Under the pieces are notes generated by a model. The model worked only from the letters and a program-made list of their open reading frames with translations. It was not told the DNA's origin and did not search any database. A DNA stretch of 64,000 nt from Rebecca billardiae RCC1528 (Eukaryota > Protista > Haptophyta). Positions within the stretch are counted from its first letter, which is position 1; each line of letters begins with the position of its first letter. The position numbers were made by a program, and so were the translations under genes. Shown here in pieces: positions 1 through 64,000 of this stretch. The stretch lies in the NCBI GenBank assembly GCA_965240325.2, contig OZ251238.1:434001-498000 (forward strand), given 5' to 3'.

Positions 1-255
1 CGAGCTCACGACCGCCGCCATCCTTGCGGCAGGTCTTGTGCGTGCAGACGCGCAGAGTGCCGCGGAGCGTCTTCGCGGCGTCCGCGGCGCTCAGCGCGAG
101 CACCAAGACGAAAACGTGCCGCCATCTCGGCGTCGCTTGTCGCGGGGCGGCCGCCATCGATTTCGTCGCCTCACAAAAGCCGCGCGCTCGACTCGTCGAA
201 TGTTCTACCAGATTCGACTACAATACGGTTCGGACTGTCTTGTTGAGAATACAGT

Positions 256-1590
256 ATGGCGGACGATGGTGGCGGCGGACGTTGCTCGCCCCGGCTGCCA
301 GCCGAGGCGAGCGCGCTTCTGTGCACATTCGCGGACTACGTCGGCCTGTCAATGCTCACACCCGCCTTGCCCTTCTTCCTCGCCGAGCTGGGCGTCGTCG
401 ACGTCGAGCTCTGGGTCGGCGCCGTACTGAGCGCGCAGTATTTGGCAGTTGTGATCTTCAATCCGATCTGGGGGATGGTGGCGGATCGTTTCGGCGCGCA
501 GCGTGCGCTGCTGGGCGCAATGGTCGGAGACACGCTCTTCTTCGGCCTGACGGCCGTTGCCACGGTCCCCGGCGCGCTCGTCGCCGTGCGCTTTCTCGCA
601 GGTGGCTGCTCGCCGCTCGTGCCTGCGCTGTCGCTCATCTTCAGCGTGCTCACGCCCGAGAAGACCGCGCAGGGCATCGGGCGCTACTCGCTCGCGATCT
701 GCGGTGGATACGTGATAGGCGCTTCGACTGTCGGCGCGCTCTACCGCGCCGTGGGCTTCGCCGGCCTGCAGCTCACGTCCGCGGCCGTCGCGGCCATCGC
801 GGCCGTGTACACGGCGCTGAGCCCTCATGGCAAGAAGCCTCTGGGACAAGAAGCGCAAGTGTCCGGCGTGCGCACGGCGCTGCGCTCGCGCCACTTCGCC
901 GTGTACGCGGCGACGCAGTTCTTCGTCGGCTGGTGCATGAACATGGCGTTCGCGGTGGTCACGATCGCGCTGCGCGGCGAGTTTGGCTGGAGCGTGGCGG
1001 AGGTGGGCTACTGTTTTCTTGGCATTGCGGCCGTGCTCGCCGTGCAGTTCAGTTACGCAGTGCCGGCGCTGGTGGGGCGGCTGGGGATCGAGCGCGTGAT
1101 CGCGCTGGCTCTCACCGGGCTGTGCGCGCCGAGCGCCGTGCTCGCATCGCCCGCGCGTACGCACAGCGGGCTGGTGCTGTGCGCGATCGTCCTGTTCCAC
1201 TTTGTGGCCTTCACCGCCCTGCAGCTGCCCGCCACCGGGCGCGCGCGTGTGATCGCCTCGCGGTACACGCAGAACGGCACGGGCGCCATCACCGGCGTCG
1301 GCCGCACCTTCTTCGCGCTTGGCCAGGCGCTGAGCCCCGCGGCGAGCCTTGCGCTGTACGCGCTTGTCAGCCCGGCCGCACCGTGGCTGGTCAACCTCGC
1401 GCTCATCGCCACGCTCGCCGCGATGCACATTGCGACCGGCGTGTGGCCGGGAGAGCTGCGCGCGCAACTGCCGCCCCGGACGCACGCGGATGCCGACCAG
1501 CCCGGCGGGGCGTCCACGGCCGGCATCGATGACGGGGATGCAGCGGTCCAAGCCCCGCCCGCGGCCACCAAGAGCAGTGCTGGTGGCTGA
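256..1590 (+). CDS. Major facilitator superfamily transporter (DHA1/TetA-like), single exon
   Basis: 444-aa ORF with about 12 hydrophobic segments, an MFS motif-A-like GMVADRFGAQR and an N-terminal DYVGLSMLTPALPFF typical of drug:H+ antiporters. Confidence 0.85.
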   Translation: MADDGGGGRCSPRLPAEASALLCTFADYVGLSMLTPALPFFLAELGVVDVELWVGAVLSAQYLAVVIFNPIWGMVADRFGAQRALLGAMVGDTLFFGLTAVATVPGALVAVRFLAGGCSPLVPALSLIFSVLTPEKTAQGIGRYSLAICGGYVIGASTVGALYRAVGFAGLQLTSAAVAAIAAVYTALSPHGKKPLGQEAQVSGVRTALRSRHFAVYAATQFFVGWCMNMAFAVVTIALRGEFGWSVAEVGYCFLGIAAVLAVQFSYAVPALVGRLGIERVIALALTGLCAPSAVLASPARTHSGLVLCAIVLFHFVAFTALQLPATGRARVIASRYTQNGTGAITGVGRTFFALGQALSPAASLALYALVSPAAPWLVNLALIATLAAMHIATGVWPGELRAQLPPRTHADADQPGGASTAGIDDGDAAVQAPPAATKSSAGG

Positions 1591-2161
1591 TGCTGAGGCG
1601 CAGGACGGTGGGTAGGTCTGGTCGGGCGATGCTGAGAGTGAGGCGCAGGACGCAGTCATCACTATGACTGAATCACTATCAGGTAGCCCGGTAGGTACCT
1701 TGACTAGCTAGGTTAAGGGTATTCGGACATATTACTCATCGATCCGCATAGTCGTAATGTCGATTATAATACGCCGATATTATTATTATTATAAATAATA
1801 TATATATATATATATATTAACGACGTGGTATGCAACGGGCAGGCGTCAGAGTCAGCAAGCTGTAGCAGCAGATCGAGCAGCAGAGACAAACACCAGGATC
1901 AGCGCTCCTCGCCGTCGTCCCCCCCTCATAGTCGCCCATCACTCCATCGCCGAGCGGAAGCTCGACGCACCGTCTGGCGTCGACGCGCACGCGCCACCGC
2001 GGTGGTCGCGGTGCCACGCGTCGTCAGCCGTCGTCTCGAAGTAGTCGTCGTATGCAGCGCCCCCGCGGGCGCGTGCCCCCGGGCGCACGTGCGCCATGCG
2101 CGCGCGGGCGATGAGCATCTATATATGATTAAACTTTTCTGAGGATAGCGCACCAGCAATT

Positions 2162-4059
2162 TCCCTTGACCGCCATCCGGGCCGAAGTGGCGCAAAATGG
2201 CGGTTGCCCCGTTTGGGCGCCCTTCCGCGCCTTCGAGCGGCTCGTGCGCGTCGGAAAGTGCGCCGAAGCGTATCCGGAGCATGCTCCATCGACGCGTCGC
2301 ACTGCCGGGCCCTCGCATGCGAGCCCATGCGGACGTCTGAGTGCGCCTCGCTGCGCACGGTACAGCTTGACGGTACACGGCACGATTGGGCCCGCGAGCA
2401 GCCTCGTGCGCGCGACCGAGCCAGAGGTGGTCGTCAAGAGTAGCACGAGCGGCGGCACACGAGCGGGGCTGGTCGTTGCCGAATATCTGACGCACCAATC
2501 GACCTCGCCCAGCGCTATCTGCTCGTTTGTGCACGTGTTGGAAAGGATGAGCAGCTGCGTGCAAACGCCGAGCGCGCAGATGAGGCGTGGGCGAGCGAAG
2601 GGGCGGCGAGGGCCGGCGCGTGCGCGCGCGTAAATTCGAGCCTCCCCATACGCATCGAAACACACCGCGCTCGCTCGTCGAGCTGCGCACGGGTATCGGT
2701 GCGCGCGCGCCAACGCGGCGCGCCGTGAACGCGCCCGGCGAATGCACACCTGCTCGCGCGCGCACGCGCACGTGATGGACCGAGGAGGTCGCGCGAGCAT
2801 GCGCGATGTGTCTGGATTGAGCGTGTAGGAGGTGTAGGCTGCGCTCCGCACGCGCTCCGCCACCGTGCACCGCGCTGCTCCTCGTCCACGCGATCGCCGC
2901 CGAGCCCAGATTCAAACGCGCGCGAGCCCGCGAGCGCGCCTCCGAGCAGCGCTTGCAGCAATCGTGTCGAAGGCTTGGCGAGAGGCAGATGTGCATGGCA
3001 AGTAGCGCAATGGGGGTGCCCATCACGCACACACACCCGCGCACGCTCGCCGCACCACCTCGTCGTGCCCACGTTCAGCGCGCGGGGCGCACTTTGCGCC
3101 TCGAGCAGCTGCCGAGCGGCTCCCGCGCGCGGCGCGCGCAGCGAGTAGAACTCAGCCAATGGTCCGAGGGCGAGCCGGCCGAGCGTCGTGCGTGACGCAC
3201 ATGGACCTGGTGCAACGCCGCGTACCACTCGCAGCCACCATCGCGCCCGTACCAGCGAGCTGTGGCCGCCGCCGACACCCCAAAGCAGCCCAGCCGTCAG
3301 CGCGCGACAGCCGACGAGCGCGCGACGCGCGCGTGCACCACCGTGATGAGCACGGATGAGCGCGCGCGCCCGTGTCGTAGCTCAGGTGGGGGCCCCGATC
3401 GCACGCACCACCGCGCTGCCACGCCTTCGACCATCTTGTGTCACCACGCGGGCACACGCCGGGCAGGCGGCGGGGGCAGCCCGCTCGGCAAACGGTCAGC
3501 GCGCAGCGAGGATGGAGTCCGGCGAGGGGCGACCGGAGTGTCCGGCGCGACGGAGGTGGTCCATGCCGTGGTCGCCGACGCGTTCCTCACCACCTCCGAG
3601 GCCGTGGTGGCCGCCCGGGAGAAGGAATGCTCCCAGTCGCACCCTTTGCAGTGCTCCTTTGCGCGTGCACGCAACGGCGAGGAGCGGAAGCGTTAGAGGG
3701 CACTTTCTGTGCAGTTCAGGCGTTCTTTCCCCAAAATGTAGAATGCGCGGAGAAGTGCCCTCTAACGATTTTCGTGTGCAGCCGTGCCGCGCGCGCGAGG
3801 AAGGCCACATGCGGCTCCTTGCACATCTGCTGCAGATCGGCTTGTGCTCGGCGAGCGCGGCGAGGAGGAAGGTGCGCGCTCGCGAGCTGGCGCACCTGGG
3901 AGTCCTCGCGGCCTCCGAGCAGAAAGAGCGCGTCGAGCGCAACGCCGCAGGTCGCACGGTCGCGATCTCGCGAGAGCGGTGGTGCGAGGGCGGGCCTCGC
4001 CATCGCGCGTTTCTGCGTCCAAACGCGGCCTCCGTAAAATCCGGATGGCGGTCAAGGGA
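2162..4059. mobile_element. Nested 1.9-kb element with perfect 19-bp inverted ends, interrupting the left TIR of the outer element
   Basis: TCCCTTGACCGCCATCCGG (2162-2180) is the reverse complement of 4041-4059. The next 12 nt (4060-4071, TAGGGGGTCCAT) continue the outer TIR and match the reverse complement of 6441-6452. Confidence 0.7.
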
Positions 4060-4696
4060 TAGGGGGTCCATGACAGCAGCCCATTGATTTGTGATTTTCG
4101 ACAACCATGCGATTTAGGTGTCTGACGAGCGTGGCGCTTGCGGAGTCACTTACAAATATGTCCCAGAGCCCAGCCCAGCCGTTGGAAGCACTCAAAACCG
4201 ACTCCGCGCGCCGTCGCGCGGTCGTGCGCGCACGCCAGCTGCGCCACTGTGTCACATATTACAGATTCAGCCAAACGTCAAGGACTTGTTATGGCGGCTA
4301 AATGACGGTATGTCGTCGGACTTACTTATTCATAACCGTTGCAACCCGCCCCAACAAAATTAAGGTGGAATTGCTAAATTTTAGTAGGCATGATGAGTGC
4401 GCGTAGCGGTCGGTGAAAAACCACTCCAAGATCGAGCATTTTACCCATTTAATTAGAGATCCCCTACCCACACATACGCATAGACTTACCCGTTTATATA
4501 TAATACGGGTGCACTCTCTTATATATATTCATATTGGTGCCTATATGTGGGTACCGTGTTCAATACTGAGACTGGGTCATCCGAATAGGCGGCCGCCGCC
4601 GCGGAGCAGTCACTGCCGCTGCTCATGCCACTCGAACAGTGCCGCAGCAGGCCCGCACGGGCCTGATGCGGGCGGCGGGCTGCGTGCCGAGGCACA

Positions 4697-6199
4697 CTAG
4701 CAAGACCACCTCTGAGCATGCCACCATCCCAACACTCGCAGGAGAGCCCTCCGGCTCCGCCGTCGAGGCTTGCGTGCGCAGACTGGCAGTCGATTGCCGC
4801 CGCCAAGCTTGCCGCGGTCCGTTCGGCGACTTCCAAGCCCGTACTCTGTGTCACCGGCATCGTCGCCGTTCGTCGTACCCCGGCCCACGCGAGGCTGCCA
4901 CCGGTTCACCACTACTGCGACGGACTGCGCGCGCTTCGCCACGCGCTCGCCCCGAAGCTCCGCCGCTCTCCTCTCGCGCTTGAGCTCGGCGCCGTCGGCA
5001 GCCATGGCCGCCCGCTCGGCCGCAGCGCGATCTGTGCCACAGCACGCGCTGCGCTCGGCTTCGTCGGCGCGCAAGCTGGCGCGCGCAGCGTCGGCGACGG
5101 CGCGCGCGGTCGCCTTGCGCGACGAGTCCAGCTCCACCTGCTGCTCCGAGATGATCGCGTGCTCAGCAGGAGTCACGCGCTGCTCGTGCAGCGGCACCGT
5201 CACGCGGCCTGATGCGGAAATGCGCGGCGCGTCAGCGTCGGGGTGCGAGTCGAGGTCGCGGAAGGGGCAGCTGACGTGGGCGGCGCCCAGCAACTGGTCG
5301 TCGGTGTCCAGCTCCGCCAACCTCTCCGCCGCCGACGCGCCCAGCTTCCGGCTCAGGATGCGCTCCACGTCCTGGCGCTTGCCCTTCGACCACCTGTGCA
5401 CGGTCATCAGCCAGTTGCCGATCATCTCGAGCCGCGGCGAGTCGTGGCGCGCCGAGATGCCGTGCACGTCCGCGCAGGCGTGCGCGACCTTCTTGGGCTT
5501 CCTCATCCCACCGTCGCCCGCGGTCTGGGCGTACGCCGCGGTGAACACTCTGACCAACTGCTTGCGCTTCCTCAAGTTCTTCTTGAGCATGAGGTCCACG
5601 AGCGTGCGGAGGAGGTCGAGGAGCACGAAGTTGAGCACCGATGCGTACCGCGGGTGCGTGCCGGCCACGAAGCGGCAGCCAAAAGTGTGCATCACGTGAA
5701 TGGCGCGCGCCGCCGCCGCCGTCTCCTCGACCTGCTCCACGCGGACGTTGATGTCTGGCGGCAGCTCGAGCCTTGACTGCTGCACGCCATCGTGGCCGTC
5801 CGCGGAGGAGGTGAGCCCCTCTGCAGTGCTGGCGGGGACCTCGGGCGGGTCGCACATGTCCATGGACACGCGCACATCATCATCCGCCACGCCCTGGACC
5901 TCGTCATGCCCGGCGCGGCGGCCCGCAAGTTGGTCGGCGTCGAGCGCTCCTTGCGGCCGAGGCGTCGGGGGAGAGTCTGAGCACGAGAGCGCGGTGTCGG
6001 GTGAGCGAGAAGGCTGCGTCGAGTCGTTGTCGATGTCCACCCCACCGCGTAGGTCATGTTCGTCTCCGCGTAGGTCGCCAGCACGTGCTGCTAGGACTCG
6101 CTCCTTGGTCGCGAGCAGCACACGTTGAGCACGCAGATGCAAATTATGAAGCACGAGCTTCGGTTGAACCACGACTCCCAGCGAGAGCCCGGTCCGCAC
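4697..6199 (-). CDS. Hypothetical protein carried inside the TIR element (start uncertain)
   Basis: 500-codon ORF with a globular-looking core (HTFGCRF...LNFVLLDLLRTLVDLMLKK...NWLMTVHRW) and a coiled-coil C-terminus; no family recognised. Confidence 0.45.
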   Translation of the reverse strand: MRTGLSLGVVVQPKLVLHNLHLRAQRVLLATKERVLAARAGDLRGDEHDLRGGVDIDNDSTQPSRSPDTALSCSDSPPTPRPQGALDADQLAGRRAGHDEVQGVADDDVRVSMDMCDPPEVPASTAEGLTSSADGHDGVQQSRLELPPDINVRVEQVEETAAAARAIHVMHTFGCRFVAGTHPRYASVLNFVLLDLLRTLVDLMLKKNLRKRKQLVRVFTAAYAQTAGDGGMRKPKKVAHACADVHGISARHDSPRLEMIGNWLMTVHRWSKGKRQDVERILSRKLGASAAERLAELDTDDQLLGAAHVSCPFRDLDSHPDADAPRISASGRVTVPLHEQRVTPAEHAIISEQQVELDSSRKATARAVADAARASLRADEAERSACCGTDRAAAERAAMAADGAELKRERRAAELRGERVAKRAQSVAVVVNRWQPRVGRGTTNGDDAGDTEYGLGSRRTDRGKLGGGNRLPVCARKPRRRSRRALLRVLGWWHAQRWSC

Positions 6200-6541
6200 G
6201 AGTCATGGCTACCCGTCCGCAGCCGCCCAGCCGCTTGACGAGGCGCCTGCACCGAGGTGGGTGCGCCCAATGGCGAGCGGACGGCCGTCGATGAGGGCCA
6301 TCAGCCTCGCCGACCCCGTTCAGAGCTCCGCTCCCGCGCCGGGGCCAGCCGAGCGCGGATTTGGAATCTGCCGATCGCGAAAACCCGCCGAACAAGTTCT
6401 GAATGGAAAAGAAAAAAAAATCAAAACTCAATTTAATCTGATGGACCCCCTACAAGGGATTTTGCTGGTGCGCTATCCTCAGAAAAGTTTAATCATATAT
6501 ATATATATTAATAACTAAGTCCGCTAGCAGAGTACTTTAAA

Positions 6542-6598
6542 AGAGAGAGAGTCAGAGAGTCAGAGAGAGACAATGAGAGAGAGAGAGAGAGAGAGAGC

Positions 6599-6656
<58 letters not shown>
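6542..6656. repeat. Imperfect (GA)n microsatellite
   Basis: Directly visible. Confidence 0.95.
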
Positions 6657-6660
<4 letters not shown>

Positions 6661-7240
6661 AGTATTAGTGCGCGGCGGCCTGATATATAATAATAATATT
6701 ATAATGCATGACCGGCCGGCGGCCCGCTGCGACGGCGGCCGGATTTATTGGTCCATTCATCATTATCATATCATTCAGACTGCTACTACGTACGCGGTCA
6801 CATCGTCGTGTTTGTGAGTTGACTGAAGTGCATTCGACTAAGTAGTCAATGCAGTGAGAGTGCAGAGTAGTGCCGGGGTAAGACTATTAGTCGTGGCACT
6901 TTTAAATATAATAATAATAATAATAATACTGCTTATTCAAAGTGGGGCCGCGGCGGGACGCCGACGATCCGGAGCTGTCCGGTCGCCGTCAGTTGCTAAA
7001 ATTGTAGCCTTACCGCCACGGGTCACCTGGCTGGTGTGCGTGCCTGAGGGCTCCACCACGCAGCCTCGGCACCGCCCAATCGCCACCTAGCAGCTCGTGC
7101 GGCCGGCAGTCAGGCGGCAGCTGACTAGTGTGCGTGCAGCGCCACCTCCCGATGGCCATGAGCGGCTCCGAAGTCGTGCATAGCATGGGCCACCAGAGAA
7201 TCACGGCTACACCAGCACAGCCCATGTCTGTCAGCTTGCG

Positions 7241-7507
7241 CTATTCGGCACTGGCGGCGGCTGGCGCACCATCCGCCTGCGCGCCAGCTCCACGCACGGC
7301 TGCGGTCGCAGGCTTGAACGGTAGCGGAACCTGCATCGATGGCTTCAGAGCCTCCTGCAGCGCCTGTCCCCGCGCAACGCCGAGCTCGTCGAAAACGTCG
7401 TCAAGCTCAGCTTCGAGTTGCGCGCGCTGCGCCTCGGGTCGTGCGCGAGGGGGCACCGCACCAATCGGCACCGCACCAATGGGAGGCAGTTTACCGTCGT
7501 CCGCCAT
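7241..7507 (-). CDS. Small hypothetical protein (88 aa)
   Basis: ATG-started ORF with an amphipathic helix (QRAQLEAELDDVFDELG), divergent from the gene at 7699 across about 190 bp like the other pairs. Confidence 0.5.
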   Translation of the reverse strand: MADDGKLPPIGAVPIGAVPPRARPEAQRAQLEAELDDVFDELGVARGQALQEALKPSMQVPLPFKPATAAVRGAGAQADGAPAAASAE

Positions 7508-7698
7508 CGTTCGGTCGTCGATTTGTAGGCCAATTCTATGGTATGATTTAATTAAAGAGGCCGCGTCCGGTAACTTTCAGCATCAAAACCTGCCTGCCAC
7601 GCAATCCGGAGATTTCGAGTCGTTTTTTTTTCGACCCATCGCCATCGCGCCATCGTCGTCAGTTTGAGCGGCCGCGGCGCCGGGGAGCACTGGGCGCG

Positions 7699-10600
7699 AT
7701 GATGGACCGCACGCTCGCCACCACGGACTTTGACGACATCGAGTTTTTCCGCTCGCTCGAGGAGCAGTACCAGGTGCGCGCGCGTGGCGCCTGCGCACGC
7801 CATGTCCTCCGTGCACGGCGCGCGCGCGCGCGCGAGTGGCTGATTCGTGTTGCGCCCGCACCGCCGCTCGCGCCATGGCTGGCTCAGGCGCTGGAGCGCG
7901 AGCTCGTCCGCCGCCGGCGCTACGGGAACTCCGGCCCGATCGGCAGTATCACCTCCGCCCCGCCGCGCACCGCGTCGCCGCCGCGCGCGCGCGCGAGCGG
8001 CTCGCGCAACGCGCGGCCGCATGTGGACTCGGGCGTTGGCCTGCTGCCTCGCTCAAACTACGCGCCCGCCACGGGGCACGGGCGCGGGCGCGCGCACGGG
8101 CGGCGCGCGCGGTCGGCGTCGGCGAAGCGCGCCAGCGCGCCCGCGCAGCCCGCGCCCGCGCCGCTGCACCAGCCCTACCGCCCGCCGCCGGCTCCGGCGC
8201 CCGCTGAGCCCCAGGGCCGAGCGCACGCGCAGGGCCCGGCGCTGCTCGCAGCGATCGCCGACGCGGTCGGGGGCTCGCCCGACGCGGACTGGGCGCGCTC
8301 GTCGGTGCTCCAGCGGCTGGGCACGCTGCCGCCCGGCGCGGCGCGCCAGGCCGCGCACATCCCCGAGCTCCTGCACGCCGCCATGCTGCTCGGCGCCGTC
8401 GAGGCCGCCGGCAGCGCGCCCGCCGAGCGTGCCGCCTCGTGGGCGCCGGCGCTGCGCGCGGTCGCGGAGGTGTTCGGCGTGGACGCGGTGTTCATCTTCG
8501 TCGGCGGGGACTCGGAGGGCGCCGCTGAGGCGCTCACGCTCATCGCCTCGTGGCTCGCGGGCAACCGCGACGTCGGCCCCGTCGGCTCGGTGGTCACTGC
8601 GATCGCGCACCGCGCGCACGTGACGCGCGGACCCATCTGCATCGACGCGCGCGCGCCCAACCCGATCTTCGGCGGGTGCGCGCTGGCCGTGCCGCTGGCG
8701 GGCGTGGTGGGCGAGGGCGGCAGCCCACCGGGCGTGCTGCTGCTCGCGCGCTGGCGCGGCGGCGCGCTCGACGCGCGCGAGCGCCCCTTCGCCTTCCCCG
8801 ACGACGCGGAGTCCATGGCAGCGATCCTGTGCTCGGCGCTGCGGCCGGCGATTGCCCGCGGGCTGGCGCGCGGCGAGGGCTGGGCGGAGCAGCCGCTGCG
8901 GTCGGACGGGTCGGAGGCGGGGTATAGCATGTACGCGGGCGGCGCGGCGGCGGGGGCCGCGAGCCCCGCGCGCCCGGCCCACCTGCCGCCGCCGCTGCCC
9001 GTCGGCGCGCGCGTGCTCGCCAACTGGCGCTCGGGCGGCACGTGGCACGCCGGCCAGATCGTCGCCTCGGACGCGCGCTCGCGCACGTACGCGGTCCGGT
9101 ACGACGACGGCGACGACGAGGCGGGCGTGGAGGAGGAGCGCGTGCGCGCCGATCCGCACGCCGGGGTGCCGCGCACGCCGCAGCACGCGCCGCGCCACGC
9201 CTCGTCGCAGCTGCCCACGCCGCCGCCACACGGCGCGCGCTCGGCGCGCGCGTCCGACGCGACCGAGCAGCAGCCGCAGCAGCAGCAGCAGCAGCAGCTG
9301 CTGCAGCAGCAGCTGCAGCAGCAGCAGCAGCAGCTGCAGCAGCTGCAGCAGCAGCAGCTGCACCTCGCCACCGCCGACGCGCTCGACAGTGAGCGGCGCA
9401 CACGCGCGGGCTCGGAGCGCGGCGGGAGCCGCACTCCGCGCGCGGACGGCTCAGATGCCGCAAGCGCCGACGCGCTCCGAGCCGTGCTGGCGAGGCTCGA
9501 GTCGCTCGAGACGAGCGCGCGCGGCGAGCGAGCGGAGGTGGCGACGCTCGCGGCGGAGACGGCGGAGGCGGGGCGGCGCGCGGCGGAGGAGGCGGCGAGG
9601 CGCGCGGACGAGGCGACGGCGCGGATCGAGGCGGCGGCGCGCGCGTCGCTGCACGCCGCGGACGAGCGCGCCACCGGCCTGCAGACCGCGCTGGAGAGCG
9701 CCCTCGCCTCCGCGCTCGCCGAGCAGCGGAAGCTTCTGGAGGCGCTGGACGAGCGGGTGCGCTCGGTGGAGGAGCGCTCGGGAGAGCCGGCGGCCGGCGA
9801 GGCGGCGGGCGCGGCGCACGCGGCGCTGGCGGCGGAGGCGCAAGCGCAGCTGGCGAGGCAAGCCGAGCAGGCGCAGGCGCGGCTCGACGCCGTCGCGGCG
9901 CAGGCGCAGGCCAAGGTGGACGCCGTCGCCGCGCACGCCCTCGCGGAGAGGGAGGCGCGAGCGGCGCCGAGCGCGCAGGAGCGAGCAGAGCCGCGCGCGC
10001 CGCCCGCCGCTGCGCACGCCGGGCAGCCGGCCGCGCCGCAGCCAGTGGCACCCACGCAGCCCGAGGCCGACGCGGCGCGTGAGGCAGATGCCCAGGCGGC
10101 GCAGCGTGACTCCTTGCGCGAGCTCGAGCTGATGCAGGCGGACCTGCGCGCGCGCACGGAGGCGCTGCGCCTCTCCAGGGAGCAGCAGTGGCACGGCGGC
10201 TGGGCAGAGGGACGGGCCACGAGCGCGCCGCGCCCGCTGACGGTGCGCCGCCCGCGCCGCGCGCCGCCCGCGCCGCCCCGTGCTGCCCGCGCGCGCGCAC
10301 GCTCACGCGCACACGCACGCGCGCCCTCCTCCGCGCGCATCGTGCCCGCAGCACCGCCCGCCCGTGCACCCTGCTACCTCCCGCCACGGCGAGACGGAGG
10401 CGGGAGGGCTGTTTGCCGAGCTGCGCGCGCCCGGCTCAGAGACGCTCGCGCAGATGAAGGCGCGGCGCGCGCGCGTCGCGCGCATGCTGCACACGCTCGA
10501 GCAGCTGAGCAGCGCGCCAGACCCGGAGTCGGCCCTCCGCTTGCTCACGCCCACGCGCGCTGCCGACGGGCAGCCGTACGCACACGCGCACGTGGCGGGC

Positions 10601-10747
10601 GCGGCCAACGGTCACGGCCAGTCGGGCTCGCACAGCCAGAACGGGCACGGCGCCGCAGCGCCGCAGCCACACGCGTACCCGGCGCACGCGCCGGAGGCGC
10701 AATGGCACCCTGCGCAATCCCCGCAGCTGCCACCATGGCAGCAGTAA
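7699..10747 (+). CDS. GAF-like + Tudor-like + polyQ + coiled-coil protein; exons 7699-7773, 7888-10242, 10352-10747
   Basis: GT-AG introns 7774-7887 and 10243-10351 keep frame. Tudor-like VGARVLANWRSGGTWHAGQIV...YAVRYDDGDDE; GAF-like ALAVPL...GVLLLAR...PF...D; CAG-encoded polyQ about 9268-9360. Confidence 0.7.
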
Positions 10748-11257
10748 GCTTGATGCGCTGCTGAATCGGTACCCGGTCCCGGTCCCGGTCGCGATCTAGC
10801 TGATGCTGCGCGCGCTATGGTTTTATAAGCGCGCGCGTGATCGATGACCGTACGCCGACGACCGGATAATGATCAGACGCGCGGTGCGGCGCCGGTCAGG
10901 CCCCGGACCGCCCGACGGCGGCGGGCTGGGCCTGGGGCCGTGGGGCGTACTGCGTAGCGGCTGCGCTTCACTAGACACTAGTCATATATCAGTCTGATGA
11001 TCGCGACGACTCATCACTCTGCTACTGCTCGGATGACTACGACTGCTGCTGCTCTGGCACCGGATTGCATATAGTATAGTAGACGACTAGAGACACTGAC
11101 ACCGAAGATAGGCGGGCGCTCTAACTCCGCGCAGCAAAAGCGGCGCTGATGATGATGATGGGACCGCGCCCGCTACGAGTACGACTCTTCCTCGGCCAAT
11201 CCTCGGGCCATAGTACTCATGATGAGGCCTGGGCCTACTAGCGGTCCGCCCGCTTCA

Positions 11258-14200
11258 TCACGGCGCCCCAACGACGAGATCGCCGTCGTGCTGGACGGGC
11301 CACACGCGGCTGACGTCCGCACTCGCCTTGCCTCCACTCCCCGGGCGCCGCTGGGAGCCGGACGACTCGCCGATGGTGATGATGGTCGTGGCGCCCGTCG
11401 GAGGGACCGTCGAGGCAGCGGTCGGCGGCGCGGCGCCCGGCGGCGGGTCCGCCGAATCTTGCGATTCGGTCGACATCGACTTGAAGAGCGATGCTCGACG
11501 CGACATCGAGCGGCGCACGACGCTGAGCGGCTTCGCGATCTCCTCCACCTTGGTCATCCGCCCCCGACGCCACAGCCCGTGCATCGAGTGCTCGAGCTCG
11601 TTGGTGCCGTACCCGAGCCTGCGCTCGAGCGCAAAGAAGCGCGCGCCCTCGCTCGAGTCGAGGAAGGCGCTGCTGCTCGCGCCCGTCACGAAGACGGCGC
11701 TGAGCCCGTCGTTGATGCCGTTCTGCATGTCGTCGTCGTCGAGCGCGCCGATCTTCTCGAGGATCTCCCCGGACGGCACGATGCGCAGCATGGCGCTCAG
11801 CCCCTCGATCAGCTCGCCCGTCAGCGCCACCTTCCTGAGCGGCGCGGGCAGCTTGTCCGCGGACACGTTGCGCACCGACAGCACCCAAACCAGCACGCCG
11901 TACGCGACGTGGAGGAGGCACAGGCCGATCACGGAGCCCACGCCAATGTACACGGCCATGTCGAACGCCAGCCGCACGCTGCGGACATCGGCGGCGCGTG
12001 GTGGGGCGGCGCGAGGCCGTGCGTGCGCTGGATCAGCGGGGGTGCGCTCGCGCCCCAGCACGCTTGCGCTGAAGCGAGCGCTTGGCACCGGAGGAGCGCT
12101 GGCGCGGCGCACACCTGGGGTAGACGTTGCCAGGCTGCGAGTAGACCATGCCTCCAGCGGCGAGGACGAAGATGAAGACCGTGAGCAGGTACACGGTGAG
12201 CGAGTTGACGAGTGCATACCTGCGCGCAGCGCAGCCACGCGCACGGTCCGCGGCGCACGGTCAGCGAGCGCGCGCGCCAACGCATGGCGCGCGCTCGACG
12301 GGCGCGCGCTCACTTGTACGGCCGGAAGGCGGTCTGCAGCCGCAGCGCGACGAGGATCACGACAGTGATGAGCATCATGTGCATGGCCCCACCCAGGCCG
12401 CTGGCAAAGTTGAGGACGATGGCCACCACCAGCTTGCGCTGCGCGCGGCGGCGGCAGGGATGGGGGCGAGTCAGCGTCAGGCCGCACGCGCTCGGCGGGC
12501 CGCGAGCGTGCGCACGGGCGGGAGAGGGGCGAGGGCGCCGAGAGCGCGGCGCGCGTGCGCGCACGAGCAGGTCGACCAGCTCCCAGAAGAAGAAGCGCTT
12601 CTTGTACGAGTCGCGCACGGAGGCGGTGCACATGCGCGCGCCGTGCGCGTCGTACCGCCGGCTGACCCAGAAGGCGCCGCCGAGCGCAACCGGGTAGCCG
12701 ATCACATACAGCACGAGCATGGCGATGCCGACGGGCGCGATCTCGGCGTGGTACACGTCGGAGGTGCAGTCGACGGCGGGGTTGGAGTGCATCGTGGTCG
12801 TGCCGTCGGGCTGGGCGTCGCACGAGAAGGCCTGCGCGCGGTGTGCGCGCACGGCAGCCACGGCAGCGGCCGTGAGCGCGCGGCGCGCGCGGCGCAGCCG
12901 GGCGGGCGCGCGACGCTCGCGCGCGCGCGCACCTCGATGATGTGCCGCGCACTCGAGACGTAGAGCAGCGTGAGCACGAGCACGGTCGCGTTGATCGAGC
13001 GGAACGCCCCCTCTGCCATGGCGCGCTCGAGCGCCTCGCGCCCCTGCGCGCGCTTCAAGTAGAGCGCCAGCGGCCACTTGACGCAGAGCGTGAGCGCAGC
13101 GTACCCGGTCACAAACACGAGCGGGAAGAGCGCCTTCATGCGCCAGCTCGACACCGGATCGATCGGGAACTGGCACTCGAGGCTGAAGACGCTCAGGTCG
13201 ATGTTGAACCACGAGAGGTGGCGCATCAGCTCGAGCAACAGGGGCGGCCATTCGACGTCCACCGCGAGCATCAGGTTCATCGTCTGCAGGAAGAAGACGA
13301 CCACGCCGATCTCGGCCGCGACCGAGGTGGACGACGAGAGCAGCACGGCGCCCTCCTCGTCCTTCCCGCGAGGGTTGGCGACGAAGTGGAAGCCGGCCAT
13401 CGCGATGACGAGCAGCGCAATGGCCGCGCCGGCGAGGAAGCGCGTGCCGCCCTCGCACTGGTGGCACTCGCCCGACAGCAGGTAGTGGTCGTCGCCGCAC
13501 GCGGCGCACATGTCGCCGATGTACCCGGGCCCACACACCTCGACGCCGCCGCCCGGGCACGCGTGCGCGTTGAGGCACTTGAGGAACGAGTGCGGCGCGG
13601 AGCGGCGGGCGTAGTAGCCCGGCGCGGGGATCGGGACGATGCGGTTGGACAGGCCCGTGCCCAGGCAGATGCCGCCCTCGGGGCACGAGAGGCACTCCTC
13701 GCCGAGCGCGACGCCCTCGGGCGCGTAGTAGCCGTCCACGCACACGCAGTCGGTCTTGTTGTCCGCGCCCACCTGCGAATGCCACGGGTACGAGGGGTCG
13801 TCCGAGTACGTGAGGTGCGCGCTGTGCTCGACGCACGTGAAGCACTCGAGCTGCGCCTCGGCGGGCTGGTACTCGTTCGACGCGCAGTCGAGGCACTGCG
13901 TGCCATCGCTCGCGTACGTGCCCGCCGGGCACGGCGAGCACTCCTCCAGCCCGCCCGTCGCGGCCACGTAGCCGTCGGCGCACGCCACGCACTCGAGCCC
14001 GCTCAGGTGCGTGCCCTTTTTGCAGCCGTGCGCCGTGCCGTCATGGGGCGGCGAGGTGGAGCCGCGGTAGAAGTGGTAGGCTTGCACCGGGGCCCACGCG
14101 CCGTTGACCAAGCGGGCCACCGGTGCCACCTTGGTCATCGAGCCGTCCGGAAGTCGCCGAAAGTTATGCAGCTCGAAGCGCGCGCTCGGCGGCGCGCGGC

Positions 14201-15383
14201 TCTGGCCATCGATAGCCACCATTCCCGACGCGCCCACGAAGTGCGATGCCTTCATAGCGGCATTCAGCGCGGGGCCGTCGGGCGAGTTAGTGCCGAGGGC
14301 GCACGCGGCGAGGCCGATCATCGCCACCGCGTCGTACGCGAAGGCGGCCGCGTCTCCGACGGGGTCGGACAGGCTCCAGCCGAGCGCCGCATCGACAAGC
14401 GGCCTCCCCATCGCAAAGCGCGAGTCGACGACATCCCCGAGCTCCGACCACTGCGACGCCTGCAGCTCGGACGTCAGCGTCGTCCACTCGGGCGTGCCGG
14501 GCGCGCCACCGACGACGGTGAACTGCGCGGCGCCATCGAGCACCTCCGCGAAGAGCGGCTCGTGTGCGAACAGCTCCGTGGTGATCCCGTCTGAGATGAT
14601 GTGCGTGTAGTCGGCGCCGGTCATCCCATGCCGGCTGAGGCTCGTGAGGAGATGCATGAAGTTCGGGTCGAGGGCGACGTCGATGATCACGCGCGGCGGC
14701 GTGCCGCTGCCACCTTCCTTGAGCTCGCCAACGGCACGGTCGATGTCGGCAGGATTGAACGGATCGAAATCGCGCGTGTACACGTCGACCCCGAGGTTGG
14801 CGAGCACGGCGAGAAGGCCCTGCGCGAAGGACGCGCCGTACGGCGTGTTGTCGTGCAAGACGCCGACGCGCCGCCAGCCCATGCCCGCGATCCACTGCGC
14901 CATGATGGCGGTCAGCGCGAAGTCGGACGGCAGCGTGCGCGTGTACAGCGGGAAGAGATCCCGCCCCTCGAGCGCCGGCGTGGTCGTCGCAACGCCAACC
15001 ACTGGGATGCCAAACTGCGAGCCCAGCAGCGCCATCGGCACGCTACACGTAAGGTGACCCGCGCCGACGACGACGTCGAAGGCTTCGGCGGGGGAGGGGG
15101 CGCCGTGCGTGCCGGCCAGAAACGCACTTGTCGCTGCCCCGCACAGCATGTGGGGATAGTCGAATGCTGTGGCGTTGAACTTGACCGGGCAGGCGCCGAG
15201 CGCGCCAAAGCTTGGGACGATGCGTCCATCGCGCGCGTTGAAGTGCTTGATGGCGAGGAGTGTGGTCGCGAGTGCCTGACCCTGAACCCTGGGCGATGCA
15301 GGCAGGACCACCCCAAGCTCGAGGGTCTGCGCCGGCGCGATCAGCGCGAGCGACAGCGCGACGAGGACGGCGGCGTAGCGCAT
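11258..15383 (-). CDS. Membrane receptor-like protein: signal peptide, periplasmic-binding type 1 (ANF receptor/Venus flytrap) domain, Cys-rich GCC2/GCC3-like repeats, multi-pass TM region; 5 exons
   Basis: Signal MRYAAVLVALSLALIAPA; VFT motifs FPLYTRTLPSD, GWRRVGVLHD, AAFAYDAV, FVGASGMV; CxxCPAGTY-type repeats. Introns 12932-12832, 12564-12439, 12313-12220 and 12114-11979 (all GT-AG) join the TM segments in frame. Confidence 0.8.
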
Positions 15384-15728
15384 GTTGGTTGCGACAGGCG
15401 AGGTCGCGATGACTCGATGAGAAGATGTGTGTTCGACTGTTCGTCAATTCGGAGTTGGACGCGAAGCCCAGCGAAGGTTTTGCCGCGGTGCAAAATTGAA
15501 AATGACTCTGAACTCTAGGGAAAACAGGTTGCGGCTGCGTCAAAACCCGCTACAATCATCATCATCAGTCCTACCTTTGTCGGTAAATCATAGAATGAGT
15601 ACAAAAGGGGGTCAAGATGGGGGTATCTATCGGTTGATACGGTACTTTCTGAAGTTCAAAGTCTGAATTTGTTGGATCCCTGCTGCCAAAGGACCATCAT
15701 CATTATTTTGGTGGTCCTTTGCTGCTGC

Positions 15729-15730
<2 letters not shown>

Positions 15731-15796
<66 letters not shown>
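15731..15796. repeat. (AT)n microsatellite
   Basis: Directly visible. Confidence 0.97.
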
Positions 15797-15800
<4 letters not shown>

Positions 15801-15942
15801 CATGCGAAGCTCGTCGCGGGAAAGTCAATATGATATTGTGTACGTAGTACTTGATCGAATCATCGTCAAAAAACGCGCATGCAGATTCTTCTCATATCGA
15901 TATGATATCGGCGGCGGCTGCAGCGATATCAATTATCATAAT

Positions 15943-17519
15943 GGCGGGCCGTAGCCCCCCACGGCCAGGCGGTAGTGCCCGGGAAAAAGATAAGAAAAAG
16001 AAAAGAAAACAGAGACGAATAATCGCCTCGCAAAGAAAAGAAAATCGCCTCGCTCACCAAAGAAATAAATCACTACGGGCGCCCTCGCAGCGCTCTCCCA
16101 CTGGGGACGCTCGGCCGAAAAAGGGTTCCTGGATGGCGCGGAGCGCATGGGCGGCGCGCGCCAAATCCAACGCCGGCGCGGACATCGCGCGGGGATTCCC
16201 GAAGGGTGTTTTCGCCCGATTCGCGATTGCTGTCCTCGTCGTCTCGCGTGCAGGTCGAACGAGGGCCAAAGCCTCAACGCGTCTGGAGGTACGCTCGGCG
16301 CGTCGCCACGGTCGTGCGATTTGGGACGGTCCTCGCCCGACTTGCACGTCGAGCGCTCGCACGGGCCATAGCATCATCAAGCGCTGCGCACAACAGCCAC
16401 CTCGCGCGATCCACCGCCGCGCGTCGGGCTCGGTGCGGAAAGGCCCTCATGACGAGGTGTCTCGCGGGCGGGAGCGCCATCGCACGCGACGCAAGATTTG
16501 GCGCGGCCTTCCGGGGAACTCGATCGCCGGAATCCGCGCACCGGACTGTCTGTCGCGGTCCCTCAGCCGAAGCCCACGTCCGGCCTGCATGGCGTCGACG
16601 GTGACCAATGCGACGGAAGCGCAGCGCCAACGGCGTACGACGCGCAGCGGACGCACCTCCCGGGTCTGTCGCCAAGGCAGCAGCCGCGTCTTTGCGAATT
16701 GGCGACCCTCGCCGCAGCGTGACACAGAAAAGCCCGTGATGCCATCCGCAGAGAGATGAAACGTCGAGCATGCAACATCGCCGCGCCATCCTCGTCCATG
16801 GCGCAGGCGCTGCGGGACGAGGCGGAAGTCGTCACGCCGGTGACGGATGCGCTGCGATTCGTGTGCCCGCGTGAGCAGCTCGTGCCCACTCTCGATCGCG
16901 AGTGGCACACGCTGTCGCTGTGCGCGCGCGCGCGCACAACCAACAGCTCCTCGTGCCGCCGAACACGCGAGCGCCAGACCTGTCAAAGAGGCGAAGAGCG
17001 ACGACCGCGTGAACGTCAACGCGCTCGTGCTCAGCCTGGTGGCCGTGTACGATGTCAACGCGACCTGCGCCGAGCCCATCATGCCCGGAGCGGACATCGG
17101 CAAGCGTCCTCGCGACGACCGCTCTCGGCTGGCGGCAGGAGGACATGCACACGATCTACTCTGGCGGCTTCGTCGGTGGCGAGGCGCTCGATTACGCCAT
17201 CGCGGTCGAGATGCGGCACATACAGCGCGTACCCGCGCTCGCGCGGAGCAACGGGCTACCCACCCCGCCCCGCGTGCTGCACATTCCCTCGTGGGTGTGG
17301 GCCTCGCAGCTCGCTGATGCGCACGAACGCGTTGGCTGGCGTACCCGGCGGCCGCGTACCGCACCGCGTGGGAGAACTTCATCACAGGTGTCACTGCTCC
17401 GACTACTGTCCGTCACCCGGCCACGAGCGAATGCTGTGGATCGGAAAGACGCGAACCCGCAGAGGATACATTGCGACAGCACTGGCACGGCCCGCCGACC
17501 CCCCCGCCCGCCAGGGCAC
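15943..17519 (+). mobile_element. Putative non-autonomous element with asymmetric inverted repeat and terminal hairpins (subfamily C)
   Basis: 5' end T|GGCGGGCCGT (15943-15952), partly foldable with ACGGCC just downstream; inverse ACGGCCCGCC at 17487-17496; then short stem GCCC-GCCA-GGGC and end ...GGGCAC|A. Both flanks are AT-rich. Confidence 0.5.
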
Positions 17520-17548
17520 AGTTTATATTATAGCTACAACGACGGTCG

Positions 17549-20500
17549 TCAAGCTTCGGTTATTCCCGCAGTGGTGAGGCTGGAGCCCACGGCCGCGGGC
17601 AGCAGCACCGCGTGCAGCTGCGACGCCAGGCTGGGGTACTCCTCGAGCAGCTCGTTCGCAGTCTCCGCCGCGCTGTGCACCTCCTCGTGCGCGATGCGCA
17701 GCTGCTCGCGCAGCTCCTCCTCCGACTCGGCAGGGCCACCGCCCTGCAGCGCAGCCTGAAGCGTCTCGATCACCTGCGCGCGCGCCGCGCACCGCCAGGC
17801 CGCCGGAGCGCAAGGAGGGTGCGAGTGAGCCAGAGCGCGCCGACAAGGACGCGGGCGCGAGGGCGAGCGAAGGGCCGCGCGCGCGCGCGCACCCGCTGGT
17901 TCTTCTGCGCCTCGGTCTCGTGGAACGCGCGCTCGATCTCCTGCGTCTGGATCGTCTGCGAGCGCGCGGCGCGCGCGTGCGCGCGCGCGTGCGTCGCGTG
18001 AGGCTCGCGGCGCGATCGCGCGGCCGCGAATCGGCCACGCGGCGGCGCTCGCGACCGCGCGCGGCGGCGCACCGTGTACAGGCTCTCCTCCTGCGCGAGC
18101 GTCTCGCGCCTCCGCTCCTGCAGCGTGCCCAGCTCGTCCGCCACCGCCGTCTGCTGCTCGCGCAGCTTCTGCACGTTGACGAGCGTGAGGTTGGCGTCGT
18201 GCGTGGTCGACTTGAGCTTGCGCGAGAGGTCAGCGATCGTCTTCTTGAGCGACGCCTGCGTCTCGCCCGACTTGCGCAGGGTGGCGGTCTTGCCCTTCGC
18301 CTCGATGTTGTCGCGCTTGTAGATCGCGCGCTCCATCTCGGCGAGCATCATCTCCTCGCGCTTCTTGAGCTGCGAGTACTTGAGCTTCATCCGGTGGATC
18401 TCCTTCTGCATCGCCTTGACCTCGGTCGCGCCCACCTCGGGGTCGAGCGCCGCCTGCGTCTCTCGCTCGAGCGAGATCTTCTTCTCCCACAGCATCATCT
18501 CGCGCTCGGACTCGGCGACCTCGGTGAGCAGCCGCTCCTTCTCCTCCTTCAGCGCCACCACCTGCGCCTCCATCGCGAGCGACTCCTGCTCCATGTCCGC
18601 CAGCCTGTGCACGAAGCTCTGCTCGAGCTGGTGGTTGTCGTTGGCGAGCGACTCCTTGAGGCCGCGGTGCTTTGCGATCAGCGCGTTGATCTTGGTCATG
18701 TCGTTGTGCATCGAGTCCATCGCGCGCTGCAGCTCGCGCAGCTCGCGGTTCTGCGTGTCGAACTGCGCGTCGATCTTCAGCCGCTTCTGGTTCAGGATCG
18801 TCAGCCGCGCCTTCAGCTCGAGGATGCTCTCCGACTTGGCGGCGTTGTCGTTCTCGAGCCCGACGAGGGACGTCTGGCCGTGGATCCACTGCCGCTGCAT
18901 CTCGTCCGACTCCTTCGACTTGGTGGCGAGCTCGGCCTGGAGCTCGCGGATGGTGGCCTCGAGCGGGCCCACCGCCTCCTCCTCCTCCTGCTGCGCCTTC
19001 GCCTTGTCCAGCCCCGCCTTCTCCTTCATCGCGTCGAGCTTGCGGTTGAGCTGCGAGACGTGCAGCTCCTTCTTCTCAATCTCGTCGTTGCGCCGCCGGA
19101 TCTCCTGCTCGTACTTCTGGATCAGCGTGTCCTTCGACTTGAGCTCGGAGGTCATCGCGTCGAGGCGCGTGCGGAGCACGCCGTTCGACGCGGTGGTGTT
19201 CAGCGTGTCCACGCGGATCCGCGCCAGATCGTTCTCCAGGCTCGCCGCCGCCATCTCCTTCTCGGCGATCGCCGCCTGCCGCCGCTCGACCGAGAGCTTG
19301 AGGTTCTGCGCTGACTTGTCGAGCGCGGTCTGCTCCGAGATCGTGTTGAGCTTCTCGTCCTCGAGCCGGCGGATCTCCTGCGCGACGCGCTGGATCTTGG
19401 CCTCCACCGCCGCCACCTCGTCCGACGCCTGCTGCTGCGCCACCTGCGCCTTCGCCAGCTCCGCGTCCGTCTGGTCGAGCGCGCGCTTGCACATGGCGAA
19501 CTTTTCGTTGAGCTTCTTGTGCTTCTCCGTGTTGGCGTCGATGATGCGCTCCGCCTCCTGCTTGTCGGCAAGCACGCGGCGGTGGCGGTCGGTGAGCGTC
19601 TCGTGCTCGTCCTGCGCCTTGGAGAGCGCCTTGCGGATCCCCTGCATCTCCGAGTCGAGCGCCGCGTCCTGCTCGTTCAGCTTGCGGATCGCGTCGACGG
19701 TCGCCTGCAGCGCCTCGTCACGCCGCTGCATGCCGATCAGCGCCGAGCGCCACTGGTTGAGCAGCTGCTTCTTCTCAAACTGGATCTGCTCCATCTCGGC
19801 GTTGGCGTCGCCGAGCGTCGAGCCCGCCGCGCGGGTCTCCTCCTTCTGCGCCAGCAGCTGCGCCTCGTACAGCTGGTACTTGTCGTGCAGCCCGCGCAGC
19901 TGCTCGTTGAGCCGGTCGATCAGCAGGTCCTGCCGCTTCTTCGAGTTCTCGAGCTTGTTGATGTCCTCCTCCGCCTTGTACGTCGCGCGGCGCGTGATCG
20001 CGATCTCGCCCTTCATGTCCTCGGTGTACTTCTCCACCTCGACGAGCGTCATGTTCAGCTTGTCCAGCTCCAGCTGGTACTTGTCCGCCTTGCCCCGGTG
20101 CGACTTGACGTCCTTGAGCGACTCGGCGTGCTGCGCGCGCACGCGCGCGAGGTCGTCGTCCGCCTTCTCGCGCATCTGCGAGATCAGGTTGTGGTTCTCG
20201 TGCGTCTTCTCGAGGTGCATCTGCAGCTTCGCGAGCGACTGCTGCACCTGGTACAGCTCCACGCCCAGGTCCTCGCGCTCCTTGCGCGCCTGCTTCAGCT
20301 CTTCGGCCTGCGCGCGGGCGAGCGCGGCGCGACCGCGCGCAGCGCGAGCGTAACCGCATGCCGTCGCGTCGCGTCGCGTCGCGTCGCGTCAGCCGGCGAG
20401 GCGCGCGAGGCCGGCGGGCGCGAGGCGCGCGCGGGCAGGGGAGGAGCGCGTGGTGGAGCCGCGGACCGCAACGCGAGCCGCGCCACGACGCGCCAGCACG

Positions 20501-20737
20501 CACCTTGTTGCCGAGCTCGATGCGCGTGCCGGCGATGTTGTTCTGCAGCTGCTTCGTGAGCGCTGCCTGGATGCGGTCGAGCATCGGGTGGTCGGCGTCG
20601 AGCATGCCCTCGCCGTCGTAGTCACCACCATCGTCGTACACGTCCACGTCGCCCTCCTCCGGCCCATCGCCCCCGCCGCCGCCCTCGTCATCGGGCGGCG
20701 GCCCCGCTGGCGGGACGTTGGCGTCTCCGCCCTCCAT
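17549..20737 (-). CDS. CCDC40: Coiled-coil domain-containing protein 40 (axonemal 96-nm ruler, FAP172 orthologue); exons 20737-20504, 20307-18073, 17955-17893, 17773-17549
   Basis: N-terminal LDADHPMLDRIQAALTKQL, then REDLGVELY, KRQDLLIDRL, KKQLLNQW, GPLEATI, MMLWEKKISLERE and MQKEIHRM, which are characteristic CCDC40 motifs; canonical introns. Confidence 0.92.
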
Positions 20738-21061
20738 GCTGGATGTTCCCGGGCCCACGCTTGAACCAAAAAATAACCGCCGATCCTGCTCACGATTTGT
20801 GGGCAGGGCGCCCGGACACGTGCGCAGCACTGTTGCGCTGCGCGGCCGCCCGCCGCCTACGGAAGACGTACCGTACCCGGCTCGGTGGTAGTCCTGGATT
20901 ACGGCCCTCTCCCGTACTGATGAATACGGTATCATGAGATGAGTAAGTGGGCGCCGCACGCGTGCAGCAGCGCCAGAGAGGGCTCTTAACTCTTTGATCA
21001 GCCCACGAAGCAGGGGCGAGCTGCTGCTGCCCCGCGGGCCACCCTCCACCGCGCGGGGGGG

Positions 21062-24000
21062 ATGGCGGGGGCGGAGGCGTATGAGCTGCTCGAGCGTATC
21101 GGCACGGGGTCGTACGCGCAGGTCTTCCGCGCGCGCGCGCGCGCGCACGGCCACGACGTCGCCATCAAGATCCTGCCCCGGCCGCACGACGGCAACACGA
21201 GCGGGCTCGCGAGCCTGCAGGTCGAGATCGCGGCGCTGGAGAAGTGCCGCTCGGACTACGTCGTCGGCCTCTTCGCGGCGTTCGAGCACGACGGCTCGAT
21301 CTGGCTCGTCATGCAGTACTGCCTCACCTCCGTCTCCGACGTGATCCGCTCGAGCCCGTCGGGCAGGCTGCGCGAGGCGGATGTCGCGTGCGTGTGCCAC
21401 GGCACGCTGCGCGCGCTCGTGCACCTGCACGAGCTGCTCTTCATCCACCGCGACGTGAAGCCGCAGAACATCCTGATCTCACAGTCGTTCACGCCGCAGC
21501 TCGCCGACCTCGGCGTCTCCGCGCAGCTCTCGTCCGACGCGAGCCGGCGCGGCACCGTGATTGGCTCGCCGCTGTATCTCGCGCCCGAGATGATCATCGC
21601 GGGGAGCTACGACCAGCGGTGCGACGTGTGGTCGCTGGGGATCTCGGCGATCGAGATGGCCGAGGGCAAGCCGCCGCTCTCGCACATCAACCCGCCGCTC
21701 CGCGCGCTCTTCCTCATCCCGTCGCAGCCGGCGCCGACGCTCGACCCGGAGCGTGGCTGCCCTGACGGCGCGCCGTGGAGCGTCGCCTTCCACTCGGCGC
21801 TGGCGCGCTGCCTCGTGAAGGACCCGGACGAGCGGCCGCGCTCGGCGGAGCTGATGGAGGACCCGTGGTTCGGCGCCGCGCCCACCGAGCTCAGCCTCGA
21901 CGTGCGCGAGCGCGCGCACGCGCACGCCGACTCGCTGCGCACCGCGCACGGCTCCGCGGACGGCGCGTCCACGCACTCGTCGCTGCCCTCGACGGCGGGG
22001 ACGGGGACGATCGTGCACGGCACGCCGCCCACGGCGACGGAGGCGCGCGCCGGCGGCGCCGACCCGAACGGCACGCTGCGCGCGCTCGACGACGGCACGC
22101 AGCGCACGGTCATCATCCCCTGGCTCGGCGCGGCGCGCGAGGGCGAGACGCCGTCCACGTCGACGCTGCCGACGGTTGGCGGCGCGGGCGGCTACGGCGA
22201 GGGCGACGGGACGAGCACGGGCACGCTCACGGCGTCCGAGGCGGGCGCGCTCACCGCCACCCGCCTCGCCGCGCGCGGCCCCTCCTCCACCGGCACGAAC
22301 AGCCCGGCGGGCTCGGGCACGCTGCTGAGCGCCCTGAGCGGCCTCGGCAGCGCCGGCGGCGGCGGCGGCGGGCACAGCCTGCCACACAGCGGGTACAACT
22401 CGCTCACCGCGGGCTGGTCGGGCGCGATCGGCTCGGCGCTCGGGCTCACGGGGCCCGAGGCGGGCCGCGCGCCGGGCGATCCGCCACAGCCGCCGCCGCA
22501 CACCGCGTATGCGTGGGGCCAGCAGCAGCCGCCGCCGCAGCCGACGCCGACGCAGCCGCCGCCACCGCAGTCACGCCCGCCGCTGCCGCCCGCGCATCCG
22601 CTCTCGCGTGGCGCGCCCGGCCCCGCGCCGCCCGTGCCGCCGCGCGCCACCCTCCCGGGCGGCGAGGGCGAGGGCCCGCGCGAGCGCCCGAACGACCGCG
22701 CGCACCGCGCGAGCACCGACCCCATCTACTCGGACGACTTTGAGGACGCGGAGTCGGACGAGGACGATTCGAAGAGCGCGCGCTCGGCGGCGCTCTCGAC
22801 GTCGAGTGCAGAGCAGCCGCAGCCGCAGCCGCACGCGCCGCACCTGTCTGAATCCAAGTCCAGGGCGCCGTCGTGGCTCGCAGGCTTTGCGCGCCTCAGC
22901 CTGACTGACGAGGCGGCGGCCGCCGCGGCTGAGAAGCCGGATGCCGCGCGCGCCGCGGCCGCGCGCCCGGCCGCCGCCGCCGCCTCCGCCTTGCGCGAGC
23001 CCGCGGCGTGCGCGGGCGGCGCAGTTGTTGGGGCGGGCGCGGGCGCGGGCGCGGCGGCGAGCAGGCCGACGCCCGACGCGGCCGCCGCCGGCTCGGCAGG
23101 CGGCGGTGCAGGCAGCTCTGGCCCGGCCTCGCCCAGCGCGGCGGAGAGTTCCGGGAAAGGTCGCAAGGGGCGCAAGGCGAGGCGCAACCGGAGCCGACAT
23201 GCGTCGGCCGCCGCCGCGCCCGCGCACGCCGCCGCGGCGGCGGCCGCCGCCGCCGCCGTCTCGCCGCCTGCGCTGAGCGACGCGGACTCGGTCGAGGCGG
23301 TCTCGCTCGCCGCGCTGCGCCGCGCGTGCGCGCAGCGCCGAATGCAGCCGGCGGAGGCCGACGCGACGGCGCACGCCGTGGCCGAGCTCGGCGGCTTCGA
23401 GGGAACGCCCGCGCACGGCGGCGGCGGCGGCGGCTCCGCGGCGGATGGCGGCGCGGCGCCGGGCGTCTCTTGGCTGCGGCAGCACGAGCTGGCCTGCCAG
23501 CAGCTCGGCAACGGCCCGTCATTGAGCGCGCTCGTCGACGCCACGCTCAACTGCGCGCTGCTGGCGCGCGAGGGCCAGACGCCTGACGCGACGAGCCCGC
23601 TGCGCGGCGGCGCGCCGGGCGGCGGCGCGGCGGCGGGCATGGCCGCCGTCGGCGGCTGGTTCGCTGCGTTCGGCGGCGGCGGCGGCAGCGGCGGTGCGGC
23701 GGCGGCGGGCCGCGCGCGGATGGGCGCGGAGGCCGCGGCCTCGCTCGCGCGCGTGCTCGCCCAGGTGATCGGCGACGAGGGCGCGGCCGCGGTCAGCGTC
23801 GAGCAGGTGCGGACGTGCGTGCTGCCTGCGCTGCGCCCGCTGCTCACACACGAGCACGGCGCCGTGCAGGCGGCCGCGCTCGAGGTGCTGCTGGCGTGCC
23901 ACCCGACGATCGACGCGCTCGCAGAGCACAGCCGCACGCCGTCCGCGCACGACTCGCCCGGCCGCGGCCCCGCGCTCGCCGACGGCGCGGCCGCCATGTT

Positions 24001-25048
24001 TGGCGCCGGCGGCGGCGACGGCGCGGCCGCCATGTTTGGCGCCGGCGGCGGCGTGGGCTCGCTCAGCGCGACGGTGCGCGAGTTCCTCGCGCCCGCGTGC
24101 GGAGGCATGATGTACGGCGGCGGCGCCGCCGACTCGGAGGCCGGCGCCGAGCGCGCGGCGGCGGAGGAGGAGGAGGAGGAGGCGTCCGTGGCGCCGGAGT
24201 GCCGCGCGGCCGGCCGGCGCCACTCGCTCCGAGCGCTCGAGATCGCGCGGGAGACGGGCATGGACGCCGAGCTCGCGTCCTACGCGGCCCACCTCGGCAT
24301 CGAGCCTCGCGCAGAGCCGCAGCTGCTGTGGCTCGCGCAGGTGGCGGAGCGGGTCTCACGGGATGGCCTGCTGCCGCCGGGCTGGGTGCTGCGCCAGGCG
24401 CCGGGCGGGGAGGTGTACTACGAGAACACCGCGCTCGCGCAGCACACGCGCACGCACCCGCAGCACGAGCCCCTCGCGCGCCTCGCCAGCCTGCTGCGCG
24501 CCGCGGGGCAGGGCCAGGCAGAGGTTGGTGCCTTTGACGCGCGCTGGAGCGCCGCCGAGCTCGCCGGCACCGTCTGCTCCGCCCTCGTCGAGGCGGGCAA
24601 GCTCGACGGCTCGCACGCCGTGCGGCTGCGCGAGCGGCAGCGCTCGATCGCCGACCGCTTCGAGCTGTGCGGCCTCGACGGCGCGCGGCTCGCGCAGCTC
24701 AACGCGCGCTCACTCGAGGTCGCTGTGCGCGACGCAATGGACGGCGACGCCAAGCAGGACGAGGTACTCGGCGTGCTGCTGCAGATGCTGCCCGCGTCCG
24801 CGCGCGACGTGGACGTGGGGCACCTCTCCTGGCACGGCACGCTGTCGAGCGAGGAGGCGCGCGAGGTCACGCAGCGATACGTCGAGCTCGAGCGCGCGCG
24901 CGCGGCGAGCGAGACCGGCGGCGCGGAAGCGGCGGCCTCGCCCGTGCGCGCCGCGGCAAATGGCGTGGCTGCGGGGGGCTCGCGGCGCGGCAGCAAGTCC
25001 GCTGCAAACGGCGGCGCGCCGCCGCGCGCCGCGAGCCGCAAGCTGTGA
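21062..25048 (+). CDS. STE20-family (MST/GCK-like) Ser/Thr kinase with long low-complexity linker and C-terminal CEP164-like WW module
   Basis: IGTGSYAQV, VAIK, HRDVKPQNIL, DLG in place of DFG, TVIGSPLYLAPE, DVWSLGISAIEMAEGKPP, RALFLIP; WW-like LPPGWVLRQAPGGEVYYEN...THP near 24370-24460. Confidence 0.88.
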   Translation: MAGAEAYELLERIGTGSYAQVFRARARAHGHDVAIKILPRPHDGNTSGLASLQVEIAALEKCRSDYVVGLFAAFEHDGSIWLVMQYCLTSVSDVIRSSPSGRLREADVACVCHGTLRALVHLHELLFIHRDVKPQNILISQSFTPQLADLGVSAQLSSDASRRGTVIGSPLYLAPEMIIAGSYDQRCDVWSLGISAIEMAEGKPPLSHINPPLRALFLIPSQPAPTLDPERGCPDGAPWSVAFHSALARCLVKDPDERPRSAELMEDPWFGAAPTELSLDVRERAHAHADSLRTAHGSADGASTHSSLPSTAGTGTIVHGTPPTATEARAGGADPNGTLRALDDGTQRTVIIPWLGAAREGETPSTSTLPTVGGAGGYGEGDGTSTGTLTASEAGALTATRLAARGPSSTGTNSPAGSGTLLSALSGLGSAGGGGGGHSLPHSGYNSLTAGWSGAIGSALGLTGPEAGRAPGDPPQPPPHTAYAWGQQQPPPQPTPTQPPPPQSRPPLPPAHPLSRGAPGPAPPVPPRATLPGGEGEGPRERPNDRAHRASTDPIYSDDFEDAESDEDDSKSARSAALSTSSAEQPQPQPHAPHLSESKSRAPSWLAGFARLSLTDEAAAAAAEKPDAARAAAARPAAAAASALREPAACAGGAVVGAGAGAGAAASRPTPDAAAAGSAGGGAGSSGPASPSAAESSGKGRKGRKARRNRSRHASAAAAPAHAAAAAAAAAAVSPPALSDADSVEAVSLAALRRACAQRRMQPAEADATAHAVAELGGFEGTPAHGGGGGGSAADGGAAPGVSWLRQHELACQQLGNGPSLSALVDATLNCALLAREGQTPDATSPLRGGAPGGGAAAGMAAVGGWFAAFGGGGGSGGAAAAGRARMGAEAAASLARVLAQVIGDEGAAAVSVEQVRTCVLPALRPLLTHEHGAVQAAALEVLLACHPTIDALAEHSRTPSAHDSPGRGPALADGAAAMFGAGGGDGAAAMFGAGGGVGSLSATVREFLAPACGGMMYGGGAADSEAGAERAAAEEEEEEASVAPECRAAGRRHSLRALEIARETGMDAELASYAAHLGIEPRAEPQLLWLAQVAERVSRDGLLPPGWVLRQAPGGEVYYENTALAQHTRTHPQHEPLARLASLLRAAGQGQAEVGAFDARWSAAELAGTVCSALVEAGKLDGSHAVRLRERQRSIADRFELCGLDGARLAQLNARSLEVAVRDAMDGDAKQDEVLGVLLQMLPASARDVDVGHLSWHGTLSSEEAREVTQRYVELERARAASETGGAEAAASPVRAAANGVAAGGSRRGSKSAANGGAPPRAASRKL

Positions 25049-25320
25049 CGAGCCAGTGGCACAGCAAGCCGGCTCGTTGAGCATCGCCGCGTCCGTGAGA
25101 GGTGGAGCACGCCGTGCCGGCCGCGGGCGCGGGACGGGCCGCGCGGCCAACGCAACGGGCGGCCTCATTGGAGCCCTCGTCAGACCGACAGACCGGTCAC
25201 GGTGAGACGACCTGACAGTGTCAGTGACACCCGGTATGGACTATGGTACGGGCTTGAATTTCGTATCGTCATCAGATGCCGCCAGCATATATAAGCAGCA
25301 GCGCCAGCCGACGTATATTA

Positions 25321-25323
<3 letters not shown>

Positions 25324-25372
<49 letters not shown>
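25324..25372. repeat. (TA)n microsatellite
   Basis: Directly visible; abuts the element starting at 25373. Confidence 0.97.
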
Positions 25373-25380
<8 letters not shown>

Positions 25381-26237
25381 CCTTGACCTTGCGTACGCAA
25401 CCAACTGCCTGGATGCGGCAGGCGCATACTTACATAACACAGACACTCCTTGGGATTTTCTAGTTGTCGTGGAATACGTTGCAGCCCACCGCAGGCTGCA
25501 GTGGGGCACAACGGGCAGCGACCAAAAGCAGGCGGGAGCGCGAGATCGTCGTCGCGAGCACTTGGCACGAGGGCAGCTGCTGCGAAACCGAGCACGCAGC
25601 TGACAGCTGGCCAGAGGGCTTGGGAGAGGGAATCTGGCAGCTGGCTTGCCCGAGCAGCGTGCGCGTGTCACCGAGATCGAATCTGCGGTAACTTGGATGA
25701 GCCTCCTTGATGAGCGGACACGGCTGGCATACTGCAGCTTTGTCACCGTCCAATAAGCATAGAAGATGAATACGACCGCTGCCGGCCATTTGTACTCCAG
25801 GTACCCCCATCAATGTATGATCGACCGGCTGTAGATGAGAAAGCCAATCGATGAGCTGGAATATTGCTGGGCGACCGAGTTCGTCGTCATTGATGCATCA
25901 TAGAGGCGTGTATGATGCTTATTATGGCGGGAATGGTGAGCGCGCTTGTGGTGGTTGCTCCGCCAGAACGATGAATCGTTTGTATCTGCCGTGCTGTAGT
26001 CGAGCAGGTGTAGCGCGCTTCACCAGCGGTCGAGGCCGGCTCAGCTGGAGGCGCGGGGTGCCGAGGCAAGGGGCTGCAGCAAGCGGGCGACGGTGCGTCG
26101 AGGTCGATAATAGCCAATTGGATCGTGGCCCTGAAGCTTAGTACGACGCAGCGGGCAGGGCAAAGTCGATCGGCGGGTAGTATGGCCACGTACTTCTCGC
26201 CAGCGGACACAATCGATTATTGTGCCAATAACACCAC
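25373..26237 (+). mobile_element. Non-autonomous asymmetric-IR/3'-hairpin element (subfamily A, monomer)
   Basis: 5' GTGTCC (25377-25382); 3' GGACAC (26205-26210), AATCG, stem TTATTG-TGC-CAATAA, end ACCAC|AT. Same layout as the 44507-46123 units; AT-rich flanks; no credible ORF. Confidence 0.7.
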
Positions 26238-26417
26238 ATATACGCCGTCGATATATATACGTACGAATATCAATATATATGATACGGAGTACGACGTATA
26301 CGTCGTATATATATACTACGCCGCCACTGACTACGACCGCGACTGATTGGTAGGCCGGCGGTAGCTTGGACTTCATCCGACTTGGAGTTGCTGTTGGAGT
26401 GCGTCGTCATCGAGTCG

Positions 26418-27386
26418 TCATTCATCCACGGCGATGTCACCAACCTGCCACTCGACCGCGGCGCGGAAGCGCAGGCGCGACAGCGCCGGCATCACGTCGG
26501 CCTGGCCTTGGATCGCAGCCGCCAGGAGCAGCCACTGCGCCGACGCAAAGCCGTTGCCCACCGGCAAGTTTGCCGTCCTCACCGCCTGCGCTGCGCGCTG
26601 CGAGAGACCGGGCACACAGGCGGCACACCACGCCGCCGTCACGGCGAGCGCAACGTCATGCACGGACTCGACGTCGTCCGAGCCCGCCTCGCACGGGGAG
26701 AGGATGCTGTCGGGCGCGTCGACGTACGCCATGTGCCCGGCGTGCTTGAGGTACGCGAGCAGCCGTGGCGTGTGCGTGCGCGCGAGCGCGGCGTAGAAGC
26801 TCGCATAGTTGGAGCCTTTCGGCGCGCACTCGCCCCCGTCCGCCCCCGAGCCCAGGATGGCGGTCGGCACGCGCAACGCCTCGAGCTGCGGGAGCGTCGT
26901 GTTCGATTCGAAGGGCGTCGCGTCGACTGGGTCGAGGAGAACCATCGCCGCGACCGGGCGCGAGCTCGACGCCGCGGCTAGGACGCACTCCTTGGCGCCG
27001 CGGCTGTGCCCGACCAGCAGCAGCGGCGTGTCTGCCGAGGCACCCAGCCGGCTGGCCTCCTGCTCGGCGAGCCGGAGCGCGCCAGAAGCACCCGCGCCGA
27101 GCTCCGTCGGGTGGCGCAAGCTCGAGCCGTCGTTGTACAGCACAGTGGGAACATTCAGCTCGTCGAGCAAGTAGGCAAACGGGATGTACTGCTCTTCAGG
27201 CAGCAGGAAGCCCGACACGACGACAGCGAGCGCGGCAGGCGAGCCGCCCGCCGCTGCCGGGCTGGCCGGACTGGCGAGAGCGGGCGGGTACCTGCCCGAC
27301 GAAGTGAGCGTCGTCGACGTGACGGCTGCGGCAGCGCGAAGAATGGCCTGCCGGCGGGTGCCGGCGCCAGCGGTGGCGCCGCCCAT
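26418..27386 (-). CDS. Chlorophyllase-like alpha/beta hydrolase
   Basis: GHSRG nucleophile elbow, LLDPVD, CAPKGSNY and AGHMAYVD match the Ser/Asp/His motifs of the chlorophyllase family. Confidence 0.8.
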   Translation of the reverse strand: MGGATAGAGTRRQAILRAAAAVTSTTLTSSGRYPPALASPASPAAAGGSPAALAVVVSGFLLPEEQYIPFAYLLDELNVPTVLYNDGSSLRHPTELGAGASGALRLAEQEASRLGASADTPLLLVGHSRGAKECVLAAASSSRPVAAMVLLDPVDATPFESNTTLPQLEALRVPTAILGSGADGGECAPKGSNYASFYAALARTHTPRLLAYLKHAGHMAYVDAPDSILSPCEAGSDDVESVHDVALAVTAAWCAACVPGLSQRAAQAVRTANLPVGNGFASAQWLLLAAAIQGQADVMPALSRLRFRAAVEWQVGDIAVDE

Positions 27387-27412
27387 CGCGTGCAGTCGCG
27401 CGCGGTCCTGGA

Positions 27413-27502
27413 CTGCCTGAGCTTCCGCTTGTCAGCTGTGTGCGTCTCTCAAGTCTTACAGCCGTACTGTATTCTAATGTTCTTAGTTATGTGCAAACTG
27501 TA
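27413..27502 (-). repeat. Degenerate solo TA|CAGTTTAC repeat end with many short insertions
   Basis: Colinear blocks CTGCCTGAGC, AGCTGTGTGCGTCTCT, TTCTTAGT and AAACTGTA match the copy at 39460-39520. Confidence 0.6.
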
Positions 27503-27853
27503 CTCGCGCTGTACAGTAAGTAATGACGCAGTTCCATGCGCAGTTTGTCGATCGACGCGCCGGAACAGCCGCTCCGCTCCGGCTCAGATCGAGAGGCCAG
27601 ACCGAGACTGGCTGCCGGCCGGCCAGTCGGCTGGCTACGCAGTAGCACGCGTACTGTGCTCTGATGTCGCGTAGTCTCAGCAGTGACAATGACTACAGCA
27701 ATGTTGTCATCGTGTCAGGTGTACGTCCGTCGGGGCTCGGGCCGGGGGTCGGACCAGCACTCGGACCTGCTGACCTTGGACTGGTGGCCACCGGCGGCGC
27801 AGGCACCCGCCCGACCGCCCCGTCCGTCGCTCGCCATCGGATGGCATTCGCCA

Positions 27854-30749
<2,896 letters not shown>

Positions 30750-30909
30750 GCTTCGTGCGGCTGCGGGGAGCTACTCTCGGCGAGGTGACTTGGCCGTCAC
30801 CTCGCATCGGCAGTGATCAGTGAGCAGCAGCTTTCGGGGCGATGCCCCCGGAACACGCTCAGCGTCCGTGGGTGCCAGCCCTGCACAGCCTCGTGCTCGC
30901 ATCGGCGCC

Positions 30910-31800
30910 ATGCTGCTGCGCCGCGTCGCGCTCGGGGGCGCGTCGACGTGGCTGCGCGCGCCGCGCGCGTGGGGCGGCGCGCCGCGCCGCGCCGCGCGCT
31001 CGGCGTCGAGCGCGCCCCGCGACGCGCCCGCCGGCACCTCCGACACTGCCGCCGCCGCCGCCGCCGATTCGACGGGCGGCGCGGCGGCGGACGCGGATCG
31101 CGAGGCGCGCGTGTACGAGCGCGCGTTCGCCAACTTCCTGCGCAAGCGCGCCGAGGCGTACGCCGCGCTGAGCCCGCCGCCGGACGAGCGCGAGCTGCTC
31201 GCCAAGCACCGCGAGCCCGTCGTGCGCATCTGGGAGCAGCTCTTCGCCATGCGCCAGCTGCCCGACCTGGTGGTCTGTCTGAGTGCCTCGCCCGACGTCG
31301 TGCGCGAGTGCGGCAAGATGCGCATCCCCGTGGTCTCGCCCGTGGACATGAAGCACGCGCCGGACGGCGTGACGTACCCGATCGTCGCCTCCGCCGAGGC
31401 CACCGGCGTGCAGGCCGACATGCTCCGCATCTACCGCGAGGCCGTGCGGCTGGGCAACGCGGACGCGCTGCGGCGGCGCCGGCCTTCGCGGACGCACCGA
31501 CTGCTGGCGGCGGCGGGCGCGGGGCAGCGCGCGGAGCTGGCGGCGGCGCGGCGCGCGTGGGCGGCGGCGCGCGAGCAAGACGCGGTGCAGCGCCGCGTCT
31601 TCGAGGTCGCCAACACGCAGCACACGCCCCGCGGCGGCAAGGTCGCCTTCCCCGACGCGGCGAAGCGCGCTGCGTTCCGCGCGCGCGCGGTGCGGCGCGC
31701 GGTCGCGGCAGAGGCGCAGAGCGCGGCGCAGCGCGCGCGCGCGGGCGGGTTCTCGACGGCGGCGCGGCGCGGCAGGAGCGGGGCGCCGCGCTCCTCCTGA
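30910..31800 (+). CDS. Ribosomal protein uS2 C-terminal-domain-like protein, probably mitochondrial
   Basis: Arg-rich presequence MLLRRVALGG...; MRQLPDLVVCL...VVRECGKMRIPVVSPVD...VTYPI resembles the uS2 signature LPD...E...IP...VD.....YPI. Confidence 0.65.
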   Translation: MLLRRVALGGASTWLRAPRAWGGAPRRAARSASSAPRDAPAGTSDTAAAAAADSTGGAAADADREARVYERAFANFLRKRAEAYAALSPPPDERELLAKHREPVVRIWEQLFAMRQLPDLVVCLSASPDVVRECGKMRIPVVSPVDMKHAPDGVTYPIVASAEATGVQADMLRIYREAVRLGNADALRRRRPSRTHRLLAAAGAGQRAELAAARRAWAAAREQDAVQRRVFEVANTQHTPRGGKVAFPDAAKRAAFRARAVRRAVAAEAQSAAQRARAGGFSTAARRGRSGAPRSS

Positions 31801-32256
31801 AGCCCGCGCCGCGCCGCGGCGTGGCGCCGCACGGCGCCGGCACGACCCCTTCTGACTCGACACTGACGCCGTCACGGCAGCGAGGTGGCCCCTGGGCCTG
31901 GCACGCACTCCCTGCAGTCACGGCAGTGTTCAATAACGCACGTGTACTCATTCAATGAGTACACGACGCATCGTCACCTACGAATCAGCCGCATCGTCAC
32001 CATCGTGTGACCGCGACCAGTCGACGACGCCATCGCGGAAGCGCCCGACGAGCCGTGACGAACTGCGTCTGCCGATAGAATCCTCGATCATCCAGTGATG
32101 ATGAGCAGACCAGTCATCCACCGACTACAGTAGTCGACTACCGAGGCCACCCGGCGAAAGAGGAAAACGTAGCAACCGACCCATCCGACCTCAAAGGTAT
32201 TGACACCGCGGTCGGCAGTGCCGCTTTTCGTCGTCACGGCTCGTCGGGCGCCCGCG

Positions 32257-32772
32257 ATGGCGTCGTCGACTGCTGGTCGCGGTCACACGATGGTGACCAT
32301 GCGGCTTGAGCACTTGGTGGAGCTACTGCAGGAGCGCGACGATGAACGGCGCGGCGAGCTAGCCGTGGCGCTCGCTGAGCGTGACCACGCGCGCGCGCGC
32401 CTCGCGGGCGCCACGATCTACGACCCGGTGCGGGACAGGGACCGCGGCACCATTGCGGCAAACACGGCGCTCAACGTCGACGCGGAGCGAGCTAACCACG
32501 CGAAGCGCATGGGCATGCTCGAGCACTGGAAGCAACAGCTCGCCTCCGCAGACGAGGAGCAGCGCGTGCTCGCCGCGCGCACGGATCATAAGCTCGGCCT
32601 GTACCCGCTGCATCCTCAATCCAAGCAGCCGCCTGGCCCCGCTGGCAAGCCCCCTGAGCACAGGCCAGCCTCCGACTCGCGCTCATCCACGCCTCCCCGG
32701 CGGACCTCGGACTCGCGCAGAGGATCGAACAGCTCGGGACACGCAGTGAACACAGGGCACGCCTCCAGCTGA
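32257..32772 (+). CDS. Hypothetical coiled-coil protein (about 171 aa)
   Basis: ATG-started ORF with helical heptads (LEHLVELLQERDDE; LEHWKQQLASADEEQ), bounded by AT-rich spacers. Confidence 0.5.
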   Translation: MASSTAGRGHTMVTMRLEHLVELLQERDDERRGELAVALAERDHARARLAGATIYDPVRDRDRGTIAANTALNVDAERANHAKRMGMLEHWKQQLASADEEQRVLAARTDHKLGLYPLHPQSKQPPGPAGKPPEHRPASDSRSSTPPRRTSDSRRGSNSSGHAVNTGHASS

Positions 32773-34371
32773 GCTGTCCAGCAGCGGCAACCGGGACCGA
32801 AGCGGCCAATGCGCCGGCCGACGGCCGTGCCGCGCGGCTTTTCGGTTTCCTTCCGACGGTCAGAACGACGTGAATCATATGTGTACTACGATGATACAGT
32901 GACGACAGTCTCAGGTGTCACTGATGATATATATTTAACGACGTGGCAGCATCGGACAAGCGTCAGGCTCAGAGTGCAACAGACACTGATGATATATATA
33001 TATATGTGGTCCTACCGGGCGGGGCGGCGTCGGCTCGGTCCACATCATCGGATGATCGCAGTCGTCCGTTACCCTCTCAGACTCAGTATTCAGTAAACAG
33101 ATCCCGCCGTTACAGACTGCGACTCCACGGGTACTATCCGGCCGTGAAGAGACTGACGAATTAGTTATTAGAGAGCTTCCGATGATTGCCTCTATCTAAG
33201 ATGATGACAATTCGTCGCACGTACATATTATTTGTCTGACTACTGCCATCGGACTTCATCATCTGCGCTGGCAGCTGGCTGAGTCTGATTATATTTATGA
33301 GACTGCCGAAGCGCATCGTCGGCAGCTCTGAGTGAGCGCGCTCAGCGCATCGTCCCGTCTCCTGAGCACAGAGCAGGGCTGGGAATTCGTCAGTACAGTG
33401 ACCATCATCACGGTGTGTCGTCACGGCTGCCCAACGGCAACAGGCCGGCCGTGATCTTACACGTGACATCACGTGACGAGTCCGGCCCAGGGGGGGGGTG
33501 GTGGTGGTGGTGGGGGGGGGGGGTTCCGAGGGGTCCCCCCCGGGGCCCCGCCCGCCGCGGGCCCGAGGCCGAGGCGACGAATTGTTTTGGGCAGCCTATA
33601 TATATATTTGGGAGCAGTGACGATGATGAGTGAATTATGAATGACGACGATGATGAATAATCTGAATGAATATCGAAATAGTCTGGCTCGGTAGCTTACA
33701 GACTTAGTCATCACTGACGATTACTCATGAAGAGCGCGATTAGACAGCTGCACTCCGACTAGTCGCGGTCAGCACCCCCGTCTTTGAATAGGTACCTGCA
33801 TGAGGCTCGCCTGCCGAGCCATCAACTTGGCCAGCTCGCGCGCACTCACTCACCTTCAGCGGCCCGGGCCGCGCGTGGCCATTTTAGTGGTGCGCTCGAG
33901 GATGGGATCGGGCGCGCCTTGCCCAGCTGGCGCTCCCCCGGCTTGAGGCGCTTCTTCTCACGCGCCGCCTCCGCGCTCGGCGCGCCCGCCTCCGCGCTCG
34001 GCGCGTCCGCCACGGCGCTCATCCGACTGCGGCCGCGAACCCGCCTTGGCTCGTCGAGGACTCTCGGCGAGTCGGCGCGCCCCCGCGCAGGCGTGCACTG
34101 CCCCGGCCTCGGGCCCGGGGGCTGTCCGGGTGCACACCATGACTACCGGACTGCTGTCACGTGACGGACCCATTGCCGACGTGACGCGTCACGTGATCAC
34201 GCGTCACGTGATCACGCCGTGATATCACGCTCACGTGATCACGAACTCCCAGCCCTGCTCCTGAGCCGAATCGGAAGATCGAGTCGTTGTATAATCCCAT
34301 GATGGGCGCATTCTTCCACAGCCGTAACGTGTGCGCGCTCACGCCGGCCGCGCCGCTTGCTGTGGCTCCTG

Positions 34372-34791
34372 TCATCTTGCTGATCCAGCAACACCGGCGT
34401 CACCAGAGCCTGTGTTGCCAGAGCGCCAGGGGCAATGCCGGCAGCCAGCACTGCAGCACGGTCTGCTGGACAGGTGCACCGCGGAAAATACGCGAAGACC
34501 GGTGGCGGGGTCAATGTACTGCAGCAGGCCTCTGCGGCATGCCTCCTCGTGCAGGAGATTGGCGAGCAGCGCGTGCGTTGTGCCACCATCCGCCGTGGTT
34601 GCAAGCACGCGCTCGAGGGCGCGCTCGAAGGCCGGCTCGTCTGCTGCCTCGTCGAGCTCGAGGGGCGCACGCCGGCGGCTTGCACAGTGAGACGTGTGAG
34701 CGAAGCGTGCCACCGTCGTCGTCACCGCCCTCCCCGCCCCTAAGGCTCCGATCGCCTCGCGCTGGCAGCGCCGCAGGAGCACGCGAGCCAT
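34372..34791 (-). CDS. DUF5522/C1orf53-like small Cys-rich protein with mitochondrial-type presequence
   Basis: HEEACRRG..YIDPATG.RVF....L..RPCCSAGCRHCPW matches the family motif. Confidence 0.85.
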   Translation of the reverse strand: MARVLLRRCQREAIGALGAGRAVTTTVARFAHTSHCASRRRAPLELDEAADEPAFERALERVLATTADGGTTHALLANLLHEEACRRGLLQYIDPATGLRVFSAVHLSSRPCCSAGCRHCPWRSGNTGSGDAGVAGSAR

Positions 34792-34861
34792 TCCCGCCGA
34801 GAATCGGGAGATTCCGTCGTCGTCGTCGCAGTCCGGCGCCCCCCCTGTCCGGGTACGTACA

Positions 34862-34981
34862 GCTACATCATCGGCGACGGCTCGGCGGTGACAGACAGGT
34901 CACAGAATCAGATGGCGGGCGTCAATCTCGCCTGCCTGAGCTGTGTGCGTCTCTTCTTATCTGAGTATTGAACTGTAAACT
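34862..34981 (-). repeat. Solo TA|CAGTTTAC repeat end (degenerate)
   Basis: TGGCGGGCGTCAATCTCGCCTGCCTGAGCTGTGTGCGTCTCTT is identical to the core of the 39460 copy. Confidence 0.8.
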
Positions 34982-34989
34982 CTACGGCC

Positions 34990-37900
34990 CTTGGTTCGTC
35001 TGTAACTACTGTTACTACCGTGAACTCGCGCTCCTCACTCTCAGGGAGGTGTGCGGCTCGCGTGTCGAGCACATCATGGATACGTACTCCAATTGGCTGT
35101 CTCGGCGGAAGCGCAGCAGCCGGACTGCCCGGCTCAACGCCATCCTCGACATGACTGTGGGTGCCACGATCGTGATGGCAGCGCCCAGGGCTGGCCCCAA
35201 CCTGCCGGGCCATGCCCACACGAGCATGCTGGAGGAGAGCATCCTGCATGATGGTGGGACCTCCGCCGCGCGGATGATACGCGCCACCAATGGGGGAGCC
35301 GCAGCAGCTGTCCTCTCCCTCTTCACAGCGGACGGCAGGAGGGCCCTCCGTGCATACGACCCCGCGCAGGAGTGGATGTGCGGTCGCCTGGCCCATGCCT
35401 TGCTGGATGGGCTCGTTGACAACTGGCTCACCGCCCCGGAAAACTTTCTGCTCACCGGGCACCTGGGCCCTGCGGACCGGGCTGCGGCCCACGAACGCGA
35501 AATCCCTACTGATGGCAGGCTGCCAGTGCGCGGCCTGCTGGCTGACACAGACAGGCTGATGGCCGGAGTGGATGGCTCCTACGTCCCAGGCAGGGGCCAG
35601 GGGGCAGCTGCTGTGGCATATGCGCTACCCCTCACACCGGGCGGCGAGCGCCATGCCATCACCATCTTCACAGCCACGTACCCCGGCGAGCAGTCAGCCC
35701 AGAACTCTGAGATTGCCGCTGCCACCCTGGGAGTGAAGGTGCTCTCTACTATTGGAGTGCGGCACGCCCACATAGGGTGGGACTGCGATACTGCCCTGCA
35801 CCACACCCTCCGCGCCCGACCGGACTTGACAGCCCCGGGAGAGTCTGTTCCCCGCCAGGGCACTGGCACCGCAGCCAAACTCCTCTCTGGCAGCCCCCAC
35901 ATGGTGCGCCTCCTCCGGCTCCTGGACATCTGTGTCCCACCGGCGTCGGGTCACCAGTGGGCGTTTCGCCACCAACAGGCAGGCCATGCGGAACTGGACC
36001 GCCTGGTTGGCAACACCCTGGCCCCACGGTGGTCGGCCCTCGACAACGCCTTCTGTGTGAGCTCGGCCCAATGTGAAGCGTTGCTGCGCATAGTGCTCGG
36101 ACATGCCCCTGGCACCCCACGCGACGCTGCGCTCCGTACGGTCTGCAACCTGTGTGCGGATTGGGCCAGCAAGCAGGTCGCCAGGGGTGACCGGCAGGCA
36201 TCGTTCGCACTGGGGCCGATGGTCTGGCTGCCGTACAGAGTGTCACTGATGGAGCACGGCTCTGCCACGTTGCTACCGTCCTGCCCAAACCAGGTCCGCA
36301 CCCGCGTCATGGACAGGGCGCGCAGGGCTGCGCTGGAGGCACATGCTGCCACGCCTGCTGCAGCAGCGAAGTACAGGCTCAAACTGGCTGGACCCGACAG
36401 TGACCAGGAACCCGACCACCAGGGCGGTGCCCCGCTCCCATGCGATGTCCGCGAGTCCACACACTCGCTTCAGAACCAGTGGTGCCGCGAGCGCATCAGT
36501 AAGTTTGTGCTGCGCTGCGCGGTCGGTGCACTGGTTTACAATGCGGATGCTGTGGCAGCCACACCGGCCCTGGCTGGTGTCCGGCGACGGTGCACCAGCT
36601 CGCAGGCGACCTATGCCCTGGGCACAGAGTGCCTATTCTGCCTGAAGGCGGGGGACCCGAACCCAGGGCCGGATAGCGTGCACCACGTCTTCCATCAGTG
36701 CCCGCACGCACACGCGCAGCGGAAAGCTGAGGACAGGGTGGGAGCTGCGATACGTAAGGCCTCGAATGGCGCCATCCCACAGCCCGAAGCCACCCGACTC
36801 GCGGTCCAGGCGACGCTTCACCCCTTCTACTATGCTGGCAAGGTGACCGGGGCCACTGTCACAGCTGTGAAGCAAGCACTGGCTGCCCACCAGCCGCCTG
36901 GCGGCCAGCCGGTGCAGTACGCCACTGGGATGATCCACAAGCCCTTGGCCCTGGCCGCCAGCAAAATCCACGACGAGCGCAGGGCGCTGAGCCTCAGCTC
37001 GGCGTATGCCAAGACGTACGACTTGGATAAGTACTGGGCCCTCCTCCATAAGCAAGGCCAGGCGGCTGCCAGCCAGGCGGAGCCCGCCCCTGCTGCTGAG
37101 GTGGCAGAGCCAGGCCCACCTGCTGAAGACTCGCCAGCCCCCAATGAGCTGCTGCAACAGCAGCCGGCCGCAGCTGCCCCACCGGCTACAGGTGCCCCCG
37201 CCAGCGATGCGCAGGCGCCCGCTGCGTTGGGGCCTGGCCTTGCTCCAGCAGCGGCGAGCCACCCCCTGCCTGCACAGCTGCTGGGCCCGGTGCCGGAGGG
37301 CGCCGCAGCTGAGCCGCCAGCAGCAGCGCACGCTGGCCTGGCTGGCGCGGCGATGCACGGCGCACAGCGTGGCAGCAGGCGGCGGCCCCGCTCGCCCGAT
37401 GCAGACGCCCTGGCACGCCAGGATGAAAACGGTGCGAGTGGGCCCCCTGCCCAGCAGCGGCGGTTGGCAGCAGCAGCAGGCTCCACCCCTCGCACTGCGG
37501 GCCCCCCAAGCTACGATGTGGCTGCCGGCCACTCTCAACACCCTGCACACCGGCGGCCAGCAGTGCTGCTGCCACCTATGCCTGCCTACGCTGCTGTCCA
37601 GCCGCAGTGGCGCGGGGCGGCCACTGAGCTGCTGGCAGCAGCGGGGCATGCTGTGTACCCTACGTGCATGCATGGGGACTGCCTCCTGCTGGCAGCCATG
37701 GGCTATGTCGAGGAGCGTGCCGCCGCAGTGGGCCCCTGCACCGCCGCCTACCAGGCAGTCCGCTTCCTCAGGGCAGCTGCTGTGGACTGGGTGCTCGGCA
37801 CGGCACGTCTCTCACGGACTCACCGGCTCCAACTGGGGCTCGTGGATGCGGATGGACTGGAGGCCATCAGCATGTCAGACAGCTATAGGGCCACGTACCA

Positions 37901-39250
37901 TGGGCAGGGCGCCCAGCCAACCCTGCAAGAGTTCGCCGCGCCGCTCAGGGCTGCCGCACGATACGGGGCCGATGGCAGGCTCGCCGCCGGTGGGGCGTCG
38001 AGGTACTGGCCCACGGTCATGATACCAGCGGTTGCTGCCGTCATGGGGCGTGACATCGCCGTGTTCCAGCCGCGCGCCAGCCAGGCTGCCCCTGCTGGTG
38101 GGACAGCAGGCAGGCCCGAGAGCTCTGATGCAGTCGGGCACCTGGTGGCGTGCACGCTGTATAGGCACGTGCCGCGGTGGTCCAGCATGAACAACCCAGT
38201 GTATACGGACCCCCAACGCTGGCAACACCCGCAGGGGGAGCCTGCAGGAGCTCCAGTGGGCCCGCGCCAGCAACAGTCGGTACGCGAACGCCTCCTTGCG
38301 CGTGACCCAACTCTTGCAGCAGTGTACTTTGATGGCACCGGGCACTACGAGCCTGTGCTGCCGCTGCCGAGCCGACCGGGGCTCAAGGACAGGGAGAGCT
38401 GCCCCACAAGCAACCGGCGCGGCAAACAGCCCAGGGACCGGCCAGACGACTGCCCTGAAGACCATGGCACAGGTGCTGGTGATGGGCAGCGGCGGTTGCC
38501 GGACAGCTCTGCGCTGCCTCCGCCCAGCACCGCGGCAGGCACCGGTAAGCGCCCTATGCACAGGGCCTGCACAGGCAGCCCCCAGTCACCGGTGGCACTC
38601 GCCCCCCCGCTTGGACACCCCCGGGGGTGTAGCCAAGGAGGTGCCAGCAGCAGCGCCGGCGCTCAAGCACCACCCGTCGCGCCGCGTGGCGACCCCCCTG
38701 CGGTGGGGCGTGGCCCGCCGGCCAAACGGAGCCGCCCGGATTCCGATACCCTGAAGCAGCCTCTCTGGCCTGGCGCCCCCTCTCCTGACCAGCCCAGACC
38801 CCCGACGCCTGCGGGGCCGGACGCCCCGCCCCTACGCAAGTCTGCCAGGCTGTGCCAGAGCCGCACGCGCGGCGCAGGCATGACTGCAGCTCCACACCAG
38901 CACAACGACGCTTCGCGCGCACCCGGCGCGCCGACACAGCCTGCCCGGGAGAAGCCAGCAGGGGCTGACCTTGGGCAGCAGCCATACATGCAGGCCAGCA
39001 TGAGCGGTGGGGTGGCATCAGTGCCGGCCCCGGCCCGCAAACGCAAACAGCCGGACGCCCCGGCCCACACAGCTGATGCGCCAGCAAACCCTGCTCCGGG
39101 CCACAGAACCCTGCCGCCGGCTTTGAGGCCGACTCGCCACACTGGGGCACATATCACCTGAGGGCCAGGCCTTCTGTGTGATGAGCTACCCCAGTCATGC
39201 CGCTTGATACACACCTTCCCCAACCGACAGTGGGGCTCTACATTCCCTAC
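34990..39250 (+). mobile_element. 5'-truncated non-LTR retrotransposon; open frame to 39161 with RNase H, CCHC finger and OTU-like domain; RT absent
   Basis: RNase H acidic residues in VDGS, NSEI, WDCD and CADW; CLFC-x10-HHVFHQC; OTU-like HGDCLL...DGTGHYEPV. Visibly less CG-rich than host genes and intronless; boundaries approximate. Confidence 0.75.
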
Positions 39251-39308
39251 TACATCCTCATTCTGTCGGCGCGCTGTCGCATCGGCGCCCAGTCGGCGAG
39301 TTCGGACG

Positions 39309-39518
39309 ACGACGTTTTGTGGACGACGGTGGGGCGAGGACGACGGGCGCTGGCGTGCCGCGAGGCGGCCGCAGCCCTCATCCAGGCCTCGCAGGCGGAC
39401 GGCTGAACGAATTTTTCCGGCGGCGCTACCATCGGCGACGGCTTCATGGGCGGTGACAGTTGGCGGGCGTCAATCTCGCCTGCCTGAGCTGTGTGCGTCT
39501 CTTATTCTTAGTAAACTG
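39309..39518 (-). repeat. Solo TA|CAGTTTAC repeat end, about 210 bp (best-preserved copy)
   Basis: Reverse complement closely matches 52349-52580 and ends ...GTAAACTG|TA. Confidence 0.85.
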
Positions 39519-39855
39519 TAGTCTTGCAGCGTATAGACGATAATAACGCCGCCAACGCGGTGACGGCTGACGCTGAAATTGAATTCTCCGGTGCCGCGGA
39601 CCGTGCGCCACTCACGCGTCAGTGCGCCCGGCACTGCGGAGCCCGCCCAATCGGGCAATCCGGTCCGGGTCCCACTACCTGCATGAGTGTGACCGGACGT
39701 CATTAGACATTATACGCTGCTGATCGAGAGATCGCAGCGCACCGCTGAGAGTGAGACTGGAGCCCCAGCCAGTGCCGAGTGCGACGCTGACGCATGCTGC
39801 GACGCTGACGGCGTGACGGCATGCCGCACGCACGTGATACGTCCCACATCGCGTA

Positions 39856-41729
39856 TCAATCGCCATGTGCTTTGCTTCCGAGTCCCGGCAAGGCGGCTTC
39901 TGCTGCTGCGGCCACCGCTGCTGCAGCGGGCGCAGCCTTGGCACCAAGCGCGGCCGTTGACGGCGCATCTGCAGCCACGGCCACCGCTGCGCTGTCTGCC
40001 GCCGCCGGCGCGGGCCCGGCTTCGAAGGCGTACCCAAACTCGTTGGCGCGCGAGCGGTCGATCGGGTAGCACCAGCGCTGGTACAGCAGGATGAAGAAGA
40101 CGACATCGTCACGCAGGCACGCGATGCGGTGCGCGGTCGGCATCGAGACCATCAGTGCGAACGCGTCGTCCACAAACGTGTTGAACGCCTTGTAGAAGAG
40201 CATGCGCCACGGCAGGTGCGCCACCGACCTGCGGGCGCGAGCGGCGCGCGAGCCGTGCGCGCACACGCACCGCTCAGTCCACCAAAAGCGCGGCGCGGCG
40301 GGCCCTCCGCGCCGCGTGCGCGGCGCGGCGGCGCGCACTTGAGCTTGTAGTTGACAAAGAGCTGCGGCGTCATGCCCACAAAGCCGAAGAGATAGACGCA
40401 CTTGGCCGCCGCGCCCACCAGCCACGACCACCACGACTTGTGCGGGTACATGATCAGCGTGTACAGCGCGAGGCCGACGGCGAGCGGCGCGAGCGCGTGG
40501 CCGAGCACCGACGCACCGAGAGCGTCGAAGCTCTCCGTCGCCGCCTCGCGCGCCGCGGCCTCGGCGCGCGCCGCGTCGCGCGACGCGTCGCCGGTGGAGG
40601 GCGCGGCGAAGCGGCGCGCGGTGAGCGCGCGCGCGCGCCAGACCGTCCACAGCTTCCAGCTCTGCAGCCCAAAGTCGAGGGTGGACGAGTACAGGATCAC
40701 CCGGTTCACGTCCTCGCCGTCCCACAGGTAGAGCAGGATGATCAGCGAGCTGAGCGCGCTCGAGCCGAGCGAGCGCGCCGAGAGCCCGGCCACGTTCTGC
40801 CGGCCGCGGAAGAAGCCCACGTCCGAGGAGAAGGCGAGGTAGGCGAGCACCATGTGCGTCCAGCCGAAGAGCTGCTCGAGCGCGAGGCGGTACAGCCGCT
40901 CCTCGCCGAACAGCTCGCGCAGGTCGTCCATGTCCTCCGGGCCGAGCCGCATCATCGCCGCCGCCTTGGTGAAGCCGTCCTCTGCGTGCGAGATCACGCG
41001 GTGCGCGAGCAAGGAGCGGGGCAGCCACTCGAGCGTGAGCGCGGGGTGCGGCCGGTCGAGCTCGGGGCTCATCTCGCGCGCGTGGCGGCGGAGCACGTTG
41101 AAGTCGTCCACGTAGAAGTAGGGCATGTACGCGCGCCGGTCGGGCAGCGCGCGCAGCAGCATGCCGCACGCCAGCACGTGCGAGCGGTGCTTGTGCTCGT
41201 CCTGCACGATGCGCACGCGCAGCGCCGAGCCGCCGTAGCGGTAGTGCGGGACGGGCAGGCGCGGCGCGGCGGCGCGCTCGGACGAGCCCTGCAGGAGGTA
41301 GTCCCGGCTCGAGTAGGGCAGCAGGTGCGCGACCAGCGCCGTGCGCGCAACGAGGAGCGGCGGCACGGGCTGGAACGCGGCGGGATCGGGCGTCGCGTCC
41401 AGCGCGCCGCGCCTGTAGACGAAGATGTGGAGCCACAGGCTGGCGTTCTCGCGGCGGACCTCGCGCGGGATGGGTATCGTGAGCGTCGCGTTCATCTGCT
41501 CGTACAGCCGCACGCCGCTCGCCGACCACACCCCCGCCGCATCGGAGCCGGGCGTGAGGTGCTCTTGCATCGACACGAACGCGCGGATGTCCACGACCGT
41601 GTCCGGACCCAGCGCGGGCACGAAGCAGGCCGGGCCGTGGCACGTCTCCGGGAAGGCGATCGTGGCGAAGGACCAGCCGAACGCGATGACGTACGCCCCT
41701 GCTGCGAAAAGGATCACCCTGCCGAGCAT
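39856..41729 (-). CDS. CLPTM1: CLPTM1-family membrane protein (lipid scramblase family); exons 41729-40339, 40228-39856
   Basis: GMTPQLFVNYKLKSVAHLPWR across the intron, YKAFNTFVDD.FA, HRIACLRDDVVF, YQRW.YPIDRSRANEFG. Confidence 0.92.
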
Positions 41730-41919
41730 GGCGCCGCGAGCCGCGAGGTCGTCGCGGCCGCACGATGGCTACCGCGCCTCCGGAATTTCCGGATGACAAG
41801 GACCGCCAGTAGTTCTTGACAACGGACGCTCGCGCCTGCCAAGTGCCAAGGACCGATCGCGAGACTTGAGACTTCGCGGAACGTTCGATCCGCCAGCAGT
41901 GTTTCTGCGGGGACGTGAG

Positions 41920-43622
41920 ATGCGGGCGGCGAGACGGGCGGGTTGCTCCACGCGCGCGCTCGTGCTCGCGGCCGTGGCGGCTTGTGCGCGGGCGGAGCTC
42001 GCGATCACGTCCGGGGCTCACGCGGGGCTCACCCTCAGCGCCGCCTCGTACACCTTCTCCGAAGCGAGCGGCGCACCAGCCGCAACGGCGGGCGAACTCG
42101 TGCTGGCTGAGGCGGACGCATGGACGGCCGGCTGCCCGCCCGTGTACTCGGGGCATCAGCCGCTGCGCGGCAAGATTGTGGTGCACGCCAACCCACCTTT
42201 CTCAACTTTGTGCACAGCCGCATCGTACGCCGCCGGCGCCGCCGACGCTGGCGCCCTCGGCTACGTGCAGTACGACGACATGCACGCGTTGATTGGCAGC
42301 GTGCCCGGCTGGGACGCCCGAGCGTTCGCCGAGTTCGACGGACACGCGCCGTTGGCGTGGCCGCTGCCGCCGGACCCGCGCCGCACGGCATTGGCGCCTA
42401 TCGTGGCCGCCGACGCGCGCTCGCCCGCGCTCACGCCCGTCATCACCGCGCTGCGCGCAGGCGCGCTCGTGCATGCGCGGCTGCGGCCGGCGCGCGGCGA
42501 GTTCGAGGCGCTGTGGGACTCGGTGGCGTGGGGCGTGTGGTGCGCAGTGATGGCGGCGCAGGCGCTCGCGGTCGTCGAGCTCGTCGCGTGCCGCCTGTAC
42601 GCCCTCGCGCGCGCCGACGGCGGCGTGTGCCGCGCCGCCGGCCGCTGGCGCTACTCCTCCGTACACGCGCTCGCGCTCGTGCTTCTGATGGTGAACGTGT
42701 ACAGGGTGGGCTACTTCGTCATAGACCCGCTGCACTCGCGCGGCGTGTTCTCCGTCGCGTTCAACCTGCTGCTCATCTCGTGCGACGACTCAGTCGCCGC
42801 GTCGGGCTCCACGCTCTTCCTCCTGCGCCTCGCTGCCGGCGCGCGTGACGCCGGTGTCGGCGCCCGCTGCGCACTCGCACGGCGGCGGCCGAGGCGCGCA
42901 CTGATGGCCGCCGCATTTGCCAACATCACGCTGGACTTTGTCACGTCGCTCGCCTTCTTCTGGGCGTACGAGATGCACTGGACGATTCTGCGGGTGCGCG
43001 CTCCGCGATCCGGCCGAGTGCGCCCGTCCTTGCCACATCCGCGCGCCGGCGCTGCTGACAGAGAGCGCGGCTGGCCGCTGCCGCGACTGCTGTGCTCACA
43101 CCGCGCGCTCACACCGCGCGGCGCCGCTCTCACGTCCCTCGCCAGTTCTTCGTCGTGAGCGTGGCGTTTCCCTTTGCGCTTGTGCTCCTGGCTCTCTCCA
43201 CCGAGCGCGCCGTGACTCGGGAGCTGCGCGCTCGCCAGGCTGGGGCCGACGAGTCGGCCAGCAGGGCCTCTCTGGCCGCCGTGCGGCGCACTGTGGCGGC
43301 CGCGCGCGTGTACGCTGGCTGTCGCGTGCTCGGCCTTGCAGCCCAGCTCGTGTTCTGGTCCTGGGGGATGTACACGCCACACCGGATGCCTCTTGTCGTA
43401 CTCGTGCACATGTCCGCCCTCATCTGGTCATCGTACGCCCAGGCCGAGGCCCTTCTCCCGCCGGCTGGCGTGCACGTGCCGCGCGGCCCACTGCGCGCGC
43501 TCATCGAGCTCGCCGTGCCATCGCTCGCGCTGTCACGCGCGCCGCAGGCGGCCGCAGGTACTGCCAGCACGGCGCCAGCGCACGCATCCGGCAGTGTCGC
43601 CGTCTTTGCTGACAAGCAGTAG
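41920..43622 (+). CDS. Signal peptide + PA-domain-like ectodomain + multi-pass membrane protein; exons 41920-42993, 43146-43622
   Basis: GELVLA...GC...LRGKIVV...AADAGALGYV resembles a protease-associated domain; about 7 hydrophobic segments follow; GT-AG intron keeps frame. Confidence 0.65.
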
Positions 43623-44506
43623 CGTATACTCGGAGTGGCGGCAGTCGGTGCGGCTGTAGGCGGGCCGTGTAGCCGCATTATTTATCGTCATTGATAATAA
43701 ATGTAGATATATTTATTAATAGTTTCGAGTTAATACAATATATATTATATAAATGTTGAGCTGACGCAGCCTGGGGCGCGCATCTCAGCAGATGGCGTCG
43801 CCGCTGGGACGTCAGGGCCGGCGCCGCACCAGGCGGGCCGGCGGCATCAGCTACGGAGCAGTGGCTGGCTCTGGCGGCGCGCGCGCGCGGCGCGCGCGGC
43901 GGCAGGAGCGCGAGCGCAGCAGCGCTGGCGCGGAGCGACGTGGACGCGGAGCGCGGACGCGGCAGTGCGGACGCGGGGCGACACGGGCGCGGAGCGTGCG
44001 CGGGCGGTACTGCCCGGCGCAGCGCGGCACGGATGGCACGCCGGCGGCACAGGCGGGCGCCATCGTGGGAGAGTCCAAGGAACAACGGACTCGTTCACTT
44101 CATTCATGGACGCCCGGACTCTCAGTTTTGAGAATCGAGAGTCCGGGATCATGGGTCCGTGCGCAGGTTACCCAGGTCCGATGACATTACCGAGTACCTG
44201 GGGGAAAGATAAGCAGTTACGGCGGTGCGTCGGGAACACCTGTGATTGGTTGACGCACGGGGCGTGCGGCTCGGAATCATTGAGATTCCCCGAGCCGGGC
44301 CAGCAAACGCCGGGTCACCCCGCCGGAGCCGAAAAGAGCTCGGCGGGAGGTTAGCTTCGCTCGTCCGAAGAGCGAGAGTCGAGATTGCCTTCGTGGGCGT
44401 CACCGACGACGCGCCCGACTGGACGTGCCGGTGAGCTTTTAGCAGGGCTCGAGACGCTCGGAGCTCGCGTTTACCCAATAATAAATACGTATATTGATTA
44501 TAATAT

Positions 44507-46123
44507 GTGGCGTTATAGCGCAGCTATAACCGAGTGTGTCCGGAGGCTAGAAGGAGGCGATGCAGGCGTGCCGCTTGCCGACCAATTGGGCTTAATCCAT
44601 CATCTGCCGCGATTGCCGCGCCGATGCCGATGGCGATTGCGTGATCCTGCAGGTAGTGACTGCTGGTACCCAATGGTGCCGGCTGCTCACGTTTTCCGAG
44701 TGATTGCTGCTCCACCATCTCGACCGACCCTTCAACAGACAACACCAGGGAGTATGTTTGACAAGATCTTTACTATCATCGTGATGTGCTATTATTACAT
44801 TCTTCATCACCACTCATGGCAGCACCTCCTTTATGGCCTCCTGTCCAACTCTTCTATACGGCTCGCTCGTGTAGTCTATTTATTTGGCGGCTCTCGAGAT
44901 AGCATGTGCTGATGAGATTGATCTCTTGGGAGCTTCTCCATCAGCATCCAGGCAGCTTCTCATTCGTCAAGCAAGCGGCCAGCCCCAAGCTCATTATCGT
45001 TGTGGCCGCTTCTAGTAACTACGACCTGCTATCGAGCCGAGCCACTTGGGCATCCTCGGGCCCCCTGCTCATCCGCGCAGCAAAGCACAAAGAGGATCCA
45101 TCGCCTCCCGTCGTGCTTCTTTGCGCGAACATGCAATCGCTGTGGCACCGTCGGCTCAGTCGCTCTTCCTGTTCAGCCCGGAACAAATCCCAACCTCGAG
45201 TATACATCATCGGCATATCTATAGGCGATGCTACTTGGAGACAGCTTCGCTCTTCATGCAGGAGGACACGTGGCGTTATAGCGCAGCTATAACCGAGTGT
45301 GTCCGGAGGCTAGAAGGAGGCGATGCAGGCGTGCCGCTTGCGACCAAGGGCTTAATCCATCATCTGCCGCGATTGCGTGATCCTGCAGGTGGTGACTGCT
45401 GGTACCCAATGGTGCCGGCTGCTCACGTTTTCCGAGTGATTGCTGCTCCACCATCTCGACCGACCCTTCAACAGACAACACCAGGGAGTATGTTTGACAA
45501 GATCTTTACTATCATCGTGATGTGCTATTATTACATTCTTCATCACCACTCATGGCAGCACCTCCTTTATGGCCTCCTGTCCAACTCTTCTATACGGCTC
45601 GCTCGTGTAGTCTATTTATTTGGCGGCTCTCGAGATAGCATGTGCTGATGAGATTGATCTCTTGGGAGCTTCTCCATCAGCATCCAGGCAGCTTCTCATT
45701 CGTCAAGCAAGCGGCCAGCCCCAAGCTCATTATCGTTGTGGCCGCTTCTATAGTAACTACGACCTGCTATCGAGCCGAGCCACTTGGGCATCCTCGGGCC
45801 CCCTGCTCATCCGCGCAGCAAAGCACAAAGAGGATCCATCGCCTCCCGTCGTGCTTCTTTGCGCGAAACCCACCATCCGCCCCTGCAGCCTCCGTATCTC
45901 ACTCTCAGTTGTCTGAGCTTGTCAGGGACCTGCAGTCTGTGCTGCGCTCGCCTGAGCCAGGGACCTTGCCACCACATTCAATCGCTGTGGCACCGGCGGC
46001 TCAGTCGCTCTTCCCGTTCAGCCCGGAAGTGGCGGAACAAATCCCAACCTCGAGTATACATCATCGGCATATCTATAGGCGATGCTACTTGGAGACAGCT
46101 TCGCTCTTCATGCAGGAGGACAC
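44507..46123 (-). mobile_element. Head-to-tail dimer of an asymmetric-IR/3'-hairpin element (subfamily A); units 44507-45269 and 45270-46123
   Basis: Near-identical units joined GGACAC|GTGGCG with no spacer. Each has stem GTTATAGC-GCA-GCTATAAC 5 nt from one end, then GTGTCC, whose inverse GGACAC is the other terminus. Flanks are ATAT|...|ATAT. Confidence 0.8.
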
Positions 46124-47625
46124 ATATGTATATATATATATATATTATACTGCTGCGTAGCGCAGCATCCGTCATCACTCATCAGACCCGGTCATCCACG
46201 TCATCGTCGTCGTTCAGATTGCGACTACGACCATTGTAATAAACATATATGACCGCGTTCCGCGGTCCTTCCGTAGAACCAACGTAGTTAGGGGCCCGCG
46301 GTGCACTCTCCGTCGGCATATGCTGTCCGTCCAACGTGCGGCCGTAGCGGCAGCAGCAGCGCGGAGCGCCGTCGAGCACGCGCGGCAAACGAATAATGGA
46401 ATATTATGCAGCGCGGGCGAGTCGACGGTCTGGAAAATGCGCGATCACGCCACAGCAGGCTGGCAGAGCCCGCCCCGAGCTGCAGCATGCGCCGTAGGTG
46501 CTGCCCCAAGCTCTCGACTGCCCGTAAGCGGCGGCATGTGCGGCGGCGCCGGCGGCGGCCATGCTGCCCCGCCGTTGCGCGCCGCGGGGCGCTGCCAGCA
46601 CCTCCGTGGTGAAGCGCACAGCGCTCGAGCCCACAGGGGCTGGCGACCGTCAAACCGACACCCCATGACACGGGCCGGGGCTGCGTGTGCCAGCTGCACG
46701 CACCCCCTGGGCCCACCTGGCCCGCTCGAGCAGCTCGCGCCTTGGGTGCGCACAGCGGCTCGAGTATACTGGTATGGACTATGGGACGCCTGCTAGTGCT
46801 GCGGTGCCGCCGAGCGAGCACGTGCGGCCGAGGGTCACGCAGCACGGGCGACTCGACGGCGGCGAGCAGGCGCGACGGCCTCGCCGCGCCACGGTAGAGC
46901 CTGCCCGGGCTGCAGCACGCCATAGGAGTAGCCCAGCGCCCTCCTCCGCCCTCCAGCTTCGGCGCGCGCAGCAGGCCCGGCGGCGGACATGCTGGCGTGC
47001 CCAAGCAAGCAGGCAGATGGGCGCTGCCGGCCGCGCCGTCGCAAAGCGCGCAGAACTCGAGCTCGGGGGGGCGGACGGCCGCCAAACTGGCGCCGCAGGA
47101 CGTGGCACTGCGTGCGCCAGCTGCGCGCACCCGCTGCGCCCGCGTAGCCCGTGCGAGCGCCGCGCCTCGAGCACACGCCGCAGCAGCTCGACACAGCCAC
47201 TGCAGTGCCACGCCGTGGCCCGTCGGCATCTTGGAAGCCGCCGAGAGCGTGTGCTTTCCCCGCACGACGGCGGTAGCTGCCGCGATGTATACGAGCGTGC
47301 TGCCGCGCCGGCCGCCGCTGCCCGGCCGCTGCGCCGGCTTCCACTCCGCGCCCGCTGCGCGTCCGCAGCTGGCAGCTGCGCCCGCCGTCAGCCGGCCCGG
47401 TGGCCAGCTGCCGCGCTCGCTGGGCGACCACTCGATGATGCGCGCAGCGTAAAGTGCGCGCTGGGCACCTCCTCGTCGCGTGCAATTTCGAGGTAGTCCT
47501 GCATCTGCTCCTGCATCAGCCCCTCCCACCCTGCGCGCGGGCGCGGACGGAGTCGCACGCACGCGGTCCGATCGACGATCGATCGAGGCGCGGGCCGCGG
47601 CGGGACGGGCGTCGACGCGCAGGTT

Positions 47626-48084
47626 AGTTAGGTATGGTGCCGGCGCTTCCCGCAGGCGTTGCGCGCTTGGGGCGAGTGGGGCGCGTGGGCGAGACCAGCG
47701 GCCAGCCAGCCCACGCCACCGGCGCGAGGGCACCGGCGCGGCGCGCACACACACTTTGGGCCGCGGACCTGGTCGCGGAGTTAGGTATGGTGCCGGCGCT
47801 TCCCGCAGGCGTTGCGCGCTTGGGGCGAGTGGGGCGCGTGGGCGAGACCAGCGGCCAGCCAGCCCACGCCACCGGCGCGAGGGCACCGGCGCGGCGCGCA
47901 CACACACTTTGGGCCGCGGACCTGGTCGCGGAGTTAGGTATGGTGCCGGCGCTTCCCGCAGGCGTTGCGCGCTTGGGGCGAGTGGGGCGCGTGGGCGAGA
48001 CCAGCGGCCAGCCAGCCCACGCCACCGGCGCGAGGGCACCGGCGCGGCGCGCACACACACTTTGGGCCGCGGACCTGGTCGCGG
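47626..48084. repeat. Three tandem, apparently identical 153-bp units
   Basis: Units start at 47626, 47779 and 47932 with AGTTAGGTATGGTGCC. Confidence 0.95.
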
Positions 48085-48316
48085 GGCCGCCGCGCGGCTG
48101 CGTGACCGGCAGCTGTGAGTGAGCTGATCGAGTGAGCAAGCCGAATGCGCGTCCGGAGGTACCTGCAGGCGCGCTCGGGGAGGGCCGAGGGCGATAGGTC
48201 GAGACCAGCGGCCGGCCGGCACCCGTCGCGCACGCACTCGGTGCGCGCCTTTGAAGGCGGCATCCTCGCTCGGGCCGATGTCGTCGCGCCGCTCGCGAGC
48301 ACGAGACAGCTGACAG

Positions 48317-48589
48317 GCGGGTAACTTGGTTGTGACAAGCGCTATATTCAAAAGAATATCTTTCAATATTATCAAGGCGGTTCATCCATCGAGGCAAGCG
48401 GGTAACTGGCTTTAAATAGCGCTATTCAAAAGAATCTCTTCAATATGATGAGGAGGTTCATCCAACGAGACAGGTGGGTAACTTGGTTTAAAATCGCCAT
48501 TCAAAAGAATCTCTTTCAATACCATGAGGCGGTTCATCCATCGAGACATGCGGGTAACTTCTTTTCGCAAGCGCTATTCAAAAGAATCT
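48317..48589. repeat. About 3.5 diverged AT-rich tandem units of 76-81 bp
   Basis: GGGTAACT...ATTCAAAAGAAT...GGTTCATCCA units start at 48317, 48398, 48474 and 48550. Confidence 0.9.
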
Positions 48590-49114
48590 GGCCTCATAGC
48601 TGTTTTCGACCCAAAACAATCAAACGTCGCTCGGCAAACTCGTACTCCAGCATACAAGAAGGACAAAAATACTCACTTGTTTCACCCCCGGGGTATCTGA
48701 TCCCACGTCCGTCCATAGTAGATACAAGAATTGCAGCGGGCGCGGCCTTTTAAGCTGTGATGGACAGCATACCCCCCCTCAAAAAGTCGAAAACTCACCC
48801 TCCAACAGCCCTCAAAATCGTCCCCCATGCCCTTTTCTTTGATCAAAAGATCTTTTTGACAACGTAGTGAGGGCCCCCGGCGGGGGCTCCACGCTACGCG
48901 CTCCGCCCTGCACCGCGGGCCATGACGACGATGATGAGCGCGGTAGCTTTACGTATAGTATACGACACACCGCCACCAGCTGCTGACGATGATGCCTGAT
49001 GGCCGGCATGGCCGCCGCCGGCGCCGCCCTTGCGTCGTCATTGCGCGCGGGCTGCGCGCGTCCGGGCAGCACCGGGCGCGGCCGGCGCGCTGCTGTCGCG
49101 ACGACGCTCACCCT

Positions 49115-50938
49115 TCAGCCGGCGAAGGACAGGTGTGCGAAGCCGTCCTGGCCACGGGCAAGGTCACCTGCCGTGAGCTCGCCGTCTGGCCCACTCGGCG
49201 ACTTGGCGGGTGCCAATGATGACGACGACGCTTTGCCATCCGAGGACGACTCGAGACTGTGCTCGCCACCACCGTGATCGCCCCCGCGCCTGTGCCGCCC
49301 GCGCCTGCCCGCGCCCTCGGCATGCCGCCCTGCACGGTTGCGGTGCGTGCGCGTAGCCTCTGTGGGAGGGGCCTGCGCGCCGACCGGCCGCACACTGGCA
49401 TCGCTGCCGTTTGGGCTGGCGCCCAGCGCGGGCGAGCTGAAGAGGGCGTCGCTTGCGCCGGCCAGCTGAGACAGCCATGCGGGCGGCTGCGGGAGCGGGA
49501 GATGTGCCCCGCCCGGCTTGAGCACCTCCTTGCACGCCTCGCTCGACGCCCACTCGCGCCTGCCGAGGACGGCGAGTCGATGGAGCTGCTGCCACGCGCA
49601 CGAGACGAAGCGCGCCAGGGCCCGCACGTCCGCCGACGGCGCCCAGCCCTCGTGCAGCTGCACCGCGACGCCTTGCAGCGCGCGCTGTAGGGGGCACGCA
49701 GCGCCGCTCGCCGTGTTGTACCCGCTCGGCCTGTCCAGCGCCGAGCGGTACCGCACCACCTCCTCGTCCGGGGAGCCGCGCAGCACGAGCGGCGGCACCC
49801 CGCCCGCGAGCACGGCGGAGGTGGCGTTCCAAAGCGCTTCCTCGGACGAGTCCTGGAGACTGAGCAGCACGTCCACGATCAGGTCGGACGCGCCGCGGTG
49901 CGCGGGCTGCACGAAGGTGCCGCCGCGCGTCGAGACCTGCGCGATCGGCTCGAGGCCGGCGTGCCCGCTCGTGCCCGGCCGACGCACGCACAGGTCGGCC
50001 GAGAGGTTGGGCACCAGCAGGATGTCCGCGGGCGAGTCGACCTGGCCCACAAAGACGCCCGCGACGTGGAGCCGGCGCGGGCCCGACCAGAGCAGCTGCA
50101 GCTCGTGACGGACATCCGCGAGCGCGAACGGGAGGACCAGCTGGTCCGGCTGCCCGCACCGTCGCGCGCGCCGCGTGCGCGCGTCCTCGCCCGGAGGCGG
50201 GCCGGGCCGCTCCCCGTCGGGCGTCTCGGCCGCCCCCAGCTCGAGCCGGCGGCGCTGGGCAATGGGGATGCGCACGGGCACGCCGAACATGGCCGTACTG
50301 CGGAGCGCGCCCGCGACGTCGACGTCGATTGGATCGGCCATGCGGTTCGCCGCGATGTTGAACACCTCGCCCAGCGCGTCTGCGTCGACCACGTGCACGC
50401 GCACGTCCAGGCCGACCTCGTGCGCGCCGGGCCGAATGTCAAAAGCTGGGATGCTCACCCGCGCGGCCGGGCGCGCGAGTGCCCGCGTGGGCGAGCTCGG
50501 CAGCGCGACGCTCACCGTCGTCGGATCCACAGCCAGCGCGAACGCCGATGGCGACTCGAGCCTCACGCGCACGTCTATCCGCACCTGCTCCTCGCATAGG
50601 CTCGTGCTGTTGAGCTGCACCACACGCACGTGCAGGCACTCGGCCAGCTGCATGTACGACAGCGCAACGGCGAGCAGATACGCAAGCAACGCCGCGATGA
50701 GCGCGCAGCACGCGCATGCACCCATGAGGCGACATTTGCGATTGCCGCGGTCGCAGCGGAACGGTTCGGCCCGCAGCTCGTCCAGCATCTCAGCCAGCGA
50801 GCGCATGCCCGCTGCTGACGCGGCATGGCCGTGCGCGTCCTGCTGCGTGTCGGCCGGGCTCTGTTCTATCAGCACGGCGGCGTGCTTGGACGCAGCACTT
50901 TCGTGCTGCCTGACGGCGGCGATGCCAGCCCACGACAT
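49115..50938 (-). CDS. Membrane-anchored LEA_2/WHy-like beta-sandwich protein
   Basis: Single TM (CCALIAALLAYLLAVAL) followed by alternating beta pattern VRIDVRVRLESPS.FALAV...IPAFDIRPG; first in-frame ATG at 50938. Confidence 0.6.
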   Translation of the reverse strand: MSWAGIAAVRQHESAASKHAAVLIEQSPADTQQDAHGHAASAAGMRSLAEMLDELRAEPFRCDRGNRKCRLMGACACCALIAALLAYLLAVALSYMQLAECLHVRVVQLNSTSLCEEQVRIDVRVRLESPSAFALAVDPTTVSVALPSSPTRALARPAARVSIPAFDIRPGAHEVGLDVRVHVVDADALGEVFNIAANRMADPIDVDVAGALRSTAMFGVPVRIPIAQRRRLELGAAETPDGERPGPPPGEDARTRRARRCGQPDQLVLPFALADVRHELQLLWSGPRRLHVAGVFVGQVDSPADILLVPNLSADLCVRRPGTSGHAGLEPIAQVSTRGGTFVQPAHRGASDLIVDVLLSLQDSSEEALWNATSAVLAGGVPPLVLRGSPDEEVVRYRSALDRPSGYNTASGAACPLQRALQGVAVQLHEGWAPSADVRALARFVSCAWQQLHRLAVLGRREWASSEACKEVLKPGGAHLPLPQPPAWLSQLAGASDALFSSPALGASPNGSDASVRPVGAQAPPTEATRTHRNRAGRHAEGAGRRGRHRRGGDHGGGEHSLESSSDGKASSSSLAPAKSPSGPDGELTAGDLARGQDGFAHLSFAG

Positions 50939-51154
50939 TGACCACGGCGAGTACTCACTGGCGCGGTCCGTGGGCACGACGCGTCATGCCGATCCACCGC
51001 GTTTGCAGCCGGCGGCCGCTGGGCGGCGGAGCAGTGACGGACTCATCAGTCCGGAAAGCCAGCTCAGCCGCTCAGGTCCGGCGAGTCCGGCGCGTTGATC
51101 AGGCATCAACTCCGGGGACGTCGACTGTGCTTGCGAGTGGAGGCGGTGACGACG

Positions 51155-51514
51155 ATGAGGCTCCTCTCGCTGCTGCTCGCGGCCTTCGCGGCGTGCGCTT
51201 CGGCGGCGTCAGCGGACGTGGCATTCGTCGCACCGCGTGCGGTTGGTCTCGTCCAGCGCAGTCCCGCCTGCTCGACCGTGGCTGGTGTCGAGATGCGCGG
51301 CGCGGTGAAGAGCACAAAGCTCAAGGGCGCCAAGGTGAGGTCGGCGGTCGCAAAGCGCATGAAGGTGACTGCGGGCGGCAAGATCCTGCGCCGGAAGGCG
51401 AACAAGCAGCACCTGCTGTCGAGCAAGCCGCACAAGAACAAGAAGGCCGCGTCCAAGATTGGCAAGGTCTCCGACGCCATGCTCAAGAACTACCTGCAGA
51501 TCCTGCAGCCGTAA
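51155..51514 (+). CDS. rpl35: Plastid ribosomal protein bL35 with bipartite presequence
   Basis: Signal peptide + AFVAP, then KVRSAVAKRMKVTAGGKILRRKANKQHLLSSK (L35 signature). Confidence 0.92.
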   Translation: MRLLSLLLAAFAACASAASADVAFVAPRAVGLVQRSPACSTVAGVEMRGAVKSTKLKGAKVRSAVAKRMKVTAGGKILRRKANKQHLLSSKPHKNKKAASKIGKVSDAMLKNYLQILQP

Positions 51515-52329
51515 TTACGCCTGCGCCAGATGACTGCAAGGAGGTGAAGGCAGCGCGGGCTCGCGGGAATCCTCGTCCAGCCAGCGCACGCCTCTCGCAC
51601 GCGCGCGCAGGATCGCGATGAGACGCAACCGCATGCTCTCCGGCGCTCTGGTTCTGCACACGCAGGCTGTCTGCGCCAGCGCGGCTGAGACGGCAAGCTG
51701 GTGTGGGGGATCGGCAGCTCGGGTGCAGCGCGCTTGCGCTGGTGCTACGCGATGGCATGACTTGTCGGGGGGCTGGTTCCAGGTGGACGGGCAAGCGCTC
51801 GGACCGCGGGCACGTGTTGCCGGCTGCTCTGGTTCGGCTACCCCGACGACAGTGCCCGTGACCAGTGCCTTCCAACGAGCGCGATGTGCTCAGTGACCGC
51901 GGTGTAATACTGTAGTCACTGTACTAATGCGTTCGGTCCGACACTCTCCGACCGGTCGCGCGGGCGCTGGAACAGCGGCACCATCAGCGCCAGCATCGGC
52001 CATAGTCTATATATATATATTCAATGATGTGTCATGTTAGATCAGTGATGCTGTTCGGTAACTTTAATATTGAACATGATATTTATTAATTATTTTGATA
52101 CATCTGACGCTCGGTGACCTCCGGTCCGCAGCTCCGAGCTCGGCGGGCCACTCACTCTAGTAGTAGTATTACTAATTACTGATCACGGCTGGACTCATGT
52201 AAGTCAGCACTCATCTAATAATTCCATATGCCCGTGCTGATATTAGCCTAATTCAGAGGTCAGGCCGCAGGCGGGGACCAATGCGGACCCGCATATTCCG
52301 GATGAAGATTGAAGAATGAAGATCACGTA

Positions 52330-52580
52330 CAGTTGACTACTCAGTTGTCAGTTTACTAAGAATAAGAGACGCACACTGCACTCTGCAGCTCAGGCAGGCG
52401 AGATCAGTGACGCCCGCCAACCGTGTAATCACCGCCCATGAACTGAAGCCGTCGCCGATGGTAGCGCCGCCGGAAAAATTCGTTCAGCCGTCCGCCTGCG
52501 AGGCCTGGATGAGGGCTGCGGCCGCCTCGCGGCGCGCCAGCGCCCGTCGTCCTCGCCCCACCGTCGTCCGCAAAACGTCG
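52330..52580 (+). repeat. Solo TA|CAGTTTAC repeat end with small insertions
   Basis: Matches the reverse complement of 39309-39518 and stops about 20 bp before the element at 52601. Confidence 0.85.
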
Positions 52581-52600
52581 TATGAGTATTACTCTCATAT

Positions 52601-54683
52601 GACCGCGTTCCGCGGTCTTTTTCCGTAGAACGAACGTAGTTCGGGGCCCGCGGCGCACCCTCCGTCGGCTGCTGTCTCAGTCTGACATGTGTAACAGTTC
52701 GCCTGAGCTGCCACCGCCAACTCAGTCACTGCCGCCCACCGGGCCGGCGGGCCGAGGACTGTCGCCGCGGGTCCGCGGGCCGCCGCGGGGACTAGCGGCC
52801 GGCGCGCGCGCGCAGGCAGGGCGAGAGGCGCTGGCGCGGCGCGAGCCGGCGCGTGCGCGCGAGCGGGCGCACCTGCTTGAGGTACTCGCCCTGCGCCATG
52901 CGCTCGACGACGGGCCGCTGGTCGCTCGTGCCGGCAGAGCGAGAGCGCGCGCCACTGCTGGCCCCGGCCTGCCGGCTGCGCAGCCTCGCACCGAGACCGA
53001 CCGAGCGGAGCTCGGGGCGGTGGAACGAGGCGAGCGGCGCGTCGCGCCTGCCGCCGCGCGTGCGCGCCTGCTCCACCGCGCCGCCGTGCTCGCCCGCCGC
53101 CTCCTCCGCCGCGTCGGCCTCGAAGACGGCGGCTGCCAGCGGCAGGCTGAGCCGCGCGCCGGCTCACTCACACTGTGAGTCACACCCGCGGTCGCCTCGA
53201 CGGCCAACTATCCACAGCTGCTCGAGCTGCTGGAGGGCGCCGCGACGATGGCGGCGCGGGCGCCCAGCGCGTCCGTTGCCGCGTCGCTCAGCTCGTCGAG
53301 CTCGGCGCCGCACTTCGCCAGCTTGGCGCCTAGCGCCTCCGCGTGTCACGTGCTTAATCGTGCACGTCAGCCTGCTGATACGCCGCCGCCCATCGGCACT
53401 TCTGGCATCTGCGCGCGCAGCTGCTGCAGCTCGACGGCGGAGTCGTCGCGGCTGGCGGCGAGGGTGCGCACCGCGTCGATTGCCGAGGCCTGCAGCCCGG
53501 TGATCGCCGCGTCGACGCGCGCGGCGATTTCCCCACGCAGCCTCCTCGCGCCACGTGGCCGCCGCTCGCGTGGCAGGCAGCTGGGCGCCGCTGCGCGACC
53601 CGGAACCGGCGCGCGTTTCACGGATGCTCCTGCTCGTCCTCACGCTGCTGCACCTCCGCGCCGCCGTCGACCGAGTTGAGGAGGAGCTCGCGCTCGGCGT
53701 CGAGGCGCGAGCTCGCGTGCTCGAGCTCTGCGCGGGCAGAGCTGATGAGCCGGATGCGCCCGGCGGGCGCATCCGGCTCATCAGCTCTGCCGCGCTGCCC
53801 GCTCGCTCGCAGCGGCGCGCTCTGCTCCGGGCCGCCGTCGACTGAGTTGAGGAGGAGCTCGGGCTCGGCGTCGAGGCGCGAGCTCGCGTGCTCGAGCTCG
53901 CCCTTCAGCCGCGCGAGCTCCGGGCGCATCCGGCTCATCAGCTCTGCCGCGCCGCTCGCTCGGCGGCGGCGGGCGGCGCGCTCTGCTCCGGTCGGCGAGC
54001 GACGAGCTCGCGTGCTCCGGACTCGGCTCGCCCTTGCGCGCTGCTCCTCGAGTGACGAACGCGCCCGCGGGCAGGTTGTTGCCCGTCGCCCCCGCCGCGA
54101 TCTCGCCGCCCCCGCCGCGATCTCGTCGCGCATGTGTCCGTGGCGCGCGCCTGCGAGGTGACAGGCGGGCCGCGAGCTCAGCCTCGGGGAGAGCGGAGCG
54201 AGGAGAGGGCGAGACGCGCGGCCTGCGAGGCGACAGGCGCGCTCGGGGAGAGCATTTTACCATTCACATTTACAAGTGATCAAGTTTCCCGTGCGCCTGC
54301 GAGGCGACAGGCGCGCTCGGGGAGAGCATTTTACTATTCACATTTACAAGTGATCAAGTTTCCCGAGCCCTTGCCTTGCCGTTTTTATCGGTTGGCGGTT
54401 GGCGGCAATCTCATACTTAAAATCGCGCTCGTAACGAACCGTTACACTAATGTCACGTCCAGCTGACGTCCAGATCGCACTTTACTTAAGGGAATCAGCT
54501 GGACGCGCTTATTTTCGGCCTAATAGACCTCTCTATGCGATCTCAAAAACTCGAAACTCGGTCTCCGCCAGCCCTAAAAATCGCCCCCCGTCCCTTTTTT
54601 CTTGATCAAAGATCTTTTTGAAACGTGGTTCGGGCCCGCTGGTGCGGGCTCCACGCTGCGCGCTCCGCCCTGCACCGCGGGCC
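52601..54683 (-). mobile_element. Non-autonomous asymmetric-IR/terminal-hairpin element (subfamily B, copy 2) with scrambled coding-like cargo
   Basis: Same terminal stem (52601-52617); GGCCCGCGGCGCA (52645-52657) vs terminus 54671-54683 (12/13). About 65 bp and 135 bp of end homology to copy 1, interior unrelated; internal 74-bp-period duplication at 54221-54364. Confidence 0.8.
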
Positions 54684-54812
54684 ATTAGTATTACTGAACT
54701 CAGATATATATATGTGTGATCGCGGGTAGTACACTCCGCAATAGGCAATATCTCAGAGTCAGACTCAGTCCCCGGAGCTGAGGCCCGTAAAGTGTTCGGT
54801 CTGTCGCCTGTA

Positions 54813-54866
54813 CAGTTTACTACTAAGAATAAGAGACGTCGCACACAGCTCAGGCAGGCGAGATTG
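54813..54866 (+). repeat. Short solo TA|CAGTTTAC repeat end
   Basis: CAGTTTAC[TAC]TAAGAATAAGAGACG[TCG]CACACAGCTCAGGCAGGCGAGATTG. Confidence 0.85.
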
Positions 54867-55061
54867 TCTCGGGTGTGCAGTGGTGTCGCACTTCGCAGGT
54901 TCGAGAAGCCGTCGGCGTCGCAGCGTACGTTTTTTTTCAGAGCCAAAAAAGGCGCGCGTTTGCCGCGCGCGTTGTTTTCCGTTTCTTTGTTTTCATCCCC
55001 TCGAACTCGCAAAAGGCTGCGAAAGGACGAGGGCTGCCGAGCCCGAGCGACCCTGTCCGCC

Positions 55062-55606
55062 ATGCTCGCGGCGTGCCGCCGGGGTGGCGCAAGCCGTGTG
55101 CTCGCTCGGCTGGCACGGCGGCACGCCCACGATGCCGTGAAGAAGCCCGAGAAGCCGCCGATCGTCCCGATGTGGAAGACTACCGAGTCGTTCAAGACTA
55201 TCAGCGACCTGCCGCCCCGCGAGGTGCTCAAAGCTGAGCTCGAGCAGATGGCCGAGGAGAAAAATGGCTTCCTGTTCGGAGAAGTGGTGCGTGCGCAGCC
55301 GATGCGCGTGCATCTGGCTGTCTGCGCTGTGCGTGCTGACCTGCCGCGCCCTACCCGTCTCTCCGCGCGCAGCCTCCTCCGCCTGGCCAGTCGCGCAAGT
55401 GGGAGGACTGGGAGCTCCTGTGGCTCGTTGGGATCGGTGGGACGCTGATCTACGTCGCGGTCGGCATGAACTTCAAGCCAGATTGCAACCTGGACACGTG
55501 GGCGCGGTACGAGGCGCTCAAGCGCAAGCGCGCGCTGGAGGAGAGCGGCGAGGACTGGCTCGCGCTCATGCGGGCAGGCGGTGCAGCGCCACCAGTCGAG
55601 GAGTAG
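55062..55606 (+). CDS. NDUFB11: Complex I ESSS subunit (NDUFB11-like); exons 55062-55286, 55373-55606
   Basis: Splicing gives NGFLFGEV-PPPPGQSRKWEDWE, one TM, then KPD.NLDTWAR.EALKR, plus a mitochondrial-type presequence. Exon 2 is not in the ORF track. Confidence 0.88.
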
Positions 55607-56909
55607 GAGCGTGCGGGCGAGGGCGGGCGAGCCTGGGCACGCCGCATCGCTGATGCTCGGGCTGGTCACCAGCGCGATCAGGCCGAGCAGATATTCTCGG
55701 CTCTGGCGGGCGCCTCGCATGCGGCCTGAGTGCGCTCTGACACGGCAGCACACTCGCGGGCGCTGCAGCTGGGGATCGAGACGGCACCCGACGCTCGTTG
55801 GGCGTCGTCTGGCGGCACGCAGGCAGTCGCAGTGGCAGCGGCGTGCTGATCGGGCACTCGACGTGGTGACTCTCGTCGAGTGCCTCGTCAGTGCTGCGTC
55901 GGTGGGATGCGGAATGCGGACCTACACCCTCCGTGGACCGTCGTGTTGATGTCCGCCATCGGCATCGCAGTCGAGTCTGGTGCAGTTCCGACAGGCACCG
56001 CCACCAGTGCCCAGATGGCATCATGGCGCGGGCAGCATGCCAGCGCGCAGGATGTGACTTGTGAGCGAGGATTAAGTTTAAGTTATCAATATCCGGCTCG
56101 TCGGCAGTCGGCGCGACCGCCGCGCGACGGCTAGCCCGCCGCCAGCCCCTGGTCCGAGCCCTACTGAGGATCTTACTGTCTTAGGGCGGATTAGCCATTA
56201 GCGCAGAATAGGATCAGTAGTATAAATAATATAATAATAATAATCAATAATCATGTTAGACATGTAATGAGGCGGCATATGTACGTGATGATATGTCGTC
56301 ATCGTTTATTTAGTTACTGATGACACTAGCGCAGCAGTCATCGTCTCACTCTCAGGCGACGCAGGCGGCTCAGCATCGAAATCGCCTAGTATCGGCAGTA
56401 GTATCACGTCCCGTCGTCCGCGGCGCGGCGGCGCAGTTCGCGTGACGCCCGGTGCCGCCAGGCGCCACCGCACCGAGCGGCGTGAGCCACGTGCGCGGAA
56501 GACATGCGACGTAGTCTTAGATGGAATTCCCGTCGGACAGTCGCGGTAGACGAATGACCGTGTGACGGCCACTGGTCGATCTCGATGGCGTCCGGCTTGC
56601 CCGATGGCGATGATCGACGACGTCGACAGAGACCCGCGGGACCTCGTCCGGGTCCGGGAGGCGGTCGCCGGCTCACGATGATCAGGTGGAGCAGTCGTAG
56701 TGGCATCGAATCGTTGCAGCTCGCACGGACCGTCGCGGGCGCAACGCACGTGACCGCCGTCGTGCCGCAAGCGGCAGGCCCACGATTGTCGCGGAAGGAC
56801 TGCTGGCTGGACGCCTCGCGCTCACTGCGGGCGCGGTGAGCGGCACCCCGGCCCCGCCATCACCGCATCAGCCTTCGGCCCGGCGCGAGCGCGCAGGTAG
56901 CGGCTGGGA

Positions 56910-57989
56910 TCACTCGACGGTATCCAGCGCGTTGTCCTCCTCATCCTGCGCCGCCGTCTCGAGCAGGTCCGACAACTTCTGCTGCAGCTCCGCAGCCAAC
57001 TCTTCCGCCCGATCCGCCTGCGCGGCGACGGCGACGCGACAACCGGGTGCGCGGGCGGTGCGATGCGTGAGGCAGCTGGCCCTCGAGCGAGCTCGCGCGA
57101 GCGTGGTGGGGCGTGGGCGCAGCGCGCGACCCGGCGCGGCGCGCACCCCGTCGGCGATCGCCACGATCCCCGCCTTGGCCGCGTTGTACTCGGCCTCTAG
57201 CCGCTTGAGCTCGTGCTGCTTGGCCATCAGCCGTCCCCGCGCCTCGTGCTCGTAGGCCAGCATGTCCGCCAGCTTGCCCTCGAGGTCCTTGATCAAGTTG
57301 GCGCGCGCCTGCCGCCGCACGATGATCTGCTCCTTTGCGGCCTGCTTCTTCAGCTCCGCCAGCCGCGCCAGCTCCACTTTGCGCGCGCGCTCGATGTCCT
57401 CCTTGCTCTTGAGCGAGAGGTGGTAGGTGAGGGACTTGGAGTTGATCCACGAGAACGCGTTGTCCCAGATCACGTAGCAGGTGCCGGTTGTGTGGATGTC
57501 GAGCTGGCCCTCGCGCGCGGTCGAGCGCGCAGGGACGACCAACTGCGTGCGACGGGCCGCCCCGGCGCGCGCGAGCGAGGGTCGCGGCCGTCAGTCGGTG
57601 TCGCGCGCCGCTCCGCGCGCGGGGCCACTCGGACCCGTCCAGGACCGCACGCGCGCCGCCGCGTGCGCACCGTCTGTGCCGTGGATCCCTCCGCGTCCTC
57701 GAGAAACTTGAGGGAGAAGTCCACATCGTAACCCTCGTCCACCTCGAAGCGGATGCGCAGCACGCTCGGACGGTCCACCTTAATCGGCAGCTCGAAGATG
57801 CCGCCCGCCTGGATCACCATCCCACTCGAGGCCAGCACCACCTCGCCCATCCCTTCCTTCGTCCTGCGCGGTGGCGGCCGGACGAGGGACGGCCGTGCCG
57901 CGCGTCGGCGCGTGCGCAGGCGGCGCGGTGCGGGCGCGGCGGCCGGGCGCGTGCGCCCCCGCCGCGCACCCATTCCCTGCAGCCGCCAT
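56910..57989 (-). CDS. GOLD-domain + coiled-coil protein; exons 57989-57970, 57863-57671, 57542-57147, 57017-56910
   Basis: YDVDFSL and GTCYVIWDNAFSWINSKSLTY are ACBD3/SEC14-type GOLD motifs; GT-AG introns keep frame; first micro-exon is inferred. Confidence 0.8.
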
Positions 57990-58119
57990 CCCGGCGCTGT
58001 CGTCCGCGCGGAGGTTGACGCGGCGACCTCGCGAGGCCTCGCTGGCCACTGCACGCCGATGAATCTGTGCTCTACCTGCCGCCTTGCGCCGGACTTGCAC
58101 AGGTGCAAGTGTGGCCACG

Positions 58120-59523
58120 ATGGCGGCGGCGTCGCCGTTGGTGGCCATCTTGTGTGGCCTGCTCGCGTGCGCGCGGAGCGCTGGCACGCCACTGCCGGAC
58201 GACGGCACCATCGAGCCCATTCGCACCGTGCAGCGCTGCCCGCTCGGCTCCCGCCGGTGCACGCCGGCGTGCGAGTGGCCGCACGCGCAGTGCAACGCGC
58301 ACATCGATCCGAGCGAACGCGAGCGCGTCGCGGTCGTGATCACCGCGTGGGGGCGGTCGGGCACGACGTTCCTGGGCGAGCTGCTGCAGCGGAACGGCCG
58401 CTTCCTCTACGTCTACGAGCCCATCCGCTCGCAGTTCCGCGCGCACTTCGGCGCGCCGGTCGCCAACCACGGCGAGAGCTCGGCCGACTTCCTCGTGCGC
58501 GTGGCCGACTGCGCGCCGCACCGGCGCGACCGCGCGTTCCTCTTCAAGGACAAGCCGGGGCTCGCGCGCGGCGGGCTGTGCGGGAGCTCGCCGCCCGAGG
58601 TGGTCGGCCTTTGCCGCTGCAAGCACACCGCCGTCAAGACCATCCGCATCAACGGCGAGCTCGAGCACCTGCTGCACGCGCTGCGCAGCACCAACCGCTC
58701 CACATACGAGTCAGGGCGCGCCACGCACGCGCGCCCGATCAAGGGCGGGGCGGAGGAGCTGGTCCCGCCGAGGATGGCGCGCACGGTGCACGTGGTCCAC
58801 CTCATCCGCGACCCGCGCGCCCTGCTCAACTCGTGGCAGACCCTGCCCGGCTTCACCCAGTTCACCCGCCGCACGCCCGCGCGCAAGGCGTACCAGCTCG
58901 CGCAGCAGCTGTGCAGCAAGAGCATGCGCGACTATGCGCACGGCCGCGCGCCCGCCGTCACCGCGCCGGGCGTCGAGCGCCGCGCGACGTACACGCTGGT
59001 GCGCTTCGAGGACCTCGCGCTGCGCCCCGTACAGACCGCGCGCGCGCTGTACCGCAGCCTCGGGCTCGAGCTGCCGCGCCGGCTCATGCAGTGGGTGAAT
59101 GAGTCGACGCACGCCGAGCGCGGGCGCGCGCCCGCCGCGCTCGAGGCGGTGGCACACGGCGACGTGAGCGCCGTATTGCGCAACCCGCACAGCACGCTGC
59201 GCGACTCGCACGCCGTCGTCTTCAAGTGGCGACGGACGCTCCACCCCGAGCACATCAAGGCCATCAGCGAGGGCTGCGGCTCCTTCCTGCGCCAGTTCGG
59301 CTACCCGACGGCGGACGACCCCCGCGCGCTCGCCTCGGACGACAACGTGAGAGGCGGCGACAAGCTGCTCAACATGGGCGAGCCCGACAACGAAAAGCCG
59401 ATCACTGTCCGGGGCCGCGCGCTGCGTAGCGGCCTTGACGCCCTGGACGGCAGGTGGGCATCGCGACGAAGCGGCCGCGCGAGCGCTGCCGCTCGTGTGA
59501 GCCTTAACAACAGTCAGCCATGA
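58120..59523 (+). CDS. Secretory-pathway carbohydrate sulfotransferase (CHST1/GlcNAc6ST-like)
   Basis: 5'-PSB WGRSGTTFLGELL...YEP, 3'-PB HLIRDPRALLNS, VRFEDL; N-terminal signal/anchor. Confidence 0.9.
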   Translation: MAAASPLVAILCGLLACARSAGTPLPDDGTIEPIRTVQRCPLGSRRCTPACEWPHAQCNAHIDPSERERVAVVITAWGRSGTTFLGELLQRNGRFLYVYEPIRSQFRAHFGAPVANHGESSADFLVRVADCAPHRRDRAFLFKDKPGLARGGLCGSSPPEVVGLCRCKHTAVKTIRINGELEHLLHALRSTNRSTYESGRATHARPIKGGAEELVPPRMARTVHVVHLIRDPRALLNSWQTLPGFTQFTRRTPARKAYQLAQQLCSKSMRDYAHGRAPAVTAPGVERRATYTLVRFEDLALRPVQTARALYRSLGLELPRRLMQWVNESTHAERGRAPAALEAVAHGDVSAVLRNPHSTLRDSHAVVFKWRRTLHPEHIKAISEGCGSFLRQFGYPTADDPRALASDDNVRGGDKLLNMGEPDNEKPITVRGRALRSGLDALDGRWASRRSGRASAAARVSLNNSQP

Positions 59524-59698
59524 AACGCAAACCGCGCGACTCGTGAGATGTGGATTACTGGATTGTGGGATGCGCTTGATGACGAGATCGCGTTTACTAT
59601 CTCGCAATTAGCCGGCCAGTACAGGCCGAGAGAGCACATTATCAATTTTACCCGCGCGTCGCGAACACGGAGTCCCGACGCCGACGCGTGCGTGCAAG

Positions 59699-60992
59699 AT
59701 GAAGCTCTCCGTGGCGCTCCTCGGCGCTTTCGCCCCGGTCGTGATGGGCCTGTCGGCGACGCCCATCGCTCGGCGTGGTGGCGTCTCGCTTCCGTCGCGC
59801 GTGCACCTGACCTCGCGCGCGGGGAAGGCCTCGGCTGTGCTCATGGCGGGCGACTCGGGCGACGGGCGAGCCGCCGCGCTCGCGCTCGGCGCCGCGGTGC
59901 TGCTCGGCGGGGCGGGCGACGCGCACGCGGCCCGGAGCGGCGGCCGGATGGGCGGGAGCGTATCTCGTGGCGGCGGCTACAGCCGCGGCGGCGGCGGCGG
60001 CGGCTACGGCGGCGGCTACCGCGGCAACACAAACGTCATTGTGACACCCGGCTACTCTCCGTTTGGATTCTCGCCCTTTGGCTTTGGCTCGCCGTTCGGG
60101 TTCTCGCCGTTTGGCTTCGGCGGCGGCCTCTTCTTCTCGCCGCCATCGTGGCTGCTGCTCGCCGGCCTGGGCCTCATCCTCTTCCGCTCGAGCCGGGAGA
60201 GCCTCGAGATGGGCGGCGGGGCTGCCATGGGGCGCTCGCCAGGCGCGGCGCTGCTGCTGCAGGTGCGCACGGCACACGGCGCGCGCGCGCGCGCGCGCGC
60301 GCGCGTTGGCTGCGCGCGCCCACCGACCCCGGCCGCGAGGCGCGCGCGCGCACACACACAGGTCGGGCTGAACTGCCGCACGCGCTCGGGCTCGAGCATG
60401 TTCGGCAAGATGGAGCAGCTCGCCGCGACCGCGGACACTTCGACGGACGTCGGCCTGCAGCTGCTGGTCTCTGACACGTGCCTCGCGCTGCTGCGCTCGT
60501 CCAACGAGTGGGTCTCGGCGCGCACCGCGGGCGAGACGGCGGGGATGCTCGGGCGCGCGGACACGGAGGGCGGGTACCGCCGGCTGCTCATGACGGAGCG
60601 CTCCAAGTGGGAGCAGGAGGCCCGCCGCGGCGGCTCGGGCGGCGCGGGCGGAGGCCCGACCTACATGGTGGTCACCGTGATGGCTCTGCTCGAGTCGGGC
60701 TCGCCGCTGCCCGAGATCTCGTCGACGGCCGACCTGCGCGCGGCGCTGTCGCAGCTCGCGGGGGAGGTGGGCAAGGAGGTGCGCGAGCGCGCGGGCGCGC
60801 GCGGCGCGGCGCGCGGGCTCGGCGTGCGCGCCTCACCACGCGCGCGCGCGCCCTCGCCCCGCGCGTGCGCGCCGCCGCCGGCCGCAGGACAACCTGATCG
60901 CTGCGGACGTGCTGTGGACGCCGCAGGACGCGTCGGACACGCTCAGCCAGGACGACATGCTCGTCTACTTCCCCGAGCTGGTGGACATCTGA
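59699..60992 (+). CDS. FLAP1: DUF1517 / FLAP1-like plastid protein; exons 59699-60262, 60362-60778, 60888-60992
   Basis: SGGRMGG, Gly-rich stretch + TM, LQVGL, ADTST..GL..LVSDT.LALLR, YMVVT and VLWTPQ...DTLS..DM...FPEL. Confidence 0.85.
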
Positions 60993-61966
60993 GCGCGCGG
61001 CCGGGGCGCACACTTCGAGACTGGACGGCGTGGCACGGTCTCGCGCACACCAGCACGCCCGCTGGCCGTACTTGATCGTCGCGGGCCGCAGTCCCCGTCG
61101 CCCGGCGCTTCAATGTGATGATCATCGTCGCGCCGGTATTGGCTCTGCGCACTCCGCAGCCCGCTGACACCGCGGATGGCACCGTGCCCGTGGGACCATC
61201 GACAGACGGCCCGGGCTGCGGACTTCGGGCCTTGGTGGCGCAGGCCGCAGGGACTGGGGACTGGGGCCATGCCGCCGCCCGCTCGCAGCCATCGCAGCCC
61301 GCGGGTCCCGCGGGCACTGAGTCACTGACGCCGCGCGCCGCCGGCGCAGCGCTTGCGGCTCGGGGCCGGGGCCGGGGCCGCAGCCGCCGTCCCCCGTCGC
61401 GGCTGTCGCCGAGCCCGCGATCATGTCCGAGTAGCAGCATCGTCAGTTACACGCAGATTATCTGGAATAAACTGTACGCGCGCGCAGTATAGACTATAGT
61501 ACGGTTAAACTAGTCTGACCAGTGGCAGTTACCGCCGTAAGAGGCATGCATCACTATTCACTAATCCGATTACTAGTCATCCTTATCCCGTTAGGCCGTT
61601 TAATCCGGACGAGGTCGAGTAGATCGACAGTATATGACTATGAGTAGCGGCAGTGTCAGTGCTGTCTGCTGACACATCGTCATAATTCGTCGTCGGTCGA
61701 CATGATCATTCCCATATATATCATGGCCAGCAAGGACCTAAGCTACTTGAATGCTGGCATCATCCACTGACCACTGCGGGCACGGCCTCTGCACAGTGAC
61801 TCAGTGAGTGTCCTCGAGTGCAATAATGAGTGCCATATACGACCCGGAATCATGGTGACCGCCTCAGCCTGCGTTCTGCGCCCGGACATGGACTTGATAG
61901 CGACACGCTGGCCCTGGCCTGCGCGTCGCGAGCTGGACTCTGCCTGGGAGAGCCCGCGCCGCGCTC

Positions 61967-62402
61967 TCATGGACTCTCCGGCTCCCCCTGCTCAAACCTT
62001 GACAGCTCGTGCACAGCCGCAACGGCATCGCGCGCCTCCTCCTCCTCCTCCGTCACCGGCTTGGAGTACGAGGCGCGTGCAGGGGGCTTGACCTTGGTCA
62101 ACACGGGCATCGCCGGCTTAGCCGTGGGTCCAGCCTGCGCGCAAGCAAGCGTCGCGCGGGTGTGGGGCCACGTCGGCGCATGCTGGCGGCATGCGCGTTT
62201 TCACGCTGCGCGCGCGTACCGTTTTCCTGATCGCGGTCGAGCCAGACGCTTTCGGCGCGGTCTTCTCACCACGGAGGCGCGCCTCGAACTCCTCGATGTC
62301 CTTGCTCACCTGATCCGCATCGTCGTTCTCCGCGTCGCTGTCCCCGAGCTGGTATGTGTCCTCCAGCGACACGGCTGCCATCTGCTTCTCGGCAGTCGCC
62401 AT
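61967..62402 (-). CDS. Hypothetical acidic protein (116 aa); exons 62402-62220, 62134-61967
   Basis: Canonical 85-nt intron joins two open frames; divergent from the gene at 62563. Confidence 0.55.
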
Positions 62403-62562
62403 CCCTAACCGCCGCTTGACCAGCTGGGTCGGGTCCTTGGCTCCTTGCGTGCGGGTTGCTGCGGCCGTTCGTGACGCGAGATACTAGTATCTCCACATGT
62501 ACAGGACTTTTCGATTCGAACACCGGCTTGCTTGCAGCATCAAACCGCCATCAGCATCCATC

Positions 62563-63480
62563 ATGGCGGAGGCGCGGTATGACGTCGAGACGCTGCTGCA
62601 GGAGGTCATCCAGCTCGAGTCGCGCGTGGGCGCGATGCAGACCGAGCGGCTGGATCTCGAGCAGCGCGTGCTCGTCGCGCAGCAGCGGCAGGCGCAGCAC
62701 ATGCGCCCGCATGCCGATCCGGAGGCCGTCGAGAAGATGGCGGAAACGCGGCTACGGCGGCAACTCGAAAACGTGCGCGCGCAGATCACCGCCAAGGAGA
62801 CGGAGATGGCGGAGCTGCTCGAGAGGGATCCGCGCGCCGCGCTCGTGGTCCAGGTGCAGCAAGGCGTGGACAAGTACGTCGGCGAGTCCCGCCGGCTGCG
62901 CCGCGCGCTGCACGAGCAGAAGGCGCTCGTCCAGCTCGGCCCTCGGCCCGCGTCCAAGCTGCCCACCGCTGAGCTCGAGGTCACGCAGTTGCGCACGCAG
63001 CTGCAGGAGGCGCAGAAGGAGATCGCGGCGCTGCGCGAGCAGACGGACGCGCTGAATAGCGAGGCCGTTCGCTGGGAGGAGCAACAGGGCGAGCTCAGTG
63101 GGGCTCTCAAGTAGGGCGCAGCGCGCCACCTGACCCTCGTGGCGCGCTCGGCACCGTCAGGCGCTCATGCGCGCGCGTCGCTCCGCGCGCACACTTGACT
63201 TTCCCTCCCCCCGCCCTCGCGCGCCACGTCTAGGCGGGAGGACGAGCACGCGGGCGGACCCGTGGGCTCACACGCCGAGGGCGAGCGCGCCATCCGCGCG
63301 GCGCTTGCCGAGCTGGACGCGTCGGAGGCGCTCGCCGAGCAGCGGCACGCGGTGCAGCTCGACGAGCTCCGCGCTGAGAACGAGGCGCTGGAGGCGAAGC
63401 TGGAGGAGGTGACGCGGCAGATGAGCGTGCTGCGAGAAGGGATGCCGCACTACGCCGCGCTGAACGCCGCGGGGGCCTGA
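62563..63480 (+). CDS. Coiled-coil protein; exons 62563-63110, 63234-63480
   Basis: Continuous heptad pattern; GT-AG intron 63111-63233 links the two ORFs in frame. Confidence 0.7.
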
Positions 63481-63891
63481 GCGAGCGCGGTGGGAGCGAG
63501 CGTGAGCGCAGCGGCAGCGGCGGCTGAGTCGGCCGCCGGGCCCTATCTCGTCGTGGACCGAGGGCGAGAAGTAAGAGCATATCACCATGAGCAGCGCCAC
63601 TGTCACAGCCAGCAGGCGCATCTGGGACACCCGCCCTGCTGTGGTGCCAGCCTGTGCCGCGTAGGCTTGACAATCGGATGTCGTTACTCGGGCGGGCACC
63701 GCGTATATATACTGATCATATATATATCGGCTGCGATCGGAGCGGCTGACTCCGCGCGGATCCCGGGGCCGGCTGATGCGGGCGCGCGGCCGACGGCGGC
63801 ACCGTGACCGCGGCACGAATTAATCCGCGCCACGATGGCAGCGAGCGCAGACCCGGAGTGCCACGGGCACGACGGTCAGTATAGTGATCGA

Positions 63892-63930
63892 TCTCTCTCT
63901 CTCTCTCGACTCTCTCTCTCTCTCTCTCCG

Positions 63931-64000
<70 letters not shown>
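63892..64000. repeat. (CT)n microsatellite running off the window end
   Basis: Directly visible. Confidence 0.95.

Follow-up and report, generated by a model that had tools for sequence, protein, structure and literature searches.

The window, that is, the whole stretch of 64,000 nucleotides analysed here, probably contains two families of non-autonomous Helitron2-type (HLE2) rolling-circle transposons. Family 1 consists of elements A (46251-48921) and B (52601-54683), and Family 2 of elements E2 (25373-26237) and E3 (44507-46123), the latter a dimer. A, B, and E3 are read on the minus strand and E2 on the plus strand. Both families share one plan: a terminal motif, its inverse 26-44 nt inside the other end, and then a conserved or covarying hairpin placed at the terminus or at most 6 nt from it. 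Within each family, the interiors of the copies are unrelated and non-coding (part of B is codon-like). Mobility with precise ends was shown for A, both by an empty site and by copies in run X2 that end at the same bases.

The window is gene-dense eukaryotic DNA of about 68% GC with AT-rich spacers. The elements sit in short AT-rich intergenic spacers, with gene ends about 200-260 nt away, and therefore insertions could affect promoters or terminators. A preliminary description had proposed five non-autonomous mobile elements, the four named above and a block at 15943-17519 (E1). All the motifs it had located in the five blocks were found at their positions, and the G...C ends between T and A were confirmed, with T preceding G and A following C in 5/5 blocks. 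The mobile reading itself held for four of the five, which are non-coding with asymmetric inverted repeats and terminal hairpins, A being polymorphic, but not for 15943-17519.

Structure of the two families

Element A (46249-48923, minus strand; G...C core 46251-48921) is non-coding. Its 13-nt terminal repeat, GGCCCGCGGTGCA (48909-48921), is the left repeat in minus-strand orientation, and the right repeat (46293-46305), the inverse of this 13-mer, lies 42 nt inside the 3' end. The terminal hairpin, GACCGCG-GAA-CGCGGTC (46251-46267), has a 7-bp stem and a GAA loop on the minus strand, and a second hairpin, GCCCCC/GGGGGC (48873-48887), is located near the other end. Element B (52599-54685, minus strand; core 52601-54683) has ends as in A and a different interior. 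On the same strand, it presents the 13-nt terminal repeat (54671-54683), a right repeat with one mismatch against the terminal 13-mer (52645-52657), the terminal GAA-loop hairpin (52601-52617), and a second hairpin, GCCCGC/GCGGGC (54634-54649). Thus, in A and B the inverse of the 13-mer lies 42-44 nt inside the opposite end; the chance of a terminal repeat of at least 13 nt at fixed ends is about 3e-5.

The two elements have 73 nt in common at one end, with 90% identity, and 148 nt at the opposite end, with 84%; only the ends are shared, and the interiors have nothing in common. The terminal hairpin sequence is the same in both and folds as the minimum-energy structure in B, and the second hairpins covary. 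Both elements contain an internal tandem array, with 3.6 copies of a 76-nt unit about 330 nt from the end in A (48312-48589) and 2.0 copies of a 74-nt unit in B (54221-54365). These arrays occupy equivalent relative positions and did not match each other in a self-BLAST of the window.

No coding signal was detected in A, E2, or E3. A displays no codon periodicity, its ORFs are Arg/Ala-rich junk, and an ORF inside it had no match in the protein search. Part of the B interior shows codon-like periodicity (a 123-aa piece), and a representative search found no homologue of it among 1.84 billion proteins, so gene capture by B is not supported. In metagenome and viral collections, the end motifs of A and B gave nothing beyond chance matches of 20-40 nt. 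A truncated retroelement 3' end lies to the left of B and a second such fragment to its right (54811-54866). We rejected the nesting of B within a retroelement, since the homologies on its two sides represent separate 3' ends, each 5'-truncated.

In Family 2, E2 (25373-26237, plus strand) is non-coding, and its 5' boundary is ambiguous within a GT run (25373-25377). On the plus strand at 26205-26231, it carries GGACACA (26205-26211), the inverse of the 5' TGTGTCC (25376-25382), and the hairpin TTATTG-TGC-CAATAA (26217-26231), with a 6-bp stem and a TGC loop, ending 6 nt from the 3' end. E3 (44507-46123, minus strand) had been proposed as a dimer; it is an exact head-to-tail dimer of unit a (44507-45269, 763 nt) and unit b (45270-46123, 854 nt) with 95% identity. 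On the minus strand, both units contain GGACAC (44536-44541, again 45299-45304), the inverse of the 5' GTGTCC, and the hairpin GTTATAGC-TGC-GCTATAAC (44512-44530, again 45275-45293), with an 8-bp stem and a TGC loop, 5 nt from the end. The units meet at CCAC|GTGTCC, their ends joined without an intervening base, and a 346-nt contig of an independent run, X1, spans this junction (a variant with a 177-nt deletion). Insertion at A|T by an element with T...A ends is ruled out for E3, because the extra bases are missing at the dimer junction.

E2 and E3 have a homologous 47-nt 3' end, with a local alignment score of 25 (random 60-mer pairs: mean 7.1, sd 2.4). This end comprises the GTGTCC/GGACAC repeat and the TGC-loop hairpin, whose stem changes are compensatory between the two elements. 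The inverted repeat is of 6-7 nt only.

An empty site and the ends of the elements

Two Logan contigs, from other data sets publicly available for this species (ERR14847148 and ERR14847151), join 46248 straight to 48924, with A missing. Thus, A is a presence/absence polymorphism. In these contigs (L016 and L017), positions 52376 to 48922 aligned at 99.7-99.9%, and the alignment then continues from 46248 to 46145. The segment missing from the empty allele measures 2675 nt, 4 nt longer than the G...C core, and its placement is ambiguous by 2 nt (46247-48921 to 46249-48923). The empty allele reads ...AAACATAT|GACGACG..., whereas the filled allele reads ...AAACATATAT, the core, and ATGACGACG.... 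Moreover, in run X2, from a second organism, copies lose similarity exactly at 46249 and 48923 and have different flanks.

The empty site fits exact, duplication-free insertion of an element whose ends are ATG...CAT, or a duplicated AT together with one slipped AT unit; this single site accommodates both, and the nearby spacer is about 81% identical between alleles. Any target duplication other than AT is excluded at A by the empty site. A duplication of 4 bp was rejected, since the AT units are split 6 + 2 around the element and not 4 + 4. The preliminary description had called for empty sites, of which one allele was found, for A, and had proposed insertion at T|A, with either no target-site duplication or an AT duplication. 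T and A flank every block, but insertion at T|A without duplication fits the empty site of A only with a 4-nt slip.

No empty site of E1 or E2 was found in three Logan runs, in which the 3' junctions are present and contigs end 20-25 nt inside (for E2, all of them 25 nt inside). On the left flank of E3, contig L021 ends in the AT-rich spacer (about 43685), about 820 nt short of the element, and on the right flank L016 and L017 end at the adjoining (TA)n tract, at 46145. On the left side of B, these two contigs end at 52376, within the truncated retroelement 3' end.

Proposed mechanism and alternative explanations

For Helitron2-type elements, a transposase of the RepHel kind, which combines Y2 HUH with a Pif1-type helicase, would be supplied from another part of the genome, nick the left end, and peel off one strand, halting at the right repeat and the hairpin. 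The two ends would then be joined into a single-stranded circle, and read-through beyond the stop would produce a dimer. The circle would be pasted into an AT-rich spacer with no target duplication, or with AT at most. It counts against this classification that the window revealed no RepHel gene bearing matching ends. The helicase P-loop motif G..G.GK[ST] occurs zero times in all six frames of the window, none of the ten long ORFs scanned there had a RepHel Pfam match, and the long ORFs with Pfam matches are host genes, in agreement with the earlier placement of the mobilising enzyme outside the window. Exact look-ups of 30 candidate ORFs, taken from the elements and their surroundings, returned records for two flanking host genes only.

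We also assessed how far the bare design discriminates. It was defined by a T preceding the start, a terminal motif of 9 nt whose inverse sits 15-60 nt inside the 3' end, and a 6-bp hairpin at most 8 nt from the end, followed by A. The window holds 687 instances, against about 147-215 in block shuffles. With the design this frequent, its sharing by three subfamilies, which had been put forward as evidence, loses its force. Folding energies of the 60-nt ends were mostly no different from those of shuffles, and folding energy was discarded as hairpin evidence for lack of significance. The support for the hairpins is their conservation and covariation, not energy.

E1 (15943-17519) is a non-coding GC-rich block and a candidate element that may represent a third family. 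The argument for it is solely a 10-nt terminal/subterminal inverted repeat (15943-15952 / 17487-17496), and the insertion proposed at this block found no repeat or polymorphism support. We see a slightly better than even chance that E1 is ordinary intergenic or decayed genic DNA in which the inverted repeat arose by chance. The bare design arises hundreds of times by chance, and a repeat of at least 10 nt at fixed ends has a chance of 7e-4, estimated at about 0.1-0.2 after allowing for blocks, strands, and offsets. Besides, no second copy of E1 exists in the window, its ORF has no homologues, its 3' hairpin has a stem of 4 bp only, and all three Logan runs examined contain its 3' junction. However, both boundaries fall exactly at sharp AT-to-GC transitions, the block amounts to 1.6 kb of non-coding GC-rich DNA within an intergenic gap, and the family layout can be read on either of its strands.

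For A/B and E2/E3, other enzymes have to be weighed against RepHel. It is unlikely that A/B end in ATG...CAT without target preference or duplication, and E2/E3 in G...C at AT|AT, both being moved by an HUH enzyme other than the standard RepHel (e.g., a helicase-less Rep); if so, they would constitute an undescribed group of hairpin-guided eukaryotic transposons and not belong to the Helitron2 lineage. Non-autonomous Replitrons, or another helicase-less Y1 HUH group, would move by copy-and-paste, with Rep reading the right-end hairpin and short terminal repeats. Putative proteins of Replitrons, which have a right-end hairpin, are reported from two haptophytes (PMC10288648), and CCGCGG is found near both A/B termini, where it can be read as a direct repeat. 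Despite this, we regard them as very unlikely: the hallmark of Replitrons is a short direct repeat at both termini, and E2/E3 have none; the hexamer common to the A/B termini is a palindrome belonging to the inverted repeat; and it is HLE2 elements, not Replitrons, that are marked by an asymmetric inverted repeat with a hairpin after it.

Enzymes of other classes could account for the AT dinucleotides. MITE-like DDE transposons that move by cut-and-paste and duplicate a 2-bp AT target would leave AT adjoining both ends, as is seen in A, B, E2, and E3, and AT is also present in the empty site; the two A/B termini even show a weak ATGRCC(C)GCG similarity. Yet real symmetric terminal inverted repeats are absent, with the strong repeat reaching the terminus on one side only and lying 26-44 nt from it on the opposite side; the filled A allele has one AT beyond what an AT duplication predicts, and AT is missing from the dimer junction, so we find such an origin very improbable. 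Tc1/mariner uses TA, and an AT-specific 2-bp duplication is not known from any DDE superfamily. If a Crypton-like tyrosine or serine recombinase had integrated circles, with a 2-nt AT as the crossover core, this would agree with AT on both sides of every well-supported copy and with the circular junction implied by the dimer. We consider it extremely improbable, since AT would be expected between the units once a second circle had integrated, whereas they are directly abutted, and no recombinase was found in the general analysis of the window.

Comparison with known systems

As Helitron2-type transposons, our preferred reading, these elements document recent mobility of this kind in a GC-rich marine alga. 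The literature searched has little about haptophyte Helitrons, and the genome paper of Diacronema lutheri says nothing of them. The precise ends given by the empty site and the dimer junction can be used for genome-wide annotation and for a transposase search. The elements are a new family of a known kind of transposon; for Helitron biology, they add detail and no new principle.

The canonical HLE2 layout has a short repeat at the terminus and a right repeat located 20-40 nt inside, after which comes a stem-loop (PMC11417382, PMC5148889). In Helitron2 elements, each terminus has a hairpin, the 3' repeat is set back 20-40 bp from the end, tandem copies occur, and the targets are TNAT|A (PMC5148889). 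The elements described here are alike in the short terminal repeat with a subterminal right copy, the stem-loop after the right repeat together with a hairpin near the other end, the unrelated interiors, the head-to-tail tandem copies, and the lack of a long target duplication. The inverted repeat of HLE2 measures 12-16 nt; A/B are within this range (13 nt), and E2/E3 are below it (6-7 nt) with equal geometry. The HLE2 stem-loop, which separates the right repeat from the 3' terminus, is present in A/B, flush with the core end, and in E2 and E3. They differ in that no RepHel partner was seen in the window, and in that the usual HLE2 target is T|T, whereas in A, B, E2, and E3 each of the eight ends adjoins AT.

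Canonical Helitrons (Helitron1) share the 3' hairpin, possibly the absence of target duplication, and the proposed rolling-circle logic. However, the elements here have neither the 5' TC nor the 3' CTRR, their ends being G.../...C, and their inverted repeats have no counterpart in Helitron1, whose A|T split is also incompatible with the dimer junction. Replitrons are similar in being HUH-type and non-DDE, with a hairpin at one end and occurrence in algae, but their defining features are a Y1 Rep and short terminal repeats in direct orientation. E2/E3 have no such repeats (GTGTCC... vs. ...CCAC), and A/B share the palindrome CCGCGG only. DDE terminal-inverted-repeat transposons differ too: the termini here are not mutual inverted copies, and the empty site has no clean duplication.

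FoHeli1 and FoHeli2 of Fusarium oxysporum and the related Helitrons of Chaetomium globosum, which insert between T and A ('TNAT' | 'A'), likewise have asymmetric terminal inverted repeats, a GAA-triloop terminal hairpin, a 3' repeat 20-40 bp inside the end, evidence of joined ends (circles), and tandem copies (PMC5148889). Their 'TNAT'|'A' site, to which the AT flanks come closer than to T|T, is matched by A (TCAT|), B (TAAT|), and E1 read on the plus strand (TAAT|). Their sequences are unrelated to ours, and their termini are TC...ATTTT vs. G (or ATG)...C (or CAT) here; the GAA hairpin lies at the ORF-defined 5' end in FoHeli and at the putative 3' end here. The preliminary description had found the end and target rules unfamiliar, yet the layout is that of published HLE2 elements (PMC11417382, PMC5148889) and T/A insertion is known for FoHeli1/2 (PMC5148889). 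Thus, the T|A target itself is not new, having already been published for these fungal Helitron2 elements (PMC5148889).

Elements with related ends

In the window self-BLAST, only some of the five blocks that the preliminary description had grouped as insertions of one design were related to one another. Elements A (46251-48921) and B (52601-54683), both read on the minus strand, have homologous ends: the match covers 73 nt (90%) on one side and 148 nt (84%) on the opposite side, and the two elements have nothing in common between those ends. On the minus strand, both elements open with the 13-mer GGCCCGCGGTGCA and close with the hairpin GACCGCG-GAA-CGCGGTC; the inverse of the 13-mer sits 42-44 nt in from the 3′ end and has one mismatch in B. 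A second hairpin near the other end covaries, being GCCCCC/GGGGGC in A and GCCCGC/GCGGGC in B.

The second pair is formed by E2 (25373-26237, plus strand) and E3 (44507-46123, minus strand), which have a homologous 3′ end of 47 nt (alignment score of 25 vs. a null mean of 7.1, sd 2.4). Within it, GGACAC(A) is the inverse of the 5′ GTGTCC and precedes a hairpin with a TGC loop, whose stem shows compensatory changes between the two elements; the terminal bases are RCCAC. E3 is a dimer: its units, 763 and 854 nt long and 95% identical, meet at CCAC|GTGTCC with no base between. This junction is also spanned by a 346-nt contig of the public run X1, a variant in which 177 nt are deleted, so the dimer is no assembly artefact. 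Because the junction carries no AT, the mobile unit of E3 is G...C without AT.

Every run-X1 contig covering 46307 and 46337 has C where the window has T. Of the two positions, only 46307 can be aligned cleanly in A and B, and B also has C there, which suggests that these contigs come from paralogous copies and not from A. Run X2 comes from a second organism; there, A/B-family copies lose similarity exactly at 46249 and 48923 and the flanks differ. About 30 nt per flank are visible, resembling a short E2/E3-type terminus, TGTACCAATAACCCCAC on one side and GTGTCCTGCTGC on the other; this likeness suggests that the copies may be inserted into, or chimeric with, the E2/E3 family. Copy number appears low from run contig depths, which do not measure copy number.

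Empty site of A and repeats around B

The gene flanking A (49115-50938) occurs in Logan contigs. Two of them, from ERR14847151 and ERR14847148, match the window from 52376 to 48922 at 99.7-99.9% and run straight on into the spacer left of A (46248 to 46145, ~81% identity). The empty allele reads ...GTAATAAACATAT|GACGACGATG..., and the filled allele of the window ...GTAATAAACATATAT[GACC...GGGCC]ATGACGACGATG.... As both contigs join the flanks without A, the element is a 2675-nt presence/absence polymorphism at this one site. The indel exceeds the G...C core originally delimited by 4 nt, with a placement ambiguous by 2 nt, and a target duplication of at least 3 nt is excluded by comparing the alleles. 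We favour, with some reserve, ends of ATG...CAT with no duplication, which needs no extra event. A G...C core with an AT duplication and one slipped AT unit is a less probable reading, made plausible by the strong divergence of the neighbouring spacer between alleles. The T|A insertion without duplication that had been proposed, here with a 4-nt slip, is unlikely.

The spacer at 46145-46248 differs between alleles by a 9-nt indel and many substitutions, in contrast with the 3.4 kb right of A; either the haplotype is very old or the spacer beside the insertion evolves fast.

Other repeats surround B. A ~4.6-kb element (34909-39518) encodes a 1397-aa ORF with no Pfam match at E <= 0.01. Pieces of its 3′ end, 5′-truncated, bracket B at 52349-52584 (~236 nt) and 54811-54866 (~56 nt), and a third piece of 69 nt adjoins the long copy on its upstream side; judging from this arrangement, its behaviour may be LINE-like. 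The 9-mer AGTATTACT occurs three times vs. ~0 expected (52165-52173, 52585-52593, and 54687-54695), always in AT-rich spacers around B and twice at 7 nt and 3 nt from its ends. The copy positions do not fit a target duplication of B.

Specificity of the design, coding capacity and setting

With ends fixed, the chance that a terminal motif recurs in inverse 15-60 nt in from the opposite end is ~3e-5 for at least 13 nt, 7e-4 for 10 nt, and 0.045 for 6 nt. With free ends, the full design occurs 687 times in the window vs. 147-215 in shuffles, so the design alone proves nothing. A/B and E2/E3 are convincing because inter-copy homology, the dimer junction, and the empty site fix their ends independently. 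The fifth block, E1 (15943-17519), does not share this standing: it has no second copy in the window by self-BLAST, its sole positive repeat feature is a 10-nt repeat, and the stem of its 3′ hairpin spans 4 bp. It is non-coding, no homologue of its ORF was found, its boundaries fall exactly at two AT-to-GC transitions, and its 3′ junction was found in 3/3 runs examined. We regard E1 as a candidate, with the balance about even.

Codon periodicity was absent from A, E2, and E3, where the ORFs are compositional junk. Part of B (~52660-54000) shows codon-like periodicity and also contains internal duplications and a palindrome; gene capture is not established, since a search of 1.84 billion representative proteins with its best 123-aa piece gave no relative. 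All frames of the window lack a helicase P-loop motif, in agreement with the initial statement that the mobilising enzyme is not in the window.

The genome is a compact eukaryotic one: GC is ~68% in the window, and the mostly intronless genes are separated by sharp AT-rich spacers and (TA)n tracts. Pfam matches are a kinase, an ANF-receptor protein, a GMC oxidoreductase, and a Tudor protein, and the fetched contigs added CCDC39 and CLPTM1. Short CTGCTGC/GCAGCAG hairpins adjoin (TA)n tracts in several spacers (15670-15730, 25285-25320, 46150-46170) and may be a recurrent intergenic signal. A ~725-nt non-coding GC-rich block between two AT-rich spacers (43756-44480) contains long imperfect hairpins (e.g., near 44110-44145 and 44260-44300), and an inverted-repeat pair at 31987-32306 (75 nt, 92% identical, ~170 nt enclosed) looks MITE-like.

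Comparison with known systems

DDE transposons with an AT duplication would mis-predict both the filled allele of A and the E3 dimer junction, and the ends are not symmetric. Circles integrated by a recombinase predict AT at the dimer junction, where E3 has none, and the short direct terminal repeats that define Replitrons (PMC10288648) are missing from E2 and E3.

The layout agrees with the published rolling-circle transposons of the Helitron2/HLE2 class, so the end and target rules initially described as unrecognised are already in the literature. In canonical HLE2, a short repeat at the terminus and a right repeat are followed by a 3′-end stem-loop (PMC11417382). In Helitron2, the terminal inverted repeat is asymmetric, its 3′ copy lying 20-40 bp in from the end; each terminus carries a hairpin, and ends joined to each other as well as tandem copies occur (PMC5148889). 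Read on the plus strand, A and B would match HLE2-reverse (PMC11417382), and their orientation needs the transposase gene. Because layout, hairpins, and target sites match, we infer that a RepHel enzyme (the Rep-helicase transposase of this class) would act in trans to move the elements by rolling-circle transposition; the E3 dimer could derive from read-through or from a circle stage.

FoHeli1/2 elements carry a terminal GAA-loop hairpin, like A and B, and insert between 'TNAT' and 'A' (PMC5148889). The corresponding 5′ sides are TCAT| for A (minus strand), TAAT| for B (minus strand), and TAAT| for E1 (plus strand), with A on the 3′ side. The elements are a new family of an already described class.

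Follow-up and report, generated by a model that had tools for sequence, protein, structure and literature searches.

The seamless head-to-tail dimer in a 64,000-nucleotide stretch of Rebecca billardiae RCC1528 (contig OZ251238.1, positions 434,001 to 498,000; the whole stretch is hereafter the window) is in all likelihood a non-autonomous, internally deleted member of the tyrosine recombinase (YR) retrotransposons with split direct repeats (DIRS order), with the Ngaro/PAT-like layout A1-[ORFs]-B1A2B2. We demonstrated that its relatives share the same ends, that a reverse transcriptase (RT) and a recombinase lie in one frame between those ends, that the B/A joint is exact at 27 loci, and that A1 and A2, like B1 and B2, are identical within copies. 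Seamless head-to-tail copies with a terminal hairpin and no target duplication mimic rolling-circle transposition, the mechanism proposed when the window was read from sequence alone; here they appear as the signature of a split-direct-repeat YR retroelement. The order of transposons is a known one, of which a dimer is an ordinary structural feature, and the family described here is an added member from a poorly sampled lineage.

The window copy consists of the following features.

44478-44506, no strand: left flank, AT-rich, ending ..TAATAT
44507-45269, + strand: unit 1, 763 bp, A1-M-B1, without the ~108-bp X segment
44507-44770, + strand: A1 of unit 1, containing a private 24-bp insertion
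44512-44530, + strand: hairpin at the 5' end of A1, lying 5 nt inside the element and made of an 8-bp stem GTTATAGC/GCTATAAC and a triloop GCA of the GNA type
44536-44541, also 45299-45304, + strand: GTGTCC, complementary to the terminal hexamer of B, GGACAC (45264-45269 and 46118-46123)
44754-44770, also 45490-45506, + strand: remnant of the RT-YR ORF start (ATG TTT GAC AAG ATC..), with the ATG read directly in both window units
Between A1 and B1, + strand: M of unit 1, common only to other short units
45130-45269, + strand: B1 of unit 1
45264-45281, + strand: B1/A2 junction GGACAC/GTGGCGTTATAG, centred on the palindrome CAC/GTG, with 27 exact loci genome-wide
45270-46123, + strand: unit 2, 854 bp, A2-M-X-B2
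45270-45506, + strand: A2 of unit 2, followed by M and then by X at ~45868-45974
45275-45293, + strand: the same hairpin in A2
45960-46123, + strand: B2 of unit 2, 164 bp, shared with B1 of the long coding elements
46124-46150, no strand: right flank, (TA)n-rich

Both units are non-coding and join as ...GGAGGACAC/GTGGCGTT... with zero bases in between; the 18-mer spanning this joint occurs once in the window, versus 0 occurrences expected. The unit lengths and the seamless junction given by the sequence-only reading were confirmed. The units share blocks of 300, 117, 91, and 72 nt at 100% identity and differ by three indels and a few substitutions. Unit 1 carries the extra 24 bp (~44617-44640), which has an 8-bp direct repeat on its flanks, and unit 2 carries both the X segment and an extra 9 bp. 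Five substitutions separate the two A parts and three separate the two B parts. The M segments are identical (0/356 mismatches) and differ from M of a monomer elsewhere in the genome (L002) at one of 345 positions.

A search of the GC-rich genome (72 Mb, 41 contigs) showed that the unit is not unique: 72 stretches match it, about 20 of them being loci at which the identity is 75-95% across hundreds of bases. Starts of the A type number 97 genome-wide, versus 0 in the control. The junction GGACAC/GTGGCGTTATA recurs unchanged at 27 loci spread over more than 20 contigs, the control contains no exact copy of it, and monomers such as L002 also exist; the genome search that had been suggested for the junction and for other copies thus recovered both. 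All full copies examined start with GTGGCG and end with GGACAC. The proposed G...C ends, rather than TG...CA, held in every copy checked, free ends had the same boundaries in all copies examined, and, as had been claimed, no target DNA separates the units, the joint GGACAC/GTGGCG being exact at all 27 loci. The exact shared joint and constant ends also bear out the view that the dimer does not represent two independent insertions. We infer from the 27 equivalent junctions that the window dimer is probably assembled correctly. It is hardly credible that the dimer has nothing to do with transposition and is an assembly artefact, the seed of a satellite, or a simple tandem duplication made locally. 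The exact dimer is indeed present only once, but its joint coincides precisely with the element ends that independent copies define, and the identical joint recurs at the 27 loci in at least two sub-families.

Among the distinct contexts at fetched loci, ..ATAT precedes 12 of 13 free A-starts. The sequence after a free B-end is ACAC.. in eight contexts, ATAT in three, ACAT in two, and a different one in the last. Copies are thus flanked by (AT)n on the left and by (AC)n or (AT)n on the right, repeats that would mask a short target duplication. The right flank mostly opens with an (AC)n run, which internal joints never have.

The copies fall into several forms. The simplest reading of the monomers (A-M-B) is that the repeats of an element would have recombined with each other and left a solo AB. 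In family A, four or five copies have the A-M form only and stop at unit nt ~623, exactly where X begins, beside (TA)n. Sub-family C (L036-L042) has only the two termini in common with the dimer and shows the seamless joint in 7/7 fetched loci. Dimers of two short units occur in family C at at least six loci, and this recurrence, with spacings of 724-742 bp, indicates that short family-C dimers probably transpose as units. In family A, searches of the genome with the unit and with A-starts found no second dimer of two short units besides the window copy. Family B is represented in the window by an 861-bp monomer at 25377-26237, which has the same end architecture and a different, still complementary, hairpin stem. 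It is on the + strand as written, and its coding-sense orientation would be the - strand, on which it begins with GTGGTG and the hairpin GTTATTG.GCA.CAATAAT, ends with ..AAGGACAC, and is flanked by (AT)n(GT)n. A pattern search yielded 21 near-identical family-B-type termini among the matches listed, and a GTACAC/GTGGTG joint, from a relative of family B, is present at three loci.

The unit's ends also bound long coding elements. L020 has the hairpin end of family A together with nt 1-237 of the unit (98% identity to the A1 of L020, ORF start included) and continues into an ORF that starts inside A. The coding frame runs away from the hairpin end, which corresponds to the + strand of the window, and the unit and the coding element diverge right after the ORF-start remnant. 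Seven short family-A copies at other loci likewise match amino acids 1-39 of the RT ORF at 90-92%. The GC content at third codon positions (GC3) of the L020 ORF is 0.87, a coding-type value, with a range for the frame of 0.87-0.90. At L036-L038, what looks like the second unit proved to be the terminal part of a long element, in which a short tandem array is followed by GC-rich sequence that is 99.6% identical between loci and is overlapped by L020.

Pfam scans of the RT ORF and its sub-regions gave no RVT_1 or RNase H match, and scans of seven long homologues gave no RVT_1 match; a single weak integrase match appeared in all these Pfam scans. PDB sequence searches with the RT ORF, a five-sequence profile, and the YR also returned no match. 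The ESM Atlas placed the RT ORF and a homologue that is 34% identical to it (P0003) with RVT_1 clusters, one of which combines RT, RNase H, and Dam domains. An exhaustive profile search recovered 2,818 relatives of the RT module, many of them polyproteins of 1,000-4,400 aa; one sequence from this search (P0005, of P0005-P0153) is 94% identical to the RT ORF studied. Alignment of 52 relatives (alignment A2) revealed nearly invariant motifs A (FxDD..FNQ), B (LGFG..SNIAQRFS), and C (YTDD). The AlphaFold model of the RT made from that alignment had a pLDDT of 86.6 and a pTM of 0.83. All 50 of the 50 PDB matches listed by Foldseek for this model are RTs of MMLV, HERV-K, HIV-1, foamy virus, Ty3, or XMRV, with a best match at E 3.5e-9 and probability 1.00. 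On the basis of the Atlas placement, the profile search, the motifs, and the predicted fold, the ORF of the coding relatives is identified as a reverse transcriptase. RNase H-type signatures (DAA..GxGG..HG and H..G..N..D..SR) are conserved in the same alignment and visible in L036:3483-4259; the RNase H-like part that follows the RT is putative and assigned on motifs only.

A recombinase lies downstream in the same elements. In L006/L025 and L008/L023, the partial first copy is preceded by a 333-aa frame, which in L025 (1-999) matches PF00589 (Phage_integrase) at 29.1 bits, above the curated cut-off of 27.1, over the HxxR and catalytic-Tyr region. On C33, the RT (131065-132672) and recombinase (128722-129714) matches fall within a single 1,317-aa frame uninterrupted by stops, located between the A1 hairpin end (132798) and the B1/A2 joint (127967/8); this element was read without ~1.3 kb (129721-131062). 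RT and YR matches also share frames on C18 and C23, and the remaining RT/YR matches all fall inside same-strand pairs of A-starts that are 3.5-7.8 kb apart, the second start being at a joint. The order in the C33 frame is N-terminal region, reverse transcriptase, RNase H-like part, and tyrosine recombinase. In L025, L023, and L042, the YR is followed by a tandem array and then by B1/A2-B2. The B1 of L025/L006/L008 corresponds to the unit as well: nt 1487-1643 of L025 match nt 691-854 of unit 2. The coding layout is thus A1-[RT, RNase H-like, YR]-array-B1/A2-M-B2, in which M of the short downstream unit (~390-450 bp) is missing from the long element. Judged by sequence, the window copy is this skeleton minus the coding part, A1-M-B1/A2-M-X-B2.

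Two further features of the coding elements were observed. A 2A-like ..GEASNPGP, seen in L036:3483-4259 (- strand) and placed in the C33 frame by inference, follows the RNase H-like part and precedes the YR; the NPGP motif might mediate co-translational separation of the two enzymes. The family-C long elements (L036-L038: C7:62949-70753, C3:1980525-1988109, and C11) are 7.5-7.8 kb long with RT frames of 1,367-1,481 aa. Their recombinase part is missing near B1, where RT/RNase H continues into a ~36-bp tandem array. These copies are 99.6% identical in the parts read, 5' halves excluded, which suggests recent amplification of an apparently YR-less form.

The repeats are homogenised inside each copy, and the middles differ. 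A1 and A2 of L039 have the same private 9-to-10-nt replacement. B1 and B2 of L042 differ at 2 sites, versus 10-11 sites when compared with other loci. Likewise, A1 equals A2 on C33 (0/236) and B1 equals B2 on C38 (0/143). If whole dimers were copied, the repeats would be closest to the same-position repeats in other copies, and the observed pattern differs. The matches between A1 and A2 and between B1 and B2 within copies suggest that the ends are regenerated, LTR-like, from an internal template. In DIRS-1, there is experimental support that an internal junction region is needed for restoring the ends (PMC7192593). By the published DIRS/Ngaro model, a transcript without the outermost ends would be reverse-transcribed, the ends would be restored and joined with the internal B1/A2 joint as template, and the recombinase would insert the product at T/A inside (TA)n tracts, leaving no recognisable target duplication. 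The head-to-tail joint would then be a built-in feature of replication.

Parts of the data depart from a simple split-repeat model. The split-repeat layout is present, with an M segment between A2 and B2; the downstream short unit is thus A2-M-B2 rather than a bare A2B2. The family-A copies with A-M only are not predicted by the model either. M is identical in both window units, and a recently doubled monomer, for example in the form of a dimeric cDNA or a circle, is a possible alternative source of this copy. A variant that keeps the same retroelement family would have the dimer arise on the spot or in a single step from a monomer. Possible routes include template switching to give a dimeric cDNA, a second circle integrating precisely where a resident copy ends, and unequal exchange. 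This variant agrees with the near identity of M to the L002 monomer and with the window copy being the only family-A dimer of two short units found, but the three indels and the substitutions in A and B show that the copy is not a fresh duplicate, and dimers of two short units recur in family C. We regard the one-step origin as improbable.

The sequence-only reading had instead attributed the dimer to rolling-circle transposition. In favour of a non-autonomous Helitron2/Helentron-type element whose replication read through its terminal hairpin, the unit inserts at T/A and forms seamless tandems, and Helitrons are on record both in tandem and as circles with joined ends (PMC5148889). The resemblance to non-autonomous Helitron2/Helentron elements (PMC3627910, PMC5148889) extends to the terminal hairpins, some of which have GNA-type loops, to the lack of visible target duplication, and to occasional head-to-tail arrays. 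It also includes the short complementarity between end and sub-terminal sequence, which recalls asymmetric terminal inverted repeats. In Helitron2, these repeats are 8-15 bp long, the 5' repeat lying within 0-2 bp of the terminus and the 3' repeat just before the 3' hairpin (PMC3627910). The geometry is similar here, but the complementarity spans 6 bp (5/6 in family C), under the published range. The start base and target differ as well: the dimer starts with G and targets T/A, whereas Helitron2/Helentron elements prefer a 5' T and insert after TTTT or within TT (PMC3627910, PMC5148889). Moreover, the long-plus-short heterodimers, with A and B identical within a copy and unlike middles, argue against read-through of one template.

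Helitron_like_N ORFs of 2,600-3,640 aa do exist in this genome. There are five matches to PF14214 (C7:282420, C13:616682, C23:65118, C33:783174, and C39:342498), in frames of 2,606-3,640 aa, and we fetched 20 kb around each of these loci (L031-L035, L043-L052) for comparison. Four of the five loci form a single family, with identities of up to 99.9% across 8.3 kb. Dimer-type ends had no match in the termini or flanks at the five loci (20 kb each), and none of these loci lies near any of the 97 A-starts. A Helitron partner for the dimer was rejected on these grounds: the ends of the Rep/Hel elements are unrelated to the unit, and no Rep/helicase was found between ends of the dimer type. The coding elements with dimer-type ends are retroelements instead, with RT and YR in one frame, and the rolling-circle mechanism is very improbable for this family. 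Read-through of a termination hairpin is not supported either. Since transcription sense runs inward from the hairpin, as judged by the gene, the hairpin marks the 5' end of the element rather than a 3' terminator, and the Helitron2-like orientation is reversed; the junction is instead the B1/A2 joint of split direct repeats.

Other candidates were set aside during this comparison. A non-LTR element or SINE with a 3' stem-loop aimed at (TA)n was considered because the hairpin end is constant and the other end variable, and was dropped because the coding relative encodes RT and YR from the hairpin end and the internal joint has no tail. Penelope-like elements, which form pseudo-LTR tandems, were rejected because the recombinase here is a YR.

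Among the split-direct-repeat YR retroelements, the family is close to Ngaro (DIRS order; zebrafish, Cafeteria burkhardae). Ngaro elements encode a YR, have the layout A1-[ORFs]-B1A2B2, and occur together with isolated AB repeats, for example in Cafeteria burkhardae (PMC8547959). Split direct repeats downstream of the YR and no methyltransferase have likewise been described (PMC4157794). The elements here share this layout, with internal repeats downstream of the recombinase, and the domain order RT, RNase H-like, YR. In both, isolated AB units are scattered and GC-rich elements occupy AT-rich sites. The differences from Ngaro are an RT lineage too divergent for Pfam RVT_1, a single 1,317-aa frame in which the 2A-like NPGP motif follows the RNase H-like part and precedes the YR, the extra M in the downstream short unit, strict (TA)n targeting, and the conserved GNA-triloop hairpin 5 nt from the start. 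PAT-like/kangaroo/TOC elements (DIRS order; PMC4157794, PMC3266345) share the A1-B1-A2-B2 layout, the LTR-related RT/RNase H, and the YR. A methyltransferase domain is present in DIRS1 and PAT and absent in Ngaro and VIPER. PF05869 (Dam-type methyltransferase) had no match in the genome, a result to be read with Pfam's blindness to the RT and with C33:129721-131062 unread. With ~1.3 kb of the best copy thus outside the comparison, the lack of a detectable Dam-type methyltransferase leans towards Ngaro over PAT, a placement made from layout and domain content.

The hairpin stems differ between families yet stay complementary, both in family B (window 26212-26226) and in family C (GTTATAAC.GGA.GTTATAAC). 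The GNA triloop is on the coding strand. The GTGTCC motif is kept in families A and B, and 5/6 of its positions are kept in family C. In the minimum free energy structure of 45240-45320, GTGTCC pairs with GGACAC on both strands, at energy z-scores of only -1.4 to -1.8. When B is joined to A, this pairing with A nt 30-35 would lengthen the 8-bp hairpin into a rod, the 5' arm of which holds the CAC/GTG joint. Folding energies of the junction showed no significant gain over shuffles (z -0.1 to -1.8); the structure is instead suggested by its conserved geometry and by compensatory stems in three families. We tentatively propose, as a possibility somewhat short of even odds, that the junction rod (CAC/GTG within the GGACAC/GTGTCC pairing plus the covarying 8-bp GNA-triloop hairpin) is the recombinase substrate and that the 0.7-1.6-kb A-B/A-B miniatures are the minimal cis-acting unit of a Pfam-invisible haptophyte lineage of Ngaro-like elements. 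If true, the miniatures would offer a compact natural test system for end restoration and (TA)n target choice in split-repeat retroelements.

The exact ends, the conserved junction structure, and the small non-autonomous dimers are usable for testing the largely theoretical integration model of Ngaro/PAT elements. Because the RT of this lineage escapes Pfam, anyone annotating a GC-rich algal genome could mistake such miniatures for Helitrons.

Other features of the window were also recorded. Immediately past the (TA)n run to the right of the dimer, a further sequence opens at 46151-46170 with another small hairpin, GCTGCG.TAG.CGCAGC, and the element list of the sequence-only reading includes 46251-54683. 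A 1,397-aa open frame at 34968-39161 (+ strand) has no Pfam match at E <= 0.01. The non-LTR RT that the sequence-only reading placed at 35560-38370 may be in a different frame from this ORF. Long spurious frames are common at such GC content. At 47626-48000, a perfect 153-bp tandem repeat (2.5 copies, 100% identity) reaches the edge of the scanned region.
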